Source of the DNA: Chloroflexota bacterium
Lineage (GTDB): Bacteria > Chloroflexota > UBA11872 > VXOZ01
DNA: 64,000 bases
Reading direction: 5' to 3'
Assembly: GCA_964291655.2 (NCBI GenBank)
Contig: OZ219802.1
Span: 864,001 to 928,000, forward strand
Every line of letters begins with the position of its first letter. Positions within the stretch are counted from its first letter, which is position 1. Of the stretch, positions 1 through 64,000 are shown one piece after another. The notes under the pieces are model-generated. The model did not search any database. It was not told where the DNA came from and saw only the letters and a list, made by a program, of their open reading frames with translations. Made by a program: the position numbers and the translations under genes.

Positions 1-1010
1 TCCCCGGGCAGGTCGTACTGCTGCCACGCATCCTGGAGCTTTTCCCACGTTTCTTTGATAGAAATACTGTAGGAGAACAACTGGCCGCCGGCAAAGTCGA
101 GGTCATTCACATCTTTGCCCCAAGCAAAGTGTTCCTCGATGGGCCGCTGGCTGAAGAGCATGCCGTGGGGATCGCCCCAATAGAGCGAGAGGGGCGGCGG
201 CTCCTCTGCCACCCGTACCGGGTTGCTCACCGCCTCGATGCCCCGATACGACGCCGTAACACAGTCAACCGGCCCCCGCACGGGAATCGTCCCTGCGGCG
301 CTAAACGAACTTAGCGCGACCGTTTTTTCGCCATTGCCGGACCGCAAGGTCACCTCTCCCTGGGCATCGCGTACCGGATTGCCAAACTTATCGGTGACGA
401 CGACGCGCGTGGCCGCTTGCCCCGTGGTATGCGAAGGCGTGGTTACTTGCAGCGCCGCCGGTTCAGCCTCCCTGATCGTGAGGGGATTACTCTCCAGCAA
501 GGATAGTTCCGCGTCCCGCGGCAGGAAGTAGTGGTGTTTGTCGCGTTCCGGGTGGTAGAACGTAAGCTCACCGGACGGGTCCTCGACCAGCCAAAAGCGG
601 AAGGCGTCGATGGCATTGCGGGGGAGCAAGAAGCCGTCAGGGGCAGTGCGCAGTTGCACCGTTACACGCTCTGCGGCTTTCACTGCGCCCGCAACGCACT
701 TCACGTGCACCACGTGGAGGAATTCAGGCGCCGGAGCATGGATATCAAACGTCCGCACCACGCCGCCAGCAACGAGCGCCTCGGCTTCCCACGCCGACCC
801 CACCGGCCCGCGGACCGCTATGGAGTCCGGCCAAGCGAAGTTGAGCACCCACTCGTCAAGCTGGCGAATGTCAAAGAAGAACCAAAGATTCCCACCCGCC
901 TGCAGACCGCCCGCCGGCGGCGAGTAGTGAAGCTGCAGCGTGACTGTTTCAGCAACTTGCAGCGGGCCGTCCACACTGACCCGGAAGCGTCCGCTCTGCC
1001 CCAAAGACAT
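1..1010 (-). CDS. DUF3604 / PHP-like metallohydrolase, runs off the window edge (C-terminus missing); close paralog of 1306..3120
   Basis: Not in the ORF track. Manual translation from ATG at 1010 (GGAG RBS upstream) gives MSLGQSGRFRVSVDGPLQVAETVTLQLHYSPPAGGLQAGGNLWFFFDIRQ, colinear with the next gene including LYWGDPHGMLF. Confidence 0.85.
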   Translation of the reverse strand, partial: MSLGQSGRFRVSVDGPLQVAETVTLQLHYSPPAGGLQAGGNLWFFFDIRQLDEWVLNFAWPDSIAVRGPVGSAWEAEALVAGGVVRTFDIHAPAPEFLHVVHVKCVAGAVKAAERVTVQLRTAPDGFLLPRNAIDAFRFWLVEDPSGELTFYHPERDKHHYFLPRDAELSLLESNPLTIREAEPAALQVTTPSHTTGQAATRVVVTDKFGNPVRDAQGEVTLRSGNGEKTVALSSFSAAGTIPVRGPVDCVTASYRGIEAVSNPVRVAEEPPPLSLYWGDPHGMLFSQRPIEEHFAWGKDVNDLDFAGGQLFSYSISIKETWEKLQDAWQQYDLPG

Positions 1011-1305
1011 CGTCTCCGCTCCTTGGGCTCTACCGCTTGAAGTGACGGACTAACTGTATCCCCGTGCTACGGTATCGTATCACCAGCGTGGGTCCCGGCA
1101 GCCCGCACACGAGCGGACACTGCGGCCTCGCGATCAGACGCGGCGTCCACGCGCCGTAGCGGACTGACCCCTACCACTGCCCACCTGCTTTGATGACGCG
1201 CTCAATGCGCCAGGGCCCGGGGGAAACCTCTTCTCTTGCTATACTCCGCTCGTCTGCCCGCCACGGGATAGCACCCAAGCCCACCTGTCCATGTCTCCAG
1301 GCCGC

Positions 1306-3120
1306 CTAGGCCATGGACTCCAACCAGACCGGGCTCGTCCATGCGCGGTTGCCGTCCACCTGCCGCACACGCAAGTAGCAGTAGTTTGCGCCAACCGGCG
1401 AAAACCGCAACGGTACCTCGTCCTCCAACTGCACGTGCTGCCGATTGGGTGTGTAGCTCTTGGCCGTGTCTCCGTTTACCACCAGGTCAATCTGCTCGAT
1501 GTCTTCAGTCCCGACGACGTCGGCAGTAAAGCCAAAGCCGTCGGACTTTACCGTGGAGCCTATCCAACTGTCGTTCACACGGAAGTCCACGATGATGCGC
1601 ACGCCGGTGGTGGCGTAGCAGCGCCGGTTGAAGAGCGCATCGAACAGTGTGGGCCTATCCAGCCGCTCCGCCCAAACTCCCGTCAGTCCGGCGGGACCGG
1701 ACGGCCCCGGTTCCTTATAGGGATTCGCGGGCCGGTTGTCGTGCGTGTCGCTTCCGCTGACAATGCCGAGCCTGACGCCCCGCATCAGGAATTGGTTTAT
1801 CTTTTCCTCTTCCGTAACACCGTCTGTCTGCTGCTTCTGGTAGATCTCGGCCAGGTGTTCCTGCACGTAGAAGTGGGTGTGAAAGTGACCGTGAATGAGC
1901 GCGCCCCGCCGTTTCATCTCCCGATAGAACTCTTGATAGTCGTTGCAGTAGACGGTATCGGGATGGTACCGGGCGTGCAGTTTGGGGTCGTTGGCGGCTG
2001 GGCGGTCCTCACAAAAGACCGGCGGCTGTCCCTCAGGCGCGGGGAAGAAACCGTGACGGTGACTGCCGTCGGGACCGGTGGCGAATTCCGCCGACGGCAA
2101 GGCGACGAATTCGCCCGGTAGATCATACTTCCTCCATGCGTCCTGCAATTCTTCCCATTTCTCGCTTATGCAGATGCTGTAGGAAAAGAGCTGGCCCCCG
2201 GCGAAGTCGAGATCGTTTACGTCCTTGCCCCACGCAAAGTGCTCGACAATCGGGCGCTGGTTGAAGAGCATGCCGTGGGGGTCTCCCCAATAGAGCGAGT
2301 ACGGCCCGGTGTCTTTGTCAACGCGCACCGGGTTGCTCACGGCCTGGATATCCCCGTATACCGCCGTTACACGATCGGCAGGACCCTGCACCTGCACCGT
2401 ACCCTCAGCGCCGAAAGAATTGAGTACAGCAGTTGTTTCATCACCGCCGGTACGCAGGGCAACTTCTCCTTCCGCGTCGTGGACAGGATTGCCAAACCTA
2501 TCCGTAACGACGACCCGTGTCGTTGCTTGTCCCGCGGCAAGAGAGGGAGTGGTCACCTGCAACACAGCCGGTTCGGCGGCAGTAATCGAGAGCGGGTTAC
2601 TCTCCAAAACCGAGAGTTCCACCTCGCGCGGTAGAAAGTAGTGATATTTTTCGCGGTCGGGATGGTATAGCTCGAGTTCTCCAGCCAGGTCTTCCACCAA
2701 CCAGAAGCGGAAGGAGTCGATGGCATTTACCGGCAGCAGGAAGCCCTCGGGTACGCTGCGCAGTTCTACGGCAATCTGCTCGCCTTCCGCGACCGAACCG
2801 CTAGCGCACCTCACGTGCACCGCATGGAGGAATTCGGGCGCTGGAGGATGAATATCAAACGTCCGCACCGTGCCGCCGTTGACGAGCGCCTCTGCTTCCA
2901 AGGAAGTTCCAGCCGGCCCCTCGACAGTGATACCGCCCGATGCTTCAAATGCGTGCCTGCGATCGCCAAACTGACGGATGTCGTAGAAAAACCAGAGGTT
3001 GCCACCGGACTGCATGCCGCCAGCAGGAGGCGTGTAGTGCAACTTCAGAGCCACAGTCTCCGCAACCTGCAGCAGCCCTTCCGCACTAACCTGAAACCGT
3101 CCGTTGGCACTCGCAGACAT
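1306..3120 (-). CDS. DUF3604 / CehA-McbA-like PHP metallohydrolase
   Basis: 604 aa; WGDPHG, GSHRH, GIVSGSDTHD, LTGVWA, RRCYATTG and C-terminal YLRVRQ..AWTSPVW. Confidence 0.8.
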   Translation of the reverse strand: MSASANGRFQVSAEGLLQVAETVALKLHYTPPAGGMQSGGNLWFFYDIRQFGDRRHAFEASGGITVEGPAGTSLEAEALVNGGTVRTFDIHPPAPEFLHAVHVRCASGSVAEGEQIAVELRSVPEGFLLPVNAIDSFRFWLVEDLAGELELYHPDREKYHYFLPREVELSVLESNPLSITAAEPAVLQVTTPSLAAGQATTRVVVTDRFGNPVHDAEGEVALRTGGDETTAVLNSFGAEGTVQVQGPADRVTAVYGDIQAVSNPVRVDKDTGPYSLYWGDPHGMLFNQRPIVEHFAWGKDVNDLDFAGGQLFSYSICISEKWEELQDAWRKYDLPGEFVALPSAEFATGPDGSHRHGFFPAPEGQPPVFCEDRPAANDPKLHARYHPDTVYCNDYQEFYREMKRRGALIHGHFHTHFYVQEHLAEIYQKQQTDGVTEEEKINQFLMRGVRLGIVSGSDTHDNRPANPYKEPGPSGPAGLTGVWAERLDRPTLFDALFNRRCYATTGVRIIVDFRVNDSWIGSTVKSDGFGFTADVVGTEDIEQIDLVVNGDTAKSYTPNRQHVQLEDEVPLRFSPVGANYCYLRVRQVDGNRAWTSPVWLESMA

Positions 3121-3230
3121 TACTCACCGCCACCTTTCATCCAACTGCTTGAATTCCCTTGAATTCGGCGCTATTGCCCTGCGGTATCGTATCACAGCAT
3201 GGGGCAGAGCGCTCTAGCGTATTGCCGGTT

Positions 3231-3258
3231 GTAGGGGCGGTTCGCGAACCGCCCCTAC
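3231..3258. repeat. GTAG-type REP, perfect 28-bp palindrome
   Basis: gtaggggcggttcgcgaaccgcccctac; near copy at about 8399-8426. Confidence 0.85.
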
Positions 3259-3399
3259 GCAGGACTGCAAGCCCACGCTTGAATACATGCAGGCACAGCA
3301 TAAAACGGAGAGGAAGGATTCCGCGCCGTTTACACGAGAATCACCATGGCCTTACATAGGCCGCACAGGGGATTGAAGAGCGGCGGCTGGCTTCCTGAC

Positions 3400-3621
3400 C
3401 GTCATTCCGGCGAACGCCGGAATCCAGGGAGTGGGCGACGAAGTTAGATTCCGCGCCCCCACGCGGGGCGAATTCTCGCGGGAATGACGGAAGTCCTTCG
3501 TCTCCGCCGTAGCGCGGGGGCTTGCCCCCCGCTCCTGTGCGTGAGCATGAGGGCTGAAGACCCAGTGGTGATGTGTGGTTGAAGGAAAGTGAAGATGGAC
3601 TCCCGATTGCGCCGGAATGAC
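3400..3621. repeat. REP cluster: CGTC-type REPs (3400-3425, inverted partners about 3447-3489 and 3597-3621) and a GTAG REP (3509-3532)
   Basis: cgtcattccggcgaacgccggaatcc, ..cgggaatgacgg, gtagcgcgggggcttgccccccgc. Confidence 0.75.
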
Positions 3622-3752
3622 GGACGACGCGTTCCTCGCGCTACCCTCGCACCTTCGCTCATCTATAGGCTTTACTCAACATACAAATGACAGAATTCAC
3701 ATCCACTTGAATGAATATCGCCAACGTTCAGAGGGCAAGCTGTGCAAAAAGC

Positions 3753-5303
3753 TTAGAAGACGCGGCGGGCGTCTTCAATCCAAATGGGGCTCGACCACGC
3801 CATCTCGCCGTCTTCCTGCGTTACCCGCACGTAGTACCAGTCGGCACGGTCTTGGGGCATGTCCAGGTCATCCAACGAGAAGACGCACTCCCAACCAGGC
3901 TCTTCCACAACGTGCCAGTCGTGATTGTTCTTGACTACCACCACTTTGGCAAGCGGCGCGGTGCCGTGGACGCGCACCCGCATTTGTTTGGGCGGCGTTT
4001 GCACACTGATCGTCTCGCCCATGGGCTGGTTGTCCACGCTGAAATCAAGCAGGATGCGCACACCGGTGGTGCCGATGGTGCGGCGGTTCCAAAGCCCGCT
4101 GAACATGGCGTCGCGCTCGCGGCGGCGCGACCAGAGTCCCGTCATACCGGCGTGGTGGTTGAACGTCGTCAGCTTAATGGGCAAGTGCGCAATCTGCACG
4201 CTGCTCGTGGGGCGGCCGTCGTGACTCTCGCTGCCACCCACAAAGCCAAACCGGAAGCCCTGCCGCAGCCCGTCCTGCAAGAAATGCCCAGTGGCCTCGA
4301 AAGGAGGATACTCCGCTTGGGGTTCGTCCCATTGCGTCCGTTCATTCCTCCCCTTGAGGGCGTAGGGCTCGCCCTCGTGCTCGCTGCTGCCCCAATGGCT
4401 ATAGACTTCCATAAGTCGCTCGAACTCCGGGTCCATGGTCTCCCAATTGTGCCAGATGCGATTGCCCAGGCGGGCGGGGTGATGGGGTATCGAAAGAATG
4501 TCCCTGCCGGTTCGGGAAAGGCTTCTGAAGACGTTGAAGAGGTCCTGCGGCGTGTTTGATCCTTTCCAGTTGCTGGAGATGAGCGGCATGTCGCCGTGCC
4601 GAAAGATCACGTTGCGGTGGCCGCAGTCGGCGTCCGGCCCCCGGTTCCACGACCACTCGTAACCCAGCAGCGTCACGAACCGCTCCGGTTGGTTGAAGTA
4701 CTCCGCGCCTTCTTGTATTTCGCGCCATTCATCCGTGCTCAGCGCGTAGTCGTGGTCGGTCAGCGCCGTGAAGTCCAAGTGCACCACGTCGCGGGCAAAA
4801 CGGTACACCTCATCGACGGTAGCGGGTCCATAGCTCCACAAGAGAGGATCGGTGCGCTTGCGGCTGGGGTTTTCCAAGCGGTGGCAATGCAGGTCGCCCC
4901 AATAGAGCTTGTGGTCGCCTTTGTACATGAACGCAGGCGCCCAGGCGGGATTGCTGATGGCTTCGATGCCGGTCTCGCGATCTCGCGCGCGCACGCGAAA
5001 GACTCGATCTTTCTCCGCAACCGCACCCCGCACGGCATGATGGCTGTCGTACTCCGGCAGCATCGGCACATCTGCCGGGACCTCACCGCTTGCTCCCTCT
5101 AGAGACAACTCAAGACGGGCGCTCTGCTGCGGTAGGTGGAACCCCCACCTATCCCGCAATTCAAGGCCGATCGCGAATTCGCCGTTGCTCACGTCCGGCG
5201 GCACTATGCTGGGCACGGTCACGCGAATTTCCGCTAACTCCGGTGTTCCCTGGTAGTCCAGCGGCAGCCGAATGAGGTTTTGATCAAATTCCTCTGCACT
5301 CAT
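3753..5303 (-). CDS. DUF3604 / PHP-like metallohydrolase
   Basis: WGDLHCH, ALTDHD, GYEW, GHRNV, IPHH, EVYSHWG, GFVGGSESH, AWSSPIW; start placed at ATG 5303 behind GAGGAG. Confidence 0.85.
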   Translation of the reverse strand: MSAEEFDQNLIRLPLDYQGTPELAEIRVTVPSIVPPDVSNGEFAIGLELRDRWGFHLPQQSARLELSLEGASGEVPADVPMLPEYDSHHAVRGAVAEKDRVFRVRARDRETGIEAISNPAWAPAFMYKGDHKLYWGDLHCHRLENPSRKRTDPLLWSYGPATVDEVYRFARDVVHLDFTALTDHDYALSTDEWREIQEGAEYFNQPERFVTLLGYEWSWNRGPDADCGHRNVIFRHGDMPLISSNWKGSNTPQDLFNVFRSLSRTGRDILSIPHHPARLGNRIWHNWETMDPEFERLMEVYSHWGSSEHEGEPYALKGRNERTQWDEPQAEYPPFEATGHFLQDGLRQGFRFGFVGGSESHDGRPTSSVQIAHLPIKLTTFNHHAGMTGLWSRRRERDAMFSGLWNRRTIGTTGVRILLDFSVDNQPMGETISVQTPPKQMRVRVHGTAPLAKVVVVKNNHDWHVVEEPGWECVFSLDDLDMPQDRADWYYVRVTQEDGEMAWSSPIWIEDARRVF

Positions 5304-5628
5304 GGCGTTGCTCCTCAGCATATTTGCAGGTGACGTCTTCAGATGGCCAGACCTGAACCTAAGTGGCTAGACCTTCTAAGCTCATTGTGTATCAGTATTT
5401 TGTGCTACCGACAAAAAACTACCCTAACCGAAACTGTACCCGTACTGTTATCCATTATTTGTGGTAGTTCTCACACACTGCTAGCATTGTGTGGAGAAAG
5501 TCTGTTAGGTACAAAGGGACTTGACCAAGCCGATGATTAAATGCAGTCGATTCTTGGATTTCGCTCCTCTGCACACATCGGATTGAATCAAGTGCCCACC
5601 TCAATGAGCTTCGCAAGGAGAAATTTAT

Positions 5629-6327
5629 ATGCGAACAATCGTTCGCCGTTCCCTCTTCCTCGTTGCCATGTTGCTGATACTAACACCAGTAGCAATCTTC
5701 GCCCAAAGTGAAACGGCAAGGCAGTTCGTAGAGTTAGTCTTCTCTGAGGACGAATCGTCGGTCTCGATCACAGAGACAATAAGCAGCTCCGCACGCGTTT
5801 CATTCACACACGACGGCCAGGACTACGTGATGAGGGTGCCAGTCACAATCGAAATTGATGAGACTATTCCAATCGCAGATAGCGTGAGTGCAACCGACTC
5901 TGCAGCGCGTGTAGGCGTATTCGCGTTTACAGTGGTTGAAACGGTCGAGGGAAACTCGATGAAGATCGGTTACGATACCTTGCAAGCTGGGGATGAAAAC
6001 AAACTCGTTGCTGTGGACTTTAATCTGACGAACCTTAGCGATGAAACTATGGAGTTTGCCCACTGGTTCAGGACATATGGCGATCATTCCCATGGAGAGC
6101 GAGTGTTCGGTCTAGACGACATGGGGCGCCGCTTTGAACCGGAGATGATCTTTGGCTGCGCCGAGGTTAACCCGGGTAGTACCGAAAAGTGCACAGTTGT
6201 CTTTGAAGTAGGAGAAAGTGTGACTATTGTGCAGCTCGAAGTCAATGCGATAGATAAGGGCGTGGTTCCAGTGTCCGCGGCTGAAGAAAAAGAAGATGCA
6301 GAAGGGGTCGAGGAGGATGACTCGTAA
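5629..6327 (+). CDS. Secreted acidic protein with DUF4352-like Ig-fold domain
   Basis: Signal peptide; VAVDFNLTNLS...EVNPGSTEKCTVVFEV pattern; AAGGAG RBS. Confidence 0.6.
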   Translation: MRTIVRRSLFLVAMLLILTPVAIFAQSETARQFVELVFSEDESSVSITETISSSARVSFTHDGQDYVMRVPVTIEIDETIPIADSVSATDSAARVGVFAFTVVETVEGNSMKIGYDTLQAGDENKLVAVDFNLTNLSDETMEFAHWFRTYGDHSHGERVFGLDDMGRRFEPEMIFGCAEVNPGSTEKCTVVFEVGESVTIVQLEVNAIDKGVVPVSAAEEKEDAEGVEEDDS

Positions 6328-6698
6328 TGTTTGATAGGCTAGTTGGTAACGCTGGCGTTCTCTCAATAGAAGCTATGGAGAATGACTTCGCGCAACTGCT
6401 AGCGGAAGACGAGGAATTCCAGATCGGATTCAACGTGATGCGGGATACATTTCTCTTTACTGATCGGCGACTGGTGCTTGTAGATGTGCAGGGCATGACG
6501 GGCAGGAAGAAGGAATTCCTCTCCATCCCCTACGACAAGATCACCATGTATAGCGTCGAATCCGCCGGCTTCCTCGACCGTGATGCAGACTTCAAGCTAT
6601 GGGTTGGCAGCAATCCCAATCCAATCGAAAAGAAGTTCAATAAGAGCGTGGACATCTATGCCATTCAGCAGGTGCTCGCAGCCAAGTCGAAACGATAG
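6327..6698 (+). CDS. Bacterial PH-domain protein (bPH_1, YvbH-like)
   Basis: RDTFLFTDRRLVLVDVQGMTGRKKEFLSIPY..ESAGFLDRDA signature; start overlaps upstream stop (TAATG). Confidence 0.9.
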   Translation: MFDRLVGNAGVLSIEAMENDFAQLLAEDEEFQIGFNVMRDTFLFTDRRLVLVDVQGMTGRKKEFLSIPYDKITMYSVESAGFLDRDADFKLWVGSNPNPIEKKFNKSVDIYAIQQVLAAKSKR

Positions 6699-6830
6699 GT
6701 CGGATTCTGTAGCTTAGGGGCACGGTTGCCGCGGTTCCTGGAGAACACCAGACTTCCCCACACGGAGGCTTCACGACAGCCAACGCGCACTCCCCTTGCC
6801 AAATCCCCTCAGCAAAGGCAGTACATATAC

Positions 6831-6876
6831 AAAAGAAGCACCTGGCGCCTCGTAGTCGTGGGCGCCAGGTGCTTCT
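6831..6876 (-). terminator. Intrinsic terminator of the solute-binding protein gene (possibly bidirectional)
   Basis: Perfect 16-bp stem agaagcacctggcgcc/ggcgccaggtgcttct with a short T run on the minus strand, between convergent genes. Confidence 0.7.
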
Positions 6877-6924
6877 CTCAATTCCATGCAAGCGACTACC
6901 CGCGTAGCCTCTCGTGAATGGTTC

Positions 6925-8289
6925 TTACTCGCGCGCCAGCCACTCATCGAGCACTGTCTGCGCTTGGGCCTCGGTATTGCGCAGGCCTTCCTCGATGGTG
7001 GTCTTGCCGGTGAGCATGTCGGGCACGCCGCCGCTCATGATGCCGAGCATCTCGTTCGCGCCGGGGGCCGAGACCACGAAGCGTCGGCCTTCCATGACGT
7101 CAACCTGATGGATGACGAACGGATCGCCGCCGTGGTAGGCCTCACTGTACGACGTGTCAACGCGAATTGGGAGGCGGTCGAAGTGCTTGGCCCAGCGGAT
7201 ATTCACGTCATCTACGCCGAAGTGCTCCATGAACGTCCACCCAAGGTCTTTATGCGTAGCGCCCACGGGCAGCACCCACGTATGGCAGCCGCCGTACGTG
7301 CGGTTGAAGCCATCTGCCGGCTTCGGCCAGTGTCCCCAGTGATACTCAAGGTCCGGCGCTTCCTGGGCGATACTCTCAAACCGGATGGAGCCGGTATCGT
7401 AGAGGTTTGCCAAACGGCTGCCGTAGAAGTGTGCCCGGGCATTCTCATCGCCCTTGAACTCCTGCAAGGCGTCGTAGCCGCCCTGCATGTCGTGCACCTT
7501 CTTCAGCCACGCCATACCTTCGCGGCCTTCCTCGGTATTGAGGGTGATCTTGGTGGCGTCTTCGTTAATGTTCTCGCCACCAAGCTGCCACATGGGCACC
7601 ATCCACACGTGGCGGTTAGCCCACAACGGACCCCACGCCACCTGCTCGATGGTATTGCCGCCCTTGAATGACTTGGAGATTACATCCTCTATGTCCGTCC
7701 ACGTCACCGGCGGATTCTCCGGATCGAGGCCCGCATCCAGGTAGAGATTGTCGTGGATGTAGAAGAAGCGCACGTCCGGGCCGAAAGGCATGCTCCACAC
7801 CTGGCCTTTGTGGTCCATGTCGATGCGCAGCGAGGGCCAGATGTCATCCTTATTGATGACCGGCGATTGGGCGTAATACTGTTCCAGGCTATCCACGATG
7901 CCGCCGGCCGCCACCTGCTGGTTCTGCCAGACGCCCACCTGACCGATGTCAGGAGACGCATTCGCTGCTTGCGCGGCAATTAAGATGGTGAAGCGGTTGC
8001 CTTCCGGGATGAGGTCTTTGACCGTAAGACCCTCGACCAGGGCCTCGATCTCTTGCTTGACCTCCAGGCCCAGGCCCTGTGAAAGGTCCCACCGGGCGGT
8101 CGTCCACACCTCTAGCTCGACAGCCTCTGCCGGTGCGGGTTGTGCTTCCTCTGCTTTGGGCGCCTCTTCTTCCGCTGGGGCATCTACGGAATCCATCGGG
8201 GCCGCCTGGCCACAGGCCACAAACAATGCACCTGCCGCGATCGCGCCTACGCCACCGAGGAACGTCCGTCTGAGAATCTTATCTCGCAT
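6925..8289 (-). CDS. Carbohydrate-type ABC extracellular solute-binding lipoprotein (Tat signal)
   Basis: RRTFLGG...FVAC lipobox, Ala/Glu/Pro linker, GLDPENPPVTW; strong RBS before ATG 8289. Confidence 0.85.
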   Translation of the reverse strand: MRDKILRRTFLGGVGAIAAGALFVACGQAAPMDSVDAPAEEEAPKAEEAQPAPAEAVELEVWTTARWDLSQGLGLEVKQEIEALVEGLTVKDLIPEGNRFTILIAAQAANASPDIGQVGVWQNQQVAAGGIVDSLEQYYAQSPVINKDDIWPSLRIDMDHKGQVWSMPFGPDVRFFYIHDNLYLDAGLDPENPPVTWTDIEDVISKSFKGGNTIEQVAWGPLWANRHVWMVPMWQLGGENINEDATKITLNTEEGREGMAWLKKVHDMQGGYDALQEFKGDENARAHFYGSRLANLYDTGSIRFESIAQEAPDLEYHWGHWPKPADGFNRTYGGCHTWVLPVGATHKDLGWTFMEHFGVDDVNIRWAKHFDRLPIRVDTSYSEAYHGGDPFVIHQVDVMEGRRFVVSAPGANEMLGIMSGGVPDMLTGKTTIEEGLRNTEAQAQTVLDEWLARE

Positions 8290-8505
8290 TTTCCTCTCCT
8301 TACACTTCACGAATCACGTCCCAGAGTCTCACTCAAACTCTAGTCCCAATTTGGTTTGAGTGCAACCGCACCCAACGGAGTGGCAGAGACCCCACATGGT
8401 AGGGGCGGCTCGCGAACCGCCCCTGCGGATGTCGCCATGTCACCGTTTGTCTATACTAGATGGACGGATGCAGTCCTCCGCGGAACGTTGTCGAAAAGGA
8501 AAGTC

Positions 8506-9297
8506 ATGGCGGAATGGCGCTACGCAAAGCTCACCTGGCCGGAAGTGCGAAAGGCAGCGCGGGAGCAAAAGGCGGTCTTGTTGCCTGTAGCGGCCATCGA
8601 ACAGCACGGTCCGCACTTGCCGATTGACACTGATAACGTCGCGGCGCTGGCCGTCTGCGAGCGCGCGGCACAAGCCGCCCCTAGCAAACTCCTCTGTGCG
8701 CCGCCGATCCACTACGGCTTCAACGAGCACAATATGGACTTTCCCGGTACCATTTCAGTCCAGGCGCAGCACTTCATCGACTATTGCTACGACGTGGCGG
8801 TGAGCTTTGCGCGCCATCGCTTTCCCATCATCCTCTTTGTAAACGGACACGCCTCAAACGACCCATTGCTGCAAGTCGCCGCGCGCCTCGCCACACTGCA
8901 CTCCAACGCCGCGTGCGCTCTCGTATCCTATTGGGAACTGGCAAAGGAAGAAGTTGAAGAATGGCGGGAATCTGAGTATCCCGGCGGCATGGATCACGCC
9001 GGCGAATTTGAAACCTCAATCTACTTGGCGCTCGATCCGGCACGCGTGCAAATGGACAAGGCGCAAGCCGACTACAGAATCCGCACCAAGTGGCATTACC
9101 GCGACCTGATGGGCGGCTCGCCGGTGAAGTACGTAGACCACCTCAGCAAGATGTCGGCAGACGGCACCGGCGGCGATCCTACCCTCGGCGCGGCCTGGAA
9201 AGGCGAACGCATTCTGGAGACGGTGAGCCAGGCCATCATCGAGGTTGTGGAAGACATTCGCGGCCTGCAGTACGGTCCAAGAGTGGACCACCACTGA
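8506..9297 (+). CDS. Creatininase / creatinine amidohydrolase family protein
   Basis: EQHGPHLPIDTD, HNMDFPGTIS, NGHASN, HAGEFETS motifs. Confidence 0.92.
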   Translation: MAEWRYAKLTWPEVRKAAREQKAVLLPVAAIEQHGPHLPIDTDNVAALAVCERAAQAAPSKLLCAPPIHYGFNEHNMDFPGTISVQAQHFIDYCYDVAVSFARHRFPIILFVNGHASNDPLLQVAARLATLHSNAACALVSYWELAKEEVEEWRESEYPGGMDHAGEFETSIYLALDPARVQMDKAQADYRIRTKWHYRDLMGGSPVKYVDHLSKMSADGTGGDPTLGAAWKGERILETVSQAIIEVVEDIRGLQYGPRVDHH

Positions 9298-9338
9298 AAG
9301 CCAATACCAGACTGATTGCAACCCACCACGAGTACCGG

Positions 9339-10559
9339 TTAGGACAGCACTTCATTCACCAGCGACAGGCCGGCATCCAGTCGCTGCGGCCAGTCCGGGG
9401 CAAGGTGGCGCACGGGGTTGGTGCAGACCCGGAAGATACAAACGGCCTCACGCAGATTGAGATCCCGCTCTTCCCAGCCAAAACGTTGCAACGCTGCGGA
9501 GCGAAAGGCCTGGTAATATGCGCCGCTCGCCTTCGACTCCCCTTCGCGCCCAAACCGTGCCGTCCAGCGCATGTGGGCGAGAAAATTGCCCACGTCGATC
9601 ATTGGATCGCCCAATCCGGTTTCCTCGAAGTCTACGAGTGCAAGTCTGCCGTCGAAAACACGAATCATCTGGTCGTCATAGAAGTCATTGTGAGCGACGG
9701 ATGAAGGTTGCCACGCTCTGGCAAAGTCGTCCAGCACTGCGGTTGCATCCTGCAGCTTGAGGCGGATTGCGGCGTGATCTCGCAGTACCTGCCGGAAGAC
9801 GCGCCTAGCGCGACGGTAGGCTCCGTGGAGGTTCAACGGGCGGGCGTCGCCGGCCGCTGGAGGGATTTTCCATAGCTGTTCCAGATTGTCAAGGATTGGA
9901 TTGAGGTCTACGTCTTCTCCTCTGCGGATGAGGCGGCGCACATTCTTGCCCGGTATTTCGGCCAGCCACACGACGCCACCTTCGGCCCAGCAGCCTGCCA
10001 AACGGGGCAGCACAAATCCGGTCTGCCCAACGAGCTCTGCAGCAGCCATAAGCCGCGGCACGCGGCCGGGCCGCATAACCCGCACGTAGAAGCGCACGCG
10101 GCCATGCTTATGACGCAATACGGCATGTCCGCCGGGTCTGTAGCGCACAAGATCCAACCGCACGCGCTGTACTGACGTCGCGAGCACATACTGGCTAAGC
10201 AAGCGGCTGGCCGCCAGTGGAGAGGCTGCCTCCGCAAGGCCGGGCAGGGAGGGGTCATCGGGGTAGCAAAAGAACCGCGGCGGTCGGTCGCGGATGAGCT
10301 CGATAGCGAACTGCTGCTGAGTGACGAATTCATCCCACGGCCACTCAGCGACGTAGGTGGCAGTCGCGCTTCGTCTGGGATTGTAGCTCAGTTGGCGCAA
10401 GCGCAGCCGCTGCGGTATCTCCTCCGGCTCGCCAAGCCTGGAACAGAACGTGCGCCAGACCCAATCGCCGTCAAAGAGGCTAGGAAAGTCACTCAGGCGC
10501 TGGTCGTTCGGGAATGCCATCTGCGGAGACAAGGGCGGAGCGGTAAGCAAGCTCGACAC
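9339..10559 (-). CDS. Aminoglycoside phosphotransferase / choline kinase-like protein
   Basis: HNDFYDDQM (Brenner-like motif), LVDFEE, GDPMIDVGNFLAH. Confidence 0.8.
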   Translation of the reverse strand: MSSLLTAPPLSPQMAFPNDQRLSDFPSLFDGDWVWRTFCSRLGEPEEIPQRLRLRQLSYNPRRSATATYVAEWPWDEFVTQQQFAIELIRDRPPRFFCYPDDPSLPGLAEAASPLAASRLLSQYVLATSVQRVRLDLVRYRPGGHAVLRHKHGRVRFYVRVMRPGRVPRLMAAAELVGQTGFVLPRLAGCWAEGGVVWLAEIPGKNVRRLIRRGEDVDLNPILDNLEQLWKIPPAAGDARPLNLHGAYRRARRVFRQVLRDHAAIRLKLQDATAVLDDFARAWQPSSVAHNDFYDDQMIRVFDGRLALVDFEETGLGDPMIDVGNFLAHMRWTARFGREGESKASGAYYQAFRSAALQRFGWEERDLNLREAVCIFRVCTNPVRHLAPDWPQRLDAGLSLVNEVLS

Positions 10560-10603
10560 GTCATGCCCGCTTCAATGAGCGGCAGAATCTCGGTGTTTCG
10601 CGG

Positions 10604-11731
10604 CTAGTCGCTATCATCATCACTATCGACATCTTCCGAGCCGCTCTCGATTGGGGTATCGTCGGTTGGGTCAGTATCGGTAACTGTCACTGAAGTACCG
10701 TCATCCGTAGCCGTCGCCGTGGCGGTTGCTGTCTGGTCGCCTGTGGCAGTCGCCGTTGCCGTGTCGGTCGCAGTCGTTGTGGAGACATTCTGGCCGGGAG
10801 GCGTGTCGTCGGTACCAGTTTGAGTTGCAGAGGTGCCGTCGTCTGTCGCCGTAGCTGTTGCCGTAGCGGTCAGATCACCGGTTCCCGTCGCGGTCGCGGT
10901 CGCCGTCGCTGTTGCCGTGTCTGTGGCAGTCGCAGTCGCTACACTCTGACCTTCAGGCGTATCGTCCGTTTCGGTATGCGTCTCTGAGGTGCCGTCGTCG
11001 GTCGCGGTCGCCGTCGCCGTCGCCGTTTGATCGCCTGTCCCCGTCGCTGTTGCGGTTGCCGTTGCGGTTTCAGTGTCGTCGTCCAAGTCGTCAACATCGT
11101 CATCATCGTCAATCTTGTTGACCAAACGTAGGAGAACCGCCTCCCTACTATCGGGAGCCGTGGGATCTGTTCCCGGGGCCGGACTTGAGGGAGTTGTGGC
11201 TGGCTCGAGCGCCAAGCGCACAAGACTATCCGCCGACAGACCGTACGTGCCCTCCCACGTTGGCGGATCAAGCACGAATTCTCCATAATTACCGCTGTCT
11301 ATCCCGAAGAGTTCCACATCGTTCAAAGACTGTATGTGCAGTAATTGTGGCTCCGTCCACTCCGTTTCCCACTTAACCAGATAGATGGGATCGCCATCTT
11401 TCAGCAATCCGGTGGAAAGCCATGGATCGCCGATATCCAAGACCTGGAGCTCTTCTAAGCTGACCTCTACGCGCTTATTCCAGTCTATGAGACGCCCGGA
11501 AAGGGCGCGTGTATCGCCGCCCCAATGCAGGATGCCTTCCTCATCGGCAAACCAAAGGTGGGGAGTGCCCTGCAGGGAAACGACAGTGCCGGGAGGCAGC
11601 GTGACCTCCGCCTGCACTCCGAGGGCCGGAGAAAGTGCGGCAAAAACCAGGACAGCAAAGACGAGGACGCTTAATGGGCCCTGAAGGTACTTCACCGGGA
11701 ACTCCCATCCAGGCAGCGAACAAAGCCGCAC
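10604..11731 (-). CDS. Secreted protein with C-terminal Thr-Ala/Asp-rich repeat tail
   Basis: Hydrophobic signal ending VQA, globular N-domain, three TATATATAT-DDGTS-TDDTP super-repeats; true start probably GTG about 11695. Confidence 0.75.
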   Translation of the reverse strand: MRLCSLPGWEFPVKYLQGPLSVLVFAVLVFAALSPALGVQAEVTLPPGTVVSLQGTPHLWFADEEGILHWGGDTRALSGRLIDWNKRVEVSLEELQVLDIGDPWLSTGLLKDGDPIYLVKWETEWTEPQLLHIQSLNDVELFGIDSGNYGEFVLDPPTWEGTYGLSADSLVRLALEPATTPSSPAPGTDPTAPDSREAVLLRLVNKIDDDDDVDDLDDDTETATATATATGTGDQTATATATATDDGTSETHTETDDTPEGQSVATATATDTATATATATATGTGDLTATATATATDDGTSATQTGTDDTPPGQNVSTTTATDTATATATGDQTATATATATDDGTSVTVTDTDPTDDTPIESGSEDVDSDDDSD

Positions 11732-11879
11732 AATTCATGCAGCCTTTCGCAGGCTTTACTCTCTACCTTCAGCACACCCTAAATGAAAGAGGCTTGACTG
11801 TCAAATTTATAAACGTATATGAACCAGGATACAGTCTCCGGAACTGACAGTAATGTGCCTTGAACTAGGTGCTGTATGC

Positions 11880-13196
11880 TTACACCGGCGCGGGGAACGC
11901 GTCACAGAGATCGAGCACGTCCCGCTGTACCCGCTGCAACATGGCCGCGTCCTTGCGATTGTGGACTACCTCTGCCATGCCGGTCCCGATGCGCTGCATT
12001 TCTGGCACGCCCATGCCGCGCGACGTAACCGCTGGCGACCCAATGCGAATGCCGCTGGTCACGAACGCCGAGCGAGTCTCGCGCGGTACCGTGTTCTTGT
12101 TTACGGTGATGTTGGCCTTGGCCAGAGCAGCCTCCACCACCTTGCCGGAGGGTCCCTCTTTGCCAAAGTCCACGACCATGAGGTGGTTATCCGTGCCACC
12201 GGAGACAACGCGCAGGCCGTGCTCCATGAGAGTCGTGGCAAGCGCGTCTGCGTTTTCTAGGACGGACTCGCTATACGCCCTGAATTCCGGCGTCATCGCC
12301 TCCGCCAATGCTACCGCTTTGCCTGCCATGATGTGCATGAATGGGCCGCCTTGCAGGCCGGGAAATATCGCGCTATCCACCTTCTTGGCAAACTCCTCCT
12401 TGCAAAGGATTATGCCGCCGCGAGGCCCACGCAGCGTCTTGTGGGTGGACGAGGTTACGAAATGCGCGTGGGGCACCGGGCTGGGATGGAGGCCGGTGGC
12501 GACAAGACCGGCAATGTGCGCCATGTCCACCATGAAGAGCGCGCCGACGGAGTCTGCAATTTCTCTCAAGCGGGCGAAGTCAATGATGCGCGAGTAAGCC
12601 GTAGCCCCACCGACGATTAAGCGCGGCTGGCACTCGTGAGCGATGCGCTCCACCTCGGCGTAATCGATGAGCTCCGTATCCAGATTCACCCCATAGGGGA
12701 CGAAATTATAAACGAGTCCGGAAAAGTTCTTGGGGTGCCCGTGAGTGAGGTGCCCGCCTTGGGCTAGGGACATGCCCATGACCGTATCGCCGGGCTCCAG
12801 CATGGCAAGGTAGACCGCGGCATTGGGATTGGAACCGGAATATGGCTGCACATTGGCGTGTTCAGCGCCGAAGAGCGCCTTTGCGCGGTCGATTGCCAGT
12901 TGCTCGATCTCATCCACGAATTCGCAGCCGCCGTAATAGCGCCGTCCCGGGTAGCCTTCAGCGTACTTGTTCGTAAGAATAGAGCCGCACGCCTCGCGAA
13001 CCGCTACACTCGTGTAATTCTCGGAAGCGATGAGTTCCAGGTGGTCTTCCTGGCGTTGGCGCTCTTTCACAATCCATTGGTAGACTGCCGGGTCTTGCCG
13101 AGCGATTGACTCTAGTCCGGCGAGATCCTCTTGTACGGCGTTTGCAACGAAGTCGGCGTCTGCAACGAAGTTGGCGTCTGCGACGAAGTCGGCCAC
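11880..13196 (-). CDS. glyA: Serine hydroxymethyltransferase
   Basis: [43 protein letters not shown]. Confidence 0.98.
13143..13193. repeat. 18-bp x3 tandem repeat in the glyA 5' end
   Basis: tgcaacgaagtcggcgtc / tgcaacgaagttggcgtc / tgcgacgaagtcggc. Confidence 0.9.
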
Positions 13197-13491
13197 GTCT
13201 GGGTTTCCTTTCTAGTATTCACTTGTCCTGACGGCCAGTACTCCACACACTACGAATGTACGTAAATGGGGCAACATCTGCGCTCCATGATCCTGCCTTA
13301 ATCGTAGCACAGGGCCACACCCTACAGACCACCTTGCGTACCAAATTCGCCGGCATCCGCGAACGCGCAAACATGGTCGAACCTAGCAGTGGGAGCCCTG
13401 GAACCTTCATTGGCAAGAATCGCCTGTGCAGGTCATGCGACCTGCCAAGAGTTGGGGTATAGTGAGGTGAAGGGCGTGAAACGCTGCCGGC

Positions 13492-14823
13492 ATGGGAATA
13501 AGGCGGTGCTGGATGCAAGAGGCTGAACGTCAGTCAGAGCGTGGGACGGTACAGGTAGAACTGGAGCGGCCGCTCATCTTCGTGCTGACCGCCGCCATCT
13601 TGCTGCTTGCGCTAATCTCCGGCATCAACGTCCTCTACTCCTTCCTCTACGCCATGCTCGGCCTCATTGCCCTGAGCTATTTCTGGACGACCCGGAATAT
13701 CCGCAACCTAACCGTGGAGCGCCATCTTCTCTCCAAGTGGGCGACGCTCGGCGATGAGATTGTGGAGACGTTTCGCGTAGATAATTACGGTGCGCTGCCC
13801 GTGCTTTGGGTGGAAGTAAACGACCACTCAGACGTACCCGGTTACGAGGCCGGCATCGTCACCGGACTGGGGCCCCGCGAGCACCGGGAATGGAAGTCGC
13901 GCGCTGTGTGCAGCCGCCGCGGACTCTATCGTCTGGGGCCTTTGCGCGTGTTTACGGGCGACCCGTTTGGCATCTTCCGCGCCACCAAGGTGCTGCCGGA
14001 TGAAGCGACATTTCTCGTCTACCCGCCTATAACCGAAGTGCCGGGGCTTGCCCTGCCGACGGGACGCCAGACGGGAGAATCACGCTCCTTGCGGCGCGCC
14101 TTGCACCTCACCACCGATGCCGCCAGTGTCCGTGAATACGTGCCCGGAGACGCCTTGCACATCATTCACTGGCCCACCACTGCCCGACGCGGCCGCCTGC
14201 AGACGAAGGAATTCGATATGGAACCGGGCGGCAGCACCTGGATCTTGCTCGACCTGGATAGGTCGGTTCAGGCAGGTGAAGAAGATGAGTCTACGGAGGA
14301 ATATACCGTTAAGCTCGCCGCCGCATTGGTGTACCGCTTAATCCGTGAGCAGAAGTCGATTGGCCTAATTACTTACGGCGACGAGCAACGGGTCTTGCGC
14401 GCGAATAAGGGCAGCCAGCACATGTGGCGCATTATGGAAATTCTGGCGATCATTCGTGCCCAGGGCACTGCCAAGGTAGGAGAAGTGTTGTCTGAAGTCG
14501 CACCGCAAATCCGGGGCAGCATGAGCCTTATCGTCATCACACCAAGCACCGACCCCGAGTTGGCGCCAATCCTGGTTAATGTGTCCCGCAGAGGTATTCG
14601 ACCCACAGTGCTCCATCTGGTGCCGGAAACTTTCGGCAGCGCCAAGCCAAGTGCTCCATTGCAGAGTGCGCTTGGCGCCGCCGGGATCTCGTATATTGAA
14701 ATCGAGCAGGGGCAGGAGTTCCGCACAATCGCCTTGGAAAAGGGCGACGAGGATATCCGGCGCCGCGCACAAACAGTGGAAACCACCGCAACGGGCCGAG
14801 TCCATGGTATGAGCGCAGGCTAG
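13492..14823 (+). CDS. DUF58 domain membrane protein
   Basis: RRGLYRLGP..DPFG, VREYVPGD..IHWPTTAR..KEF. Confidence 0.9.
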   Translation: MGIRRCWMQEAERQSERGTVQVELERPLIFVLTAAILLLALISGINVLYSFLYAMLGLIALSYFWTTRNIRNLTVERHLLSKWATLGDEIVETFRVDNYGALPVLWVEVNDHSDVPGYEAGIVTGLGPREHREWKSRAVCSRRGLYRLGPLRVFTGDPFGIFRATKVLPDEATFLVYPPITEVPGLALPTGRQTGESRSLRRALHLTTDAASVREYVPGDALHIIHWPTTARRGRLQTKEFDMEPGGSTWILLDLDRSVQAGEEDESTEEYTVKLAAALVYRLIREQKSIGLITYGDEQRVLRANKGSQHMWRIMEILAIIRAQGTAKVGEVLSEVAPQIRGSMSLIVITPSTDPELAPILVNVSRRGIRPTVLHLVPETFGSAKPSAPLQSALGAAGISYIEIEQGQEFRTIALEKGDEDIRRRAQTVETTATGRVHGMSAG

Positions 14824-14827
14824 CAGT

Positions 14828-17287
14828 ATGGCGAACTTCGTTTACTCCGACACGTCGTCTGATGACAAGCCGAGCTTGCTTGAAACCTTGCTCCAGAACT
14901 GGCTAACCCTCCTGCTCTTGGCTGCCATGGTTCTGGTAAGTTCCTGGGCCATCCATCAGTCCGGCTGGGCAACAGGCACTGAAGCCATCTTTTCCACCGC
15001 CACAATCGGCCTGGCCGTGGGCTTTCTTGCCGCCCACACAACGTGGCGAACCCGCAAGGGCTGGCTAATTGGCGCTGCCATCGGCCTTGTCTATTGCTTC
15101 TTGCTCGTAAGTGAAGCCCTGCCGCCGGTCGACCGTGTTTTCCAAGACGCCTTTGCGCTGCTCCTGAATACGCTCACGTGGATCCTCGGCGCGTTGGGCG
15201 GTCTACTTGGTGGTCGCGGGGTGCCGCAACCGATTCCTCCGGTGGATGCGGTATCCACCTTTGTCACCAATGCCAGTGACTTTGGCGTTCGCTTAGTCGA
15301 TTGGACGCAGGCAGGTATCAGGGGCACCTACTCTGAGGACAACGGTGTGTTCGTTTTCTGGATCACACTCGTCGGTTGGGCAATTGGGTTCGTGGCGACG
15401 TGGGGTTTCTTCCGGCACAACGACGTGCTCATTGCGGCAATCGTACCCGGCGTCGCAATGGTCATCAATCTGGCTTACTCCGGCCAGGGGCGTTGGCCCT
15501 TCGTCCTGTTCCTCGCTGCGACGCTCCTGCTCATGGTGCGCTTGAATCTTCACGCGCTTCACAAACGATGGGAGTCACGCAAGCTCGACTATGCGACGGA
15601 AGTAGGACTGGACGTTTTGATTGCGAGCGTGATTCTGACAACCGCGATTACGTTCATGGCAACTATGGCCCCGCGAGTGGGCAGCAATCCGATATCAGAG
15701 ACGTTCTGGACTGTTTTCGGCGGTGAATGGTCGGAGATTGACAACACCACAAAGCGTCTGTTCTCAGGCATTCAGAATCCTACCGGCGTAGGTCTCATCT
15801 TGGGCTCCGACAATCGTCTCTTTAGCGGGCCAAGGCGATTCAGCCAACCGTACCGCATGTATGTGACAACAGACGAAAGAAACTTCAACGGCTACTGGCG
15901 TGGCGCTACGTTCGATGCCTATACCGGCTATACCTGGTACAACACCAGCGGAACGCTGCTCGACCGGAGAGCGAATGAAGAGCCTATTCCACCGCCTCCC
16001 GTGAGCTATCGTCGGCCGGCAACTTTCGCGTTCCGCATTGTGGATAGTCCGAGCGACATTGTCTTTGCGCCGGACTTTCCAACCAGCATAAGTATTCCGT
16101 ACCGTGTGCAGGTAGCGTCCACGGACATACCGCTCGACTATGACCTACTGCGTGCGCGACGCGTTGCGGTGCCCGACCTGGAGTATACCCTGGAGAGCCT
16201 GGTTACTACGGCCACAGAAGATCAACTCCTCAACGCCCAGGGCGAGGTCCCCGCGGAAATCCGCCGGTATATGCAATCGCCAAGGTTGCCACAGCGGGTG
16301 GTGGACTTGACGAAGACCGTTGTGCGCGGGAAGGAATCACAATACGAGAAGGCCCTGGCGATCGAGCTGTTCCTGCGGCGAATACCCTATTCGATTGCCA
16401 TTCCGCCACCGCCTGCGGACAAGGATGCGGTTGACTATTTCCTCTTCGAGGCTAAGCGCGGTTATGCGGACTACTATGCCAGCACCATGGTGGTCATGCT
16501 GCGCACGGTGGGCGTTCCTGCCCGCCTGGCCGTGGGATTCGCCACCGGCCGGTACGACGTGGCGCAACGAAGATTCGTCGTGACCGAAAAACAGGCGCAT
16601 ACGTGGCCGGAAGTGTATTTCGCAGGCCTTGGTTGGATTCCCTTCGAGCCCAGCCCCAACCAGACGCCTATTGACCGCGGCATTCTCGCCTCTGAGATCA
16701 GCGGCTCGGCAAACCCTGAACTTGACGAATTCTACGACGAGCTCGGTGATGAGGACTTCCTGGTTACCGGCGCGGCCACCGTGCTTGGCGGGAGCGTACC
16801 GGGAACTAGCATACTCGGGGTGGCAGTCCCCAATCTGCCCGATCTCCGCCCGCTACTTTTGGTTTTGGCCGCTATCGTCGCAGGCTGGTTCACCTATAGT
16901 TTTGTGCAAGAGCGGCGCATGAAACCCCACCAAATGGTGCGGCACGTTTACCGAAAGCTTGTGCGCGCCGGCAAGCTCGCAGGTATACCCGGCTCAACTG
17001 CGCTTACCCCCCATGAATACGGTTTTCGGTTGCTCAACGACATGCACGCGATTTCTGATAAGCGCTTTCCCGAAAGTGCGGTACGGGCGATCTGCGCGAC
17101 GTATGCGGAGTCGCTCTATAGCGGGCAAGGCATCTCATCAACGCAGAAGAACACGGCGGTCAAGGCCTGGAGGCGACTCCGTTGGCGGCTCTATCGCCGA
17201 GGACTACGCTTGGGGGCAAAGCGGCTCATTCCCTTCTTGCGCAAGAGAACGCCCGTCAGCGCATCTGCAAGCAGTACTCATCAGTAG
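14828..17287 (+). CDS. Membrane transglutaminase-like protein (TgpA/DUF3488 + DUF4129)
   Basis: Multiple TM helices, YWRG..FD, GYADYYAS, GVPARLAVGF, HTWPEVYF..GWIPFEPSP. Confidence 0.9.
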   Translation: MANFVYSDTSSDDKPSLLETLLQNWLTLLLLAAMVLVSSWAIHQSGWATGTEAIFSTATIGLAVGFLAAHTTWRTRKGWLIGAAIGLVYCFLLVSEALPPVDRVFQDAFALLLNTLTWILGALGGLLGGRGVPQPIPPVDAVSTFVTNASDFGVRLVDWTQAGIRGTYSEDNGVFVFWITLVGWAIGFVATWGFFRHNDVLIAAIVPGVAMVINLAYSGQGRWPFVLFLAATLLLMVRLNLHALHKRWESRKLDYATEVGLDVLIASVILTTAITFMATMAPRVGSNPISETFWTVFGGEWSEIDNTTKRLFSGIQNPTGVGLILGSDNRLFSGPRRFSQPYRMYVTTDERNFNGYWRGATFDAYTGYTWYNTSGTLLDRRANEEPIPPPPVSYRRPATFAFRIVDSPSDIVFAPDFPTSISIPYRVQVASTDIPLDYDLLRARRVAVPDLEYTLESLVTTATEDQLLNAQGEVPAEIRRYMQSPRLPQRVVDLTKTVVRGKESQYEKALAIELFLRRIPYSIAIPPPPADKDAVDYFLFEAKRGYADYYASTMVVMLRTVGVPARLAVGFATGRYDVAQRRFVVTEKQAHTWPEVYFAGLGWIPFEPSPNQTPIDRGILASEISGSANPELDEFYDELGDEDFLVTGAATVLGGSVPGTSILGVAVPNLPDLRPLLLVLAAIVAGWFTYSFVQERRMKPHQMVRHVYRKLVRAGKLAGIPGSTALTPHEYGFRLLNDMHAISDKRFPESAVRAICATYAESLYSGQGISSTQKNTAVKAWRRLRWRLYRRGLRLGAKRLIPFLRKRTPVSASASSTHQ

Positions 17288-17427
17288 CATCGCATAAGTA
17301 CAGAGCGCGTGGGCGCCACGCCGGCCGTTGCGCGTAGCGCATGCGCGATCGCCAGAGGTGAGCATATACTATAGAAGTCTCAATCTTTCGTCTTTCAAAA
17401 TATCAATGACGAGAAAGGATAGCGGAC

Positions 17428-17727
17428 TTGGGTCTTAGCGAAATTCGCGACATTGCGGTCATTGTGCTCGCCCTCGTGTCAGCACTCATGGCGTTTTCAG
17501 TCCTCTTTTTGGTACTGTCGGTAGTACGACTTGCCGGCACTATTCAGGACGAGATTAGGCCGCTGCTCCGATCTCTTACCGAAACCAGCAATACGGTAAA
17601 AGGGACGACTCAGTTTGTAAGCGAAGCCGTTGTGGGGCCCACTGCCAAGGCCGCAGGCAGGACCATTGGCATACTGCGGTTCACACGCACGCTAGTGGAT
17701 GCCGTAACACGTGTAAGGAAGAGATAG
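17428..17727 (+). CDS. Small membrane-anchored protein (DUF948-like)
   Basis: IRDIAVI + TM helix + amphipathic tail; upstream of YtxH gene. Confidence 0.7.
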   Translation: MGLSEIRDIAVIVLALVSALMAFSVLFLVLSVVRLAGTIQDEIRPLLRSLTETSNTVKGTTQFVSEAVVGPTAKAAGRTIGILRFTRTLVDAVTRVRKR

Positions 17728-17745
17728 CACAAGGAGCGCAAGTTA

Positions 17746-17943
17746 ATGCTAGGGTTTACGGTCGGATTTGCGATGGGAATTTCCCTTGGCATGGTAGTTG
17801 GCGGTCTATTGGCTCCGAGCAATGGAGAGACATTCAGAGAGAGCATTCGCCGCCAGATTGAAGTAGCCAGAACCGAAGCCGCGCAGGCGGCGCAAGACAC
17901 TGAACAGGAGCTCCTCGCCCGCTTCGAGGAAGCGAAGCAGTGA
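17746..17943 (+). CDS. YtxH domain protein
   Basis: GF..G...G...GGLLAPSNGETFRE motif; AAGGAG RBS. Confidence 0.85.
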   Translation: MLGFTVGFAMGISLGMVVGGLLAPSNGETFRESIRRQIEVARTEAAQAAQDTEQELLARFEEAKQ

Positions 17944-17950
17944 AGAGAGC

Positions 17951-18250
17951 ATGACGCTGGCACACTGGCGCGATATAGCGGTCCTCATCCTTGTCATCGA
18001 AGCGCTAATCGGCACCGTACTCTTCTTGGCCTTGACTCTCATTCTCGCGGGCATTGTACGCCGGTCCAACACTGCCCTGCGTGACGTGCTGCACAGTGGT
18101 CAAGCTCATGCGGCCAGTATTGCAGCACACACCGATGAGATTTCACGAGAGCGGCTTGTAAAGCCTGTGGTGCGCCTTCACGCGGCCCATGCCGGGGCGC
18201 GCGCCTTCCTGCGGAGCTTAGCAAAGAATGTGCCCATCCCTCATCGCTGA
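17951..18250 (+). CDS. Small membrane protein, similar in layout to 17428..17727
   Basis: WRDIAVL + TM helix; same operon. Confidence 0.65.
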   Translation: MTLAHWRDIAVLILVIEALIGTVLFLALTLILAGIVRRSNTALRDVLHSGQAHAASIAAHTDEISRERLVKPVVRLHAAHAGARAFLRSLAKNVPIPHR

Positions 18251-18397
18251 GGCCCGATAGTCGCATCGCCCCACTGCACCTGGCGCCGCGCATTGTCACG
18301 CCGCTCGATCACGCTACCTCAGCCATGGTCCGGCCGTGCAAGCGCACGCTGCCGCTGCTTGGCAGCAACCGTTTCTTGTCGCGGGGTAGGAGTTGCC

Positions 18398-19780
18398 TTA
18401 GGCGAGCTTATTGTACGCATCGAGCGCTGCCACTTTGTAGCACTCGGCGAGCGTGGGATAGTTGAAGACATTGTCCACAAAGAAGTCGAGCGTGCCGCCA
18501 AGGGCCATCGCCGTCTGTCCGATATGGACTAACTCTGAAGCGCCGGTGCCGAGCAGATGGACACCGAGTATGGTCCTGTCGTCAGCGTGAATGAGGAGTT
18601 TTACCAGACCATTTGGATCGCCGATGATTTGCCCGCGTGCAATTTCCCGGTACCTGGCCACACCAATCTCATAGGGGATCCCGGCCTCGCTCAGCTCTTT
18701 CTCGGTCTGTCCGACCATCGACGTTTCCGGAATCGTATATATCCCATACGGGAAGAGGTTTGAGTTAAAGGAGCCGCCTTCACCGAATGCGTGGCGGGCA
18801 GCCAGCCTGCCTTGTTCCATAGAAGATGCCGCCAAGGCCGGAAATCCAATCACGTCGCCGCAGGCATAAATATGGGGCACTTCGGTTTGAAACTGTTCGT
18901 TGACTTTCAGCCGTCCCCGTTTGTCCGCCTCCAGGCCGGCAGCGGCCAAGTTGAGTGTATCCGTGTTCCCCTGGCGGCCCCCAGCATAGAGAAGGTGGTC
19001 GGCCATAATCGTCTTGCGGCTGCGGGTGCGTGCGACAATGCGGTGCCCCTCATCGCTCACTCCCGCCACCTCTTCGCGAAATCGGAACGTAATTCCCGCT
19101 TCCCGCATGTGGTAGGAAAGCGCTTCCCGTATCTCTTCATCGATAAAGTCAAGCATCTCATCGCGCTGCTCGACGAGGGTTACATCTATGCCTAGCGCCG
19201 CAAAGATACACGCGTACTCTACTCCAATGACGCCCGCGCCGACGATTGCGAGACGCTTAGGGAGTTCCTGAAGCATATACACACCATCGGTATCGATAAT
19301 CGTTCGGCCGTTGAAGGGCACCATGGGGGAGCGCGCCGGACGGCTCCCTGTTGCGATGATGACGTGGCCCGCTTCAATTTCTTCCGCCTTTCCGTCTTCC
19401 AGGGCAACGGCGACATGGTGCGGGCCGGTAAATTCGGCATCTCCGTATAGAGGAGTCACACCGTTGCGAGAGAGCTGCACCTCTAATACGTCGGTCTCAT
19501 TCTTAATGACGTGCTCACAGCGAAACATCAAATCGGCAATCGTGATGTTTTCCTTGACCGTGTATGTGATCCCATAGATATTTCGCTCAAAGAACCCGGT
19601 AAGATAGAGCACGGCTTGCCGCAGGGTCTTGCTAGGGATTGAGCCGGCGTTTACCAAGTTGCCGCCCACGAAGCGTCGACGCTCAATAGCTACCACTGAC
19701 TTTCCGAGCTTCGCGGCTTGGATAGCTGCACGGAGGCCGGCAGGACCGGTGCCGATGACGACCAGGTCTACTTTTCGCAT
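18398..19780 (-). CDS. sthA: Soluble pyridine nucleotide transhydrogenase
   Basis: GTGPAG, GSIPSKTLR without CxxxxC, FNYPTLAECYKVAALD C-terminus. Confidence 0.93.
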   Translation of the reverse strand: MRKVDLVVIGTGPAGLRAAIQAAKLGKSVVAIERRRFVGGNLVNAGSIPSKTLRQAVLYLTGFFERNIYGITYTVKENITIADLMFRCEHVIKNETDVLEVQLSRNGVTPLYGDAEFTGPHHVAVALEDGKAEEIEAGHVIIATGSRPARSPMVPFNGRTIIDTDGVYMLQELPKRLAIVGAGVIGVEYACIFAALGIDVTLVEQRDEMLDFIDEEIREALSYHMREAGITFRFREEVAGVSDEGHRIVARTRSRKTIMADHLLYAGGRQGNTDTLNLAAAGLEADKRGRLKVNEQFQTEVPHIYACGDVIGFPALAASSMEQGRLAARHAFGEGGSFNSNLFPYGIYTIPETSMVGQTEKELSEAGIPYEIGVARYREIARGQIIGDPNGLVKLLIHADDRTILGVHLLGTGASELVHIGQTAMALGGTLDFFVDNVFNYPTLAECYKVAALDAYNKLA

Positions 19781-20029
19781 GCAATAAACTCTCTATGCAA
19801 GTGCATACCTATGTCACCTCAGTGGATCGGGCCGCTGACCGCTTCCGTACGATAGCAGGCCCTCTTCGCGCAAGCAGCGTGTGCTTGTGCCCATTACCTC
19901 GGTCAATCGTAGCCTACAAGAATCACCTCGATTGACCGCAATGCGCCTTACTCTTAAGTATACCTTCTTAATGGTGAGACGCAGCCCCTGCAGCGGTAGC
20001 ACCGCAACAATTAACCGTTTGGTAAAGTA

Positions 20030-20211
20030 CCGGCCGGCTCCCGGCCCGGCAACTCAAGGACTCACCACGGGGACGAGACCATTTCAGGCACATCCTTCAA
20101 TCGTGCGGCCCTATAGTGAGAACGCTGACGGTGAACACCGGGACGCACACCGGCGGCAACAGAGAATCTTGCCTGTAGTCACCGCCTCACCCGTCAGCAA
20201 GAGTCGGTCGG
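20030..20211. ncRNA. Candidate structured RNA of unknown family
   Basis: Several nested complementary segments in a 1-kb intergenic region (see findings). Confidence 0.3.
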
Positions 20212-20758
20212 GATACTGAAGTACCGAGATGAACGTCATCCGACTAGCCATTGCATCTCGGCCCTGCTATACTATTTTGGAGCAGGAACACCTCGTTCGC
20301 TCTGATTTCCTCGGCCTTGCACTGTTTTTCCGCACCCAATCTCCGCTTTCTTGCGTCCGTTGCATCGCTACCTTCCCAGGATTCCCAGATAAACCACCGT
20401 AGATTTGTGCTCTTGTTATTTGAGCTACCAGCATTCTCTCAAACTGCGGCTTGCCAAAGCATCGGCAATGGTGATTCGAATTGTAGCGAAAATTGATTTG
20501 CATAGGGATTGCCGCTGTTTTGGACAGCCTTGGTGAGTGCTTTGGGAGACTACAGTTCCATATGTACTTCCCGCCATGTGAATTGACCTTCTGAACTATT
20601 GTCCCACCCTCCATGTCCGGCCTTTACGTCTAATTTCCAATTGCTATCTCATTTCCAGTGATTGCACATCGTTGCGAAGTACATTACCGCCCACCATTCA
20701 CACTCTCTCTGCTGTGTACAAATCAGAATAGACCCAGTCAACGTCTTTGTAGTATGAG

Positions 20759-21484
20759 GTGCTTCCTATGAACGTAAACCACGTCGACCGTCCTACTGTC
20801 GATTCGGAGCAGCTTGGGTTTCCGCCCTATTTCGAGAAAGTGGCCCTCTTCATAGACCTAGGAAACCTGTATTTTGCGGCCCGCAAGCTAAGCATCCGCG
20901 TCGACTACACGCGTATGGTGGACGTCCTGACAAAGCGCCGGCGTTTGTTGCGTTCCTTCGCCTATGCGGGCGTGGACCCGCAAAACCCCGAGTCCCAAGG
21001 GTATTTAACATGGATGAAGCGCCACGGTTTTCGGGTAGTTACCAAACACCTTCGCCGCTTCCCTGACGGTACCGTCAAGGCGAACCTCGACGTGGAACTC
21101 GCTATCGACATGCTCATGATTGCGCCGCACATCGATACGGCGGTACTCGTTTCAGGTGACGGAGACTTTGTCCGGCTGGTGGAAGCAGTTCAGTTCAAGG
21201 GAGTGCGTGTCGAAGTCGTTGGACTAGCAGAAATGACGGCAATTGCGCTCATTGACGTTGCGGATACTTTCACGGAATTGTCTGAGTTGGTGCCAAGCAT
21301 TCAGATGGCCGTGCCACCAAACGGTACGCGCACACCCGCACCTGAAAGCACTGTGCCCTCGACGCTGGCGCACGACGGTTCTGACTCCTACGTCTCCTAT
21401 AGCACACCAAGTGAAACGCCGGAAGAAGCCTCCGACCGGAAAGGCGGCCACTACTACCCGCGGCCTCACAATGAGGGGAAGTGA
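20759..21484 (+). CDS. NYN domain (LabA/DUF88, PIN-like) protein
   Basis: ALFIDLGNL, KANLDVELAID, LVSGDGDF..GVRVEV. Confidence 0.93.
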   Translation: MLPMNVNHVDRPTVDSEQLGFPPYFEKVALFIDLGNLYFAARKLSIRVDYTRMVDVLTKRRRLLRSFAYAGVDPQNPESQGYLTWMKRHGFRVVTKHLRRFPDGTVKANLDVELAIDMLMIAPHIDTAVLVSGDGDFVRLVEAVQFKGVRVEVVGLAEMTAIALIDVADTFTELSELVPSIQMAVPPNGTRTPAPESTVPSTLAHDGSDSYVSYSTPSETPEEASDRKGGHYYPRPHNEGK

Positions 21485-21487
21485 ACA

Positions 21488-22354
21488 GTGGGTCCTCCGC
21501 TTAGCTGCGCCCCAGGGCTTTGGAAAGAAGCGCCGGCCGAGAAAATTGCAGAGGCATGCAACGCTGCTCAGTTCAAGGGCTTGGAGCAGAGAGGTTTGCG
21601 GTTGCCGGCACTGCTGGCAACTCAAGACCGGTTAGCAGAGACCGGAGTCGTGCTGTCGGCACTTACGCTGCACCAACCCTGGTACGACCGCGCCATTGCG
21701 TCTACGCATCGCCCGGCCTTGCCGCAATTGCTCGATGGACTTGCCGCCCTGGAACCGGAATTCTGTATTCTTTCCGTCCCGGGCTCCAATGAGCGCATGT
21801 CCACCGCCGGTTGGCCGAACGCAATCCGCTTCGATTCACTTTCAGATAGTGAACATGCATTCCTCGTCGACACGGTACAGAGTGTGGCTGATATGATTCG
21901 CTCCGTCGGCATGCAGGTAGCGTTTCGTCCTCGACTTGCTTCCTTCATCGAGACCGAAGACGAGATGGAGCGATTCCTTGAAGATACCGAGCCGGAGCTC
22001 ATTAGCCTGGCTCTTGACTTAGGCCACCTCGCCCTCATGGAAATTGATGCCCTGGAGATCATCAAGCGACATGGAGCGCGGATTACGTATTGCTATGTGC
22101 GTGACCTCGACGAACAGCTGACAAACGACATCCACATTGGATTGCGCAGCCTGCCAAGCGCGGCAGCCGCGGGGCTCTTTGTGCCGCCGGGGCAGGGCTG
22201 CGTCCCTCTCTCCAATTTGCTGCGCCCGCTGCTTCTTGCAGAAGTCTGCCGGTGGTACACGCTTGACTTGCAGGCTGACACCACTGATCCCTGTGAGGCG
22301 CTGGACATTACGTGCGACTACATGGCGGCAACTGCTGCCGCGCAAGGAAAGTGA
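21488..22354 (+). CDS. Sugar phosphate isomerase/epimerase TIM barrel (IolE-like, degenerate)
   Basis: SFIETEDE, LALDLGHL, FVPPGQG. Confidence 0.7.
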   Translation: MGPPLSCAPGLWKEAPAEKIAEACNAAQFKGLEQRGLRLPALLATQDRLAETGVVLSALTLHQPWYDRAIASTHRPALPQLLDGLAALEPEFCILSVPGSNERMSTAGWPNAIRFDSLSDSEHAFLVDTVQSVADMIRSVGMQVAFRPRLASFIETEDEMERFLEDTEPELISLALDLGHLALMEIDALEIIKRHGARITYCYVRDLDEQLTNDIHIGLRSLPSAAAAGLFVPPGQGCVPLSNLLRPLLLAEVCRWYTLDLQADTTDPCEALDITCDYMAATAAAQGK

Positions 22355-22369
22355 GGTACGGCGGAACTA

Positions 22370-23500
22370 ATGCAACGTAGAAGCATCTTGGCGGCAGGTG
22401 CGGCCATCTTGGGTGCGGCCGCGTGCGGCCCGTTTCGCGGTGAGGATGAACCGGATATCGTGCGCACGATTCCGGAAGCACAAGTCAATCCATGGGGCGC
22501 CAACGCATTTCTCCACAAAGAGGTTGAGACCTGGAAGAAAGAGAAGACCCTCGAGATGGCTCGAGATGCCGGCATCGTGTGGATCAAGCAGCAATTTCCC
22601 TGGGAAGAAATTGAACAGAGCCAGAAGGGCGATTTCTTCGATCGGACGTGGCAAAAGCCAACGTGGCAAAAGTTCGATGAGATTGTGGATCTTGCGGAGC
22701 GGTTTGATATCAAGTTGATCGCCCGCATTGACCGCAGCCCGCGTTGGGCGCGAGCGGACGGCCAGCCGTCAGAAGCTCCTCCGGCAAACTTTGCTGACTT
22801 TGGCGACTTTCTTGCCGAACTGGCGAAGCACTACAAAGGGCGCATTTCCCACTATCAGCTCTGGAACGAACCCAACCTCGCGCATGAATGGGGCAGCCCC
22901 CCGGACCCCAAAGGCTACGTGGACCTCCTGCGCACCGGCTACCAACGCATAAAAGAGGTGGATCCCTCCATTAAGGTGTTGACAGCCCCGCTGGCCATCA
23001 CTCTGGAACGATCCCCGCGCGCCATGGTCGAGCTAGACTACCTGGAAGAAATGTATCAACACGGCGCCGCCGACTATTTCGATATCATGTCGGCGAACGC
23101 CTATGGGCTCGAGTTTCCCCCAACCGCGTTGCCCGACCCCAATGTCCTCAATTTTCGCCGCGTCGAGCTCTTGCGTGAAATAATGGTGCGAAACGGAGAC
23201 GAAGGCAAAGCGGTCTGGTTCAATGAATACGGCTGGAACGCTTCTCCTCCTGACATGGCCGACGAAAAGCTGATCTGGCGGCGCGTCGAGGAGGAAGAAC
23301 AGGCGGCGTGGACCGTTGAAGGCGTAAAGTACGGCCGCTCTAACTGGCCGTGGGCCGGCGTTTTCTGCATCTGGTACCTGCGGCAGGTAGGCGGCATTCC
23401 TCCCACTTCATCTGAATACTACTTCCGCATGGTTGACCCGGAATTCACCCCAAGACTGGTCTACAATGAGGTGAAAGACAACTCCAAGAAGATCAAGTAA
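22370..23500 (+). CDS. Glycoside hydrolase clan A (GH5/GH39-like) Tat lipoprotein
   Basis: QRRSIL...AAAC; QLWNEPN acid/base and VWFNEYGW nucleophile motifs. Confidence 0.85.
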   Translation: MQRRSILAAGAAILGAAACGPFRGEDEPDIVRTIPEAQVNPWGANAFLHKEVETWKKEKTLEMARDAGIVWIKQQFPWEEIEQSQKGDFFDRTWQKPTWQKFDEIVDLAERFDIKLIARIDRSPRWARADGQPSEAPPANFADFGDFLAELAKHYKGRISHYQLWNEPNLAHEWGSPPDPKGYVDLLRTGYQRIKEVDPSIKVLTAPLAITLERSPRAMVELDYLEEMYQHGAADYFDIMSANAYGLEFPPTALPDPNVLNFRRVELLREIMVRNGDEGKAVWFNEYGWNASPPDMADEKLIWRRVEEEEQAAWTVEGVKYGRSNWPWAGVFCIWYLRQVGGIPPTSSEYYFRMVDPEFTPRLVYNEVKDNSKKIK

Positions 23501-23750
23501 CCTCACTATGGCTTGGCTTCCCCGGGGCCTTGCCTGCCACAAATCGATGTCGCTGACAGTCTGCCGAAAGAGCGCGACGACGCATACGACAGGCGTCAGT
23601 TTGTACCCCCTCAGTTCGCGACTTCACCAGGTATGCGAGAGAATCTGATTGTGCCCACTGTTGCTTCTCACCCGGTACGCTATACTAGCAGCATTAGCCG
23701 TAAGACTGGAGAAGCAGACAGATTGCCTGCGTAGCGTAGGGAAAAGAGCC

Positions 23751-25055
23751 ATGGACACCAAACAGAAGTACGAAAAATACGTCGTCACGAGCCACGCGCC
23801 CGCGATGCCGCCCGTTGAGGTCTCCCATGCCCTAGGGGCCACGATTACGGCCGCGGACGGTACAGCGTATTTGGATGGATTCGCAGGCTACTCCGTGGTG
23901 AATGCCGGGCACAGCAATCCCGAGGTCCTCGCCGCCGCCAAGAGCACCATGGACCGCCACGTGCACGTGGGGAGCTACCTTTACTATGCTCCCGCGGTGG
24001 CCGATCTCGCAGAAAAGCTGGCAGAAATTACACCGGGTCGGCTGGAGCAGTCGTTCTTTGGCAACAGCGGCGCTGAAGCCGTTGAAGGCGCGCTCCGCAT
24101 CGCCAAGACATATACCGACCGCACCGAGTTTATTTCCCTGCAGTACTCATTCCATGGCCGCACCCTTGGCACGCTAAGCCTCGGCGGCAACGCCCGCCGC
24201 AAACGCCGCGCCGGGCCGCTGACATCGGGTGTTGCTATCGCACCGGCGCCGTACTGCTATCGCTGCCCGCTCCACCTCACCTACCCTTCCTGCAACGTGG
24301 CTTGCGCCGATGAAGTCGAACGGGTATTCGAGACCCAGACCACCGGCAATGTCGCCGCCATGATTGCGGAGCCGGTGATGGGAGAAGCCGGCATTATCGT
24401 GCCGCCGCCTGAGTACTTTCCAAAAGCAAAGCGCATCGTCGAGCAGAACGATGCCCTCTTCATCGCCGACGAAGTTCAGACGAGCTTTGGACGCACAGGA
24501 TCGATGTTTGCCAGCGAAGACATTGGTGTTGAGCCGGACATCCTCACCTCGGCCAAAGGCATAGCCAATGGTTTTCCGCTCAGCGCCTTTACGACGCGGC
24601 GGGAAATCGGCGAATCATTCTTGCCCGGCGACCACTTCAGCACATTTGGCGGCAACCTCGTGTCGGCGGCAGCAGCCATAGCAACTATCGATTTCCTGGA
24701 ACGCGAAGACCTGCCCGCGCACGCAGAGTATGTTGGACGACACGTGCTGGACGCTCTTGCGACGATTCGCGACGACCATCCCCTGATTGGCGATGTCCGC
24801 GGCAAGGGACTCATGATCGGGCTCGAACTCGTGACCGACCGCGAAACCAAGAATCCCGCGCCGGACGAGGCAAAGCAAGTACAAGAAGAGTGCCGGAGAG
24901 CGGGCCTCCTCATTGGTTGCGGCGGATTCTATGGGAATGTCTTGCGCTTCCAGCCGCCTCTCATAATCACGCTGGCGCAAGCCGATCGCGCCCTCGACAT
25001 TCTCGATAGTGCCCTGTCGGCTGTGGAAGAGTCTGCCGCAGTGCTCACCACATAG
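23751..25055 (+). CDS. Class III PLP aminotransferase (GabT/AGXT2-like)
   Basis: NSGAEAVE, SFHGRT, FIADEVQTSFGRTG, SAKGIANG, STFGGN. Confidence 0.93.
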   Translation: MDTKQKYEKYVVTSHAPAMPPVEVSHALGATITAADGTAYLDGFAGYSVVNAGHSNPEVLAAAKSTMDRHVHVGSYLYYAPAVADLAEKLAEITPGRLEQSFFGNSGAEAVEGALRIAKTYTDRTEFISLQYSFHGRTLGTLSLGGNARRKRRAGPLTSGVAIAPAPYCYRCPLHLTYPSCNVACADEVERVFETQTTGNVAAMIAEPVMGEAGIIVPPPEYFPKAKRIVEQNDALFIADEVQTSFGRTGSMFASEDIGVEPDILTSAKGIANGFPLSAFTTRREIGESFLPGDHFSTFGGNLVSAAAAIATIDFLEREDLPAHAEYVGRHVLDALATIRDDHPLIGDVRGKGLMIGLELVTDRETKNPAPDEAKQVQEECRRAGLLIGCGGFYGNVLRFQPPLIITLAQADRALDILDSALSAVEESAAVLTT

Positions 25056-25276
25056 TGAGCGGCGAGCGGTCCAACACACCGGAGACGAATGCTGTCACGT
25101 AGTTACGTGGGTTGCTGCCCTTGCACTCGTGTTCCGGCCAAATTGATTCACGCCTGTCCCGACCCAGATCATACGCCGTACGACCGTACGCCCACACAGA
25201 CTCCCGCAAAACGATATAAGATGGAATAAGGAGCCCATACGGCTGCAAATATCAACCTGGGAACTGGTGCACAGCG

Positions 25277-25915
25277 ATGAAGCACATCCTGCTCCTTGGC
25301 GGACCTAACCCGGCGCATCAGCCGAGGGACGTAGCCGCGTATATTGCAGACCACCTAGAGATGACTGGCGAGTTCAAAGTTTCGTTGACTGAGGACGCCA
25401 ACATCCTCGAAACTTCTGCCGTCGACGCCTACGATGCGATCTTGCTTTATCTCAACACAAAGGATGCGCGCTGGCCGCAAGCCAGAGAAGCGGCGTTTCG
25501 CAAGGCGTTGTCGCGGGGAAAAGGGTTGCTGGTCCTGCACGCGGGTGTCTTGAGCTTTCGCGGCTGGGAAGACTACACGCAACTCATCGGCGGCTCACCC
25601 TCGCCCGATTTCTACCATCCGCCCTATGGCCCATTCGCCGTGCAAATTGACGACTCCGCCCACCCTATTACGGCCCGCATGGTGGACTTTGCCGTGCGTG
25701 ACGAACTTTACGCCAACATACAACTGACGCCTGAGGCGCATCTTCTTGCCCACGCCACACTGAATGGGAACGTGCAGCCTCTCCTGTGGGTGGTCGAACA
25801 CCCTCAAACGCGCGTGTGCACACTTCTCTTGGGACACGATCGAGCTGCTTTGCAGTATCCGGGCGCGTCAACACTCTTGCGGCGCGGCGTGGCCTGGGTA
25901 GCCGGCGCATTGTAA
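25277..25915 (+). CDS. ThuA domain protein
   Basis: GKGLLVLH, HPPY, HPIT..F..RDELY, LGH. Confidence 0.85.
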   Translation: MKHILLLGGPNPAHQPRDVAAYIADHLEMTGEFKVSLTEDANILETSAVDAYDAILLYLNTKDARWPQAREAAFRKALSRGKGLLVLHAGVLSFRGWEDYTQLIGGSPSPDFYHPPYGPFAVQIDDSAHPITARMVDFAVRDELYANIQLTPEAHLLAHATLNGNVQPLLWVVEHPQTRVCTLLLGHDRAALQYPGASTLLRRGVAWVAGAL

Positions 25916-25961
25916 TCAGCAAGCAATTCCTGCCTCCACTTGGGAGAGTAAAGCAACACCG

Positions 25962-28352
25962 GTGACAACCTTAGGGTACATACTGCTTTGGTGGCTTGCG
26001 GTGCAAGTCATCTGCCTGGTGACATTTCCTCTTACCTGGCTGCTCTTCCGACACATGCCAATTGGCGGATACCCGTTCGCAAAGACCCTTGGCATTCTTC
26101 TCTTCGGCTTCGTCGGTTGGCTTCTGATGTCGCTGCGAATCTTGCCGAATACACTGTGGGCGCTCATCGTCGTCCTCGTCCTCCTCAGCGCACTTTCGGC
26201 GGTCATTGTGCGCCGCTCCCATTGGCGCTGGCAAGACGTACGTGAGGCCGTTGGGCATCAGTTGTATGTCGTAGAAGTCCTGTTCTTCGTACTCCTGTGT
26301 GGATACGCGGTACTGCGTCAATATGCCCCCGAACTTATGGGCACCGAGAAGTTCATGGACTTCATGATGGTGAATAGCATCCTCCAATCGTCCTCTTTCC
26401 CTCCCCACGATGCCTGGGCCGCGGGACTTACCATCAACTACTACTACTTCGGCTACCTCATGGTGGCGTTTCTCACCCGACTCACACTTATTCCCTCAGC
26501 GATCACCTACAATTTAGCGCTGGCGCTCTTCTTTGCCCTGAGTGGACTGGGTGCCTACGGCATAGGCTACAGCCTGGTTAAGTTTTTCCAAGCTGCAGGT
26601 GGGATCGTCGAGCCGCGCAAAGGAACGCTCACCGGTCTCTTTGCCGTATTCCTGCTCCTCTTCATCGGAAATCTCTTCACTATCTGGAAAGCCTTGACCG
26701 AGCCGGAAATACTCCGTCAAGGGTTTTGGTTCGGCATAGGCTGGAATGCCACCCGTGTGGTCCAACGCGTGGAAGGCGATACGCTGCTTGACTACACGAT
26801 CAATGAATTCCCGGCATTCAGCTTCATCTTGGGCGACATGCATCCGCACGTCATGGCGCTGCCCTTCGCCCTGCTCGCCGTCTTCACGGCGCTCACGTGG
26901 TATGCAAGACCTGACTACCCGCCTGTGCCCCTGTCATTCCCTCCAGATTGGAAATCCATCTTGGCGGTGCTTACCGTCGCGAGAGTCAGCCGTGTCGTGC
27001 TCAGTGCAATCATCTTCGGCGGTCTATACTTCCTGAATTCGTGGGACTTTCCCACCTACTTTGTACTGCTAACAGCGTTCGTACTTCTTTCGCTTCGCGC
27101 TAGAGGCGAATGGACGCAGTGGAGAAACGCGCTCATTTGGATAGGCGCCACCGGTGTTTTGGCCGTGGTACTCTATGCACCGTTCTACCTCACCTTTGAT
27201 CCTCCTGCGCAGGGGATCGGCCTGGTGCCCTACCGGTCAGACGTCGGCCAGTTCTTCACCTTGTTTGGCATCTTCCTGGTGCCCATAGGCGTACTCCTGA
27301 CGATAACTGGCATTCAGACCACTCTGCGGCGCATCCTGCCGGAATCCTCAGCACGTAAGTCCCAACCGCGAGGGCGGAAGGCACGACAGCAGCGCCGCCG
27401 CGCAGGCAGTGGCTCGCAGCAACCCCCCACCCCCGCACCGGAATCCAAGGCACGCAGGGAGTTTTATCTACCTTACGCGTTATGGATCCTTGGTTGGGTA
27501 GCCGTTACGTTGCTGATCGCGCGGCTCTTCGATACGGCCGCTTTGGCAATCATTGCCCTGAGCCTCGTGGCAGGGATCGGCATTCTACTCTGGTGGCGTG
27601 ACTACAGTGAACCGTTGCCCCTGGTGCTGGGTATGATCGGACTAGCCGCACTCCTCGTCCTGACGAGCGAGATACTTTATGTAAAGGATTTCTACGGCCC
27701 GCCGAATATGCGCATGAACACCGTCTTCAAGCTCTACTTTCAAGTCTGGACTCTTCTCGCGCCGGTAATGGCTTTCGCGATCTACTATGCGAGAATCTGG
27801 CTGCGGGAGAGGCAACGTCCGTTGAGTTGGGCATTTCGCGCCGTCACGATATTGCTCGTGCTCAGCGGTTTCTATTACAGCGCCCTTACTGCACCTATCT
27901 TTGCGTCATTTCAACGCGAGCCGCCGACTTTGGACGGCACCAAGTTCTACGCCCGCGATCATGCCGACGAAGTGGCGGCAATAGCGTGGTTGCAGGAGAA
28001 TGCCGCGTCAGATAGCGTGGTAGTAGAAGCTTCCGGTCAGGAATATAGTCTGTACAGCCGGGTAGCGGCGTTTACGGGATTGCAGACGGTGCTCGGGTGG
28101 CGGCAGCACGAGAACCTGTGGCGCAATGACTTCAAGCTTGTTCTCGAACGTGAGAACGATCTTCAGTTGTTCTACGTGATCGCGCCCAGAGATGGTGCGG
28201 AGGCGTTCTTGCGCAAATATGACGCTGACTATATCTTCGTAGGTGACTGGGAGCGGCAATTGTACGGCCAGGACGTGGATCACCTTCTCAACTGGTTCCC
28301 CGTCGTGTTTCAGAGCGGCGACGTGTATGTGCTGAAAGCCAATGTCAACTAA
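25962..28352 (+). CDS. DUF2298 / Chlor_Arch_YYY membrane protein (GT-C-like)
   Basis: EKFMD, INYYYFG, INEFP, GDMHPH, NSWDFP, RMNTVFK, TLDG, GW..HE..WR. Confidence 0.92.
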   Translation: MTTLGYILLWWLAVQVICLVTFPLTWLLFRHMPIGGYPFAKTLGILLFGFVGWLLMSLRILPNTLWALIVVLVLLSALSAVIVRRSHWRWQDVREAVGHQLYVVEVLFFVLLCGYAVLRQYAPELMGTEKFMDFMMVNSILQSSSFPPHDAWAAGLTINYYYFGYLMVAFLTRLTLIPSAITYNLALALFFALSGLGAYGIGYSLVKFFQAAGGIVEPRKGTLTGLFAVFLLLFIGNLFTIWKALTEPEILRQGFWFGIGWNATRVVQRVEGDTLLDYTINEFPAFSFILGDMHPHVMALPFALLAVFTALTWYARPDYPPVPLSFPPDWKSILAVLTVARVSRVVLSAIIFGGLYFLNSWDFPTYFVLLTAFVLLSLRARGEWTQWRNALIWIGATGVLAVVLYAPFYLTFDPPAQGIGLVPYRSDVGQFFTLFGIFLVPIGVLLTITGIQTTLRRILPESSARKSQPRGRKARQQRRRAGSGSQQPPTPAPESKARREFYLPYALWILGWVAVTLLIARLFDTAALAIIALSLVAGIGILLWWRDYSEPLPLVLGMIGLAALLVLTSEILYVKDFYGPPNMRMNTVFKLYFQVWTLLAPVMAFAIYYARIWLRERQRPLSWAFRAVTILLVLSGFYYSALTAPIFASFQREPPTLDGTKFYARDHADEVAAIAWLQENAASDSVVVEASGQEYSLYSRVAAFTGLQTVLGWRQHENLWRNDFKLVLERENDLQLFYVIAPRDGAEAFLRKYDADYIFVGDWERQLYGQDVDHLLNWFPVVFQSGDVYVLKANVN

Positions 28353-30102
28353 GAAAGCAGCCCCAACCGGGGCGCAAGCGAATCCGAGCAAGTCTCGATC
28401 ACGCAAATCACCCTCGCCTCCGGAAGACCCGGTTACTGCTGACTGGCCGGCCATCGCGACGTGGCTGCGCGCCGAAACCCCATTCGGACTCTGCCGCTGG
28501 CAATTGCTCGTTTTTCTCGCGGTGCTGGTGTTTGTCGTCTTCACTCGCTTTTGGGATCTGGGCACGCGCGCCTTGCACCATGACGAGAGCATGCATGCCC
28601 GCTTTGCGTGGGACATCTACCGCTCATTCGATTACCGCTACAATCCGGTGTTGCACGGGCCGTTCCAGTTTTACTTCACCGCCTTCATGTTCTTCCTCTT
28701 TGGCGTTAGCGACGCCGTAGCGCGCTTTGGACCGGCACTCTTTGGCGTGATCTCCGTGCTGCTGGTCTTCCCCCTTAAGCCTTATCTGGGACGGGGCGGC
28801 ATGGTGCTCGCCGCGGTACTCCTGGCAATTTCGCCACCGTTGCTCTACTTTTCACGATTTGCGCGCAATGACATCTACGTGGTGGCATGGACGATGCTCA
28901 TCCTGCTGGCGCTCTTTGGGTGGCTGCATACCAGAAACCGAGGGTACATCTATCTAGGAGCCAGCGCGGTGGCGCTCTCATTGGCCACCAAGGAAAACAC
29001 CTACATTACGGTGGCGATCTTTGTAGCCTTCATCGTGGTCCGCTTCTTGCAAGAGCAGTTTACGCCCGGTCTTGCCGGACGCCTGCCCAGCCATGAATCA
29101 GTGAAGAGCGCGCTCGCCGATCTGTGGAGCGATTGGCGGCTGCTTATTGCCGGAATTGTGACGTTTCTCTTGGTGTTCGTTACCTTCTTTACCGCGTTTT
29201 ATACGCATCCCCAGGACTTCGCAAGCGGCGTAATCAAGGCGCTTGAGTACTGGCTGGCCCAACAAGACGTGAGCCGGGGCAACCAACCTATTTGGTACTA
29301 CTTCATGCAGGTGCCCCTCTATGAACTCATCGTGGCGATATTTGCGCTGCCGGCGCTCTGGTTTCTCGCGCGCCGAGGGAGCCTGACGGATCGCTTCCTT
29401 TGCTTCTGGTTCGTGGGAGCAGTCGTGCTCTATTCCCTTGCCGGCGAGCGCATGCCCTGGCTCGTGCTGCACCTTTCGCTGCCAGGTATCTTGTTGGTCT
29501 CACGATTCCTGGGACAGAAGTTCGCCGAGCCCAATGGCATACGCCGGCATCGCGTTGCACTCACTCTCTTTCTCCTTATTGGCGTCTACGCCTTGCATAC
29601 CGGCCTGCCACTGGCATTTGCGCATGGCGATACGCCGCGCGACTTGCTGGTGTACGTGCAGACGACCCCAGACGTACCATTCGTGGCAGCGCAGATTGAG
29701 CAGATGTCTCGCAAGCTCACAACCAACACTGAAATCGTCGGCCTTGTAGACAATGAAGATTCCTGGCCGTTTGCGTGGTATCTCCGCGACTATAAGAACG
29801 TAGGCTACATATCCAAGATCGGCGATCCGGGCGAGGCGGCATTCGTGATCGTGACTGCCAGCGAGGTCGATAACGCGCGCGAGCACCTCAGCAATTACGT
29901 ACCGTTCCGCTATAAATTGCGCTGGTGGTTTCCTGAAGACCTCTACCGCGAGCTACGCCCGACGTTCATATTGGACTTCATCACCAATGACACGACCCGC
30001 AGCAACTTCACGGCGTGGCTGGTAAGCCGCAAAATGCCCAAACCCATCGGCTCGCAGGACTTCTACTTCTTCGTACGGGGCGATCTGGTACAACTCCTCT
30101 AG
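28342..30102 (+). CDS. TIGR03663 / Agl23-like GT-C membrane glycosyltransferase
   Basis: LHHDESMH, YRYNPVLHGP, YFSRFARND, ATKEN, ERMPW, LVYVQT, WPFAWYLR. Confidence 0.9.
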   Translation: MSTKKAAPTGAQANPSKSRSRKSPSPPEDPVTADWPAIATWLRAETPFGLCRWQLLVFLAVLVFVVFTRFWDLGTRALHHDESMHARFAWDIYRSFDYRYNPVLHGPFQFYFTAFMFFLFGVSDAVARFGPALFGVISVLLVFPLKPYLGRGGMVLAAVLLAISPPLLYFSRFARNDIYVVAWTMLILLALFGWLHTRNRGYIYLGASAVALSLATKENTYITVAIFVAFIVVRFLQEQFTPGLAGRLPSHESVKSALADLWSDWRLLIAGIVTFLLVFVTFFTAFYTHPQDFASGVIKALEYWLAQQDVSRGNQPIWYYFMQVPLYELIVAIFALPALWFLARRGSLTDRFLCFWFVGAVVLYSLAGERMPWLVLHLSLPGILLVSRFLGQKFAEPNGIRRHRVALTLFLLIGVYALHTGLPLAFAHGDTPRDLLVYVQTTPDVPFVAAQIEQMSRKLTTNTEIVGLVDNEDSWPFAWYLRDYKNVGYISKIGDPGEAAFVIVTASEVDNAREHLSNYVPFRYKLRWWFPEDLYRELRPTFILDFITNDTTRSNFTAWLVSRKMPKPIGSQDFYFFVRGDLVQLL

Positions 30103-30314
30103 ACTTCACAGGAAGGCTTTCCGTCATCCTGGTGCATGAGAATGACCTGGATTACGAGTGTTCCCCCTCACCCCGTATCGTGAACGGGGAAAAGCCTCAC
30201 CCTCTTCCACCGGAAACTCCCGTATCTCAGGGGCACGGGTCAAGCTCCTCGGCAAGCTCAGAGCAGGCTTTGCGTAACATCGGCCGGAGGCGAAAGGATT
30301 ACTCTCTCTCCCTG

Positions 30315-30456
30315 GGAGACCGTCTCAGAATTACATCGCTCCGTGTAGACTTGCCCTTCGACAGGCTCAGGGCGAACGTAACAGGCAATAATCCGTTCGT
30401 GCTGAGCTTGTCGAAACACGGTTAGGCTTATCGAATCGACTTATGAGAAAGCTTCC
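30315..30456. mobile_element. MITE (family B) in a REP loop; carries an inverted pair of CTGAGCYTGTCGAA hairpins
   Basis: Imperfect TIR GGAGACCGTCTCAG / TGAGAAAGCTTCC, flanked by ctctctccc-TG ... TG-gggagagag; inverted homologue at 32540-32736. Confidence 0.7.
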
Positions 30457-30489
30457 TGGGGAGAGAGTATTCTTGCCAATTCAGTTTCC

Positions 30490-30650
30490 CTTCCCTGAGG
30501 AGACCTGTGCGTTAACTGCGCGAAACCGGTGAGAATGGGCTGGATTGCCGAGAACTCACCCTCACCCTTGCTTACTCCCGGCGTAAAGGGGAACTCTTTC
30601 TCAGCTTTGAGGACGTTGCGCCGGTCTCCAGAGGGCCGGATTGGGGGGAT
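30490..30650. mobile_element. Degenerate GGAGACC-ended MITE inside a REP
   Basis: ccc-tga-ggagacctgtgcg ... cgccggtctcc-aga-ggg with a decayed internal CCCTCACCC REP. Confidence 0.45.
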
Positions 30651-30784
30651 CCGCGTACATGCGGCTGTGGGAAGCCCTTCAGAATGCCCCTAACTCTATC
30701 GCGCCAGCGTCAGAGGTTGTTCCTTCACAGGAAAGACACCCAGGCGGCAATTTATGGAATGGGATACCGGCATGTAGCAGCTTG

Positions 30785-31363
30785 TTAGGACTGGTTCGGG
30801 AGTTTCGGCTCGCCAGATTCACCCGCATTGAATTGCATTCGCAGGGAAAGCACTGCCGAGCTGGCGAATACAGACGCGCCCAACACCGCGCCGACGACCG
30901 GCGCGAGAATTGCAAGCAGTCCCGTGATCAATGCCGCGCTGTCCAACGAAAGGCTGGCGAGAAAATACCCCATCCCCGCCATTTTGTCGGCAAGCTGGCG
31001 GCGTAAGCGGACGCGGAAAAAGTGACTGGCGTGAGCAACTACAATTGCCACCACCACCCAAAGCAACACGCTAGTGTCCGTCGAGCCGATGAGGCTAAGC
31101 ACGATCATGGCTGCGCTGAGGGGTCGGGCGACCAAGCCGGTCAGTGCTTCCGTACGCCTCCAGCGCGGATGCTTGTCGGCAAACACCTGTACCCCGGCAA
31201 GTACAAACAGGACGCCAATAGTGGCAGTGTGGGACAGGAATGCGAAGGGAGCATGCAGCAGAATGTCTACGTTGTCGGACCGAGCCAACACCGCCAGAAG
31301 AAACAGGGCCGCATACGGGTTCTGGCCGGCAGCAAACGTAAGTCCGATTGCGGTCCATGGCAT
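30785..31363 (-). CDS. DUF4126 membrane protein
   Basis: AAGQNPYA, FADKHP, RPLSAA. Confidence 0.75.
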   Translation of the reverse strand: MPWTAIGLTFAAGQNPYAALFLLAVLARSDNVDILLHAPFAFLSHTATIGVLFVLAGVQVFADKHPRWRRTEALTGLVARPLSAAMIVLSLIGSTDTSVLLWVVVAIVVAHASHFFRVRLRRQLADKMAGMGYFLASLSLDSAALITGLLAILAPVVGAVLGASVFASSAVLSLRMQFNAGESGEPKLPNQS

Positions 31364-31367
31364 GCTT

Positions 31368-32045
31368 CTACGACTCCTCGGTAGCGCGAAACATTGACTC
31401 TGTGACCTCCAACGCCTTGTGCACGTTTGAAGCTAATTCGGCGAGTGATCCCGTATTCTCAATGCTCATGGCCGGGCATGACGCGCCGCGCTTCCGTCTC
31501 AGGTGAGCGATCTTTTCCTCAGACGTAGACTGAACGTCTAAACGACGTTGCGCTTCGCCGCGAGGCATCCCTTTGGCCCGGAGACGCGCTCGTTGCAATT
31601 CAGGCGTGGCCTCGACAATCCACACTGCGTCCAACATCTTAACCAAATCGCTTTCTATCAGCTTGATGGCCTCAATGGCGCAAGCCGTTTGTGGCGACTT
31701 CCCATCCAATTCCTTTTGCACTTCGGCCACGACCGCCGGGTGAACGAGCGACTCAAGCGTACCTCGCGCCGCAGCGTCCTCGAATACTACTCTCGCCAGG
31801 GCCGTGCGATCAAGCGTACCATCTTGCGCAAGGACGCTCCCACCAAACTCATCGGCGACGGCCTCCACAAGGGCACTGTGCGGGTCGGCGTAAAGCGCAT
31901 GCACGATGTGGTCGGCGTCGATCACGTGCACACCCCGCTCGGCAAGGATCTTCGTGACTGTGCTTTTGCCGGTACCGATGTTGCCCGTAATGCCGATCAC
32001 TGGCGAGTGCCGTTGCCTGTCCGTGTCCTGCAGGCCATCCGACAT
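31368..32045 (-). CDS. coaE: Dephospho-CoA kinase
   Basis: GITGNIGTGKST, IDAD, LDR..LA..VF, LE..VHP. Confidence 0.95.
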   Translation of the reverse strand: MSDGLQDTDRQRHSPVIGITGNIGTGKSTVTKILAERGVHVIDADHIVHALYADPHSALVEAVADEFGGSVLAQDGTLDRTALARVVFEDAAARGTLESLVHPAVVAEVQKELDGKSPQTACAIEAIKLIESDLVKMLDAVWIVEATPELQRARLRAKGMPRGEAQRRLDVQSTSEEKIAHLRRKRGASCPAMSIENTGSLAELASNVHKALEVTESMFRATEES

Positions 32046-32144
32046 GGAGACGTCCTCCTCAAGCGCACATACTACCCACTAAACCGTTCGCCGCGCTACT
32101 TCTCGTCCGGCCTCCTCACTGGCTGGTCTTGACGATCCAGCAGA

Positions 32145-32522
32145 CTGGCATTCCCTGTCATGCGAGAAGGCATCCACTCCGCACCAGTGCACAACATCAC
32201 GAGCGGGGGACAAGCCCCCGCGCTACACATTAGCGGTTACTTGGTACTCCCTGACTCACGAGAACTCATCCACTCCGCACCAGCGCACAACATCACGAGC
32301 GGGGGACAAGCCCCCGCGCTACACATTAGCGGTCACTTGGCATTCCCTGACTCACGAGAACTCATCCACTCCGCACCAGAGCACAACATCACGAGCGGGG
32401 GACAAGCCCCCGCGCTACACATTAGCGGTCACTTGGTACTCCCTGGACCCACGAGAACTCATCCACTCCGCACCAGAGCACAATGTCACGAGCGGGGGAC
32501 AAGCCCCCGCGCTACACACTAG
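32145..32522. repeat. Tandem array of four 96-97 bp units, each with a GTAG REP (BIME-like)
   Basis: catccactcc recurs at 32171, 32267, 32363 and 32460; each unit has gcgggggacaagcccccgcgctac. Confidence 0.95.
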
Positions 32523-32539
32523 CAGACAAACCGAGGAAT

Positions 32540-32736
32540 CTAGAAGCTATCTCATGAATCGACTCGATTAGCCGAATTGTGCTTCGACAAGGGCTTCGCG
32601 CAGCAGGCTTCGCGTAGCCCTCAGCACGAACGGGATATACCTTTTACGTTCGCCCCCGTATCGAGTACGGGGCAGGCTCTGAGCCTGTCGAAGGGCAATT
32701 CTACACGGAGCGATGTATCTATGGGATGAGTTCTAG
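32540..32736. mobile_element. MITE (family B), CTAG-flanked, with two nested mini-insertions
   Basis: Reverse complement aligns with 30315-30456 apart from 24-bp and 28-bp inserts and substitutions; the right CTAG contains the rlmD stop. Confidence 0.75.
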
Positions 32737-34067
32737 CAACGCCGAAAGAGTGCCAGGCTTTCAATATGGTACGTTTGCGGAAAGAAATCAAAGAGTTCCA
32801 GTCGTTCGACGCGGTATCCCTCTTCATGCAAGAGCGCTGTGTCACGCGCGAGCGTAGACGGCTCGCACGACAAGTAGACTATCCTGCTCGGGGCGCTGCC
32901 GGCCACAGCATGGAGCACACGGGGGTCCATGCCGGTGCGCGGCGGATCAACAATGGCAACATCTACGTCCGGCAGATCGTCCGTTACCTTTTCGGCGGGC
33001 AAGCCCCTAAAGTCGATGTTCTGCAGCCCCCAATGCCGCGCAGTTTGCCGAGCCGCTTCAATGGCTTGCTTGTCCACTTCGATGCCAATTACGTGCCGGG
33101 CGTCTGCCGCCATGAAAAGACCGAATATCCCGACCCCGCAGTAAAGATCGAGCACGGTCTCACTTTGTTGGACTGCCGCCAAAGTCCGCATGCGGGAGAT
33201 GGCAAGAGGCAACATCTCTACACTCGCTTGAAAGAATGCGCCGGGCGGAAATTGAATCGTCTTTCCCATGATCTCAATACCCACCATGGCCGGTCCGGCA
33301 AATGGCTCTACTGTGCCGCTCGGAGTCCGGTAGGAGACGCTCATAGCCTCCGGGATTGTGGTGAGGGCGTCCAGCACAGCGCCGAGTTCCGGTTCCGCAT
33401 CCAGGTCAACATTGCGCACGCCTTCCAGGATCAGCGCTAACTTTGCGGCGCCACCTTGAGGAATGACGCGCGTCTCCACCCAATTCTTTCCCCATAGATC
33501 GGGAATCCTGCCGTCACGGATCATCTCGTTGAGCGTTGCCAGCAACTTGGAGATGAGCGGATGGCTGATTGCACAATGTTCGACCTCGACGACGCGCCGG
33601 CTGCCGCGCTGCCGAAACCCCGCTTCTCGCGAAAGGGCAATTTCGCAGCCGTAACGATACTCCCACGGATTCTGAGGCCTGTGCACAGCGTCTATGGCTA
33701 CCGGCTGCTTGCCAATCCGGGCGAAGTGCTCTTCCACCACCTTTTGCTTTAGTCCCACCTGCGCCGCGTAGTCGATGTGTTGCCACTGGCAGCCGCCACA
33801 GGAACCATAGTATGTGCAGATCGGTTCGACTCTATCCGGTGAAGGGTCAAGCACGTCTACCACGTGCGCCTGCAGATACTTCTTGCGCTTCCGTTCCAGT
33901 TGTACTTTCACACGCTCCCCGGGTATACCATAGAACGCAAAGACCACTTTGCCGTCGATGCGGCCCACCGCCGGGCCACGATGTGCCATACCGGTGAGCG
34001 TCACTTCCACCGGTTCGCGTTCCCGGATCTTACGACCGCGACTCATTGATTCCCATCTCTTTTGCAC
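32733..34067 (-). CDS. rlmD: 23S rRNA m5U1939 methyltransferase (TRAM + 4Fe-4S)
   Basis: C..YGSCGGCQWQH, AFFQ, LDLYCGVG, VDPPRTG, YLSCEP.TLARD, FPQTYHIE; start may be 34046. Confidence 0.92.
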   Translation of the reverse strand: MQKRWESMSRGRKIREREPVEVTLTGMAHRGPAVGRIDGKVVFAFYGIPGERVKVQLERKRKKYLQAHVVDVLDPSPDRVEPICTYYGSCGGCQWQHIDYAAQVGLKQKVVEEHFARIGKQPVAIDAVHRPQNPWEYRYGCEIALSREAGFRQRGSRRVVEVEHCAISHPLISKLLATLNEMIRDGRIPDLWGKNWVETRVIPQGGAAKLALILEGVRNVDLDAEPELGAVLDALTTIPEAMSVSYRTPSGTVEPFAGPAMVGIEIMGKTIQFPPGAFFQASVEMLPLAISRMRTLAAVQQSETVLDLYCGVGIFGLFMAADARHVIGIEVDKQAIEAARQTARHWGLQNIDFRGLPAEKVTDDLPDVDVAIVDPPRTGMDPRVLHAVAGSAPSRIVYLSCEPSTLARDTALLHEEGYRVERLELFDFFPQTYHIESLALFRRC

Positions 34068-34437
34068 CCTCCCTAACGGCTACATGCGATCCGTGGGTTG
34101 ACGTATAATAGTCGGTCTAGTAGCGAGCGCCGCCATTCACCCGGTTTCACTACGAAGTCGCTACGTACCAGGCCCATCATCGGAACTTCCCTACAGAACT
34201 AAAACAATTAAACCAGAATTGCCGCAATGAGTATGTTGAGGCGTCAGCCGTCAGCAACGCCACATCTGAGGCATAGCGGGACTCCTTGGCGCAATGGGAG
34301 GAATCGTGACCGCGCCCTCAATGCCATCACATCGACCTTCCTCAGGCATCGCCCCTCCCCCAGGTCTCTCACGCCGTGTGGCGCGGCATGGAGAGCGCTA
34401 TACTGTACCCCAAAACCTTTAGGCTCGGAGGTGCGGG

Positions 34438-34803
34438 ATGGCATGGAAGCAGAGCGAAACGGCGGACGTGATAGACACGCCCGCTATCCACGAAGGGGAC
34501 GGTGTGATCACGCGCCGGAGATTCTTCCGGGACACCACGCGGCTGCCCGTCCGCGTCGAGATATGGGAACTGCCGCCGGGCGCGAGTGAGGGATCCCATA
34601 GCCACGACGGCGACGACGCGCTGGAGGAGTTTTACTACTTCATCGAGGGTCAGGGCATCATGTGGATGAATGGACAAGAACTGACGGTCCGAACGGGAGA
34701 CGCCGTCATGGCTCCTCCCGGGGTTGACCACGGCTTCCGCAACACCGGCGACGTAACGCTGAAGCTGCTCCTGATCTGGGGCGCACCGGCGGGAGAGTTG
34801 TAA
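34438..34803 (+). CDS. Cupin domain protein
   Basis: HSH...EEFYYFIEG and PPGVDHGFRNTG; GGAGG RBS. Confidence 0.9.
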   Translation: MAWKQSETADVIDTPAIHEGDGVITRRRFFRDTTRLPVRVEIWELPPGASEGSHSHDGDDALEEFYYFIEGQGIMWMNGQELTVRTGDAVMAPPGVDHGFRNTGDVTLKLLLIWGAPAGEL

Positions 34804-34874
34804 TACGCTGTAGCGCACCTTCGCGGTAAGCGTAACTTCCACCGGCTCCTGTTCTTGTACCATGAGTCCACGTC

Positions 34875-36101
34875 TCAAAGTGCTTCAGCCTCAATCCGCA
34901 GCAGCGCTTCAACCGTCCAACCAAGCAACCAGGCCAAGTTCTCAGGCGGGTGGGGCGTCGTTCTGCCGGTTATTTTGCGATATCCGCCTTGGTCGATGAA
35001 CTCTTCCGTCGCGTTCGCGAGCAACCACTCCTTGGCAACAGCTAACCTTGGGGCCAGACGCTCTTCTAAGTCTACGTCCACCCAGCCAACCGCGCGAATG
35101 TGATCGTAGGCCATTATTGCCGCCGCAGTCATGCCCAACCAATGGTCGTCCTGCATATGCATGCCGACGGCGCCATCGGGAAACTGACAGGAGAATTGCC
35201 ACTCCACCGAGCGGGTGCAGCGGTCGCGCATCACGGCCTCGCGCGGATGGTCTACCGGCAGACACATGTGCAATCGCGAGAGGAACTCCACGGCGCCCCG
35301 CGCCGAGAAACCCCAGCCGGTCTCATCCATGCGCACGCTGGGAAAGTGCTCAGCGGCAATCTCCGTCGGCCACGGCCCTATGCACCAGGTACCCAACGAG
35401 TCGAGAAATGCACCGTCCGGTGACCCCGGCAGATGAGATCGCAAGTAGTAGTCCGCCAAGCGCACCGCCGCAGCCAGCACGTCATCCCGCTTAGTCTGCT
35501 CGTAGTAGTGCACCAGCCCCATGCCGACCCACCGCAGGTCGTCAGTAAAAGCGCCGTCGGTGATGGCGGGGTCCTGGCAATTAGATGGCGGGTATCCGAT
35601 GTTGTACGCGTGGCCCCGGTCAGTCCGGTGCTGCTGCAAGTAGTCGAAGAGCGAGTCGGCGCGGGCGTCAAAACAGACCTCATCGGGATTGTGCAGACGA
35701 AACTCACCGTAGCACCACAGACCGACACCCTGCATCCAAGAGCGGCTGAAGAGGTTATTCACAGTGCGCGGATCGCCGACGCTCGTGGGATCCCGCTCCA
35801 TCCTCTGACTCAACCGCAGATTGCGCTGCCGGTCGGCCACCGGGGGTACCGGATCGCGCATGAAACTGAAAGAAAAGACCGCGTAGCGGTCCGCCGCTTC
35901 TTTGTAGCGGGCTTCGTTGGTGCGCTCATAGAGACGATAGAGCGCTTGTGCCAAGTACGGCGGCGAGTGGGCATGCGTGGGACCGAAGCTGCCACCGGTC
36001 GTGACGAACGGGCACTTTTCCGGGTCAGGCCGCCCAATGGCGCCTTGCCACGCAACGAAGCGGTCGCCGATCGAGCGCGCGACTGTGAGAGGATCACGCA
36101 T
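34875..36101 (-). CDS. Hypothetical protein, probable alpha/alpha toroid (six-hairpin glycosidase-like)
   Basis: 408 aa with repeated helical LYRLYE.T.E.RY / HYYE.T..D.L patterns and FTDDLRW. Confidence 0.6.
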   Translation of the reverse strand: MRDPLTVARSIGDRFVAWQGAIGRPDPEKCPFVTTGGSFGPTHAHSPPYLAQALYRLYERTNEARYKEAADRYAVFSFSFMRDPVPPVADRQRNLRLSQRMERDPTSVGDPRTVNNLFSRSWMQGVGLWCYGEFRLHNPDEVCFDARADSLFDYLQQHRTDRGHAYNIGYPPSNCQDPAITDGAFTDDLRWVGMGLVHYYEQTKRDDVLAAAVRLADYYLRSHLPGSPDGAFLDSLGTWCIGPWPTEIAAEHFPSVRMDETGWGFSARGAVEFLSRLHMCLPVDHPREAVMRDRCTRSVEWQFSCQFPDGAVGMHMQDDHWLGMTAAAIMAYDHIRAVGWVDVDLEERLAPRLAVAKEWLLANATEEFIDQGGYRKITGRTTPHPPENLAWLLGWTVEALLRIEAEAL

Positions 36102-36171
36102 TATCGCCTCACCATTCTCCTATGCATCTTGCCCCAGAGTGTATCCATGGCTCTGCTTCTTGTTCCCTCCG

Positions 36172-36194
36172 GTAGCGCAGGTTTGCAACCTGCG
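36172..36194 (+). repeat. GTAG REP (gtagcRcaggtttgcaacctgYg family)
   Basis: Copies at 43084, about 47524, 56991-57013, 57231-57253 and about 58310-58332. Confidence 0.85.
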
Positions 36195-36509
36195 ACTCTT
36201 CCCCTTGGCCCTGCCACAACCGCACCTGCCGAATGCCACTCACACCTGCAAGCCGTTCCATGCGGTCCGAACCTCGGTGGAAGCTTGAGTCTGCCGCCAC
36301 TCCCACCGCACGACTCGATTGCTCTCATGTCCTCCCATATTGTAACGTAGGCGCGTCAATCAAAGATGGCTACTCGAATCTGATACTGCCCAAACCGGAA
36401 ACATCCGTCATCCGTGTCAACGAGGCATCGCAGCGGATGTATGCCGGATAACTATTGAAAGTCGGTATAATGAAGCTAATCTCAACACAGTCTTCGAGGT
36501 AAAGAACCT

Positions 36510-37697
36510 ATGAAAATTGTTGACGTTCGCAGCTACGTGCTGAAGAGTCCACTTGGCGATCAAGGCTTCTACGCCTCACAAGAGTCCTTTTCCGAACGCA
36601 GTAGTTGCCTCGTGCGCATCGAGACGGACTCTGGTCTTATCGGTTGGGGAGAAGCAGGCCTCTGGGGCGCGCCGGAACCGGTAGCTGCCATGATCGACCA
36701 CGTCCTTACACCCCGCATTATGGGCATGAATCCATTGCACATGGACGTCATCTGGGAAAAACTGTACGCGCACATTCGCGATTGGGGACGACAGGGTACC
36801 GCCGTAGAAGCAATCAGTGGCGTGGACATCGCATGCTGGGATATTGCGGGGCAAGCGCTGGAGCAGCCAATTCATGCCCTGCTTGGCGGCGCGTATCGCG
36901 ACCGGGTGAAGGCATATGCGACCGGTGGCTACTACAAGGGTGGCCCGGAAAATTGGGCCGATACCGGAGCTTTGGCGGCGGAGGTCGAGCGGCACGTCGC
37001 CACGGGCTTTCGCGCACTCAAGATCAAAGTCGGCTTGCTCTCGGTGGCCGAAGACCTTGCCCGCGTAAAGGCTGCACGGCGTGCGCTCGATGCCTGTGCC
37101 CCCACCGGTGAACGCTTTCCCTACATGGTGGACGCCAACCATGCCTATCCGCCGCACATCGCCATCAAGGTCGGCCGTGGTTTAGAGGAAGAAGATACCC
37201 TGTGGTTTGAAGAACCGGTTATTCCCGAAGACCGCAGGGGGTACCGCAAGGTCGCCGAGACCCTCGACCTTGCCATCGCGGGTGGAGAGTGTGAGCACAC
37301 GCGATTCAGCTTCCGCGACCTCATCCTTGATGGCTGTATAGACATCGCGCAACCCGACATCTGCGGGACGGGCGGCATATCGGAAGCCGTCAAGATTGCT
37401 ACCCTCGCCCGCACATTCGGCGTTCAAGTGTTTCCACACGTCTGGGGGTCCGGTATTGCCTTGGCCGCCGCGTTGCATTTCATCGCGTCTCTGCCTCCCA
37501 GCCCCCACTCGGCCAACCCGTTGCCTGCCCTCAATGAACCCATGCTGGAATTCGACCGCAATCCGAATCCCTTGCGCGATACGCTGCTGCGTGAACCGTT
37601 CACCCTTGAGGATGACGGGGCGGTGCTAATTCCACAACGGCCGGGTCTGGGAATCGAGGTTGACGAGGCAGTGGTTACTCAATACGGACCGCAATAA
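36510..37697 (+). CDS. Mandelate racemase / muconate lactonizing enzyme family (likely acid-sugar dehydratase)
   Basis: AISGVDIACWDI, KIK, VDAN, WFEEP, GGE, QPD, PH. Confidence 0.92.
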   Translation: MKIVDVRSYVLKSPLGDQGFYASQESFSERSSCLVRIETDSGLIGWGEAGLWGAPEPVAAMIDHVLTPRIMGMNPLHMDVIWEKLYAHIRDWGRQGTAVEAISGVDIACWDIAGQALEQPIHALLGGAYRDRVKAYATGGYYKGGPENWADTGALAAEVERHVATGFRALKIKVGLLSVAEDLARVKAARRALDACAPTGERFPYMVDANHAYPPHIAIKVGRGLEEEDTLWFEEPVIPEDRRGYRKVAETLDLAIAGGECEHTRFSFRDLILDGCIDIAQPDICGTGGISEAVKIATLARTFGVQVFPHVWGSGIALAAALHFIASLPPSPHSANPLPALNEPMLEFDRNPNPLRDTLLREPFTLEDDGAVLIPQRPGLGIEVDEAVVTQYGPQ

Positions 37698-37997
37698 AAT
37701 ACTCGCGCAGGCTTGTTCAAAACTCGAGCATCTTCAATAGTTGCAGGGGTCTGGCAAAAGCGTTGGCACTTGCGGATGTCTCTTTCCTGCTGAGAACTGA
37801 ATGACACTCAGGATTTGCGGCAAGAGTGCCTCCTTTGTCCGTGGAGACCAATGTGCAATCCGAGCAGCAGGCGATAGGACTCCCTCTCCCTGGGGACACA
37901 TTTGCACAACCCAATCGACGGGCGGGAATTCCCCCTTCTCCCTGAGGAGGCTACTGCACAACCCAGGCGGAACGCGCGGCTCACTCCCTCTCCCTGG

Positions 37998-38530
37998 GGA
38001 GACCTTTGCAAAACCCATGTGGAAGGGAGATTGTCCCCTCTCCCTTGACGGGAGAGGGTTAGGGTGAGGGTGAAACTGCTCTGAGCACGAGCAACTTCTT
38101 GACCGGATTGGCTCTAATATGATTGACTGTGCAAGTTTTACGCTTTGCAAAGCAGATAAGACCCCTCACCCCGGCCCTCTCCCTGTACAGACCGGGGACA
38201 TAGGTAACAGTTGTTCGGGGACATGGGTTACACATTTTACTGATTGACACCTACGAGAGCATTGGGTTGGTCCGGGTTTGATAAGAGACTGGCGACACAG
38301 AGCGCTCACTATTCAGCCTGTCAGCTAGTGCCAGAGAAACAAACAGTGTGCATAAGGATATTGAGTGGATCTAACTTTCAAGGCAAGGACATCGCATACT
38401 ACGAAAATCCCCTCGTTCTATGGTGTTACCTATGAGCCCGAACATGTGTAACCCATGTACCCGGTCTATACACTCCCCAAGGAGAGGGGGTAATTCTTGC
38501 GCCTCCGGCCGGAGTTATGCAAAGGTCTCC
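37998..38530. mobile_element. MITE (family A, GGAGACCTTTGC ends) in a REP loop; contains two REPs and an IS481 MITE
   Basis: TIR ggagacctttgcaaaac / gttatgcaaaggtctcc, TGG duplicated on both sides; homologue at 50294-50529. Confidence 0.8.
38184..38472. mobile_element. Non-autonomous IS481-family MITE (289 bp)
   Basis: TGT..ACA ends closely similar over about 50 bp to both ends of the IS at 45903-47167; CTCCC direct repeat. Confidence 0.88.
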
Positions 38531-38633
38531 TGGGGGAGAGGGCCGGGGTGAGGGGAAACCGTAGGCGCTCCGGGCCAATTTCTCCCGCACTCCAGAGTTT
38601 TCCAATGCCTTCCTGACCGAGAGCCGTGCTTCC

Positions 38634-39767
38634 TCAGTCAAAGCGATTGAGGCCAAACATCCCAATATCGTGCCGCGACTCGCCGTCAAGCGCCATCTCA
38701 GCGACTATCTCCCCCACCACGCTGCAGAACTTGAAGCCGTGGCCGGAGAAACCCGCCGCAATCACAACGTTGGCATGTTCCGGATGATGGTCCATGATAA
38801 AATGTCCATCCGGCGTATTGGTGAACATGCACGTCTTCAATGCCAGCGTCGCTCCCATGCCGCCGGTAAGGTAATTCTGTGTACAAGCACGCAGTGCTTC
38901 CTCATCTTCAGGGTGGCATTCGCGGTCTACGTCGTCCGGTGCGGTCTGCTGCAAAAGGTGGTGGTACTTCCCAATCTTGAATCCTGGAATTCCGTGAATT
39001 GGGAAGCCGTAGTAATGTCCTTCCGGGACAAGACAGTTGAAAACCGGGAAGCGTTCCCGGTTGAATAGCTCCGGTTGCGCCGGTTGGAACCACCCCATGA
39101 CCTGGCGTTCAGGCACGGCGTTCTGGCGCAGCCGCGCAAGCAGGGACTGGCTCCAGGCGCCGGCAGTAAAGATTAGTCGCTTGGCAGTGTAGGTGGTGCG
39201 AGTGGTGCGGACCGTCACGCTTCCTTGATCTGCCTTCCAATCGACTACGGCTTCACGCGCCCGCACTTCCCCGCCCAACGCTTGTGCCTGCAGCACGTGA
39301 TGAACGATGCAGCGCTCCGGTAGCAGAAACCCGCCATCCGGCTGCCACACGGCCATCATCTCCGGCGGAAGGTTGAAGCCCGGGAAGCGTCGCGTCAATT
39401 CCGCACTTGTCAGCACCTCGTGTGCCAGTTCGTGTTCCTCGCAGGATTTCATCGAACCCTCGACAACGAACGAGTCAGGCGCACCGGCATCGATAGAGCC
39501 CGTGATATACAATAGCTGCTCGTCGCCGGCCTGCTCGAGTTCGCGCCAGAGCGCATACGCCCGCGCCAGCAGCGGCACGTATGAAGGGTGCTCGAAATAC
39601 GTGAGCCGGATGACGCGCGTAACGCCGTGCGACGACCCCATATCGTGGGGAATATCGAATTGCTCCAGTCCGAGGACTCGCTCGCCGCGCCGCGCTAAGT
39701 GGTAGACGGCAGCACTCCCCATGCCCCCTACGCCTACGACAATTGTGTCAAAGTGCTCTGCCTTCAT
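38634..39767 (-). CDS. solA: Monomeric sarcosine oxidase / N-methyl-L-tryptophan oxidase
   Basis: GVGGMG, GSSHG.TR.IR, TCMFTNTPD (FAD-linking Cys), GFSGHGFKF. Confidence 0.9.
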   Translation of the reverse strand: MKAEHFDTIVVGVGGMGSAAVYHLARRGERVLGLEQFDIPHDMGSSHGVTRVIRLTYFEHPSYVPLLARAYALWRELEQAGDEQLLYITGSIDAGAPDSFVVEGSMKSCEEHELAHEVLTSAELTRRFPGFNLPPEMMAVWQPDGGFLLPERCIVHHVLQAQALGGEVRAREAVVDWKADQGSVTVRTTRTTYTAKRLIFTAGAWSQSLLARLRQNAVPERQVMGWFQPAQPELFNRERFPVFNCLVPEGHYYGFPIHGIPGFKIGKYHHLLQQTAPDDVDRECHPEDEEALRACTQNYLTGGMGATLALKTCMFTNTPDGHFIMDHHPEHANVVIAAGFSGHGFKFCSVVGEIVAEMALDGESRHDIGMFGLNRFD

Positions 39768-39946
39768 TCTCTCTCATCCTTGCCCAATTTCGTCGATACA
39801 AGAGCAATCACCGTTCGTAGCGCTTCTCTCTCAGTGTACTCATGGAGCCGTACACGAGGTTACGTCTCGCACACTCCCTCGACACGACCAGCTCACCGGC
39901 ATCGTGCATGGGTGCAATTCCGGCGCTGGCAGCAGCAGTCTTTTCT

Positions 39947-40837
39947 CTAGAGTATTGGCTCAGGTCGAATTGAATCCAGCGGTATCTCCATCAAGTCCTC
40001 ACCGAGAATTGTCGTGCCGCCAAAGACCTCTGCCGCCTCGGCTAGCATGCGTTCCCTGATACCGGGCCGCGTAATCTGTTCGGTCAGGTGAATCAACACC
40101 AGCTTCTCAACACCTGCTTGAGCTGCCGTGCGCGCGGCGTCAAGATGTCCTGAGCACGACGAAGTTATGCGGGGATCCGTTTCAACGCCATTCAGAAAGT
40201 GGCACATGTGCAGGAGCACGTTGGCGCCGCGTGCCAGATCCACGAGTCGCGCGTTGGGGGCAGTGTCACCCGATACCACGATGCTTCCTTCAGGGCTATT
40301 GAATCGATACGCCACCGAATTGAGGTACGGCTGGCAATGGACCATGTCTGCAACCTGCACCTGCCAGTCGTTTCCATCGATTTGCGCCCCGGCATCCACC
40401 TCCCGCACCTGCGGCGCGGGGCGCTGGCGTGGGAGTTCGCCGCCCCGGTGTTCGTAGATCAAGTGACTGCCCGGATGGAGCGTGCGGCCTGCGAGATCCG
40501 CCTGAAAAGCGCCCTCTTCGCTAAAGAGCAGGTGTGTCATGTGCCGGAGACCTTCGGGACCAAAGACCTTCAGATCGGGTATTTGCCCAGCGCCTTGATC
40601 CCAGCGTGTGAGAACCAGGTAGCCGTAATCCATGCAGTGGTCATAGTGCAGATGGGTTAAGAAGACATGGGTAATTTTCGCAGGCGCTGCTCCCGTCGCT
40701 AGGAGACGCTGTACGGCCGCGGGCCCACAGTCGAATAGAAGCGAATCGCCTTCTCGTTCCACCAGGAAGCTGCAACCTGCGCGTTCCAGGGAAGGGGTTG
40801 GCGTACCGGTGCCAAGCAGGGTAAGTCGAAGCGACAT
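39947..40837 (-). CDS. MBL-fold metallohydrolase (RNase Z / arylsulfatase-like)
   Basis: LLGTGTP, FDCG, THLHYDH, SGDT, H...A..A..AGV.KLVLIH. Confidence 0.88.
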   Translation of the reverse strand: MSLRLTLLGTGTPTPSLERAGCSFLVEREGDSLLFDCGPAAVQRLLATGAAPAKITHVFLTHLHYDHCMDYGYLVLTRWDQGAGQIPDLKVFGPEGLRHMTHLLFSEEGAFQADLAGRTLHPGSHLIYEHRGGELPRQRPAPQVREVDAGAQIDGNDWQVQVADMVHCQPYLNSVAYRFNSPEGSIVVSGDTAPNARLVDLARGANVLLHMCHFLNGVETDPRITSSCSGHLDAARTAAQAGVEKLVLIHLTEQITRPGIRERMLAEAAEVFGGTTILGEDLMEIPLDSIRPEPIL

Positions 40838-41107
40838 GTCGGCTCTGCCTCTCTGCGCCGGAAACGGTGTTCGGATTGACACTCCGCTCATTGGCGCTGG
40901 CTACGTGCGTCCTGCTGAATGATACCCCGATTCGGCCCGGTGCTGCCCAAAGGCATGCGTCATCCCAAGAATCCACAATACAACTGCCTGCGCCAGCGCG
41001 GCATTAAATTACACGAATTAAACGTTCAGCTACAAATGACGGTAATGGAAATGCAGCGAGAAGCTTCGCAACTACGCGAAGATAGTCTGAAAATACATGC
41101 ACCGACT

Positions 41108-41137
41108 TGACTTCAAGAACAGCAGCAGGCTATACTT
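41108..41137 (+). promoter_or_regulatory. Sigma70-type promoter of groEL
   Basis: TTGACT-N18-TATACT about 70 bp upstream of the start codon. Confidence 0.6.
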
Positions 41138-41205
41138 AATCGAACACCGTAGCAAAGTGCGCGGTGTATTTGGTGTAAATCACGCAGAAGGAGAATTCTA
41201 CGCCA

Positions 41206-42837
41206 ATGGCAAAGCAGGTAGTACTGAATGAAGAAGCCCGGCGCGCGCTAATGGGCGGCATCGAGAAGGTGGCCGACGCGGTCGAGTCCACTCTCGGTCC
41301 CAAGGGGCGCAACGTAGCACTGGGCAAGAAGTACGGCGCGCCGGTAGTGACCCACGACGGTGTCACTGTCGCCAAGGAAATCGAACTCGAGGATGGGCTT
41401 GAGAACGTCGGCGCCCAACTCATCAAGGAAGCAGCCAGCAAGACTAACGACATTGCCGGTGACGGCACCACGACCGCGACCGTGCTGGCGCACACCCTCA
41501 TTACCGAGGGACACCGCAACGTGGTCGCCGGTGTTAATCCCATGATCATGAAGCGCGGTCTGGAGCACGCCACCCGCGTCGTGGTCGACGAGCTTCGGAA
41601 CATTGCCACACCCGTTACGGGCAGAGCCCAGGTTGCCGAAGTTGCCTCAATCTCCGCAGCCGATAGCGAAATTGGCGACCTTATTGGCGACGTGATGGAC
41701 AAGGTCGGCAAAGACGGCGTCATCACGGTGGAAGAAGGTCGCGGAATCGGCTTTTCCGTCGAATTCGTGGAAGGCATGGAGTTCGACCGGGGCTACATCT
41801 CCCCGTACTTTGTAACTAACTCCGACCGCATGGAAGCCTCTATCGAGGACCCGTACATCTTCATCACCGACAAGAAGCTCAGCGCTGGCAACGACGTGCT
41901 GCCGCTACTTGAGAAATTCGTGCAAGCCGGCCAGAAGAACCTGGTAGTCATTGCCGAAGATGTCGAGGGCGAAGCCCTGGCAATGTTCGTCGTCAACAAG
42001 ATGCGCGGTGTGTTGAACTGCGTCGCCCTGAAGGCTCCCGGCTACGGCGATCGCCGCAAAGAGATGCTGCAGGATATGGCAGTCCTCACCGGCGGTCAGG
42101 TGATCTCCGAAGAGCTGGGTCGACGCCTCGACCAAGTTGCGCTTGAGGACCTCGGTCGCGCCCGTCGCGTCGTTTCCGATAAGGACAACACGACGTTTGT
42201 CGAGGGCCACGGTGACTCTGAGGAAGTCAAGGGTCGCATCAACCAGATCAAGGCTCAGGTTGAAGAGACCACGAGCGACTACGACCGCGAGAAGTTGGAA
42301 GAGCGCGTAGCCAAGATGTCCGGCGGCGTGGCCGTAATCAACGTGGGCGCGGCCACCGAAGTCGAGTTGAAAGAGAAGAAGCACCGCGTCGAGGATGCAC
42401 TCTCGGCGACGCGCGCTGCAGTTGAGGAAGGTATCGTCCCCGGTGGCGGCATTGCTCTGCTCAATGCTCTGCCCGCGCTGGACGGCCTAAAGCTCGACGG
42501 TGATGAAGCCGTGGCGGTGACGATCATGCGCCGCGCACTCGAAGCGCCGATCCGGCGCATCGCGCAGAATGCCGGCCAGGACGGCTCCGTCATTGCCCAA
42601 GAGGTTCGCCGCTTGGCCAAGAGCCGCCGCAACAAGAACGTTGGTTTCAACGTCCTCTCCGCTGAGTATGTTGACATGATCGAGTCGGGCATAATCGACC
42701 CGTTGAAGGTCACCCGCTCGGCAGTCGAGAACGCGGCTTCGGTCGCAGCCATGGTACTGACCACGGATGCGCTGGTGGTTGACATTCCCGAACCGCCGGC
42801 ACCCGCACCCGCCGAAGGCGAAGGGATGCCTTACTAG
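41206..42837 (+). CDS. groEL: Chaperonin GroEL
   Basis: [35 protein letters not shown]. Confidence 0.99.
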
Positions 42838-42867
42838 GGCAACCTGTTCTCAGTTCTGAGAATTTCA

Positions 42868-42902
42868 AAGGGGCTCCCCCAATCGGGGAGCCCCTTCGTT
42901 TT
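42868..42902 (+). terminator. Intrinsic terminator after groEL
   Basis: aaggggctcccc/ggggagcccctt stem followed by cgtttt. Confidence 0.8.
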
Positions 42903-43081
42903 GCCGCTGGGGAAGCGTGATGGCGTCTCTTGCCTCATTGAAAGCTTCGATTCACTCTCAGACCGTTTCCCCAACACGTACCAATATTCCGGTCGGCATC
43001 CTCTGTTGCAAAATTACTGCACACCGGAGTGAATGATGCATTCTCCTGGCCCAACTACTCCGTACTGATGCTCTGGATTAA

Positions 43082-43263
43082 CGGTAGCACAGGTTTGCAA
43101 CCTGTGGTCTTCCCGTCGCATTGGCACGATCGCCCAATTAACAAAAAGATAGCGCAGAGCCTGCCCCGTACATATAACGGGGTTGCAGACGTGCCCTCAG
43201 CCTGTCGAAGGGCCTCCGCTACCGGGGCTTGTGCCCATCGATGCAACTCTGTCGAACCATTAG
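43082..43263. mobile_element. Partial MITE (family C); its end overlaps the stop codon of the DMG oxidase gene
   Basis: Colinear with 47483-47741; ends tgtcgaaccattag; left TIR not found. Confidence 0.65.
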
Positions 43264-45710
43264 CTTCGCAGCCTGACGTGGCTGGGGTCGAACAACGGTT
43301 CTTCCGTTACCGTAGCCTCGTACCGCCTGCCAAAGTATTCTATGGTTAGCTTGGTTCCCGCAGTGGCATATTCAATTGGCACGTAGCCATAGGCAATGCT
43401 CTTGCCAACGGTGTACCCAAAATTGGCGCTGGTTACGTATCCTATCACGCGCTCACCGTCGATGATGGGCTCCTTACCCATGACCACGTGGCTGGGATCG
43501 TCCAAAGTGAGACTGCAGAGTCGCCGCTCGATGCCCGCTTCCCGGCTGCGCATGAGGGCCTCGCGGCCAACAAAGTCACCTTTATTGAGCTTCACTGCCC
43601 AGCCCAAGCCGGCCTCGTATGGATTGTATTCCGTGTGAATGTCCGCGCCCCACAAGCGATATCCCTTCTCCAAGCGCAGCGAGTCGAATGCCCCACCGCC
43701 GGCCGCAATCATGCCAAAGGGCTGTCCCGCTTTCCAAAGGGCATCCCATGTGCCCAGGCCGTACTCGGTAGGGACATAGATCTCCCAACCCAGTTCGCCG
43801 ACATAAGAAACACGCAAGGCGCGGGCAGGCGCGCTACCGATAGAAAGCGCTTTGCTCGAAAAGTACGGAAATGCGCGGTTCGATACATTGTCTGCGCACA
43901 CCCGCTGCAAGACATTGCGTGCTCGCGGCCCCCACAAGCCAATACCGCAGTACTCTGACGTGACGTCGTCGATGGTCACCGAATCGTCCGATGGCGCATG
44001 GCTGCGCAGCCACGCCAGGTCCCGTATCCCGCTGGCGCCGCCGGTGAGCACGAGAAAGCGGTCTCTTGCGAGCCGTGTGAGCGTGAGATCGCACTGGATG
44101 CCGCCATTCCGGTTGAGCATCGCCGTGTAGACGACCTTGCCCACCGGGCGGTCGACCTGGTTCGCGCTGATAGCTTGAAGAAAGGCCAGCGCGTCGGGCC
44201 CGCTGACCTCCAGCTTCGTGAAGGCCGTCAGGTCATACATGGCTACGCGCTCGCGGGTAGCACGGTGCTCGCCTGCCTGAATGGGGCTCCAGTGCTGGGC
44301 CTCCCAGCCGGTCCGATTCGGCGCAGCATCATCTGCAATGAGGTCTTTATTTGCTGCAAACCATTGCGGGCGTTCCCAGCCGGCGCTCTCAAAGAAGACG
44401 GCTCCAAGCGCTTCCAATCGCGGTTGAAACGGACTGCACCGCACGTTGCGGGGGGTCTCTAGCTGCTGCTGGGGGTGGATGATATCGTAGACCTCGCGGT
44501 ACTGTTGCGCGCCGCGGGCCCTTACATATGCCGGCGTGTGCGCGTGAGCCGGGAACCGGCTGTAATCCGCCTCCCGCAGATCAAGGCTCGGTATGCCTTC
44601 CGCCATCCATTCCGCAACCACGCTGCCCACACCGCCGCCATGCGTGATCCACACTGCTTCAGCGATCCATAGTCCATCTACCTGCGGCGCTTCACCCAGG
44701 ATGGGCAGGCCGTCGGGCGTGAACGAGAACATGCCGTTGAAGGCATCAGTCAACTCCAAGTCACGCAGGGCAGGGATGAGCTCGCCAGCCGCCTGTCGCG
44801 CGACGGCAAAGTGCTCCGGCGTAAAGTCCATCATGGCTGGGGCGCGCTCTGCTTCCGCGGGGCTGAGAATGTCGTCCGCCTCCACCGACAAGGGTTCGTG
44901 CTTGTAATTCCCGATGCCGTAGCAGTCGCCTTCCTGGCGAAAGTACATGGCGTAGTCCTGATGCCGCACGATGGGATGGACGACCTCGCGAGTCTCTCCC
45001 TGCAGAGCGGGCAACGGAGTTGTGCGCGTGTATTGGTGCTGCACTGGCAACAATGGGATTGAGACACCCGCCATGCGCCCGACACGCGGCCCCCAGATAC
45101 CAGCGCAAATGAGCACCTGGTCGGCAGCAATGCGGCCTGCCGTGGTCTCCACCGCTTGCACGCGCCCGCCCTCGACCACGATGTCGGTGACCACGGTATT
45201 TCCATAGAATGCGGCGCCGTGCGCTTCTGAATAGCGCGACATCGCCTCCGCCGCGCGCACGGGCTTAGCAATACCGTCGCTGGGCACGTAGTAGGCGCCG
45301 TGGATTACGCTGGGGTTCAGCAGCGGCACGAGGTCGTGCGTCTCTTGAGGAGAAACCAGGCGGGCGTCTAGTCCGTATGACTTGGCAAATCCCAGTTTGC
45401 GGTGCAGGTCCTGCCAGCGCGCCTCAGTATACGCCACCTCCAAGCTGCCCACACCGTACCAGCAGGGCTCGCCGTCCAGCACAAGATCGCAGTAGAGTTC
45501 AACCGTTTCCTTGGCAAGCGTGGTCATGAGCTTGGAAGCGTTGGTTTGGAACACGAGGCCGGGGGCATGGGAGGACGAACCGCCGGTGTCGAACAGCGGC
45601 CCTTGATCCACCACTACGATATCTCGCCAGCCGCGCTTCGTGAGGTGATAGGCGACGCTGCACCCCACAATGCCGGCGCCAATGATGACAAGACGCGCAT
45701 GCGACTGCAC
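43260..45710 (-). CDS. Dimethylglycine oxidase/dehydrogenase (FAD oxidoreductase + GcvT folate domain)
   Basis: GAGIVG, GGSSSHAPG, FSFTPDG, EAVWITH, GWERP.W, SLRLEKGY. Confidence 0.9.
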   Translation of the reverse strand: MQSHARLVIIGAGIVGCSVAYHLTKRGWRDIVVVDQGPLFDTGGSSSHAPGLVFQTNASKLMTTLAKETVELYCDLVLDGEPCWYGVGSLEVAYTEARWQDLHRKLGFAKSYGLDARLVSPQETHDLVPLLNPSVIHGAYYVPSDGIAKPVRAAEAMSRYSEAHGAAFYGNTVVTDIVVEGGRVQAVETTAGRIAADQVLICAGIWGPRVGRMAGVSIPLLPVQHQYTRTTPLPALQGETREVVHPIVRHQDYAMYFRQEGDCYGIGNYKHEPLSVEADDILSPAEAERAPAMMDFTPEHFAVARQAAGELIPALRDLELTDAFNGMFSFTPDGLPILGEAPQVDGLWIAEAVWITHGGGVGSVVAEWMAEGIPSLDLREADYSRFPAHAHTPAYVRARGAQQYREVYDIIHPQQQLETPRNVRCSPFQPRLEALGAVFFESAGWERPQWFAANKDLIADDAAPNRTGWEAQHWSPIQAGEHRATRERVAMYDLTAFTKLEVSGPDALAFLQAISANQVDRPVGKVVYTAMLNRNGGIQCDLTLTRLARDRFLVLTGGASGIRDLAWLRSHAPSDDSVTIDDVTSEYCGIGLWGPRARNVLQRVCADNVSNRAFPYFSSKALSIGSAPARALRVSYVGELGWEIYVPTEYGLGTWDALWKAGQPFGMIAAGGGAFDSLRLEKGYRLWGADIHTEYNPYEAGLGWAVKLNKGDFVGREALMRSREAGIERRLCSLTLDDPSHVVMGKEPIIDGERVIGYVTSANFGYTVGKSIAYGYVPIEYATAGTKLTIEYFGRRYEATVTEEPLFDPSHVRLRS

Positions 45711-45902
45711 GGTGGGCTCTCCTCTGTAAATTCTAAGTTACCTGATCAACCGAAATCTCAAGCAATGAGGTCTTGCGGTCGCTGCCTGAATGTCAAGGCG
45801 TCTACAGGCGGCTGCCTTGGCTATCCCGTGTGACGACGCTCCCGTTAGCGGCGGCATGCAGCCGCGGGCTTCAGGAAAACCCCTCACCCTTGCCCTCTCC
45901 CC

Positions 45903-47167
45903 TGTACAGACCGGGGACATAGGTAACAGATGTTCGGGTAGATAGGTTACACATTTTGTGCTCTGAGGTCTATGGTTTTTACTCTTTGGATCGAGAAGTA
46001 CACGTCCCAGACACCGTCCGTTCGGGTGGGTCGCAGGGCGACTTGCTTGTGCGTGAAGGCCCTGCCCACACGGAGCCGTCTGCCTTGGAAGGAGATGCGG
46101 CCGGAGACATCGACGCTGCGTACGCGGTCGTCGGGAGCGTAGGCGAGGGCAGGCAAGGTCTCTGGGAAAGGGCGAGGACTAGGCGTGTATCTGGTAATGG
46201 GAGTGTCGAGATCGAGGGCATGGTGTGGGCGTTCCAAGTTGTAGAAGTGGCGCCAGGTGTCAAAGGCGCGCTGGCAATGGTCCAGGTCGGTAAAGGTGGT
46301 CCCTGCCAGCAGTTCGCTCTTGAGGGAGCGGTGGAAGCGTTCCAGCTTGCCGAGTGTCTGGGGATGGTAGGGTCGGCTGTGCAGGACGTTGATGCCCAGC
46401 TGCATGAGCCAGACGGTGAGGGGCGTGAAGGGCTGGGCACTGTCGTTACCCCAGGGAGAGCCGTTGTCCATGAGCATGGCCTGGGGCAAGCCGTAGCGGC
46501 GAAAGACAGCGGTGAGGCGGTCTTGGACCGTCTCTCCCCGCTCGTTGGCACAGGCCTGTAACCCGAGGTTGAAGCGGGAGTGATCGTCTAGGAGGGTGAG
46601 AGGATGACAGCGGTTCTGCTGCATGACGAAATGTCCCTTGAAGTCCATCTGCCACAGCTCGTTGGGCTGGGGTCGTTCGAAGCGCACATGGGGCGTGTGC
46701 TTGGCGCTCTGGGCTGGATCGATGAGCCCATGGCGTTTGAGAATGGCATTGATGGTGCTCTTGGCCGGCACGTCGGTATGCCCCTGGTCCTGCAGCATTC
46801 TGCGCAGCACATGGGCGCCCTTCGTAGGATGCGCCAGACGCAGCGCGATGATGCGTTCCTCCATCGCCGGGCGCGTGCGGTGCGGACACGTGTGCGTGCG
46901 GTGCGAACGGTCACGCAGGCTCTGCGCTCCCCCCGACGCGTACCGCCGCAACCACTTGTAGCCAGTCTTGCGGCTGATGTTGAACCGACCGCACAATTCG
47001 CTCATTCTCACCGCGCCACTATTGGCCAGAGCAATAAACTCTTCCCGGGCAGACATAAGCGTTTCCACCTTCCACGACATGGTCATCCTCCCGCTGCAAG
47101 ATTCTCCATGCCTATAGGTGTAACCTATCAACCCGAACAAGCGTTACCCATCAACCCGGTCTATACA
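45903..47167 (-). mobile_element. IS481-family insertion sequence (1265 bp) inserted in a REP
   Basis: TGTA(C/T)AGACCGGG TIRs; 6-bp CTCCCC direct repeats at 45897-45902 and 47168-47173. Confidence 0.95.
45947..47080 (-). CDS. IS481-family DDE transposase
   Basis: MSWK..,ISRKTGYKWL HTH, LWQMDFKG, DNG, PQTLGKLERFH, YN..RPH; stop codon lies in the end repeat. Confidence 0.95.
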   Translation of the reverse strand: MSWKVETLMSAREEFIALANSGAVRMSELCGRFNISRKTGYKWLRRYASGGAQSLRDRSHRTHTCPHRTRPAMEERIIALRLAHPTKGAHVLRRMLQDQGHTDVPAKSTINAILKRHGLIDPAQSAKHTPHVRFERPQPNELWQMDFKGHFVMQQNRCHPLTLLDDHSRFNLGLQACANERGETVQDRLTAVFRRYGLPQAMLMDNGSPWGNDSAQPFTPLTVWLMQLGINVLHSRPYHPQTLGKLERFHRSLKSELLAGTTFTDLDHCQRAFDTWRHFYNLERPHHALDLDTPITRYTPSPRPFPETLPALAYAPDDRVRSVDVSGRISFQGRRLRVGRAFTHKQVALRPTRTDGVWDVYFSIQRVKTIDLRAQNV

Positions 47168-47225
47168 CTCCCCCAGGGAGAGGGTACAGAGTGCGGTTCC
47201 CAGTGTGCAAGGTACGGCTCCGGTT

Positions 47226-47472
47226 CCCTCTCCTGGGGGAGAGGGTTAGGGTGAGGGCGAATCTTCACTGTTCCAGCCCGATTCCGCGTGCCCGTTAGAA
47301 TTTCGCAAAACCCTCCCTGCGGAGAGGTCGCTTTTGCACCTTCCGATCCGGGTAGTGCAAGGGTCTCTCCGCAGGAGCGGGAAGAACCAAACTCCTCAAT
47401 GGGGCCGCGCGCTATTGCCGGTGCAAGGGCGCTCCTCGTCAACAAGCCGTAGCGCGGGGGCTTGTCCCCCGC
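47226..47472. repeat. REP cluster (CCCTCACCC-type hairpin, decayed MITE-like palindrome, GTAG REP 47449-47472)
   Basis: ccctctcctgggggagagggttagggtgaggg; gtagcgcgggggcttgtcccccgc. Confidence 0.7.
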
Positions 47473-47482
47473 CTCTTGGTGC

Positions 47483-47741
47483 CTAGTAGTTCGACATTTT
47501 TGCATTGATGGGCAGGAACACCGGTAGCACAGGTTTGTAACCTGTGCCCAGCCCCGCGGTCTCGTGTGCTCGCTCCACGCTACGGCAAGATGGCGCAGAG
47601 CCTGCCCCGTGCGTGACACGGGGTTGCAAACGTGTACTGAGCACTTCGGCACAGGCCTGTGCTGAGCCTGTCGAAGCGCTCAGTACAGACTCTGTCGAAG
47701 GAACTACGCTACCTATCAATACAATCGTGTTGAACTACTAA
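47483..47741. mobile_element. MITE (family C) with about 33-bp imperfect TIRs and nested REPs
   Basis: ctagtagttcgaca...tgttgaactactaa; inverted homologue at 58140-58393. Confidence 0.8.
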
Positions 47742-47769
47742 GGTGTCATTTGCTCTCAGGGCCGGCTTC

Positions 47770-48744
47770 TCAGCTCTCCTGACGCCGTACCCAGTTAAAC
47801 TCCGTCTCGCTCATGGGCTTGTCGGGATCCGGCTGCCAAACCGCTTCCTCTTCAAATTTGCCGAGAACTTTGGCCATCTCGCGGACGTGCATGGCAACCG
47901 TTCCACAACAGGCGCCGATGAAATTCACACCCATGGCTTTCGACTTCAGCGCATAGTCCGCCATTTCATAGCGGGTCATCTGCGTCGGTTCGAGCTTGTC
48001 CGGGAATGCCGAAGTACCCGTAAACCATGGCACCTCGTCGCTGGTGCGGTGCGCCACCGGCTGGGCGGCAATGTAGGCATCGGTCGCACCACGCATCTCC
48101 TCAAGAATGGGATACGTGTGCACGGGGTCGCGCATGCAGTTCGCGCCGACAATCTCCGCCCCCGCATCCGCCAGCATGCGCGCGCAATCGGCAGCGGAAT
48201 AACCGTCGTCCGTTTCCGTTGTTGCGCGGAATGACATGGTAATCATGGCGGGCAAGTTTGACTTGGCCTTGATGCGCTCTAGGCAGAGCAACGCCTCGCC
48301 CAAATGCCAGAAGGTCTCACCAATGAAAAAGTCTACGCCTTCTTGCGCCTCAATCTGCTCGTCGAATATACCGGCAATCGCGGCATTGCCGGTGGGATTG
48401 TCTGCTTCCCACTTCCACGTCGCGCTGAGATCACCGGCCACAAGCGCTTTGTCACCGGCCACGTCTTTCGCAATCTGTGTAGTTTTCTGATTGATCTCGA
48501 AAGTCCGGTCGGCCTGGCCCACGGTCTCGAGCTTGCTGCGACTGCCGTAAAATGCCATAACCTGCAAGACTTCCGAACCGGCCCGCAAGAATTCGACGTG
48601 CATCTCACGAATTGCGCTCGGGTATTCCAACGCCAGTTCGGGAGTGAATGCTCCAGCGATGACATAGCCACGCTTCTCAAGTTCAACAATGTAGCCGCCG
48701 TCACCGAGTACGACGTCTTTCTCCAACATCTGCAAGATGCCCAT
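47770..48744 (-). CDS. Homocysteine S-methyltransferase, betaine-homocysteine methyltransferase-like
   Basis: LGDGGY..ELEKRGY..AGAFTPE, EFLRAGS.VLQ, GANC, GACCG zinc ligands, LEP...TRYEM. Confidence 0.88.
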   Translation of the reverse strand: MGILQMLEKDVVLGDGGYIVELEKRGYVIAGAFTPELALEYPSAIREMHVEFLRAGSEVLQVMAFYGSRSKLETVGQADRTFEINQKTTQIAKDVAGDKALVAGDLSATWKWEADNPTGNAAIAGIFDEQIEAQEGVDFFIGETFWHLGEALLCLERIKAKSNLPAMITMSFRATTETDDGYSAADCARMLADAGAEIVGANCMRDPVHTYPILEEMRGATDAYIAAQPVAHRTSDEVPWFTGTSAFPDKLEPTQMTRYEMADYALKSKAMGVNFIGACCGTVAMHVREMAKVLGKFEEEAVWQPDPDKPMSETEFNWVRRQES

Positions 48745-48915
48745 TTTCGTTGGCTCTCCCTTCTAGGTCAATCTTCCCCACGCCAAGCAACGAGTTTCGC
48801 CGCCGTGCCGCGCCCACGAGGACGCGAGGCGGGGCGCAATCATAGCTCTCTTTGCATGCAACTCCTTCCAACCGCACCCTAGAGGAAAAGTCACCAACGG
48901 CGCTGGGCGCGGCAA

Positions 48916-50214
48916 CTACGCCACGCGCGCCGGATCCAGTAACGCGCTGGGTACCGCCGACATGACCTTGCGCAGTCCGGCGGCAACGTCACGCGCGTCC
49001 TGTTCCGTCCAGTCCATGCTGAGATGGTATTCACAAACACGCGGCATAAGTTCCTCCGCCCGCGGGCAGAGGCCGGGGCCGTAGTCCACACTGCCGGCAT
49101 AGAGACGCGGGTCCCACGGCGACACGCCCTGGTGCCACATGCGTTTTTCCACAATCGGCTCATGCATGTAGACCGGCACGCCGCCGTAGGGAAACTTGAT
49201 CGGCACACCTTCCGCCGCGAGCGCCTGTCTGGCCCACGCGCAGAGTTCTGCCGTATCGAAGACAAACCCTGGACTGACACCGGTATCACCCCTGGGATCC
49301 GCCAAAGGCCTCACGCGTACGCCTGGCAAGCCGCTCACACCCTCTTTGATGATGCCGCCGAGGTGGCGTACGTGCGCGCGCAGCCGCTCCAGCTTTTGCA
49401 CCTGCTCCAGCAACACCGCGGCCGTGAGCTCGCTCATGCGGTAGTTCTCGCCGAAGAACGGCGCCAAGTCCGCGCCTTCACTCTTGCGGGGCGTGCCCTG
49501 GTCCTGGCAGGCGACGGCGCGTTGGTGAAGGACGGGATCATTGGTGACGACCATGCCGCCCTCACCGGCAGAGATCACCTTGTTCATCTGGAAGCTGAAG
49601 ATGTTTATGTCACCCAGCCCGCCGACGAACCGGCCGTGATACTGCGCGCCAAACGACTGGGCGCAGTCCTCCAGAATAGCCACCCCATGTCGTTTACCCA
49701 CTTCGAGTAACGGCTGCAGATCGGCGGCCGCACCGCGCCAGTGCACCACCATCACGGCCCGCGTGCGCGGTGTGATGACGCGCTCGACACTTTCGGCGGA
49801 AATGCTCACAGTTTCGTCTAGGTCGGCGAAAATCGGCACTGCCTGGCACGCGACCACGGCGTTTACACAACCGTAGAAGGTGGCGGCAGGCACGATCACC
49901 TCGTCGCCGGGTCCCACGCCGAGCGCGCGGAGCGCCACAATCAGCGCCGCCGTGCCTGAGGTCACGCCCACGGCGTGCTCCATGCCGATGAGCGAAGCGA
50001 CCCTCTGCTCCAGCTCATTCACTTTGTACGCCGGGTCGGGACCGTAATAGCGAAACGGCGAGCGCCGCTCCAAGACCTCATTCACGGCCCGCTTCTCTTC
50101 CTCACCGATAATAGTTGCGCCCGGGTACGCTCCCGGCAGCGGCGTCGTGCGCACCGGCGCGCCGCCGTCAATTGCTAACTGTCCACTCATAGGCCACTCT
50201 CTTTTTTGAGACAT
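48916..50214 (-). CDS. DegT/DnrJ/EryC1/StrS PLP aminotransferase
   Basis: SGTAAL, GDEVIVP, EDCAQ, FSFQMNKVISAGEGG, GENYRMSE; start may be 50190. Confidence 0.92.
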   Translation of the reverse strand: MSQKREWPMSGQLAIDGGAPVRTTPLPGAYPGATIIGEEEKRAVNEVLERRSPFRYYGPDPAYKVNELEQRVASLIGMEHAVGVTSGTAALIVALRALGVGPGDEVIVPAATFYGCVNAVVACQAVPIFADLDETVSISAESVERVITPRTRAVMVVHWRGAAADLQPLLEVGKRHGVAILEDCAQSFGAQYHGRFVGGLGDINIFSFQMNKVISAGEGGMVVTNDPVLHQRAVACQDQGTPRKSEGADLAPFFGENYRMSELTAAVLLEQVQKLERLRAHVRHLGGIIKEGVSGLPGVRVRPLADPRGDTGVSPGFVFDTAELCAWARQALAAEGVPIKFPYGGVPVYMHEPIVEKRMWHQGVSPWDPRLYAGSVDYGPGLCPRAEELMPRVCEYHLSMDWTEQDARDVAAGLRKVMSAVPSALLDPARVA

Positions 50215-50293
50215 TCTTATAGCTCAGGCAAGGAGCGAAAACCTCCCTCAAGGACACCTTTGCATAACCGTCGGAAAGCTCCCTCTCCCTCGA

Positions 50294-50529
50294 GGAGACC
50301 TTTGCGCAACTCAAGCGGTAGCGAAATAGTTCCCTCTCCCTCGACGGGAGAGGGCTAGGGTGAGGGTGGATCTCCTGAAATCTCTCCATATGCACACCAA
50401 ATCTGCCCTGATACGTCTTGACACTGACCAGCGTAAAGGGCCATCGTAGCAAGAAGACCCCCTCACCCCAACCCTCTCCCCCAGGAGAGGGAGTGCCCTG
50501 CTTGAAAGTGGGGTTATGCAAAGGTCTCC
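50294..50529. mobile_element. MITE (family A) in a REP loop, containing two uninterrupted REPs
   Basis: ggagacctttgcgcaac / gttatgcaaaggtctcc; TCGA duplicated at 50290-50293 and 50530-50533. Confidence 0.82.
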
Positions 50530-50616
50530 TCGAGGGAGAGGGCCGGGGTGTGGGTGTATCTCCGCAATCCGGCTCACTCCCACGGTCTTGGCACAGTCAA
50601 GCCAAGGTCTCCTTAT

Positions 50617-52119
50617 TCATGAGTTTGCCACCCAAATCGGGCTCGACCACGCGACCTGACCGTTCTCTTGCGTTACGCGCAGGTAGTAATAGTCTTCCGC
50701 GCGATCTGTGCTGGGAGAATCGGCAAAGTCGTACGACGCACGGGCCAATTCGTCCGGCACGAGACGGTGTATCAAGAAGGAATCGGAGGGAAAGCCCGTG
50801 GTCAAGTCGGTTATGGCATTCCGGGAAGCTTCTTCCAACGTGTACGTTTCCGTGCGCTGCATCGGCTTGGTAAAATCAAGCGTCACCGTGGCGTTTGGCG
50901 GGCCCTCGACATCCAAGACCACGGAATTCTGCGGGCAATCGTTGAGACACTCAGCCAGGGATGTGTACGTCTGGAATCTGCACGCCGAGGCAGTTGATTC
51001 CAAAATGCGACTGCGCTTCTCCTCGTGGAACGGTCCCGGTTGAAAGCACGGCATCGCCTGATTGATGCGGGCGCCGTCTACTGACACGGTCAGGTCCCAC
51101 TCGGCGATGCGCGGCTTGCCAAACGCCGACCACGGCCCCCAGCCCACCTCGACACGGCAGCGATGCCGCCGCGACCAGGGATACCCTTCTGCCGGCTCGC
51201 TATCAGCCGGGAAGTGCCGGTGGATGACACGGTTGTTCTTGATAACTTCAACCTTCTCGATTTCGTCCCAGCCGCGGACGTTCACGGCAATCGCGCGCTC
51301 GTGGGCGGGAGGGAGGATCGATCCCATGGGGTGACCGTTGATGCGGAAGTCCAACTCAATCTTATCGCCGGAAGCGGCGTAGCAGCGTCGGCTCCAAAGC
51401 GCTTCCCAAATCGCCTCCCGCGTAAACTCCGGCACCAAGACCGCCACCTGTCCCTCGTTGTAAGCGCCCGGATGGGCCTGATGGTCGTCGGAAGAACCCG
51501 TAAAGCCTACGTGGTGACCCAAAGCGAGCGCATGCTGGATGGTATTGATGGTGACGCGCGGACCGAGACCGTGCCGCGTATAGGCAAACCGGCCGCGGTC
51601 GCGCTCCGCACCGCCGTGCTCGGAAATAATCTCCACGATTGGTGACACCGATTCATCGAGCCAGTCCCAGTTTGCGCCCCGGAAGCCACGCATGTACCCC
51701 GGATGGTGCGGTACCAGCAACGCGCCGCTGCGGCGAGCGTGTTCCTGGATCTCCCGCACATGGTTGGCGAATTGCAACGGGCCGTCTTCTTTGTAAATTA
51801 CGCAATGGTCGCCAAATCCGGCGGAATGCCACTCGTAGCCTAAGAATGCTTCAAATTGGCCTGGGTCTGTGGCATCTTTGATCAATTGCTTGGTTCTGGG
51901 CCAGACTTCCCTGTGGCGGTCAAAGCCTTCTTGCCACTGTTCGTGCCGGTTGTTGGGCATCTCCGGCATGTCGTGCCACTGCGCGTGGCCGGTGAAGGCA
52001 AAGAAGTCCAAATGACTCTGCGCCATATCGATGGCACGTTCCAACGTGCCTTTCGTGTAGTGAAACAGGCCCACGGTGTTGTGGTTGTGAATGTCGCCCC
52101 AGAGAATCTTGTAGTCCAT
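50617..52119 (-). CDS. DUF3604 / PHP-like metallohydrolase
   Basis: WGDIHNH, FTGH, GYEWH, PHH, EIISEHG, GSSDDH, AWSSPIW; the longer ORF start runs through repeat DNA. Confidence 0.85.
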   Translation of the reverse strand: MDYKILWGDIHNHNTVGLFHYTKGTLERAIDMAQSHLDFFAFTGHAQWHDMPEMPNNRHEQWQEGFDRHREVWPRTKQLIKDATDPGQFEAFLGYEWHSAGFGDHCVIYKEDGPLQFANHVREIQEHARRSGALLVPHHPGYMRGFRGANWDWLDESVSPIVEIISEHGGAERDRGRFAYTRHGLGPRVTINTIQHALALGHHVGFTGSSDDHQAHPGAYNEGQVAVLVPEFTREAIWEALWSRRCYAASGDKIELDFRINGHPMGSILPPAHERAIAVNVRGWDEIEKVEVIKNNRVIHRHFPADSEPAEGYPWSRRHRCRVEVGWGPWSAFGKPRIAEWDLTVSVDGARINQAMPCFQPGPFHEEKRSRILESTASACRFQTYTSLAECLNDCPQNSVVLDVEGPPNATVTLDFTKPMQRTETYTLEEASRNAITDLTTGFPSDSFLIHRLVPDELARASYDFADSPSTDRAEDYYYLRVTQENGQVAWSSPIWVANS

Positions 52120-52187
52120 TCCGTCGCTTCTATCCTCTCCGTCTAAGAACGTGTTCGCTAATCTTCTATCAATTAGGATTGGATGCC

Positions 52188-52236
52188 CGTTCGCCCTGAG
52201 CCTGCCTGTCCTGAGCTTATCGAAGGGTCGGAGGGC
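52188..52236. repeat. CTGAGCYTGTCGAA hairpin with a 23-bp copy of itself nested inside
   Basis: cgttcgccctgagcct[gcctgtcctgagcttatcgaagg]gtcggagggc. Confidence 0.7.
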
Positions 52237-52284
52237 ATGCATAGCCCGGACAAGTGCCCTACCAAGTCTTCTCGCCGCCAATGG

Positions 52285-52794
52285 CTATTGTGAAGGCTCC
52301 GAACGCTCGCTTAGTCTCATCATGTAGACAATGCTGCGGTTGAGCGGCTCGAACCCTTGCCGCTCGTACATGCGGCGGGCGGGCTCGTAGCAGTCTTCCA
52401 GCCCGGTTGACACTTGAGCAAACTCCATCCCCGCTTCCGCGATGAGTTCCAAAACGCGTGCGTCTAGCCGCCCGCCAATACCGTGCCCACGATACTCCGG
52501 CAACACGGCATTGTTGCCCACCGTCCCGATGCGCGTCTCTTCGTTGACGTGATAGGTGGCAAAGCCCACCGCCTTGCCCTCAACTTTGGCAATCACCACG
52601 TTGTTGATGTCAATCGTGCGCATGTCGTCGGCTTTCCACTCGTCCCACGTACGCCCGCCGATGATGCCGTAGCGCTCTTCGCGCCAGCGATTGACGGTAA
52701 CTTCCGCGAACCCGCGCACGATGAGCTCGATGAGCGTCCCGCGGTCTGCCTCAACAGCGCGCCGGATTGTCACGTCTGTCGCACTCATGGTCAT
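52285..52794 (-). CDS. GNAT N-acetyltransferase
   Basis: AVLPEYRGHGIG motif A; ARRMYERQGF. Confidence 0.92.
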   Translation of the reverse strand: MTMSATDVTIRRAVEADRGTLIELIVRGFAEVTVNRWREERYGIIGGRTWDEWKADDMRTIDINNVVIAKVEGKAVGFATYHVNEETRIGTVGNNAVLPEYRGHGIGGRLDARVLELIAEAGMEFAQVSTGLEDCYEPARRMYERQGFEPLNRSIVYMMRLSERSEPSQ

Positions 52795-53276
52795 GGGGTG
52801 TCCTGTGCGAGCTTTTTCATGTAGCAGATGCTACGGAAATACGGCGTGAATCCCTGCCGCTCGTACATACGGCGGGCGGGCGCGTACGGTTCATCTAGAC
52901 CGGTCGTGACCTGTGCGAACTCCATGCCGGCCTCCTCCAACTGTTTGAGTACACACGCCAGTAGCTGCGCGCCAACGCGCGTCGAGTCATCCAACTCATA
53001 GGTCGCAAAACCGACTGCCTTGCCGGCAACTTCGGCTATCATGACCTTGGAAACGTCAATCGTGCGCATGATGTCGGCTTCCCACTCCTCCCACGGGCGA
53101 CCGCCAATAGCACCAAACTGCTTTTCGCGCCGGCGATTGGTGGTTACGTCCGCAAATGCGCGTACGATGAGATCTGCCAATGTGTCTCGGTCAGCTTCTG
53201 CGGCCAGACGGACTCGACTCTCGACAGCGATCTTCGTGACACCCTGTTTCTCCAAGTACCACTGTCTGTTCACCAT
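52791..53276 (-). CDS. GNAT paralog with in-frame deletion of motif A (possible pseudogene)
   Basis: Colinear with the neighbouring GNAT but lacks the 17 residues TVGNNAVLPEYRGHGIG. Confidence 0.75.
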   Translation of the reverse strand: MVNRQWYLEKQGVTKIAVESRVRLAAEADRDTLADLIVRAFADVTTNRRREKQFGAIGGRPWEEWEADIMRTIDVSKVMIAEVAGKAVGFATYELDDSTRVGAQLLACVLKQLEEAGMEFAQVTTGLDEPYAPARRMYERQGFTPYFRSICYMKKLAQDTP

Positions 53277-53361
53277 TGATAGATACTTGTCAAGGACAGG
53301 TCATGCATGAGAGACTCAAGACAATTGACGTCTGTCCCCCCTTGCAAGATGTCTCATTGAT

Positions 53362-54471
53362 CTACTTCCTAAAGTCCTTCACCGCCTTGATTAGTTTCAT
53401 CCCGGCGGTCCAAGTAAGTTCCTCTCCTTCAAAGTCTGATCTGTACAATCCTTGAAGATTGGATGGCACAGGGATCCTTCGATCCCACAACAGTACCACA
53501 CGCTCTTTGTACAAGACGAATGCAGCACCGATTTCAATCAAGACATTTTCGTTGAGAGAAAACGACCCATTACTGTCCTTCCTGTTTTCATCAACCGAGA
53601 CGATAATGATTGCTGCTGTACAGTCATGCATTGCGTTGAGCACTTTATGCGGTACAGGTATGGCGGTTGATTCCTCGCCTTCCGCAATCTTTGTCTCAAT
53701 GTCTAGAGTATCAAGAATAGTCTCAACCTGATCGAGGATGTCTTTGTTACTTCCATGAGAAATGAAGACCCGCATCTCTTGTCGGGTAGCTGTAAGAGAT
53801 TCCTCCAAGTTCTCCTCTATGGAAATGTCGGCGTTCTCTGATTGTTCTTCCAAGGGCGCGTCTTCTTGCGCCATTTCGCGCGATGGTGAATCCACCAACA
53901 TCTCCGATTGCTCAGCAGGATCATCTAGTCCAGTCAAGGTCTCAGGTGACCGATTTACAAATTGCGACACCGCATCCATGTCCAGTTCCAAGCGTGTGGA
54001 CTGCCCCCTACGACCTATTTTGTATTCACCTAGACCCGCTCCATCAGCTAAGTGAAAAAAGCAGACGGCGTTATCCTTAATGGTATTCTCTTTCTCCGAA
54101 CCCAGTCCTTCTCGATAGTTCTCGTGCCAAAAACTCGCTATATCCACATTGCTAATGGACTCCAGATCCTGATTGTAGGCCCACTCCAATGCGTAGCTGT
54201 AAAGACGAACCTGCCGCACACACCCCTGTAACACCTCTCGCTCAGTCTCGGGCTTACGAGCCAAACTCCAGCCAATCTCCGTCAGCTTCATTCGATCGTT
54301 TTCTCTGGTTATCAGACCCCAGATCTCATAAGCATTAACTTTCCGAGGGTCCAGAACTTGCTTCTTAACAATTGATTTGGCTTCTTTTATTGATGCGCCC
54401 ATCGGCTTGTTTTTCAAAAACTTCACCAAGTCACGCACATCATCGACTGTGGTTAGTACAGGCAAGGACAT
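53362..54471 (-). CDS. TIR-domain protein (CAP12/Pycsar-type TIR) with putative winged-helix N-terminus
   Basis: VFISHG, AAIIIVSVD, NENVLIEIG, VPSNLQG; visibly lower GC than flanks; GGAGG RBS. Confidence 0.85.
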   Translation of the reverse strand: MSLPVLTTVDDVRDLVKFLKNKPMGASIKEAKSIVKKQVLDPRKVNAYEIWGLITRENDRMKLTEIGWSLARKPETEREVLQGCVRQVRLYSYALEWAYNQDLESISNVDIASFWHENYREGLGSEKENTIKDNAVCFFHLADGAGLGEYKIGRRGQSTRLELDMDAVSQFVNRSPETLTGLDDPAEQSEMLVDSPSREMAQEDAPLEEQSENADISIEENLEESLTATRQEMRVFISHGSNKDILDQVETILDTLDIETKIAEGEESTAIPVPHKVLNAMHDCTAAIIIVSVDENRKDSNGSFSLNENVLIEIGAAFVLYKERVVLLWDRRIPVPSNLQGLYRSDFEGEELTWTAGMKLIKAVKDFRK

Positions 54472-54830
54472 AATTGCAGGCCTCCTTCGTCAACTGTCCT
54501 AACTACTTCTTCGCACCACCGTGCTACTAACGCTGTTATTCGACGACTTAACTATACAACAACGTCATAAGAGGCGCAATAGGCAATCGCCTATTTTCCC
54601 CATATATCTATAATAACTCGGGGGTAAGCTAGTGTTTGTACTCGTTCGAACCACAATCAACGCCGAGATTATCTATTGACACTTTGGTCTGTATTTCTCC
54701 ATAAAGCGTGATTAGTGACAATGGAGTGTTGACGATTTTCGCCAGCAAAATCTTGAGAGCACTATAGTGGTTCGTTAAACAGCTAGCAGAAGGGTGAGGG
54801 CTGTGCGTGAATTCCCCACAGCCCGGAATC

Positions 54831-56840
54831 TCACGTGGACGAGACCCAGATCGGACTCGACCAGGCGACATGGCCGTCGGCCTGCGTCGCGCGCAAGTAG
54901 AAGTAAGAGGTCTGATCACCTGTAAGAGGGAGCGTCTTGGCGAGCGTGGCGACGCAATCCGTGGCGGGCTGACTCAAGACGACACTGCCGTTGCAGACCA
55001 AGTCTAAACGAATCAGAGGAGCCGTGCCAAGTACGCGCGCCGTCACCGCTACGTCAGGCGCGGCCGAAGAAAACTCCTCACCCATACCGTGGCCGTCCAC
55101 ACGAAAATCCAGCACAATGCGTGCGCCGGTGGTGGCGTAGCAGCGGCGTTTCCTGAGGGCCTCGATGATTGCCTCGCGGGTGAGTTCCGGCGCAATAATA
55201 GCAGTGAGACCGCCGGTCATGTAGTCGTGAAAGTCAACGCCTGCCATGGAGCAGGTGTTCCTGCCGGGCTGGGCATGGTGGCTGTCGGTGCCGCCCACAA
55301 AGCCGAGGCGGTGTCCCATGGCCAGAGCGTCCTGGGCGGAAGCGCCACCGCCGCCAATCACGGTCGCACCGCCGGGTTCATCCGTCTCGAACGCCCCGCG
55401 GTTTTGCGCTAGCTCCAAGACAGTCTGGTACTTAGGATTGTGGCGCTGCCAGTCCTGCACCTGCCAATTCTGATAGCCACCCTCGGAAGTCACATTGATA
55501 TGGTGCGGTACCACCACGGCGCCAGTACCCTCCAGCGCCGGCCAGATTTCCTCGATTGTGCTGGTCGTTATGCGCTTTCCTTCATCGGGATAGAGAATTA
55601 CCCGATGGCCTGCGCTCGGATCGCTCAATTCGACAGCCACCAGCGGCACGAACTGTCCGGCTGCATGGAACTGCGCAATGATCGCCTGATACTCTTCCCA
55701 GTCGTCCGCCCGTGGCACAGACCAGATGGCCTCGATATTCTGCGGCGGCGGAAACCACGCCACGCCGACGCAGTCGAGACCGGAAACGTCCCGGGCATAG
55801 CGAAACGCCTCGGCATATGTGCCGATACCGTGCGCCATGAAGGGGCCGTGGGGGCGGTGACCGGGATCTAGGGCGCGAGGCGCATGGGTGTGCAGATCGC
55901 CAAAGAAGATGCGGTCGCTGCCAGTTTCAACAACGTCAATCGGATTGCTAACGCCGGATATACCTGCTTCCCACGCCGCGGCCGTAACCGTGATCGGGCC
56001 TGCCGCGTTTCTGGAAACGATGAATGACCCAGTCCGCGCCGTGCCGCCATCGCCCGCCGCAAGGGCGAAAGGCGCAAGTCCACTGATGCCGCCCGGCTTT
56101 GCACCCAGAGCGACTTCTCCTGCGAAGTCCGTACAGACATTGCCATACGCATCTTCAACCCGCACCAGTACTGTGAACTCTTCACCGGCAGCAACCGTGG
56201 CAGGGGCAATCACACCGAGGCGCGCAGGCGGTCCCGCGACGACATCCACAACCGGCAACTCCGGCAGCAGGCGATAGCCTTTCGGATCGCCGCCGGGATA
56301 GCGCGGATTGCTATAGCTGGCATTGCCCAGGACGTCCACGAGCACCTGGAAGTACATCTCGTGCATGGCGACTTCCTGCGCACGTGCACGCTCGAAGAAG
56401 CCCGGTATGAACGATCCGGCATCACCGATCGTCACCGCGATCTCTTGGCCCGGTTGCAGCGCTGCGCCTTCCACCGTCACGAACACACAGGGGAACTGCG
56501 AGTGATGGTACTTGAGAGGATAAGCATTTCGTAAGCTAACCGAAACTCCGCAGCGACCGCTCGTGGTCGCCGTAACGTGGCCGAGACGCCACCGTACGCT
56601 GTGCACGCAGGGCGGCACCACCGCGATGCCCCCACCGGGCGCGATGCCGGCACTTCCCGCCGTATACGTGAGTGTCCACGTGCCAAACGCACCTGCAACG
56701 ACTGGATCGGCCGGACTCAGCGCACACATGCCAAGCTCAGCCTGCAAAGTTGCTTGCGTTTCTTCCGCCGTTACCTGCACACCATGGGTAACACCCTGGT
56801 CTTGAGATGCAGGTGGCGCCGATTTCGTGCTTTTGCTCAC
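54831..56840 (-). CDS. DUF3604 / PHP-like metallohydrolase with N-terminal beta domains
   Basis: FGDLHTH, GHR, PHH, GFVGGTDSH, RRCYATTG, AWSSPIW. Confidence 0.85.
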   Translation of the reverse strand: MSKSTKSAPPASQDQGVTHGVQVTAEETQATLQAELGMCALSPADPVVAGAFGTWTLTYTAGSAGIAPGGGIAVVPPCVHSVRWRLGHVTATTSGRCGVSVSLRNAYPLKYHHSQFPCVFVTVEGAALQPGQEIAVTIGDAGSFIPGFFERARAQEVAMHEMYFQVLVDVLGNASYSNPRYPGGDPKGYRLLPELPVVDVVAGPPARLGVIAPATVAAGEEFTVLVRVEDAYGNVCTDFAGEVALGAKPGGISGLAPFALAAGDGGTARTGSFIVSRNAAGPITVTAAAWEAGISGVSNPIDVVETGSDRIFFGDLHTHAPRALDPGHRPHGPFMAHGIGTYAEAFRYARDVSGLDCVGVAWFPPPQNIEAIWSVPRADDWEEYQAIIAQFHAAGQFVPLVAVELSDPSAGHRVILYPDEGKRITTSTIEEIWPALEGTGAVVVPHHINVTSEGGYQNWQVQDWQRHNPKYQTVLELAQNRGAFETDEPGGATVIGGGGASAQDALAMGHRLGFVGGTDSHHAQPGRNTCSMAGVDFHDYMTGGLTAIIAPELTREAIIEALRKRRCYATTGARIVLDFRVDGHGMGEEFSSAAPDVAVTARVLGTAPLIRLDLVCNGSVVLSQPATDCVATLAKTLPLTGDQTSYFYLRATQADGHVAWSSPIWVSST

Positions 56841-56889
56841 TATTGCGCTCCTGTGCAGCGAGTGCAGCCCGATGACCTATCGTTATTCC

Positions 56890-57253
56890 GTAGCGCGGGG
56901 GCTTGTCCCCCGCCTCTTTGCCATCCACCGACCTAGACAACAAACTTTAGGCTCCGGGACTTTCTCGCACTTGCCCAATGGCAAGGCTGGCGCAGGTTAC
57001 AAACCTGCGCTACCGGACTTCTCTCCTTCACGTTGACATTCCCACAATCCCGTTTGGCAGGCAAGATTACCCCCTCGTTCTATGGTGTTACCTATGTGCC
57101 CGAACATGTGTAACCCATGTATCCGGTCTATACAGGGAGAGGGCCGGGGTGAGGGGAAATCCTCACTGCTTCAGCCTATTTCCCCGCTTCCGACACTCAT
57201 TACCCAAGAGTCTCTCACGGGCCAGGTGGTCGCAGGTTGCAAACCTGCGCTAC
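56890..57253. repeat. REP cluster (three GTAG REPs and a half CCCTCACCC REP)
   Basis: 56890-56913, 56991-57013, 57135-57156, 57231-57253. Confidence 0.8.
57071..57134. mobile_element. Solo end of the IS481 MITE
   Basis: 62/64 identical to 38409-38472 and abutting a half REP. Confidence 0.85.
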
Positions 57254-57307
57254 CGGGACTACGTAGCTGGTAATGTGCTACCGTTCCTGTCTCCCACCGA
57301 GGCAATA

Positions 57308-58078
57308 TCACACGCCAAACAGCCGCGCCGCATTTTCGTGAAATAGCTTCTGCTTGACCGCGTCCTCAATCTGCGATTCGGTCTCGATGCTAAGCTTTGC
57401 CGATTCATGGTAGTGCAGCGGTGAGTTGGAGCCAAACAGCACGTGGTCCGGGCCAATGGTGCTACACAGCTTCGCCACGTCGTGGATGGGCCCCTGCACG
57501 CGACTGTTTTCTGCACACAAATTTTCGCGCTTGTCGACGCTCCGCCAAATGCTCGTAACCTCTCCAAATCGCCCGCCAGTGACGAGAAAACGCACCTGCG
57601 GGAAAGCGTTGACGGTCTGCGCAATGTCCCCGGCCCCCACGTCCGGGACTATTACGAGCCGGTGGTGATGCCGCACGTCCTCCAAGCCGATTGCGATCAT
57701 CACAAGCAAGTCGTGTTCGCGCGCGATCTCCAGCAAGCGCAAGTTCTCCTGCCCCAACAGTTCGTAGCCATGGTAATTGGGGTGCAGACGCAGGTTCTTG
57801 GCGCCGAGTTCATCGAGGCATATCTCCAGGTCTTCATCCCATCCCGGATACCCAGGGTTGATAGTGTACGCCGGGATGAAACGGTCCGGATGCGCCTGTG
57901 CAATCTCGTGCAGTTCCCGGTTGCCGACGAGCAGATCTTTAAAGAAGACGTTCTCCAAACGCGAAACCACGGCCTTTTCAATGCCGAGTGAGTCCATCTT
58001 ACGCAGCAGGTTGTCCGGCTGGGAGTGCGGCAGGCGGCGAAACGGCCACTCGCCGACGTAGGCGTTGCTATCAATCAT
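57308..58078 (-). CDS. Amidohydrolase_2 family protein lacking the HxH motif
   Basis: IDSNAYVG.WPFR, RLHPNYHGY, VLFGSN.P. Confidence 0.85.
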   Translation of the reverse strand: MIDSNAYVGEWPFRRLPHSQPDNLLRKMDSLGIEKAVVSRLENVFFKDLLVGNRELHEIAQAHPDRFIPAYTINPGYPGWDEDLEICLDELGAKNLRLHPNYHGYELLGQENLRLLEIAREHDLLVMIAIGLEDVRHHHRLVIVPDVGAGDIAQTVNAFPQVRFLVTGGRFGEVTSIWRSVDKRENLCAENSRVQGPIHDVAKLCSTIGPDHVLFGSNSPLHYHESAKLSIETESQIEDAVKQKLFHENAARLFGV

Positions 58079-58139
58079 GTCGCATCATCCCTCGCTTCAC
58101 GAGTCTAACTCCCTCTCCGGTGGGAGAGGCAAACGCCGC

Positions 58140-58393
58140 CTAGTGGTTCGACACGATTGTATTGATGGGTAGCGCAGTCCCTTCGACAGAGCCTGTACTG
58201 AGCCTGCCGAAGTGCTCAGGACACGTTTGCAACCTCGCATCACGTACGGGGCAGGCTCTGCGCAATCTTGCCGTAGCGCGGGGCGAGCACACCGAACCGA
58301 AATGCTGGGCACAGGTTGCAAACCTGTGCTACCGGAGTTCCTACCCATCCACCGGTGCTCCTACCCATCACTGCAAAGATGTCGAACCACTAG
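58140..58393. mobile_element. MITE (family C), CTAG-flanked; supplies the stop codon of the amidohydrolase gene 58390..59175
   Basis: 14-bp perfect TIR CTAGTGGTTCGACA extending to about 33 bp imperfect. Confidence 0.85.
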
Positions 58394-59175
58394 GTTCCAT
58401 GCCGCGTCGTCTTGCACTGCACCAATACACGCGCCATGTTCCCGTAGAGAATCTTCTCTTTGTCCTTACTCGACAGCCGTGTGCCGATCACTTTCGCAAG
58501 CTGTGACGGGAACGAGCGACCGGGCATATCGGTACCGAAGATCACGCGCTCCGCACCTACGTGGTCCACCAGAATGTGCACCCCCGCCGCATTGCACTCG
58601 TTGCCGGCAATATCGAGCAGGGCGTTTGGCGTACTGCGAAAGACTTTGGCGCCGTACTCGTAGTCACCACCGGCGTGGGCCGCGATGATGGTGGCCTGCG
58701 GATGCCGACGGGCAAGATCCGCCACCATCTCCGGCGGCGATTCGCCATAGCCCAGGCCGCCCGCCTTTAGCCACGTGTGCTGCAAGGCCGGCACGCGGTA
58801 TTGGGCGCAGATTTCCACCAGTCGGTCAACGCGCGGATCGTCGCACGGCACCGCGTGCCACAGCTTTAGTCCCACAAAACCTTGCGTATCAAGCCGCCTC
58901 TCCAATTCAGCCGCCGCGGCATCAGCATGGTAGGGATTTACATAGCAAAAACCGCGCACACGCTCAGGATAGCGCTGCATGAGCTCGTACGTTTCGTCAT
59001 TGGACCGTGCGCAGAACCCCGCAGTCGGAAACGAGTAGCGGGAAGCGTCTGCCACCGGACGAATGGCATACGTCACGAGCACAGCATCGAATTGCTCCGC
59101 TATCGCGATCTGTTCCGCAAAGTCGTCCAATGACTTGCCGACGTCGGTGTGGACATGCACGTCGATGATTGGCAT
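58390..59175 (-). CDS. Amidohydrolase_2 family protein
   Basis: IDVHVH, GLKL, LQH, AAHAGG, IFGTDMP. Confidence 0.92.
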   Translation of the reverse strand: MPIIDVHVHTDVGKSLDDFAEQIAIAEQFDAVLVTYAIRPVADASRYSFPTAGFCARSNDETYELMQRYPERVRGFCYVNPYHADAAAAELERRLDTQGFVGLKLWHAVPCDDPRVDRLVEICAQYRVPALQHTWLKAGGLGYGESPPEMVADLARRHPQATIIAAHAGGDYEYGAKVFRSTPNALLDIAGNECNAAGVHILVDHVGAERVIFGTDMPGRSFPSQLAKVIGTRLSSKDKEKILYGNMARVLVQCKTTRHGT

Positions 59176-59214
59176 TAGAGTATTCCGACTTAGACCCCTA
59201 CATTTGCTCTCTAT

Positions 59215-59240
59215 GTCATTTCGAGCGCAGCGAGAAATCT
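59215..59240 (+). repeat. GTCA-type REP-like hairpin
   Basis: gtcatttcgagcgcagcgagaaatct; same layout as the CGTC REP at 3400. Confidence 0.5.
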
Positions 59241-59333
59241 AGAGTACTTGAGCTCTTTTCACGACCTTCTGCTTGGCGAATTGCCAGGCTGACTGGCTGC
59301 ATTCTCGTGGTAGAGAACCCCACAGTACCAAGG

Positions 59334-60134
59334 TTAACTATACGCTGCAAAGTACGATGGATCACCAATCGTCTTTGAATCCGCCAGGACGCGCGCCATA
59401 TTGCCAAAGAGAATCTTCTCTTTGTCCGCTTCCGACAAGTCAGTACCTAGCACCTTGGCCAGTTGCGAAGTAAATGATCTGCCGGGCATGTCGGTACCAA
59501 AGATCACACGGTCGGCGCCGACGTGATTCACCAGAATTTCCACATAGCCCGCGTTGCACTCGTTGCCGCCGATATCGAGCAAGACGTTCTCGCGCGAGCG
59601 AAAGACCTTCGCCCCATATTCGTAGTCGCCGCCGGCATGAGCCGCGATGATCGTCGTGCGCGGATGGCGCTCGGCCAGCGCGGCCACCATAGCTGGCGGC
59701 GATTCCCCCGTCTTCTGTCCGTTCACCTTCTGCCACGTGTGCTGGAGCGCAGGCACGCGGTAGTGGGCGCAGATTTCCATGAGTTCATCGAGACGCGGGT
59801 CAATGCACGGCACCGCCACCCACAGCTTGAGGCCCACGAAGTGCTGCTCTCGCAGCCGAAAATCGAGTTCCTCGCATGCCTCCTGCGCGTGACCGGGATT
59901 GACGTAGGCAAACCCGTGCACGCGGTCAGGATAGCGCTCCATCAAAACGCGCGTCTGATCGTTGCAGGCGCGGATGTTCTCCGGCGACGGGTACTCATGG
60001 TTGTTTGCGGCCGTGACCGGGCGGACGGAATACGTGACGAGTTGCACGTCGAATTGCTCGGCAATGGCAATCAAATCGGCAAAGTCGTCCAGTCGGCGAG
60101 ATACGTGCGGGTGCACGTGGACATCAATAATCAC
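59334..60134 (-). CDS. Amidohydrolase_2 family protein, close paralog of 58390..59175
   Basis: IDVHVH, AAHAGGDYEYGAKVFRS, IFGTDMPGRSF shared. Confidence 0.92.
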   Translation of the reverse strand: MIIDVHVHPHVSRRLDDFADLIAIAEQFDVQLVTYSVRPVTAANNHEYPSPENIRACNDQTRVLMERYPDRVHGFAYVNPGHAQEACEELDFRLREQHFVGLKLWVAVPCIDPRLDELMEICAHYRVPALQHTWQKVNGQKTGESPPAMVAALAERHPRTTIIAAHAGGDYEYGAKVFRSRENVLLDIGGNECNAGYVEILVNHVGADRVIFGTDMPGRSFTSQLAKVLGTDLSEADKEKILFGNMARVLADSKTIGDPSYFAAYS

Positions 60135-60324
60135 GGCACTTGCGCTTTCTCACGTCTTGCATACCGGGCTGCTGCGTATCCAGACACTTGCACAGGCCAA
60201 TTGTCGCCCGAAGTACTCAATAGTCGCTCCACGCCGCGGTCCCGGGCAGCCGGGCCGAGAGCATGGCTTTACACGAGTGTCGTGTTGGCTAAGCGGCTAC
60301 CGCCGCTTAGCCAACTCACGCGCT

Positions 60325-61752
60325 CTACCAGCCGCCCACAAGCTCCTGCCACTTGGCGATGATATTGTTCCACTCCTGATCGACGTTTGCCAGGCCCTCT
60401 TGGATGGTAATGTTGCCTGCCATGACGTCGGGCAAGAATTGTGACAGGGCCGTACGCATCTCGTCGGCGCCGGGAATTGGCAACGAGTGGGACGCGCGGA
60501 ACGGAATCTGGTAGCTTTGGTGCTCGAGGAACGGGTCGCCCTCGGTGAACTCCGACGAATTGGCGACCGAAAGCCGAATCGGCACGCGGTCCCACGCCTT
60601 TGCCCAGCGGAGGTTGTTCTCGGGTCGGGACACAAACTCGATCCAGGCAAAGGCCTCTTCGGGCACGGTCGTCCATGACGACATGATCCAGATGTGGTGC
60701 CCGCTCCAACTTACCTGCCGTACCGCGTTGGGCGGTTTCGGATGCTCGATGATACTGAACTCAAAACTTTCATCGATGGGGTAGATTTCCGCCTTGCGCG
60801 TTGAGTACGTCGCGTACATCGTGGCGGTAAAGTCGTTGACGAGGGCGGCGCCCCGCGGCGAACCGGAGGGCCGAGCCGTCTGATTGAGCGTGGCAAGGGC
60901 GTCCCACCCGCCTTGCAGGTCGTTAATTTTCTTGACCCACGTGAGCGCTTCAATCCCTTCCGGGCTATTGAGCGCCGCTTTGCTCAGGTCGTCGCTGACT
61001 CGCTGCCCGCCAAGTTGCAAGAGCGGTGTAATCCACTGGTACCTGCCGCCGCTGCCCCATTCGGGCGGGAACCCGGCAACCACCAGATTACCGGCCGTGT
61101 CCTTGCGCATGGTCTTCTGGACAACCGCTTCCAGGTCGTCCCAAGATTCGGGGCCGTTATCCGGGTCCAGACCGTTCTCCAAGAAGATGCCGTCGTGCAT
61201 GTAGAGCACACGAAGGTCGGGGCCATACGGAAAGCCGTAAAGTTGACCGTCCTTGCTCCAGACCATGTTCTCGGTCAGGCTTGTCCAAATGTCCTCCATG
61301 TCGATGTTGGAGCTCTTGACGACGTCGTTGAGGCCCCGCGCCTGGCCGAGCGCGCCCAACTCGATGGCGTGCCACTCGCCCCAGGAACTGAGATCATGTG
61401 GTGAGTTGGCGGCAAACGCCGTGCGAAACGCGGCGTACCGTTCGCTCGAACTCGTCGACGGCGGATTAACGTCAAACTCGATATCGGGATGCTCTGCGCG
61501 GAACTCAGCGACCAGTTCGGCGGAAACACCCTCTGCTTCCTGGAATTTGAAGTAGGGATGCGTGGCAAACAAGACGTACACGGTCTCCTTTTCAGGAGGC
61601 GCGGCCTCTGCCTGCGGCGCTTCCGCTTGCTCTTCCTCAGCCATGGTTGCTGCGGGCACAGCACCACAGGCGGCAAGACCCAAGACCGCCAGCGTGCTAC
61701 CAAGCCCTGCCATGGTCATGCGGCGTGAAATTCTTGTCGAATTTGGACTCAT
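60325..61752 (-). CDS. Carbohydrate-type ABC solute-binding lipoprotein (Tat signal), paralog of 6925..8289
   Basis: SRRMT...LAAC, PYGPDLR, GLDPDNGPESW, DRVPIR, GDPF; GGGAGG RBS. Confidence 0.85.
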   Translation of the reverse strand: MSPNSTRISRRMTMAGLGSTLAVLGLAACGAVPAATMAEEEQAEAPQAEAAPPEKETVYVLFATHPYFKFQEAEGVSAELVAEFRAEHPDIEFDVNPPSTSSSERYAAFRTAFAANSPHDLSSWGEWHAIELGALGQARGLNDVVKSSNIDMEDIWTSLTENMVWSKDGQLYGFPYGPDLRVLYMHDGIFLENGLDPDNGPESWDDLEAVVQKTMRKDTAGNLVVAGFPPEWGSGGRYQWITPLLQLGGQRVSDDLSKAALNSPEGIEALTWVKKINDLQGGWDALATLNQTARPSGSPRGAALVNDFTATMYATYSTRKAEIYPIDESFEFSIIEHPKPPNAVRQVSWSGHHIWIMSSWTTVPEEAFAWIEFVSRPENNLRWAKAWDRVPIRLSVANSSEFTEGDPFLEHQSYQIPFRASHSLPIPGADEMRTALSQFLPDVMAGNITIQEGLANVDQEWNNIIAKWQELVGGW

Positions 61753-62039
61753 TGCGTTTCCTCCCACACATTGTGCTCCAGTGGTCCTTCAACAGACTGA
61801 GCGTGTCCCACGACAACGCGCGCCGTCTACGTGGGGTTAAGCGTCGCTGCGGTGTCCTTCGGAACCATACCTCCCTTCCTCTAGCGCGAAGGGTACCGCC
61901 AATGGGCAAACTACTCAGTTGTCTTTTACCACCATACGAAGTATATGTCTAGCATACACCCGGTGACATACGCTGAAGGTCTGCGCGGGCAGGGACGGAA
62001 CCACAGTTGGCGTTCCGCTACGTGCCAAGGAAAGAAAAG

Positions 62040-62828
62040 CTAGAGAATTTGGGAAAGGAAGCGCCGCACGCGCTCATGGCGCGGATTGTTGAAGAATTCA
62101 TCCGGGGGAAGGTCTTCGACGATCTGGCCTTCATCGAACATAACGATCCGGTCGGCAACCTCGCGGGCAAAGCCCAACTCATGGGTAATCGCCACAATCG
62201 TCATTTGGTGCGAAGCAGCCAGTTCTTTCATGACTTCCAGGACTTCCTTGATCATCTCCGGGTCAAGCGCAGACGTAGGCTCATCGAAGAGCATGATTTT
62301 CGGGTTCATGGCCAACGCGCGGGCGATGGCGACGCGCTGCTGCTGTCCGCCGGAGAGTTCACCTGGATACTTTTCGGCTTGCTCCGGGATACCCACGCGC
62401 TCCAGAAGCTGCCGCGCGCTGGCCTCCGCATCATCCACTGGGGTTTTGCGCACTTTCGTCGGCGCTAGGGTGATGTTACGCAAGACCGACAGATGGGGAA
62501 AAAGGTTGAACGATTGAAACACCATGCCCACTTCGCGGCGGATGGCGTCGATGTTGCGCACGTCATCGGTCATCTCGACACCGTCCACGATGATGTCGCC
62601 GCGCTGGTGCTGCTCCAGGCGATTGATCGTGCGAATGAAGGTAGACTTGCCCGAGCCGGACGGGCCGATGACAACCACCACTTCACCCCGACCGATGGTC
62701 GTGGTCACGCCGCGCAGCGCATGAAAGTCGCCGAACCACTTATGCACGTCGCGGGCTACAATGATGTTGTCCTGTTCAGGAGCCTGCTCTGCTGCTACCG
62801 CTGTTTCTGTTGCCACGTCTACCTCCAT
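62040..62828 (-). CDS. Polar amino acid ABC transporter ATP-binding protein (AapP/GlnQ-like)
   Basis: GPSGSGKST, LSGGQQQR, FDEPTSALDPE. Confidence 0.95.
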   Translation of the reverse strand: MEVDVATETAVAAEQAPEQDNIIVARDVHKWFGDFHALRGVTTTIGRGEVVVVIGPSGSGKSTFIRTINRLEQHQRGDIIVDGVEMTDDVRNIDAIRREVGMVFQSFNLFPHLSVLRNITLAPTKVRKTPVDDAEASARQLLERVGIPEQAEKYPGELSGGQQQRVAIARALAMNPKIMLFDEPTSALDPEMIKEVLEVMKELAASHQMTIVAITHELGFAREVADRIVMFDEGQIVEDLPPDEFFNNPRHERVRRFLSQIL

Positions 62829-62891
62829 AGGGCTTTGGCGTCCCGCCGCAATCAATCAGCAATTCTCGTTTTTCGTCGCATCGAACGCAGC

Positions 62892-64000
62892 CTAACGTCG
62901 GCCGACGCCGAGGTGCCGCTCCACCCGGCGGCTTACATACGACATCGTGTAGGTAAAGACCCAGAACACTGCCGCCACGAAGATGAAGAGTTCTCTAGCA
63001 TTGTCGGCGAATTGCACGTTGCCCTGCACGATGGAGCGTCCCATCTCCAAGATATCCAGCATACCGACGATGTAGACCAGACTTGTATCCTTGAAAAGCG
63101 CGATGAATTGTCCCACGATTGCGGGAATCACGTTGCGGATCGCCTGCGGCAACTGAATCAGCATGGTGACTTGCCAGCCCGGCAGGCCCAAGGCTCGCGC
63201 CGCCTCGGCTTGACCCGGATGCAAGCCCTGCAAGCCGCCGCGAATGTTCTCGGCCGTGTACGCCGCCGAGAACAGCGTGATCACAATGGCCGCCCGCGTC
63301 ACGGAGTCTACGGGGAAATTTGCCGGCAAGGCCAGAGGCACCAGCACTTGCGACATGAACAAGAGCGTGATTAACGGCACACCACGAAAGACTTCGATGA
63401 ATACAACACAGAGGACCTTGACCACCGGCAGATTGCTGCGCCGCCCTAGCGCCAGCAATACACCAATCGGAAAAGCAAAGAAGATGCCGGAAACCGCCAG
63501 GATCAGGTTGAGCATCAAGCCGCCCCACTTCCGCGGCGCCACCTCTTCCATGCCGGGGAAACCCGGCAATCCGGTGAGCAATAGTAGCAGGAACACGTAG
63601 ATCGCAATGCCGCCGAGCACGAACGTGCGCGGTTTCGCGGTTCTTGGATGGCTGCCCAAGCCGTAGCCTAAGCCGATGGTCAGCACGTTAGCCAGAATAA
63701 GCGCGCGCACCCACCAGGGCATGATCACGCCCTCATGGAACAATCCGTAGGGCAGAACTCCCAGCAACACAGTAACCGCGCCGTAGCCAATGGCTATGCG
63801 CCGCGCGGCACCACCCCACATGGCGGCGGCCATGCCGAAGAGGATAGAAACCAGTAGCCAGCCTGTTAGAGGGCGCCAAGCGAGTTCCGTGGGGTAAAGG
63901 CCGATAAGGTACTGCTGCGGTCGGCTGGCAATAAGCGTCCAGTCCGCGGTGCCAAATAGCCAACCCAACATACGCCAAGCGGCCCAGAGAATTACTGGCA
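62892..64000 (-). CDS. Amino acid ABC transporter permease (AapM-like); N-terminus outside the window
   Basis: WGGLML, RGVPLI, AAYTAENIRGG, GQ.EAA.ALG, FKDTSL; frame stays open to the window edge. Confidence 0.92.
   Translation of the reverse strand, partial: PVILWAAWRMLGWLFGTADWTLIASRPQQYLIGLYPTELAWRPLTGWLLVSILFGMAAAMWGGAARRIAIGYGAVTVLLGVLPYGLFHEGVIMPWWVRALILANVLTIGLGYGLGSHPRTAKPRTFVLGGIAIYVFLLLLLTGLPGFPGMEEVAPRKWGGLMLNLILAVSGIFFAFPIGVLLALGRRSNLPVVKVLCVVFIEVFRGVPLITLLFMSQVLVPLALPANFPVDSVTRAAIVITLFSAAYTAENIRGGLQGLHPGQAEAARALGLPGWQVTMLIQLPQAIRNVIPAIVGQFIALFKDTSLVYIVGMLDILEMGRSIVQGNVQFADNARELFIFVAAVFWVFTYTMSYVSRRVERHLGVGRR

Follow-up and report, generated by a model that had tools for sequence, protein, structure and literature searches.

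Very small hairpin modules that insert at short sites and nest in a Chloroflexota genome

Hairpin modules and their host repeats in the window

The analysed stretch of DNA (the window; 64,000 nt, positions 864,001 to 928,000 of contig OZ219802.1 of a Chloroflexota bacterium, genome G000) contains palindromic repeats in which short hairpin-forming modules are present in some copies and missing from others (Table 1). The module sequences listed in the first-pass annotation of this DNA were all found where it had placed them.

Table 1. Modules and host repeats. Positions are those of the window; a slash marks the insertion point.
Feature	Position	Strand	Remarks
Paralogous host a, empty for M24 (~30366) and the 14-mer (30407)	30315..30456	+	
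Larger hairpin repeat, host a, filled	32540..32736	-	alignment
Two tandem 14-nt hairpin modules, GGCTTCGCGCAGCA and GGCTTCGCGTAGCC	32592..32619	+	site cgacaag/ctcagcacgaac; 28-bp block
M24, AGCCTGCCCCGTACTCGATACGGG	32655..32678	-	filled gctcag/ggcgaac, one arm of the hairpin repeat; alignment
M24	43158..43181	+	one arm of GTAG-tagged REP, gcgcag/gttgca
23-nt layer-1 hairpin module	43191..43213	+	other REP arm, gttgcagac/ctccgctacc; 0 further layers
M24 in homologous REP copy	47599..47622	+	
72-nt block, layer-1 module and two nested layers (24 + 25 nt)	47632..47703	+	
REP copy without modules, gtcgcaggttgcaaacctgcgctaccgg	57213..57250	+	
47-nt block, 23-nt layer-1 module (58178-58189 + 58214-58224) split by 24-nt module	58178..58224	+	
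M24b, AGCCTGTACTGAGCCTGCCGAAGT	58190..58213	+	site cttcgacag/gctcag
M24 with weakened stem (search pattern matched with 2 mismatches)	58234..58257	-	

When 30301-30470 is aligned globally with 32531-32745 in reverse complement, two clean blocks are the only differences between the two copies of host a. One of them is the extra 24 bp that had been noticed when 32540-32736 was compared with 30315-30456 and that corresponds to the module M24, and the second is a block of 28 bp at 32592-32619, which according to fold prediction forms one hairpin (-10.9 kcal/mol, z -2.9). In G008, a genome approximately 95% identical to G000, the ortholog of the M24 site at 32655-32678 is likewise filled, and 14 nt (TGCTGCGCGAAGCC) are present at the site orthologous to 30407. 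Public sequencing runs were compared as assembled contigs, which break at repeats; a Logan contig of run X5 covers 32489-33000 without any difference, and in the contigs of run X8 the letters past 30406 match the window.

The family-C copies at 43.2, 47.65 and 58.2 kb are homologous, as had been proposed. Their second site is occupied by 23, 72 and 47 nt, respectively, which confirms the described series of 0, 2 and 1 extra layers, although the innermost layer of the 47.65 kb copy adds 25 nt and not 24. A family-C copy without any module lies outside the window at C2:648444-648593. Two of the three copies are part of the stretch that was compared with G008. The M24 at 43158 is also present in the G008 ortholog, where the site is within the aligned block of a syntenic contig; for the M24 at 47599, the syntenic G008 contig has an M24, but no alignment spans the site. 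The GTAG-tagged REP is abundant in the genome (GGTAGCGCAGG, n=105). What the first-pass annotation had taken for intact copies of the REP gcgcag/gttgcaaac at 36172 and 57231 are near variants (gcgcaggtttgcaac and tcgcaggttgcaaac, respectively); the exact string is absent from the window and occurs 14 times genome-wide. At the level of RNA families, Rfam returned no family for the whole window at gathering thresholds, nor for 30200-33000 at E <=1.

Structure, copy number and target site of M24

M24 (24 bp) consists of the 6-nt tag AGCCTG followed by the hairpin CCCCGTA-CTCGA-TACGGG, whose stem has 7 bp and whose loop has 5 nt (predicted fold, -7.4 kcal/mol, z -3.1). Its two termini (AGCCTG and ACGGG) do not form inverted repeats. 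We found 51, 77 and 103 copies in the genome at 0, 1 and 2 mismatches, against 0, 0 and 1 for a reversed-pattern control. Both orientations of M24 occur side by side in each decile of C2, with no replichore bias. Most copies sit in four host repeats, for which the empty/filled counts are 63/10, 14/6, 84/18 and 48/1; since these hosts are multi-copy, many of the M24 copies are not independent events. Compensated stem variants are few (at pair 7, A-T changed once to G-C and once to T-A), and composite copies contaminate these counts.

A genome-wide collection of junctions, as suggested in the first-pass annotation, revealed constant boundaries. It comprises 227 distinct flanked M24 copies from G000 and from 120 loci of other genomes, which fall into 68 flank clusters. 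The junction common to all clusters is AG/G, while the flanks are otherwise unrelated: A is found at -2 in 52 of the 68 contexts, G at -1 in 49 and G at +1 in 62. Thus, the idea that the modules insert directly 3' of CAG holds for every junction in the window, but genome-wide the target is AG/G, with C at -3 in 27/68 contexts (and in 29 of the 77 genome copies with at most one mismatch). In line with the earlier proposal, there is no target duplication; the boundary ambiguity is 1-2 nt at most for the junctions in the window, and 0-1 nt for M24. In 7 of the 68 contexts the insertion point coincides with the 3' end of the loop of a hairpin whose stem has at least 5 bp. Shuffled pairings gave 2.1 +/- 1.4 such contexts (at most 8), which leaves a weak trend and not a rule.

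Other modules and an unbiased scan for insertions

Modules of 14, 18, 23, 24 and 28 nt exist in this genome, and the 14-bp hairpin module also stacks as a tandem. M24b is a 23/24-bp relative of M24 that has the AGCCTG tag in common with it. The linker letters are identical across all M24b copies, and the reverse complement of M24b contains cttcggcag/gctcag, which is a copy of its own target. The 18-bp module M18, which was seen inside M24 only, starts with AGC, continues with the 7 preceding nt in reverse complement and with CA, and ends with the 6 preceding nt repeated. For the most part, M18 and M24b are inverted copies of the sequence that flanks them, as would fit an origin by local template switching. 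Nesting follows from the inverted copy of its own target in M24b and from the palindromic REPs, which present the target on both strands.

In addition, the genome was scanned without a predefined pattern for inserts between a left and a right 13-mer for which the empty 26-mer is present elsewhere. The scan gave clear peaks at 22, 23, 24 and 42 nt (107, 53, 71 and 118 matches), while the off-peak sizes 19, 20, 25 and 26 nt had 0-4 matches each. Among the 35 events of 24 nt, 17 are M24.

M24 at unique and orthologous sites

Copies of M24 were also found in unique intergenic sites and at one unique coding site, GTCAAC/GGCAAC, in the gene of a ResIII/Helicase_C protein, where the module is in frame and reads SLPRTGYW. 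The automatic alignment with the ortholog in G006 shows a net gap of 15 nt; the G006 sequence may be read as the empty GTCAAC/GGCAAC if a separate 9-nt indel in an Asn-Gly repeat is allowed. The earlier remark that a length of 24 nt preserves the reading frame applies to this helicase-like gene and to folC.

Comparison of filled and empty alleles between sister genomes, another proposal of the first-pass annotation, showed presence or absence of 24 nt at four orthologous sites of G000 and G008, three of which are clean and one of which was read by eye. At L082 and L051, M24 is present in G008 only. L150, with a clean 24-nt gap, is filled in G000 only; its flanks are near-identical and give no hint of a conversion tract. 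L148 is likewise filled in G000 only, as read from a poor alignment. Four G000 sites were compared with G008, with L149 not alignable. An exact 24-nt gap at L070 is part of a 274-bp alignment with 84% identity, which was taken as paralogous and left uncounted. The four differences are without polarity, because the more distant genomes lack the whole host repeat, and some of them could be the result of conversion between paralogous copies.

The folC gene carries the host repeat in frame, in the linker that separates its Mur ligase domains. Across the genus, M24 is present at this position in six genomes, one of which has M24 together with M18, and exactly 24 nt are absent in five. On the tree of this single gene at least three M24 changes are needed, a count that recombination between lineages could lower. 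From this variable in-frame occupancy it is evident that modules of this kind can remodel the linkers in essential proteins.

Distribution across genomes

M24 was found in all 16 genus relatives of G000 and in the genera g1, g6, g8 and g12, but not in g10 and g4. The same 24-mer is present in metagenome-assembled genomes (MAGs) labelled Desulfobacterota, and it was found in different host hairpins of contigs with 44-50% GC that are labelled Syntrophaceae or Deltaproteobacteria. Since the distribution across genera is patchy, a search for a co-distributed enzyme is feasible. The genes between paired M24 copies are ordinary genes, with no transposase recognizable by eye. The 1.3-kb multi-copy insertion sequence at 45.9-47.1 kb of the window was considered as a mover and set aside, because its motifs read as those of an IS481-like enzyme of the DDE integrase type.

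How the modules may be moved

M24, M24b, the layer-1 module, M18 and the 14-mer were each inserted whole, at short sites and without target duplication. The scan, the ortholog differences and the layers support the earlier view of discrete units far shorter than MITEs, which nest and are gained precisely and perhaps lost; precise excision is likely. The reading we prefer, with a probability of about 70%, is that the modules of the window belong to a set of very small non-autonomous mobile DNA modules that are moved in trans. The mover would be a nuclease or strand-transferase acting on folded single-stranded DNA, which would cleave the target on the 3' side of AG and the end of the module on the 3' side of GGG. 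Most of the copy number would be due to the larger multiplying repeats that carry the modules.

The first-pass annotation had favoured enzymes of the HUH/Y1 type, that is, a resident RAYT or IS200/IS605 TnpA that cuts and pastes the modules as single-stranded DNA. The REP-like anatomy of M24 (5' tag and 7-bp stem), its insertion without target duplication and the abundance of the GTAG-tagged REP are consistent with this. Further, G000 harbours a single Y1 gene of the RAYT-like type, located outside the window (NCBIfam REP_Tyr_transpos, 82.2 bits with a cut-off of 80; PF01797, 30 bits), and for E. coli TnpAREP cleavage 5' or 3' of REP and strand transfer in vitro are described (PMC3333891). However, this sole RAYT gene is flanked not by M24 but by GCGGGCG-N3-CGCCCGC hairpins, which occur at five genomic places, four of them at the RAYT gene. 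Close RAYT orthologs (at least 78% identity) are present in only 6 of the 16 genus relatives, all of which have M24, and PF01797 was not found in seven of the nine M24-bearing genomes outside the genus (G023, G033, G039, G284, G307, G315 and G268), which contain 3 to 69 M24 copies by exact-arm count. Nor was it found in G009, despite 22 M24 copies with at most one mismatch. Several of these genomes are fragmented, and divergent RAYTs may be missed, because the RAYT of G000 itself reaches only 30 bits with PF01797. The genus g7 is the reverse case, in which the RAYT protein of G000 has Y1-like matches and M24 is absent. A tblastn search with this protein against 121 M24-bearing loci of other genomes (0.92 Mb) gave no match, no TnpB was found, and M24 has no strand bias on the chromosome. 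A Y1 HUH enzyme of the RAYT type is thus one candidate mover, for which our data offer no support, and we consider it unlikely.

The modules might also have no mobility of their own, having been born once in larger repeats, spread by copying of these repeats and shuffled by gene conversion. The concentration of M24 in four hosts is in line with this, and since every host has empty as well as filled copies, conversion donors exist. On the other hand, the 68 flank clusters share nothing beyond AG/G, M24 is found in the unique helicase site and in unique intergenic sites, the identical 24-mer resides within other host hairpins in the contigs labelled Syntrophaceae or Deltaproteobacteria, and L150 has near-identical flanks without a conversion tract. 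Taken together, we regard this explanation as very improbable. Somewhat less improbable, though still quite doubtful as a general account, is that modules arise in place by replication template switching (fold-back copying) at hairpins and are not moved at all. The composition of M18 from its preceding flank, its restriction to M24, the make-up of M24b as a linker joined to its own target in reverse complement, and the fact that AGCCTG is the reverse complement of CAGGCT located 3 nt upstream in host a are in line with such copying. Yet M24 is letter-identical in hosts b, c and d and at unique sites without a complementary flank, the linker of M24b is constant over all copies, and local synthesis cannot give identity across phyla. 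Template switching may, however, have been the first origin of the inner modules.

Copying via RNA by a reverse transcriptase has reportedly been proposed by Elhai and colleagues for the cyanobacterial SDR elements. There are two RVT_1 matches in G000, one of them to a protein of 578 aa that combines YADD with an HNH-like motif at the C-terminus and that we interpret as a group II intron protein. Its gene, at C1:354 kb, is located between two M24 copies in unique sites (345.6 and 357.8 kb). Stem pair 7 of M24 has 13 G-T against 1 A-C pairs, which would favour this route, but over all stem pairs the wobble counts are balanced (27 versus 29, contaminated by composite copies). Moreover, group II intron proteins have their own intron as substrate, the proximity to M24 is a single case, and poly-A or other marks of retro-copies are not visible. 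We find this route highly improbable.

Returning to modules moved in trans, it is tempting to speculate that M24 is a 24-nt unit spreading between phyla, moved by an enzyme class other than Y1 HUH and not yet linked to transposition, which would read a tagged single-stranded DNA hairpin and join it seamlessly at AG/G. We see this as a tentative and rather unlikely extension; if true, M24 would rank with the smallest mobile elements that are known to spread horizontally.

Comparison with known systems

M24 differs from classical MITEs in that it has neither terminal inverted repeats nor target site duplication. With REP, BIME and REPIN sequences and their RAYTs the modules have in common the tagged stem-loop of 20-40 nt, the high copy number and one RAYT-like gene in G000. 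For E. coli, cleavage of single-stranded DNA on either side of REP and strand transfer in vitro are described (PMC3333891, PMC8266576). The tag of M24 is AGCCTG, whereas GTAG or CGTC is given for REPs in PMC3733652; the host REP GGTAGCGCAGG does carry GTAG. Unlike in REP/RAYT systems, the RAYT gene has no M24 flanks and M24 does not co-occur with Y1 genes, and in contrast to REPINs, M24 is gained as a single unit and not as a doublet, and is also found inside genes. The PATEs of the IS200/IS605 family resemble M24 in the hairpin, the lack of target duplication and the insertion 3' of a short motif, but have two subterminal hairpins and at least 100 nt, compared with one hairpin and 24 nt here. 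Other differences from IS200/IS605 elements are that no TnpB was found, that there is no strand bias, and that the target has only 2-3 nt.

Rickettsia palindromic elements (RPEs), approximately 100-150 bp in length, are located in frame inside essential genes. They are paralleled here by the palindromic repeat tolerated in the folC linker. To our knowledge, RPEs were not described as modular or nested, in contrast to the nesting 14-28-nt modules of this study.

The closest known kind for M24 is that of the SDR elements, which were reportedly described in 2008 by Elhai and colleagues in Nostoc and relatives with 21-27 nt. Like SDRs, the modules (14-28 nt) form hairpins, reside inside MITEs and beside short tandem repeats, nest in themselves and are precisely inserted at a fixed short site, with signs of recent mobility in the case of M24. 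SDRs were reportedly confined to one cyanobacterial subgroup, while the M24 24-mer is also present in MAGs labelled as other phyla. How repeats of some twenty bases move is a standing question since the 2008 report. SDR5 inserts between the third and fourth nucleotide of HIP1, according to PMC4390886, and the target of M24 is AG/G; phylum and sequences differ too. Our literature search yielded no account of such modules in Chloroflexota. The clade studied here provides suitable test material, with a sharply bounded 24-nt unit, a simple target and many closed genomes of a single genus in which orthologous sites are filled or empty.

Hairpin modules in the window

All sequences named in the first-pass annotation, which had proposed CAG-targeted micro-elements moved by HUH/Y1 enzymes, were found at their positions in the window. 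The main unit, M24, is a 24-nt hairpin module with an AGCCTG tag and a 7-bp stem, and M24b is a relative with the same tag. When the copy of the repeat at 30.3 kb was aligned with its inverted counterpart at 32.6 kb, just two clean differences were seen, an M24 unit and a 28-bp block (see table). Among the public sequencing runs, used as assembled contigs only, a contig of run X5 spans positions 32489-33000 with zero differences, and in contigs of run X8 the letters of the 14-mer follow after position 30406.

Features carrying or bordering the modules (window positions, or contig C1 of the source genome G000; a slash marks the insertion point)
Feature	Position	Strand	Remarks
M24, AGCCTGCCCCGTACTCGATACGGG	32655-32678	minus	24-bp difference between aligned repeat copies
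Block of two 14-mers	32592-32619		28 bp; second difference between aligned repeat copies
Further M24 copies	43158, 47599, 58234-58257		
M24b, AGCCTGTACTGAGCCTGCCGAAGT	58190-58213		24 bp
M24 in ResIII/Helicase_C gene	C1:345588-345611		locus L125; in frame, 950-aa open frame
Main M24 host sites			gctcag/ggcgaac; gcgcag/gttgcaaac; ggttag/ggtgaggg; ggcgaaa/gccggaat

The three homologous family-C copies are REPs with a GTAG tag (GGTAGCGCAGGTTTGCAACCTGCGC). M24 is located in one of their arms, and the other arm contains a 23-nt hairpin holding 0, 1 or 2 added layers, which results in lengths of 23, 47 and 72 nt. The previously described nesting of up to two layers is thus correct, but the innermost layer adds 25 nt rather than 24. 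The REPs at 36172 and 57231, previously considered intact, are only near variants of the string quoted for them. A family-C copy wholly without modules is present at C2:648444-648593. In the genus relative G008, positions C53:3053-3076 and 6178-6201 correspond to the family-C M24 at 47599 and 43158, respectively. Since both G008 copies have the loop GCGTGAC, while one G000 loop is ACATATA, this pattern hints at conversion between adjacent copies.

Number, boundaries and target of M24

In the G000 genome (3.47 Mb in two contigs, G+C content 59%; the window is C2:864001-928000), M24 with a free loop was found in 51, 77 and 103 copies at 0, 1 and 2 mismatches, and the reversed pattern in 0, 0 and 1 copies. 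In addition, an unbiased scan was performed, in which for each position the left and right 13-mers lying d bases apart were sought directly joined elsewhere in the genome. It yielded peaks at d = 22, 23, 24 and 42 (107, 53, 71 and 118 matches, respectively) above a background of 0 to 4 matches at d = 19, 20, 25 and 26. The 24-nt events (n = 35) include 17 of M24 and 10 from a single tandem array at C1:768 kb. The 42-nt peak includes M24 with an internal M18, an 18-nt hairpin (AGCGTATCGACACGATAC), tandem arrays and a separate 42-nt element; the M24-M18 junction occurs 20 times in G000 at up to two mismatches. Further modules are M24b of 23 or 24 nt, a 14-nt hairpin (GGCTTCGCGCAGCC) in stacks of one to three, and a 22-nt unit that includes an 8-nt direct repeat.

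The separate 42-nt element (TCAACACTGCCAATTTGGGAGAG...TTAC; for example at C2:1372501, 2011612 and 2111951) has a boundary ambiguity of up to 8 nt, which resembles a target duplication, and as a small insert it differs in kind from M24. The 22-nt insert consists of a 14-nt hairpin, AGCGACTCTTCGCT, and the 8-nt direct repeat CGGAGCGC, and lies within cattccgaacgg...gcggaatc hairpins (for example at C2:1226103, 1650427 and 1892771).

In all four main hosts, the M24 insert is exactly 24 nt long, with an ambiguity of 0 to 1 nt and no target duplication. To define the target, the junctions in G000 and in 120 loci of other genomes with the exact 24-mer were pooled, and 227 distinct flanked copies were grouped into 68 flank clusters with one vote each. 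Position -2 is A in 52 clusters, -1 is G in 49 and +1 is G in 62, but C is found at -3 in only 27. Therefore the target of M24 is AG/G, and the CAG rule proposed before is too narrow. Junctions placed where a hairpin loop ends on its 3' side are somewhat commoner than expected (7 of 68 contexts versus 2.1 +/- 1.4).

The targets are also relevant for nesting. The palindromic REP offers GCGCAG/G on both strands, and M24 occupies one of these sites and the 23-nt module the other. The reverse complement of M24b holds CTTCGGCAG/GCTCAG, a copy of the site that M24b itself targets, CTTCGACAG/GCTCAG. Since M24b carries this target in inverted form, every insertion provides a further site that faces the other way. 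At locus L206, on a contig labelled Desulfobacteraceae, two M24 units are arranged head to tail, the second without its first A, a tandem form that insertion at the A/G of another unit's tag would produce.

Filled and empty sites

The 68 M24 contexts have nothing in common past AG/G, and for copies at unique sites insertion is the sole sensible reading; precise loss of M24 is plausible as well. One such copy lies in frame (SLPRTGYW) at GTCAAC/GGCAAC close to the C-terminal end of a ResIII/Helicase_C protein (C1:345300-348149). Automatic alignment with the ortholog in G006 gave a net gap of 15 nt, which we read as an empty GTCAAC/GGCAAC site together with a separate difference of 9 nt within an Asn-Gly repeat. 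The M24-bearing gene was found in only two of 16 genus relatives and is therefore probably located on a mobile island.

The comparison of filled and empty alleles in a sister genome, suggested previously, was performed with G008, which is 94-97% identical to G000 across a syntenic 20 kb. The sample comprised 60 loci with 64 M24 sites, 51 of them with a G000 alignment spanning the site. Exact 24-nt gaps in G000 were found at L082 (1251 bp, 93.3% identity) and L051 (764 bp, 90.7%); a third one, at L070, lies in a short alignment at 84%, which was taken as paralogous. In the reverse direction, four G000 sites without a fetched G008 counterpart (L147-L150) were compared. L150 is cleanly filled in G000 and empty in G008, L148 has M24 in G000 but looks empty by eye in the poorly aligned G008, L147 contains diverged M24 in both genomes, and L149 was not alignable. 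At window position 30407, a 14-mer present in G008 is missing in G000. The extra letters of G008 at L147, absent from G000, resemble the 23-nt module.

A further case is folC (C1:239062-240609, outside the window; loci L126 and L131-L146), in which a host-a repeat, one of the larger hairpin repeats carrying M24, separates the Mur_ligase_M and Mur_ligase_C domains without breaking the frame. Across 16 genus genomes this linker measures 129 to 453 nt and variably contains M24, M18, a 15-nt block and GTxHSEE-type tandem repeats; in G010 and G011 it is absent altogether. M24 is present at one identical place in G000, G008, G003, G012, G006 and G001, the last with an additional M18 inside M24, and the site is empty in G004, G007, G005, G014 and G016. 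The 15-nt block occurs in four genomes at the position of the 14-mer in non-coding copies. A folC tree calculated without the linker requires at least three changes of the M24 state.

Distribution

In a survey of G000 and 40 relatives at up to one mismatch (controls gave at most one match), M24 was present in 16 of 16 genus genomes and in six of seven of the family f6, and in none of 17 genomes from four other families. Of 301 evenly sampled genomes of the phylum, 19 contained M24, belonging to six of 171 genera. Within one family the distribution is patchy (5/5 in genus g8 versus 0/12 in genus g10). Genera with M24 include g1, g6, g8 and g12, and the sister genera g10, g4, g5 and g7 are free of it. 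The exact 24-mer was also detected in one IMG/VR contig and in contigs of 40-55% G+C labelled Syntrophaceae, Deltaproteobacteria, Desulfobacteraceae and Gammaproteobacteria, where its hosts are different hairpins (GTCATTCC...GGAATCCAG). Letter-perfect identity this far apart points to either horizontal spread or a strong, sequence-specific constraint.

Candidate enzymes and comparison with known elements

By analogy with TnpAREP biochemistry (PMC3333891; PMC8266576), an HUH enzyme is a candidate for moving the modules. However, these genomes give no backing to the HUH/Y1 mechanism put forward in the first-pass annotation. The single Y1 gene of G000 (C2:2523382-2524059) scores barely above the cut-off of the NCBIfam entry for REP-associated tyrosine transposase, and it is flanked by a non-M24 hairpin found at five places genome-wide. 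Close orthologs exist in only six of 16 genus relatives. Outside the genus, PF01797 was detected in two of nine M24-bearing genomes; neither G315 nor G039, with 69 and 57 exact-arm copies of M24, gave a match. A search for TnpB found none, Rfam returned no family match, and no strand bias of M24 was seen.

The N-terminus of this RAYT-like Y1 protein is encoded by a run of three 68-bp tandem repeats across the 5' end of the gene (C2:2523980-2524170; L001 2000-2190), and every repeat contains a GCGGGCG-N3-CGCCCGC hairpin. Of two reverse transcriptases present, one of 578 aa (C1:354043-354729, locus L291) has YADD and a C-terminal HNH-like motif and is, by our reading, of the group II intron type; there is one unique-site M24 copy on either side of it, at 345.6 and 357.8 kb. 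The window also contains a 1.3-kb insertion sequence (45880-47190), IS481-like judging from its motifs, which encodes a 397-aa DDE integrase-type transposase and has at least 17 further G000 copies of 91-100% identity.

The first-pass annotation was right in its observation: the M24 set is a real and well-defined group of very small mobile hairpin modules. Our literature search turned up no account of such modules from Chloroflexota. REP/RAYT elements, IS200/IS605 derivatives, MITEs and RPEs each have at least one defining feature that M24 modules lack. The M24 modules belong to a known kind, and their nearest counterparts are SDR elements described from Nostoc (Elhai et al., 2008), which reportedly resemble them in size range, nesting and hairpins. 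For one of these, SDR5, a later paper by the same first author (PMC4390886) places the insertion precisely after the third and before the fourth base of HIP1.
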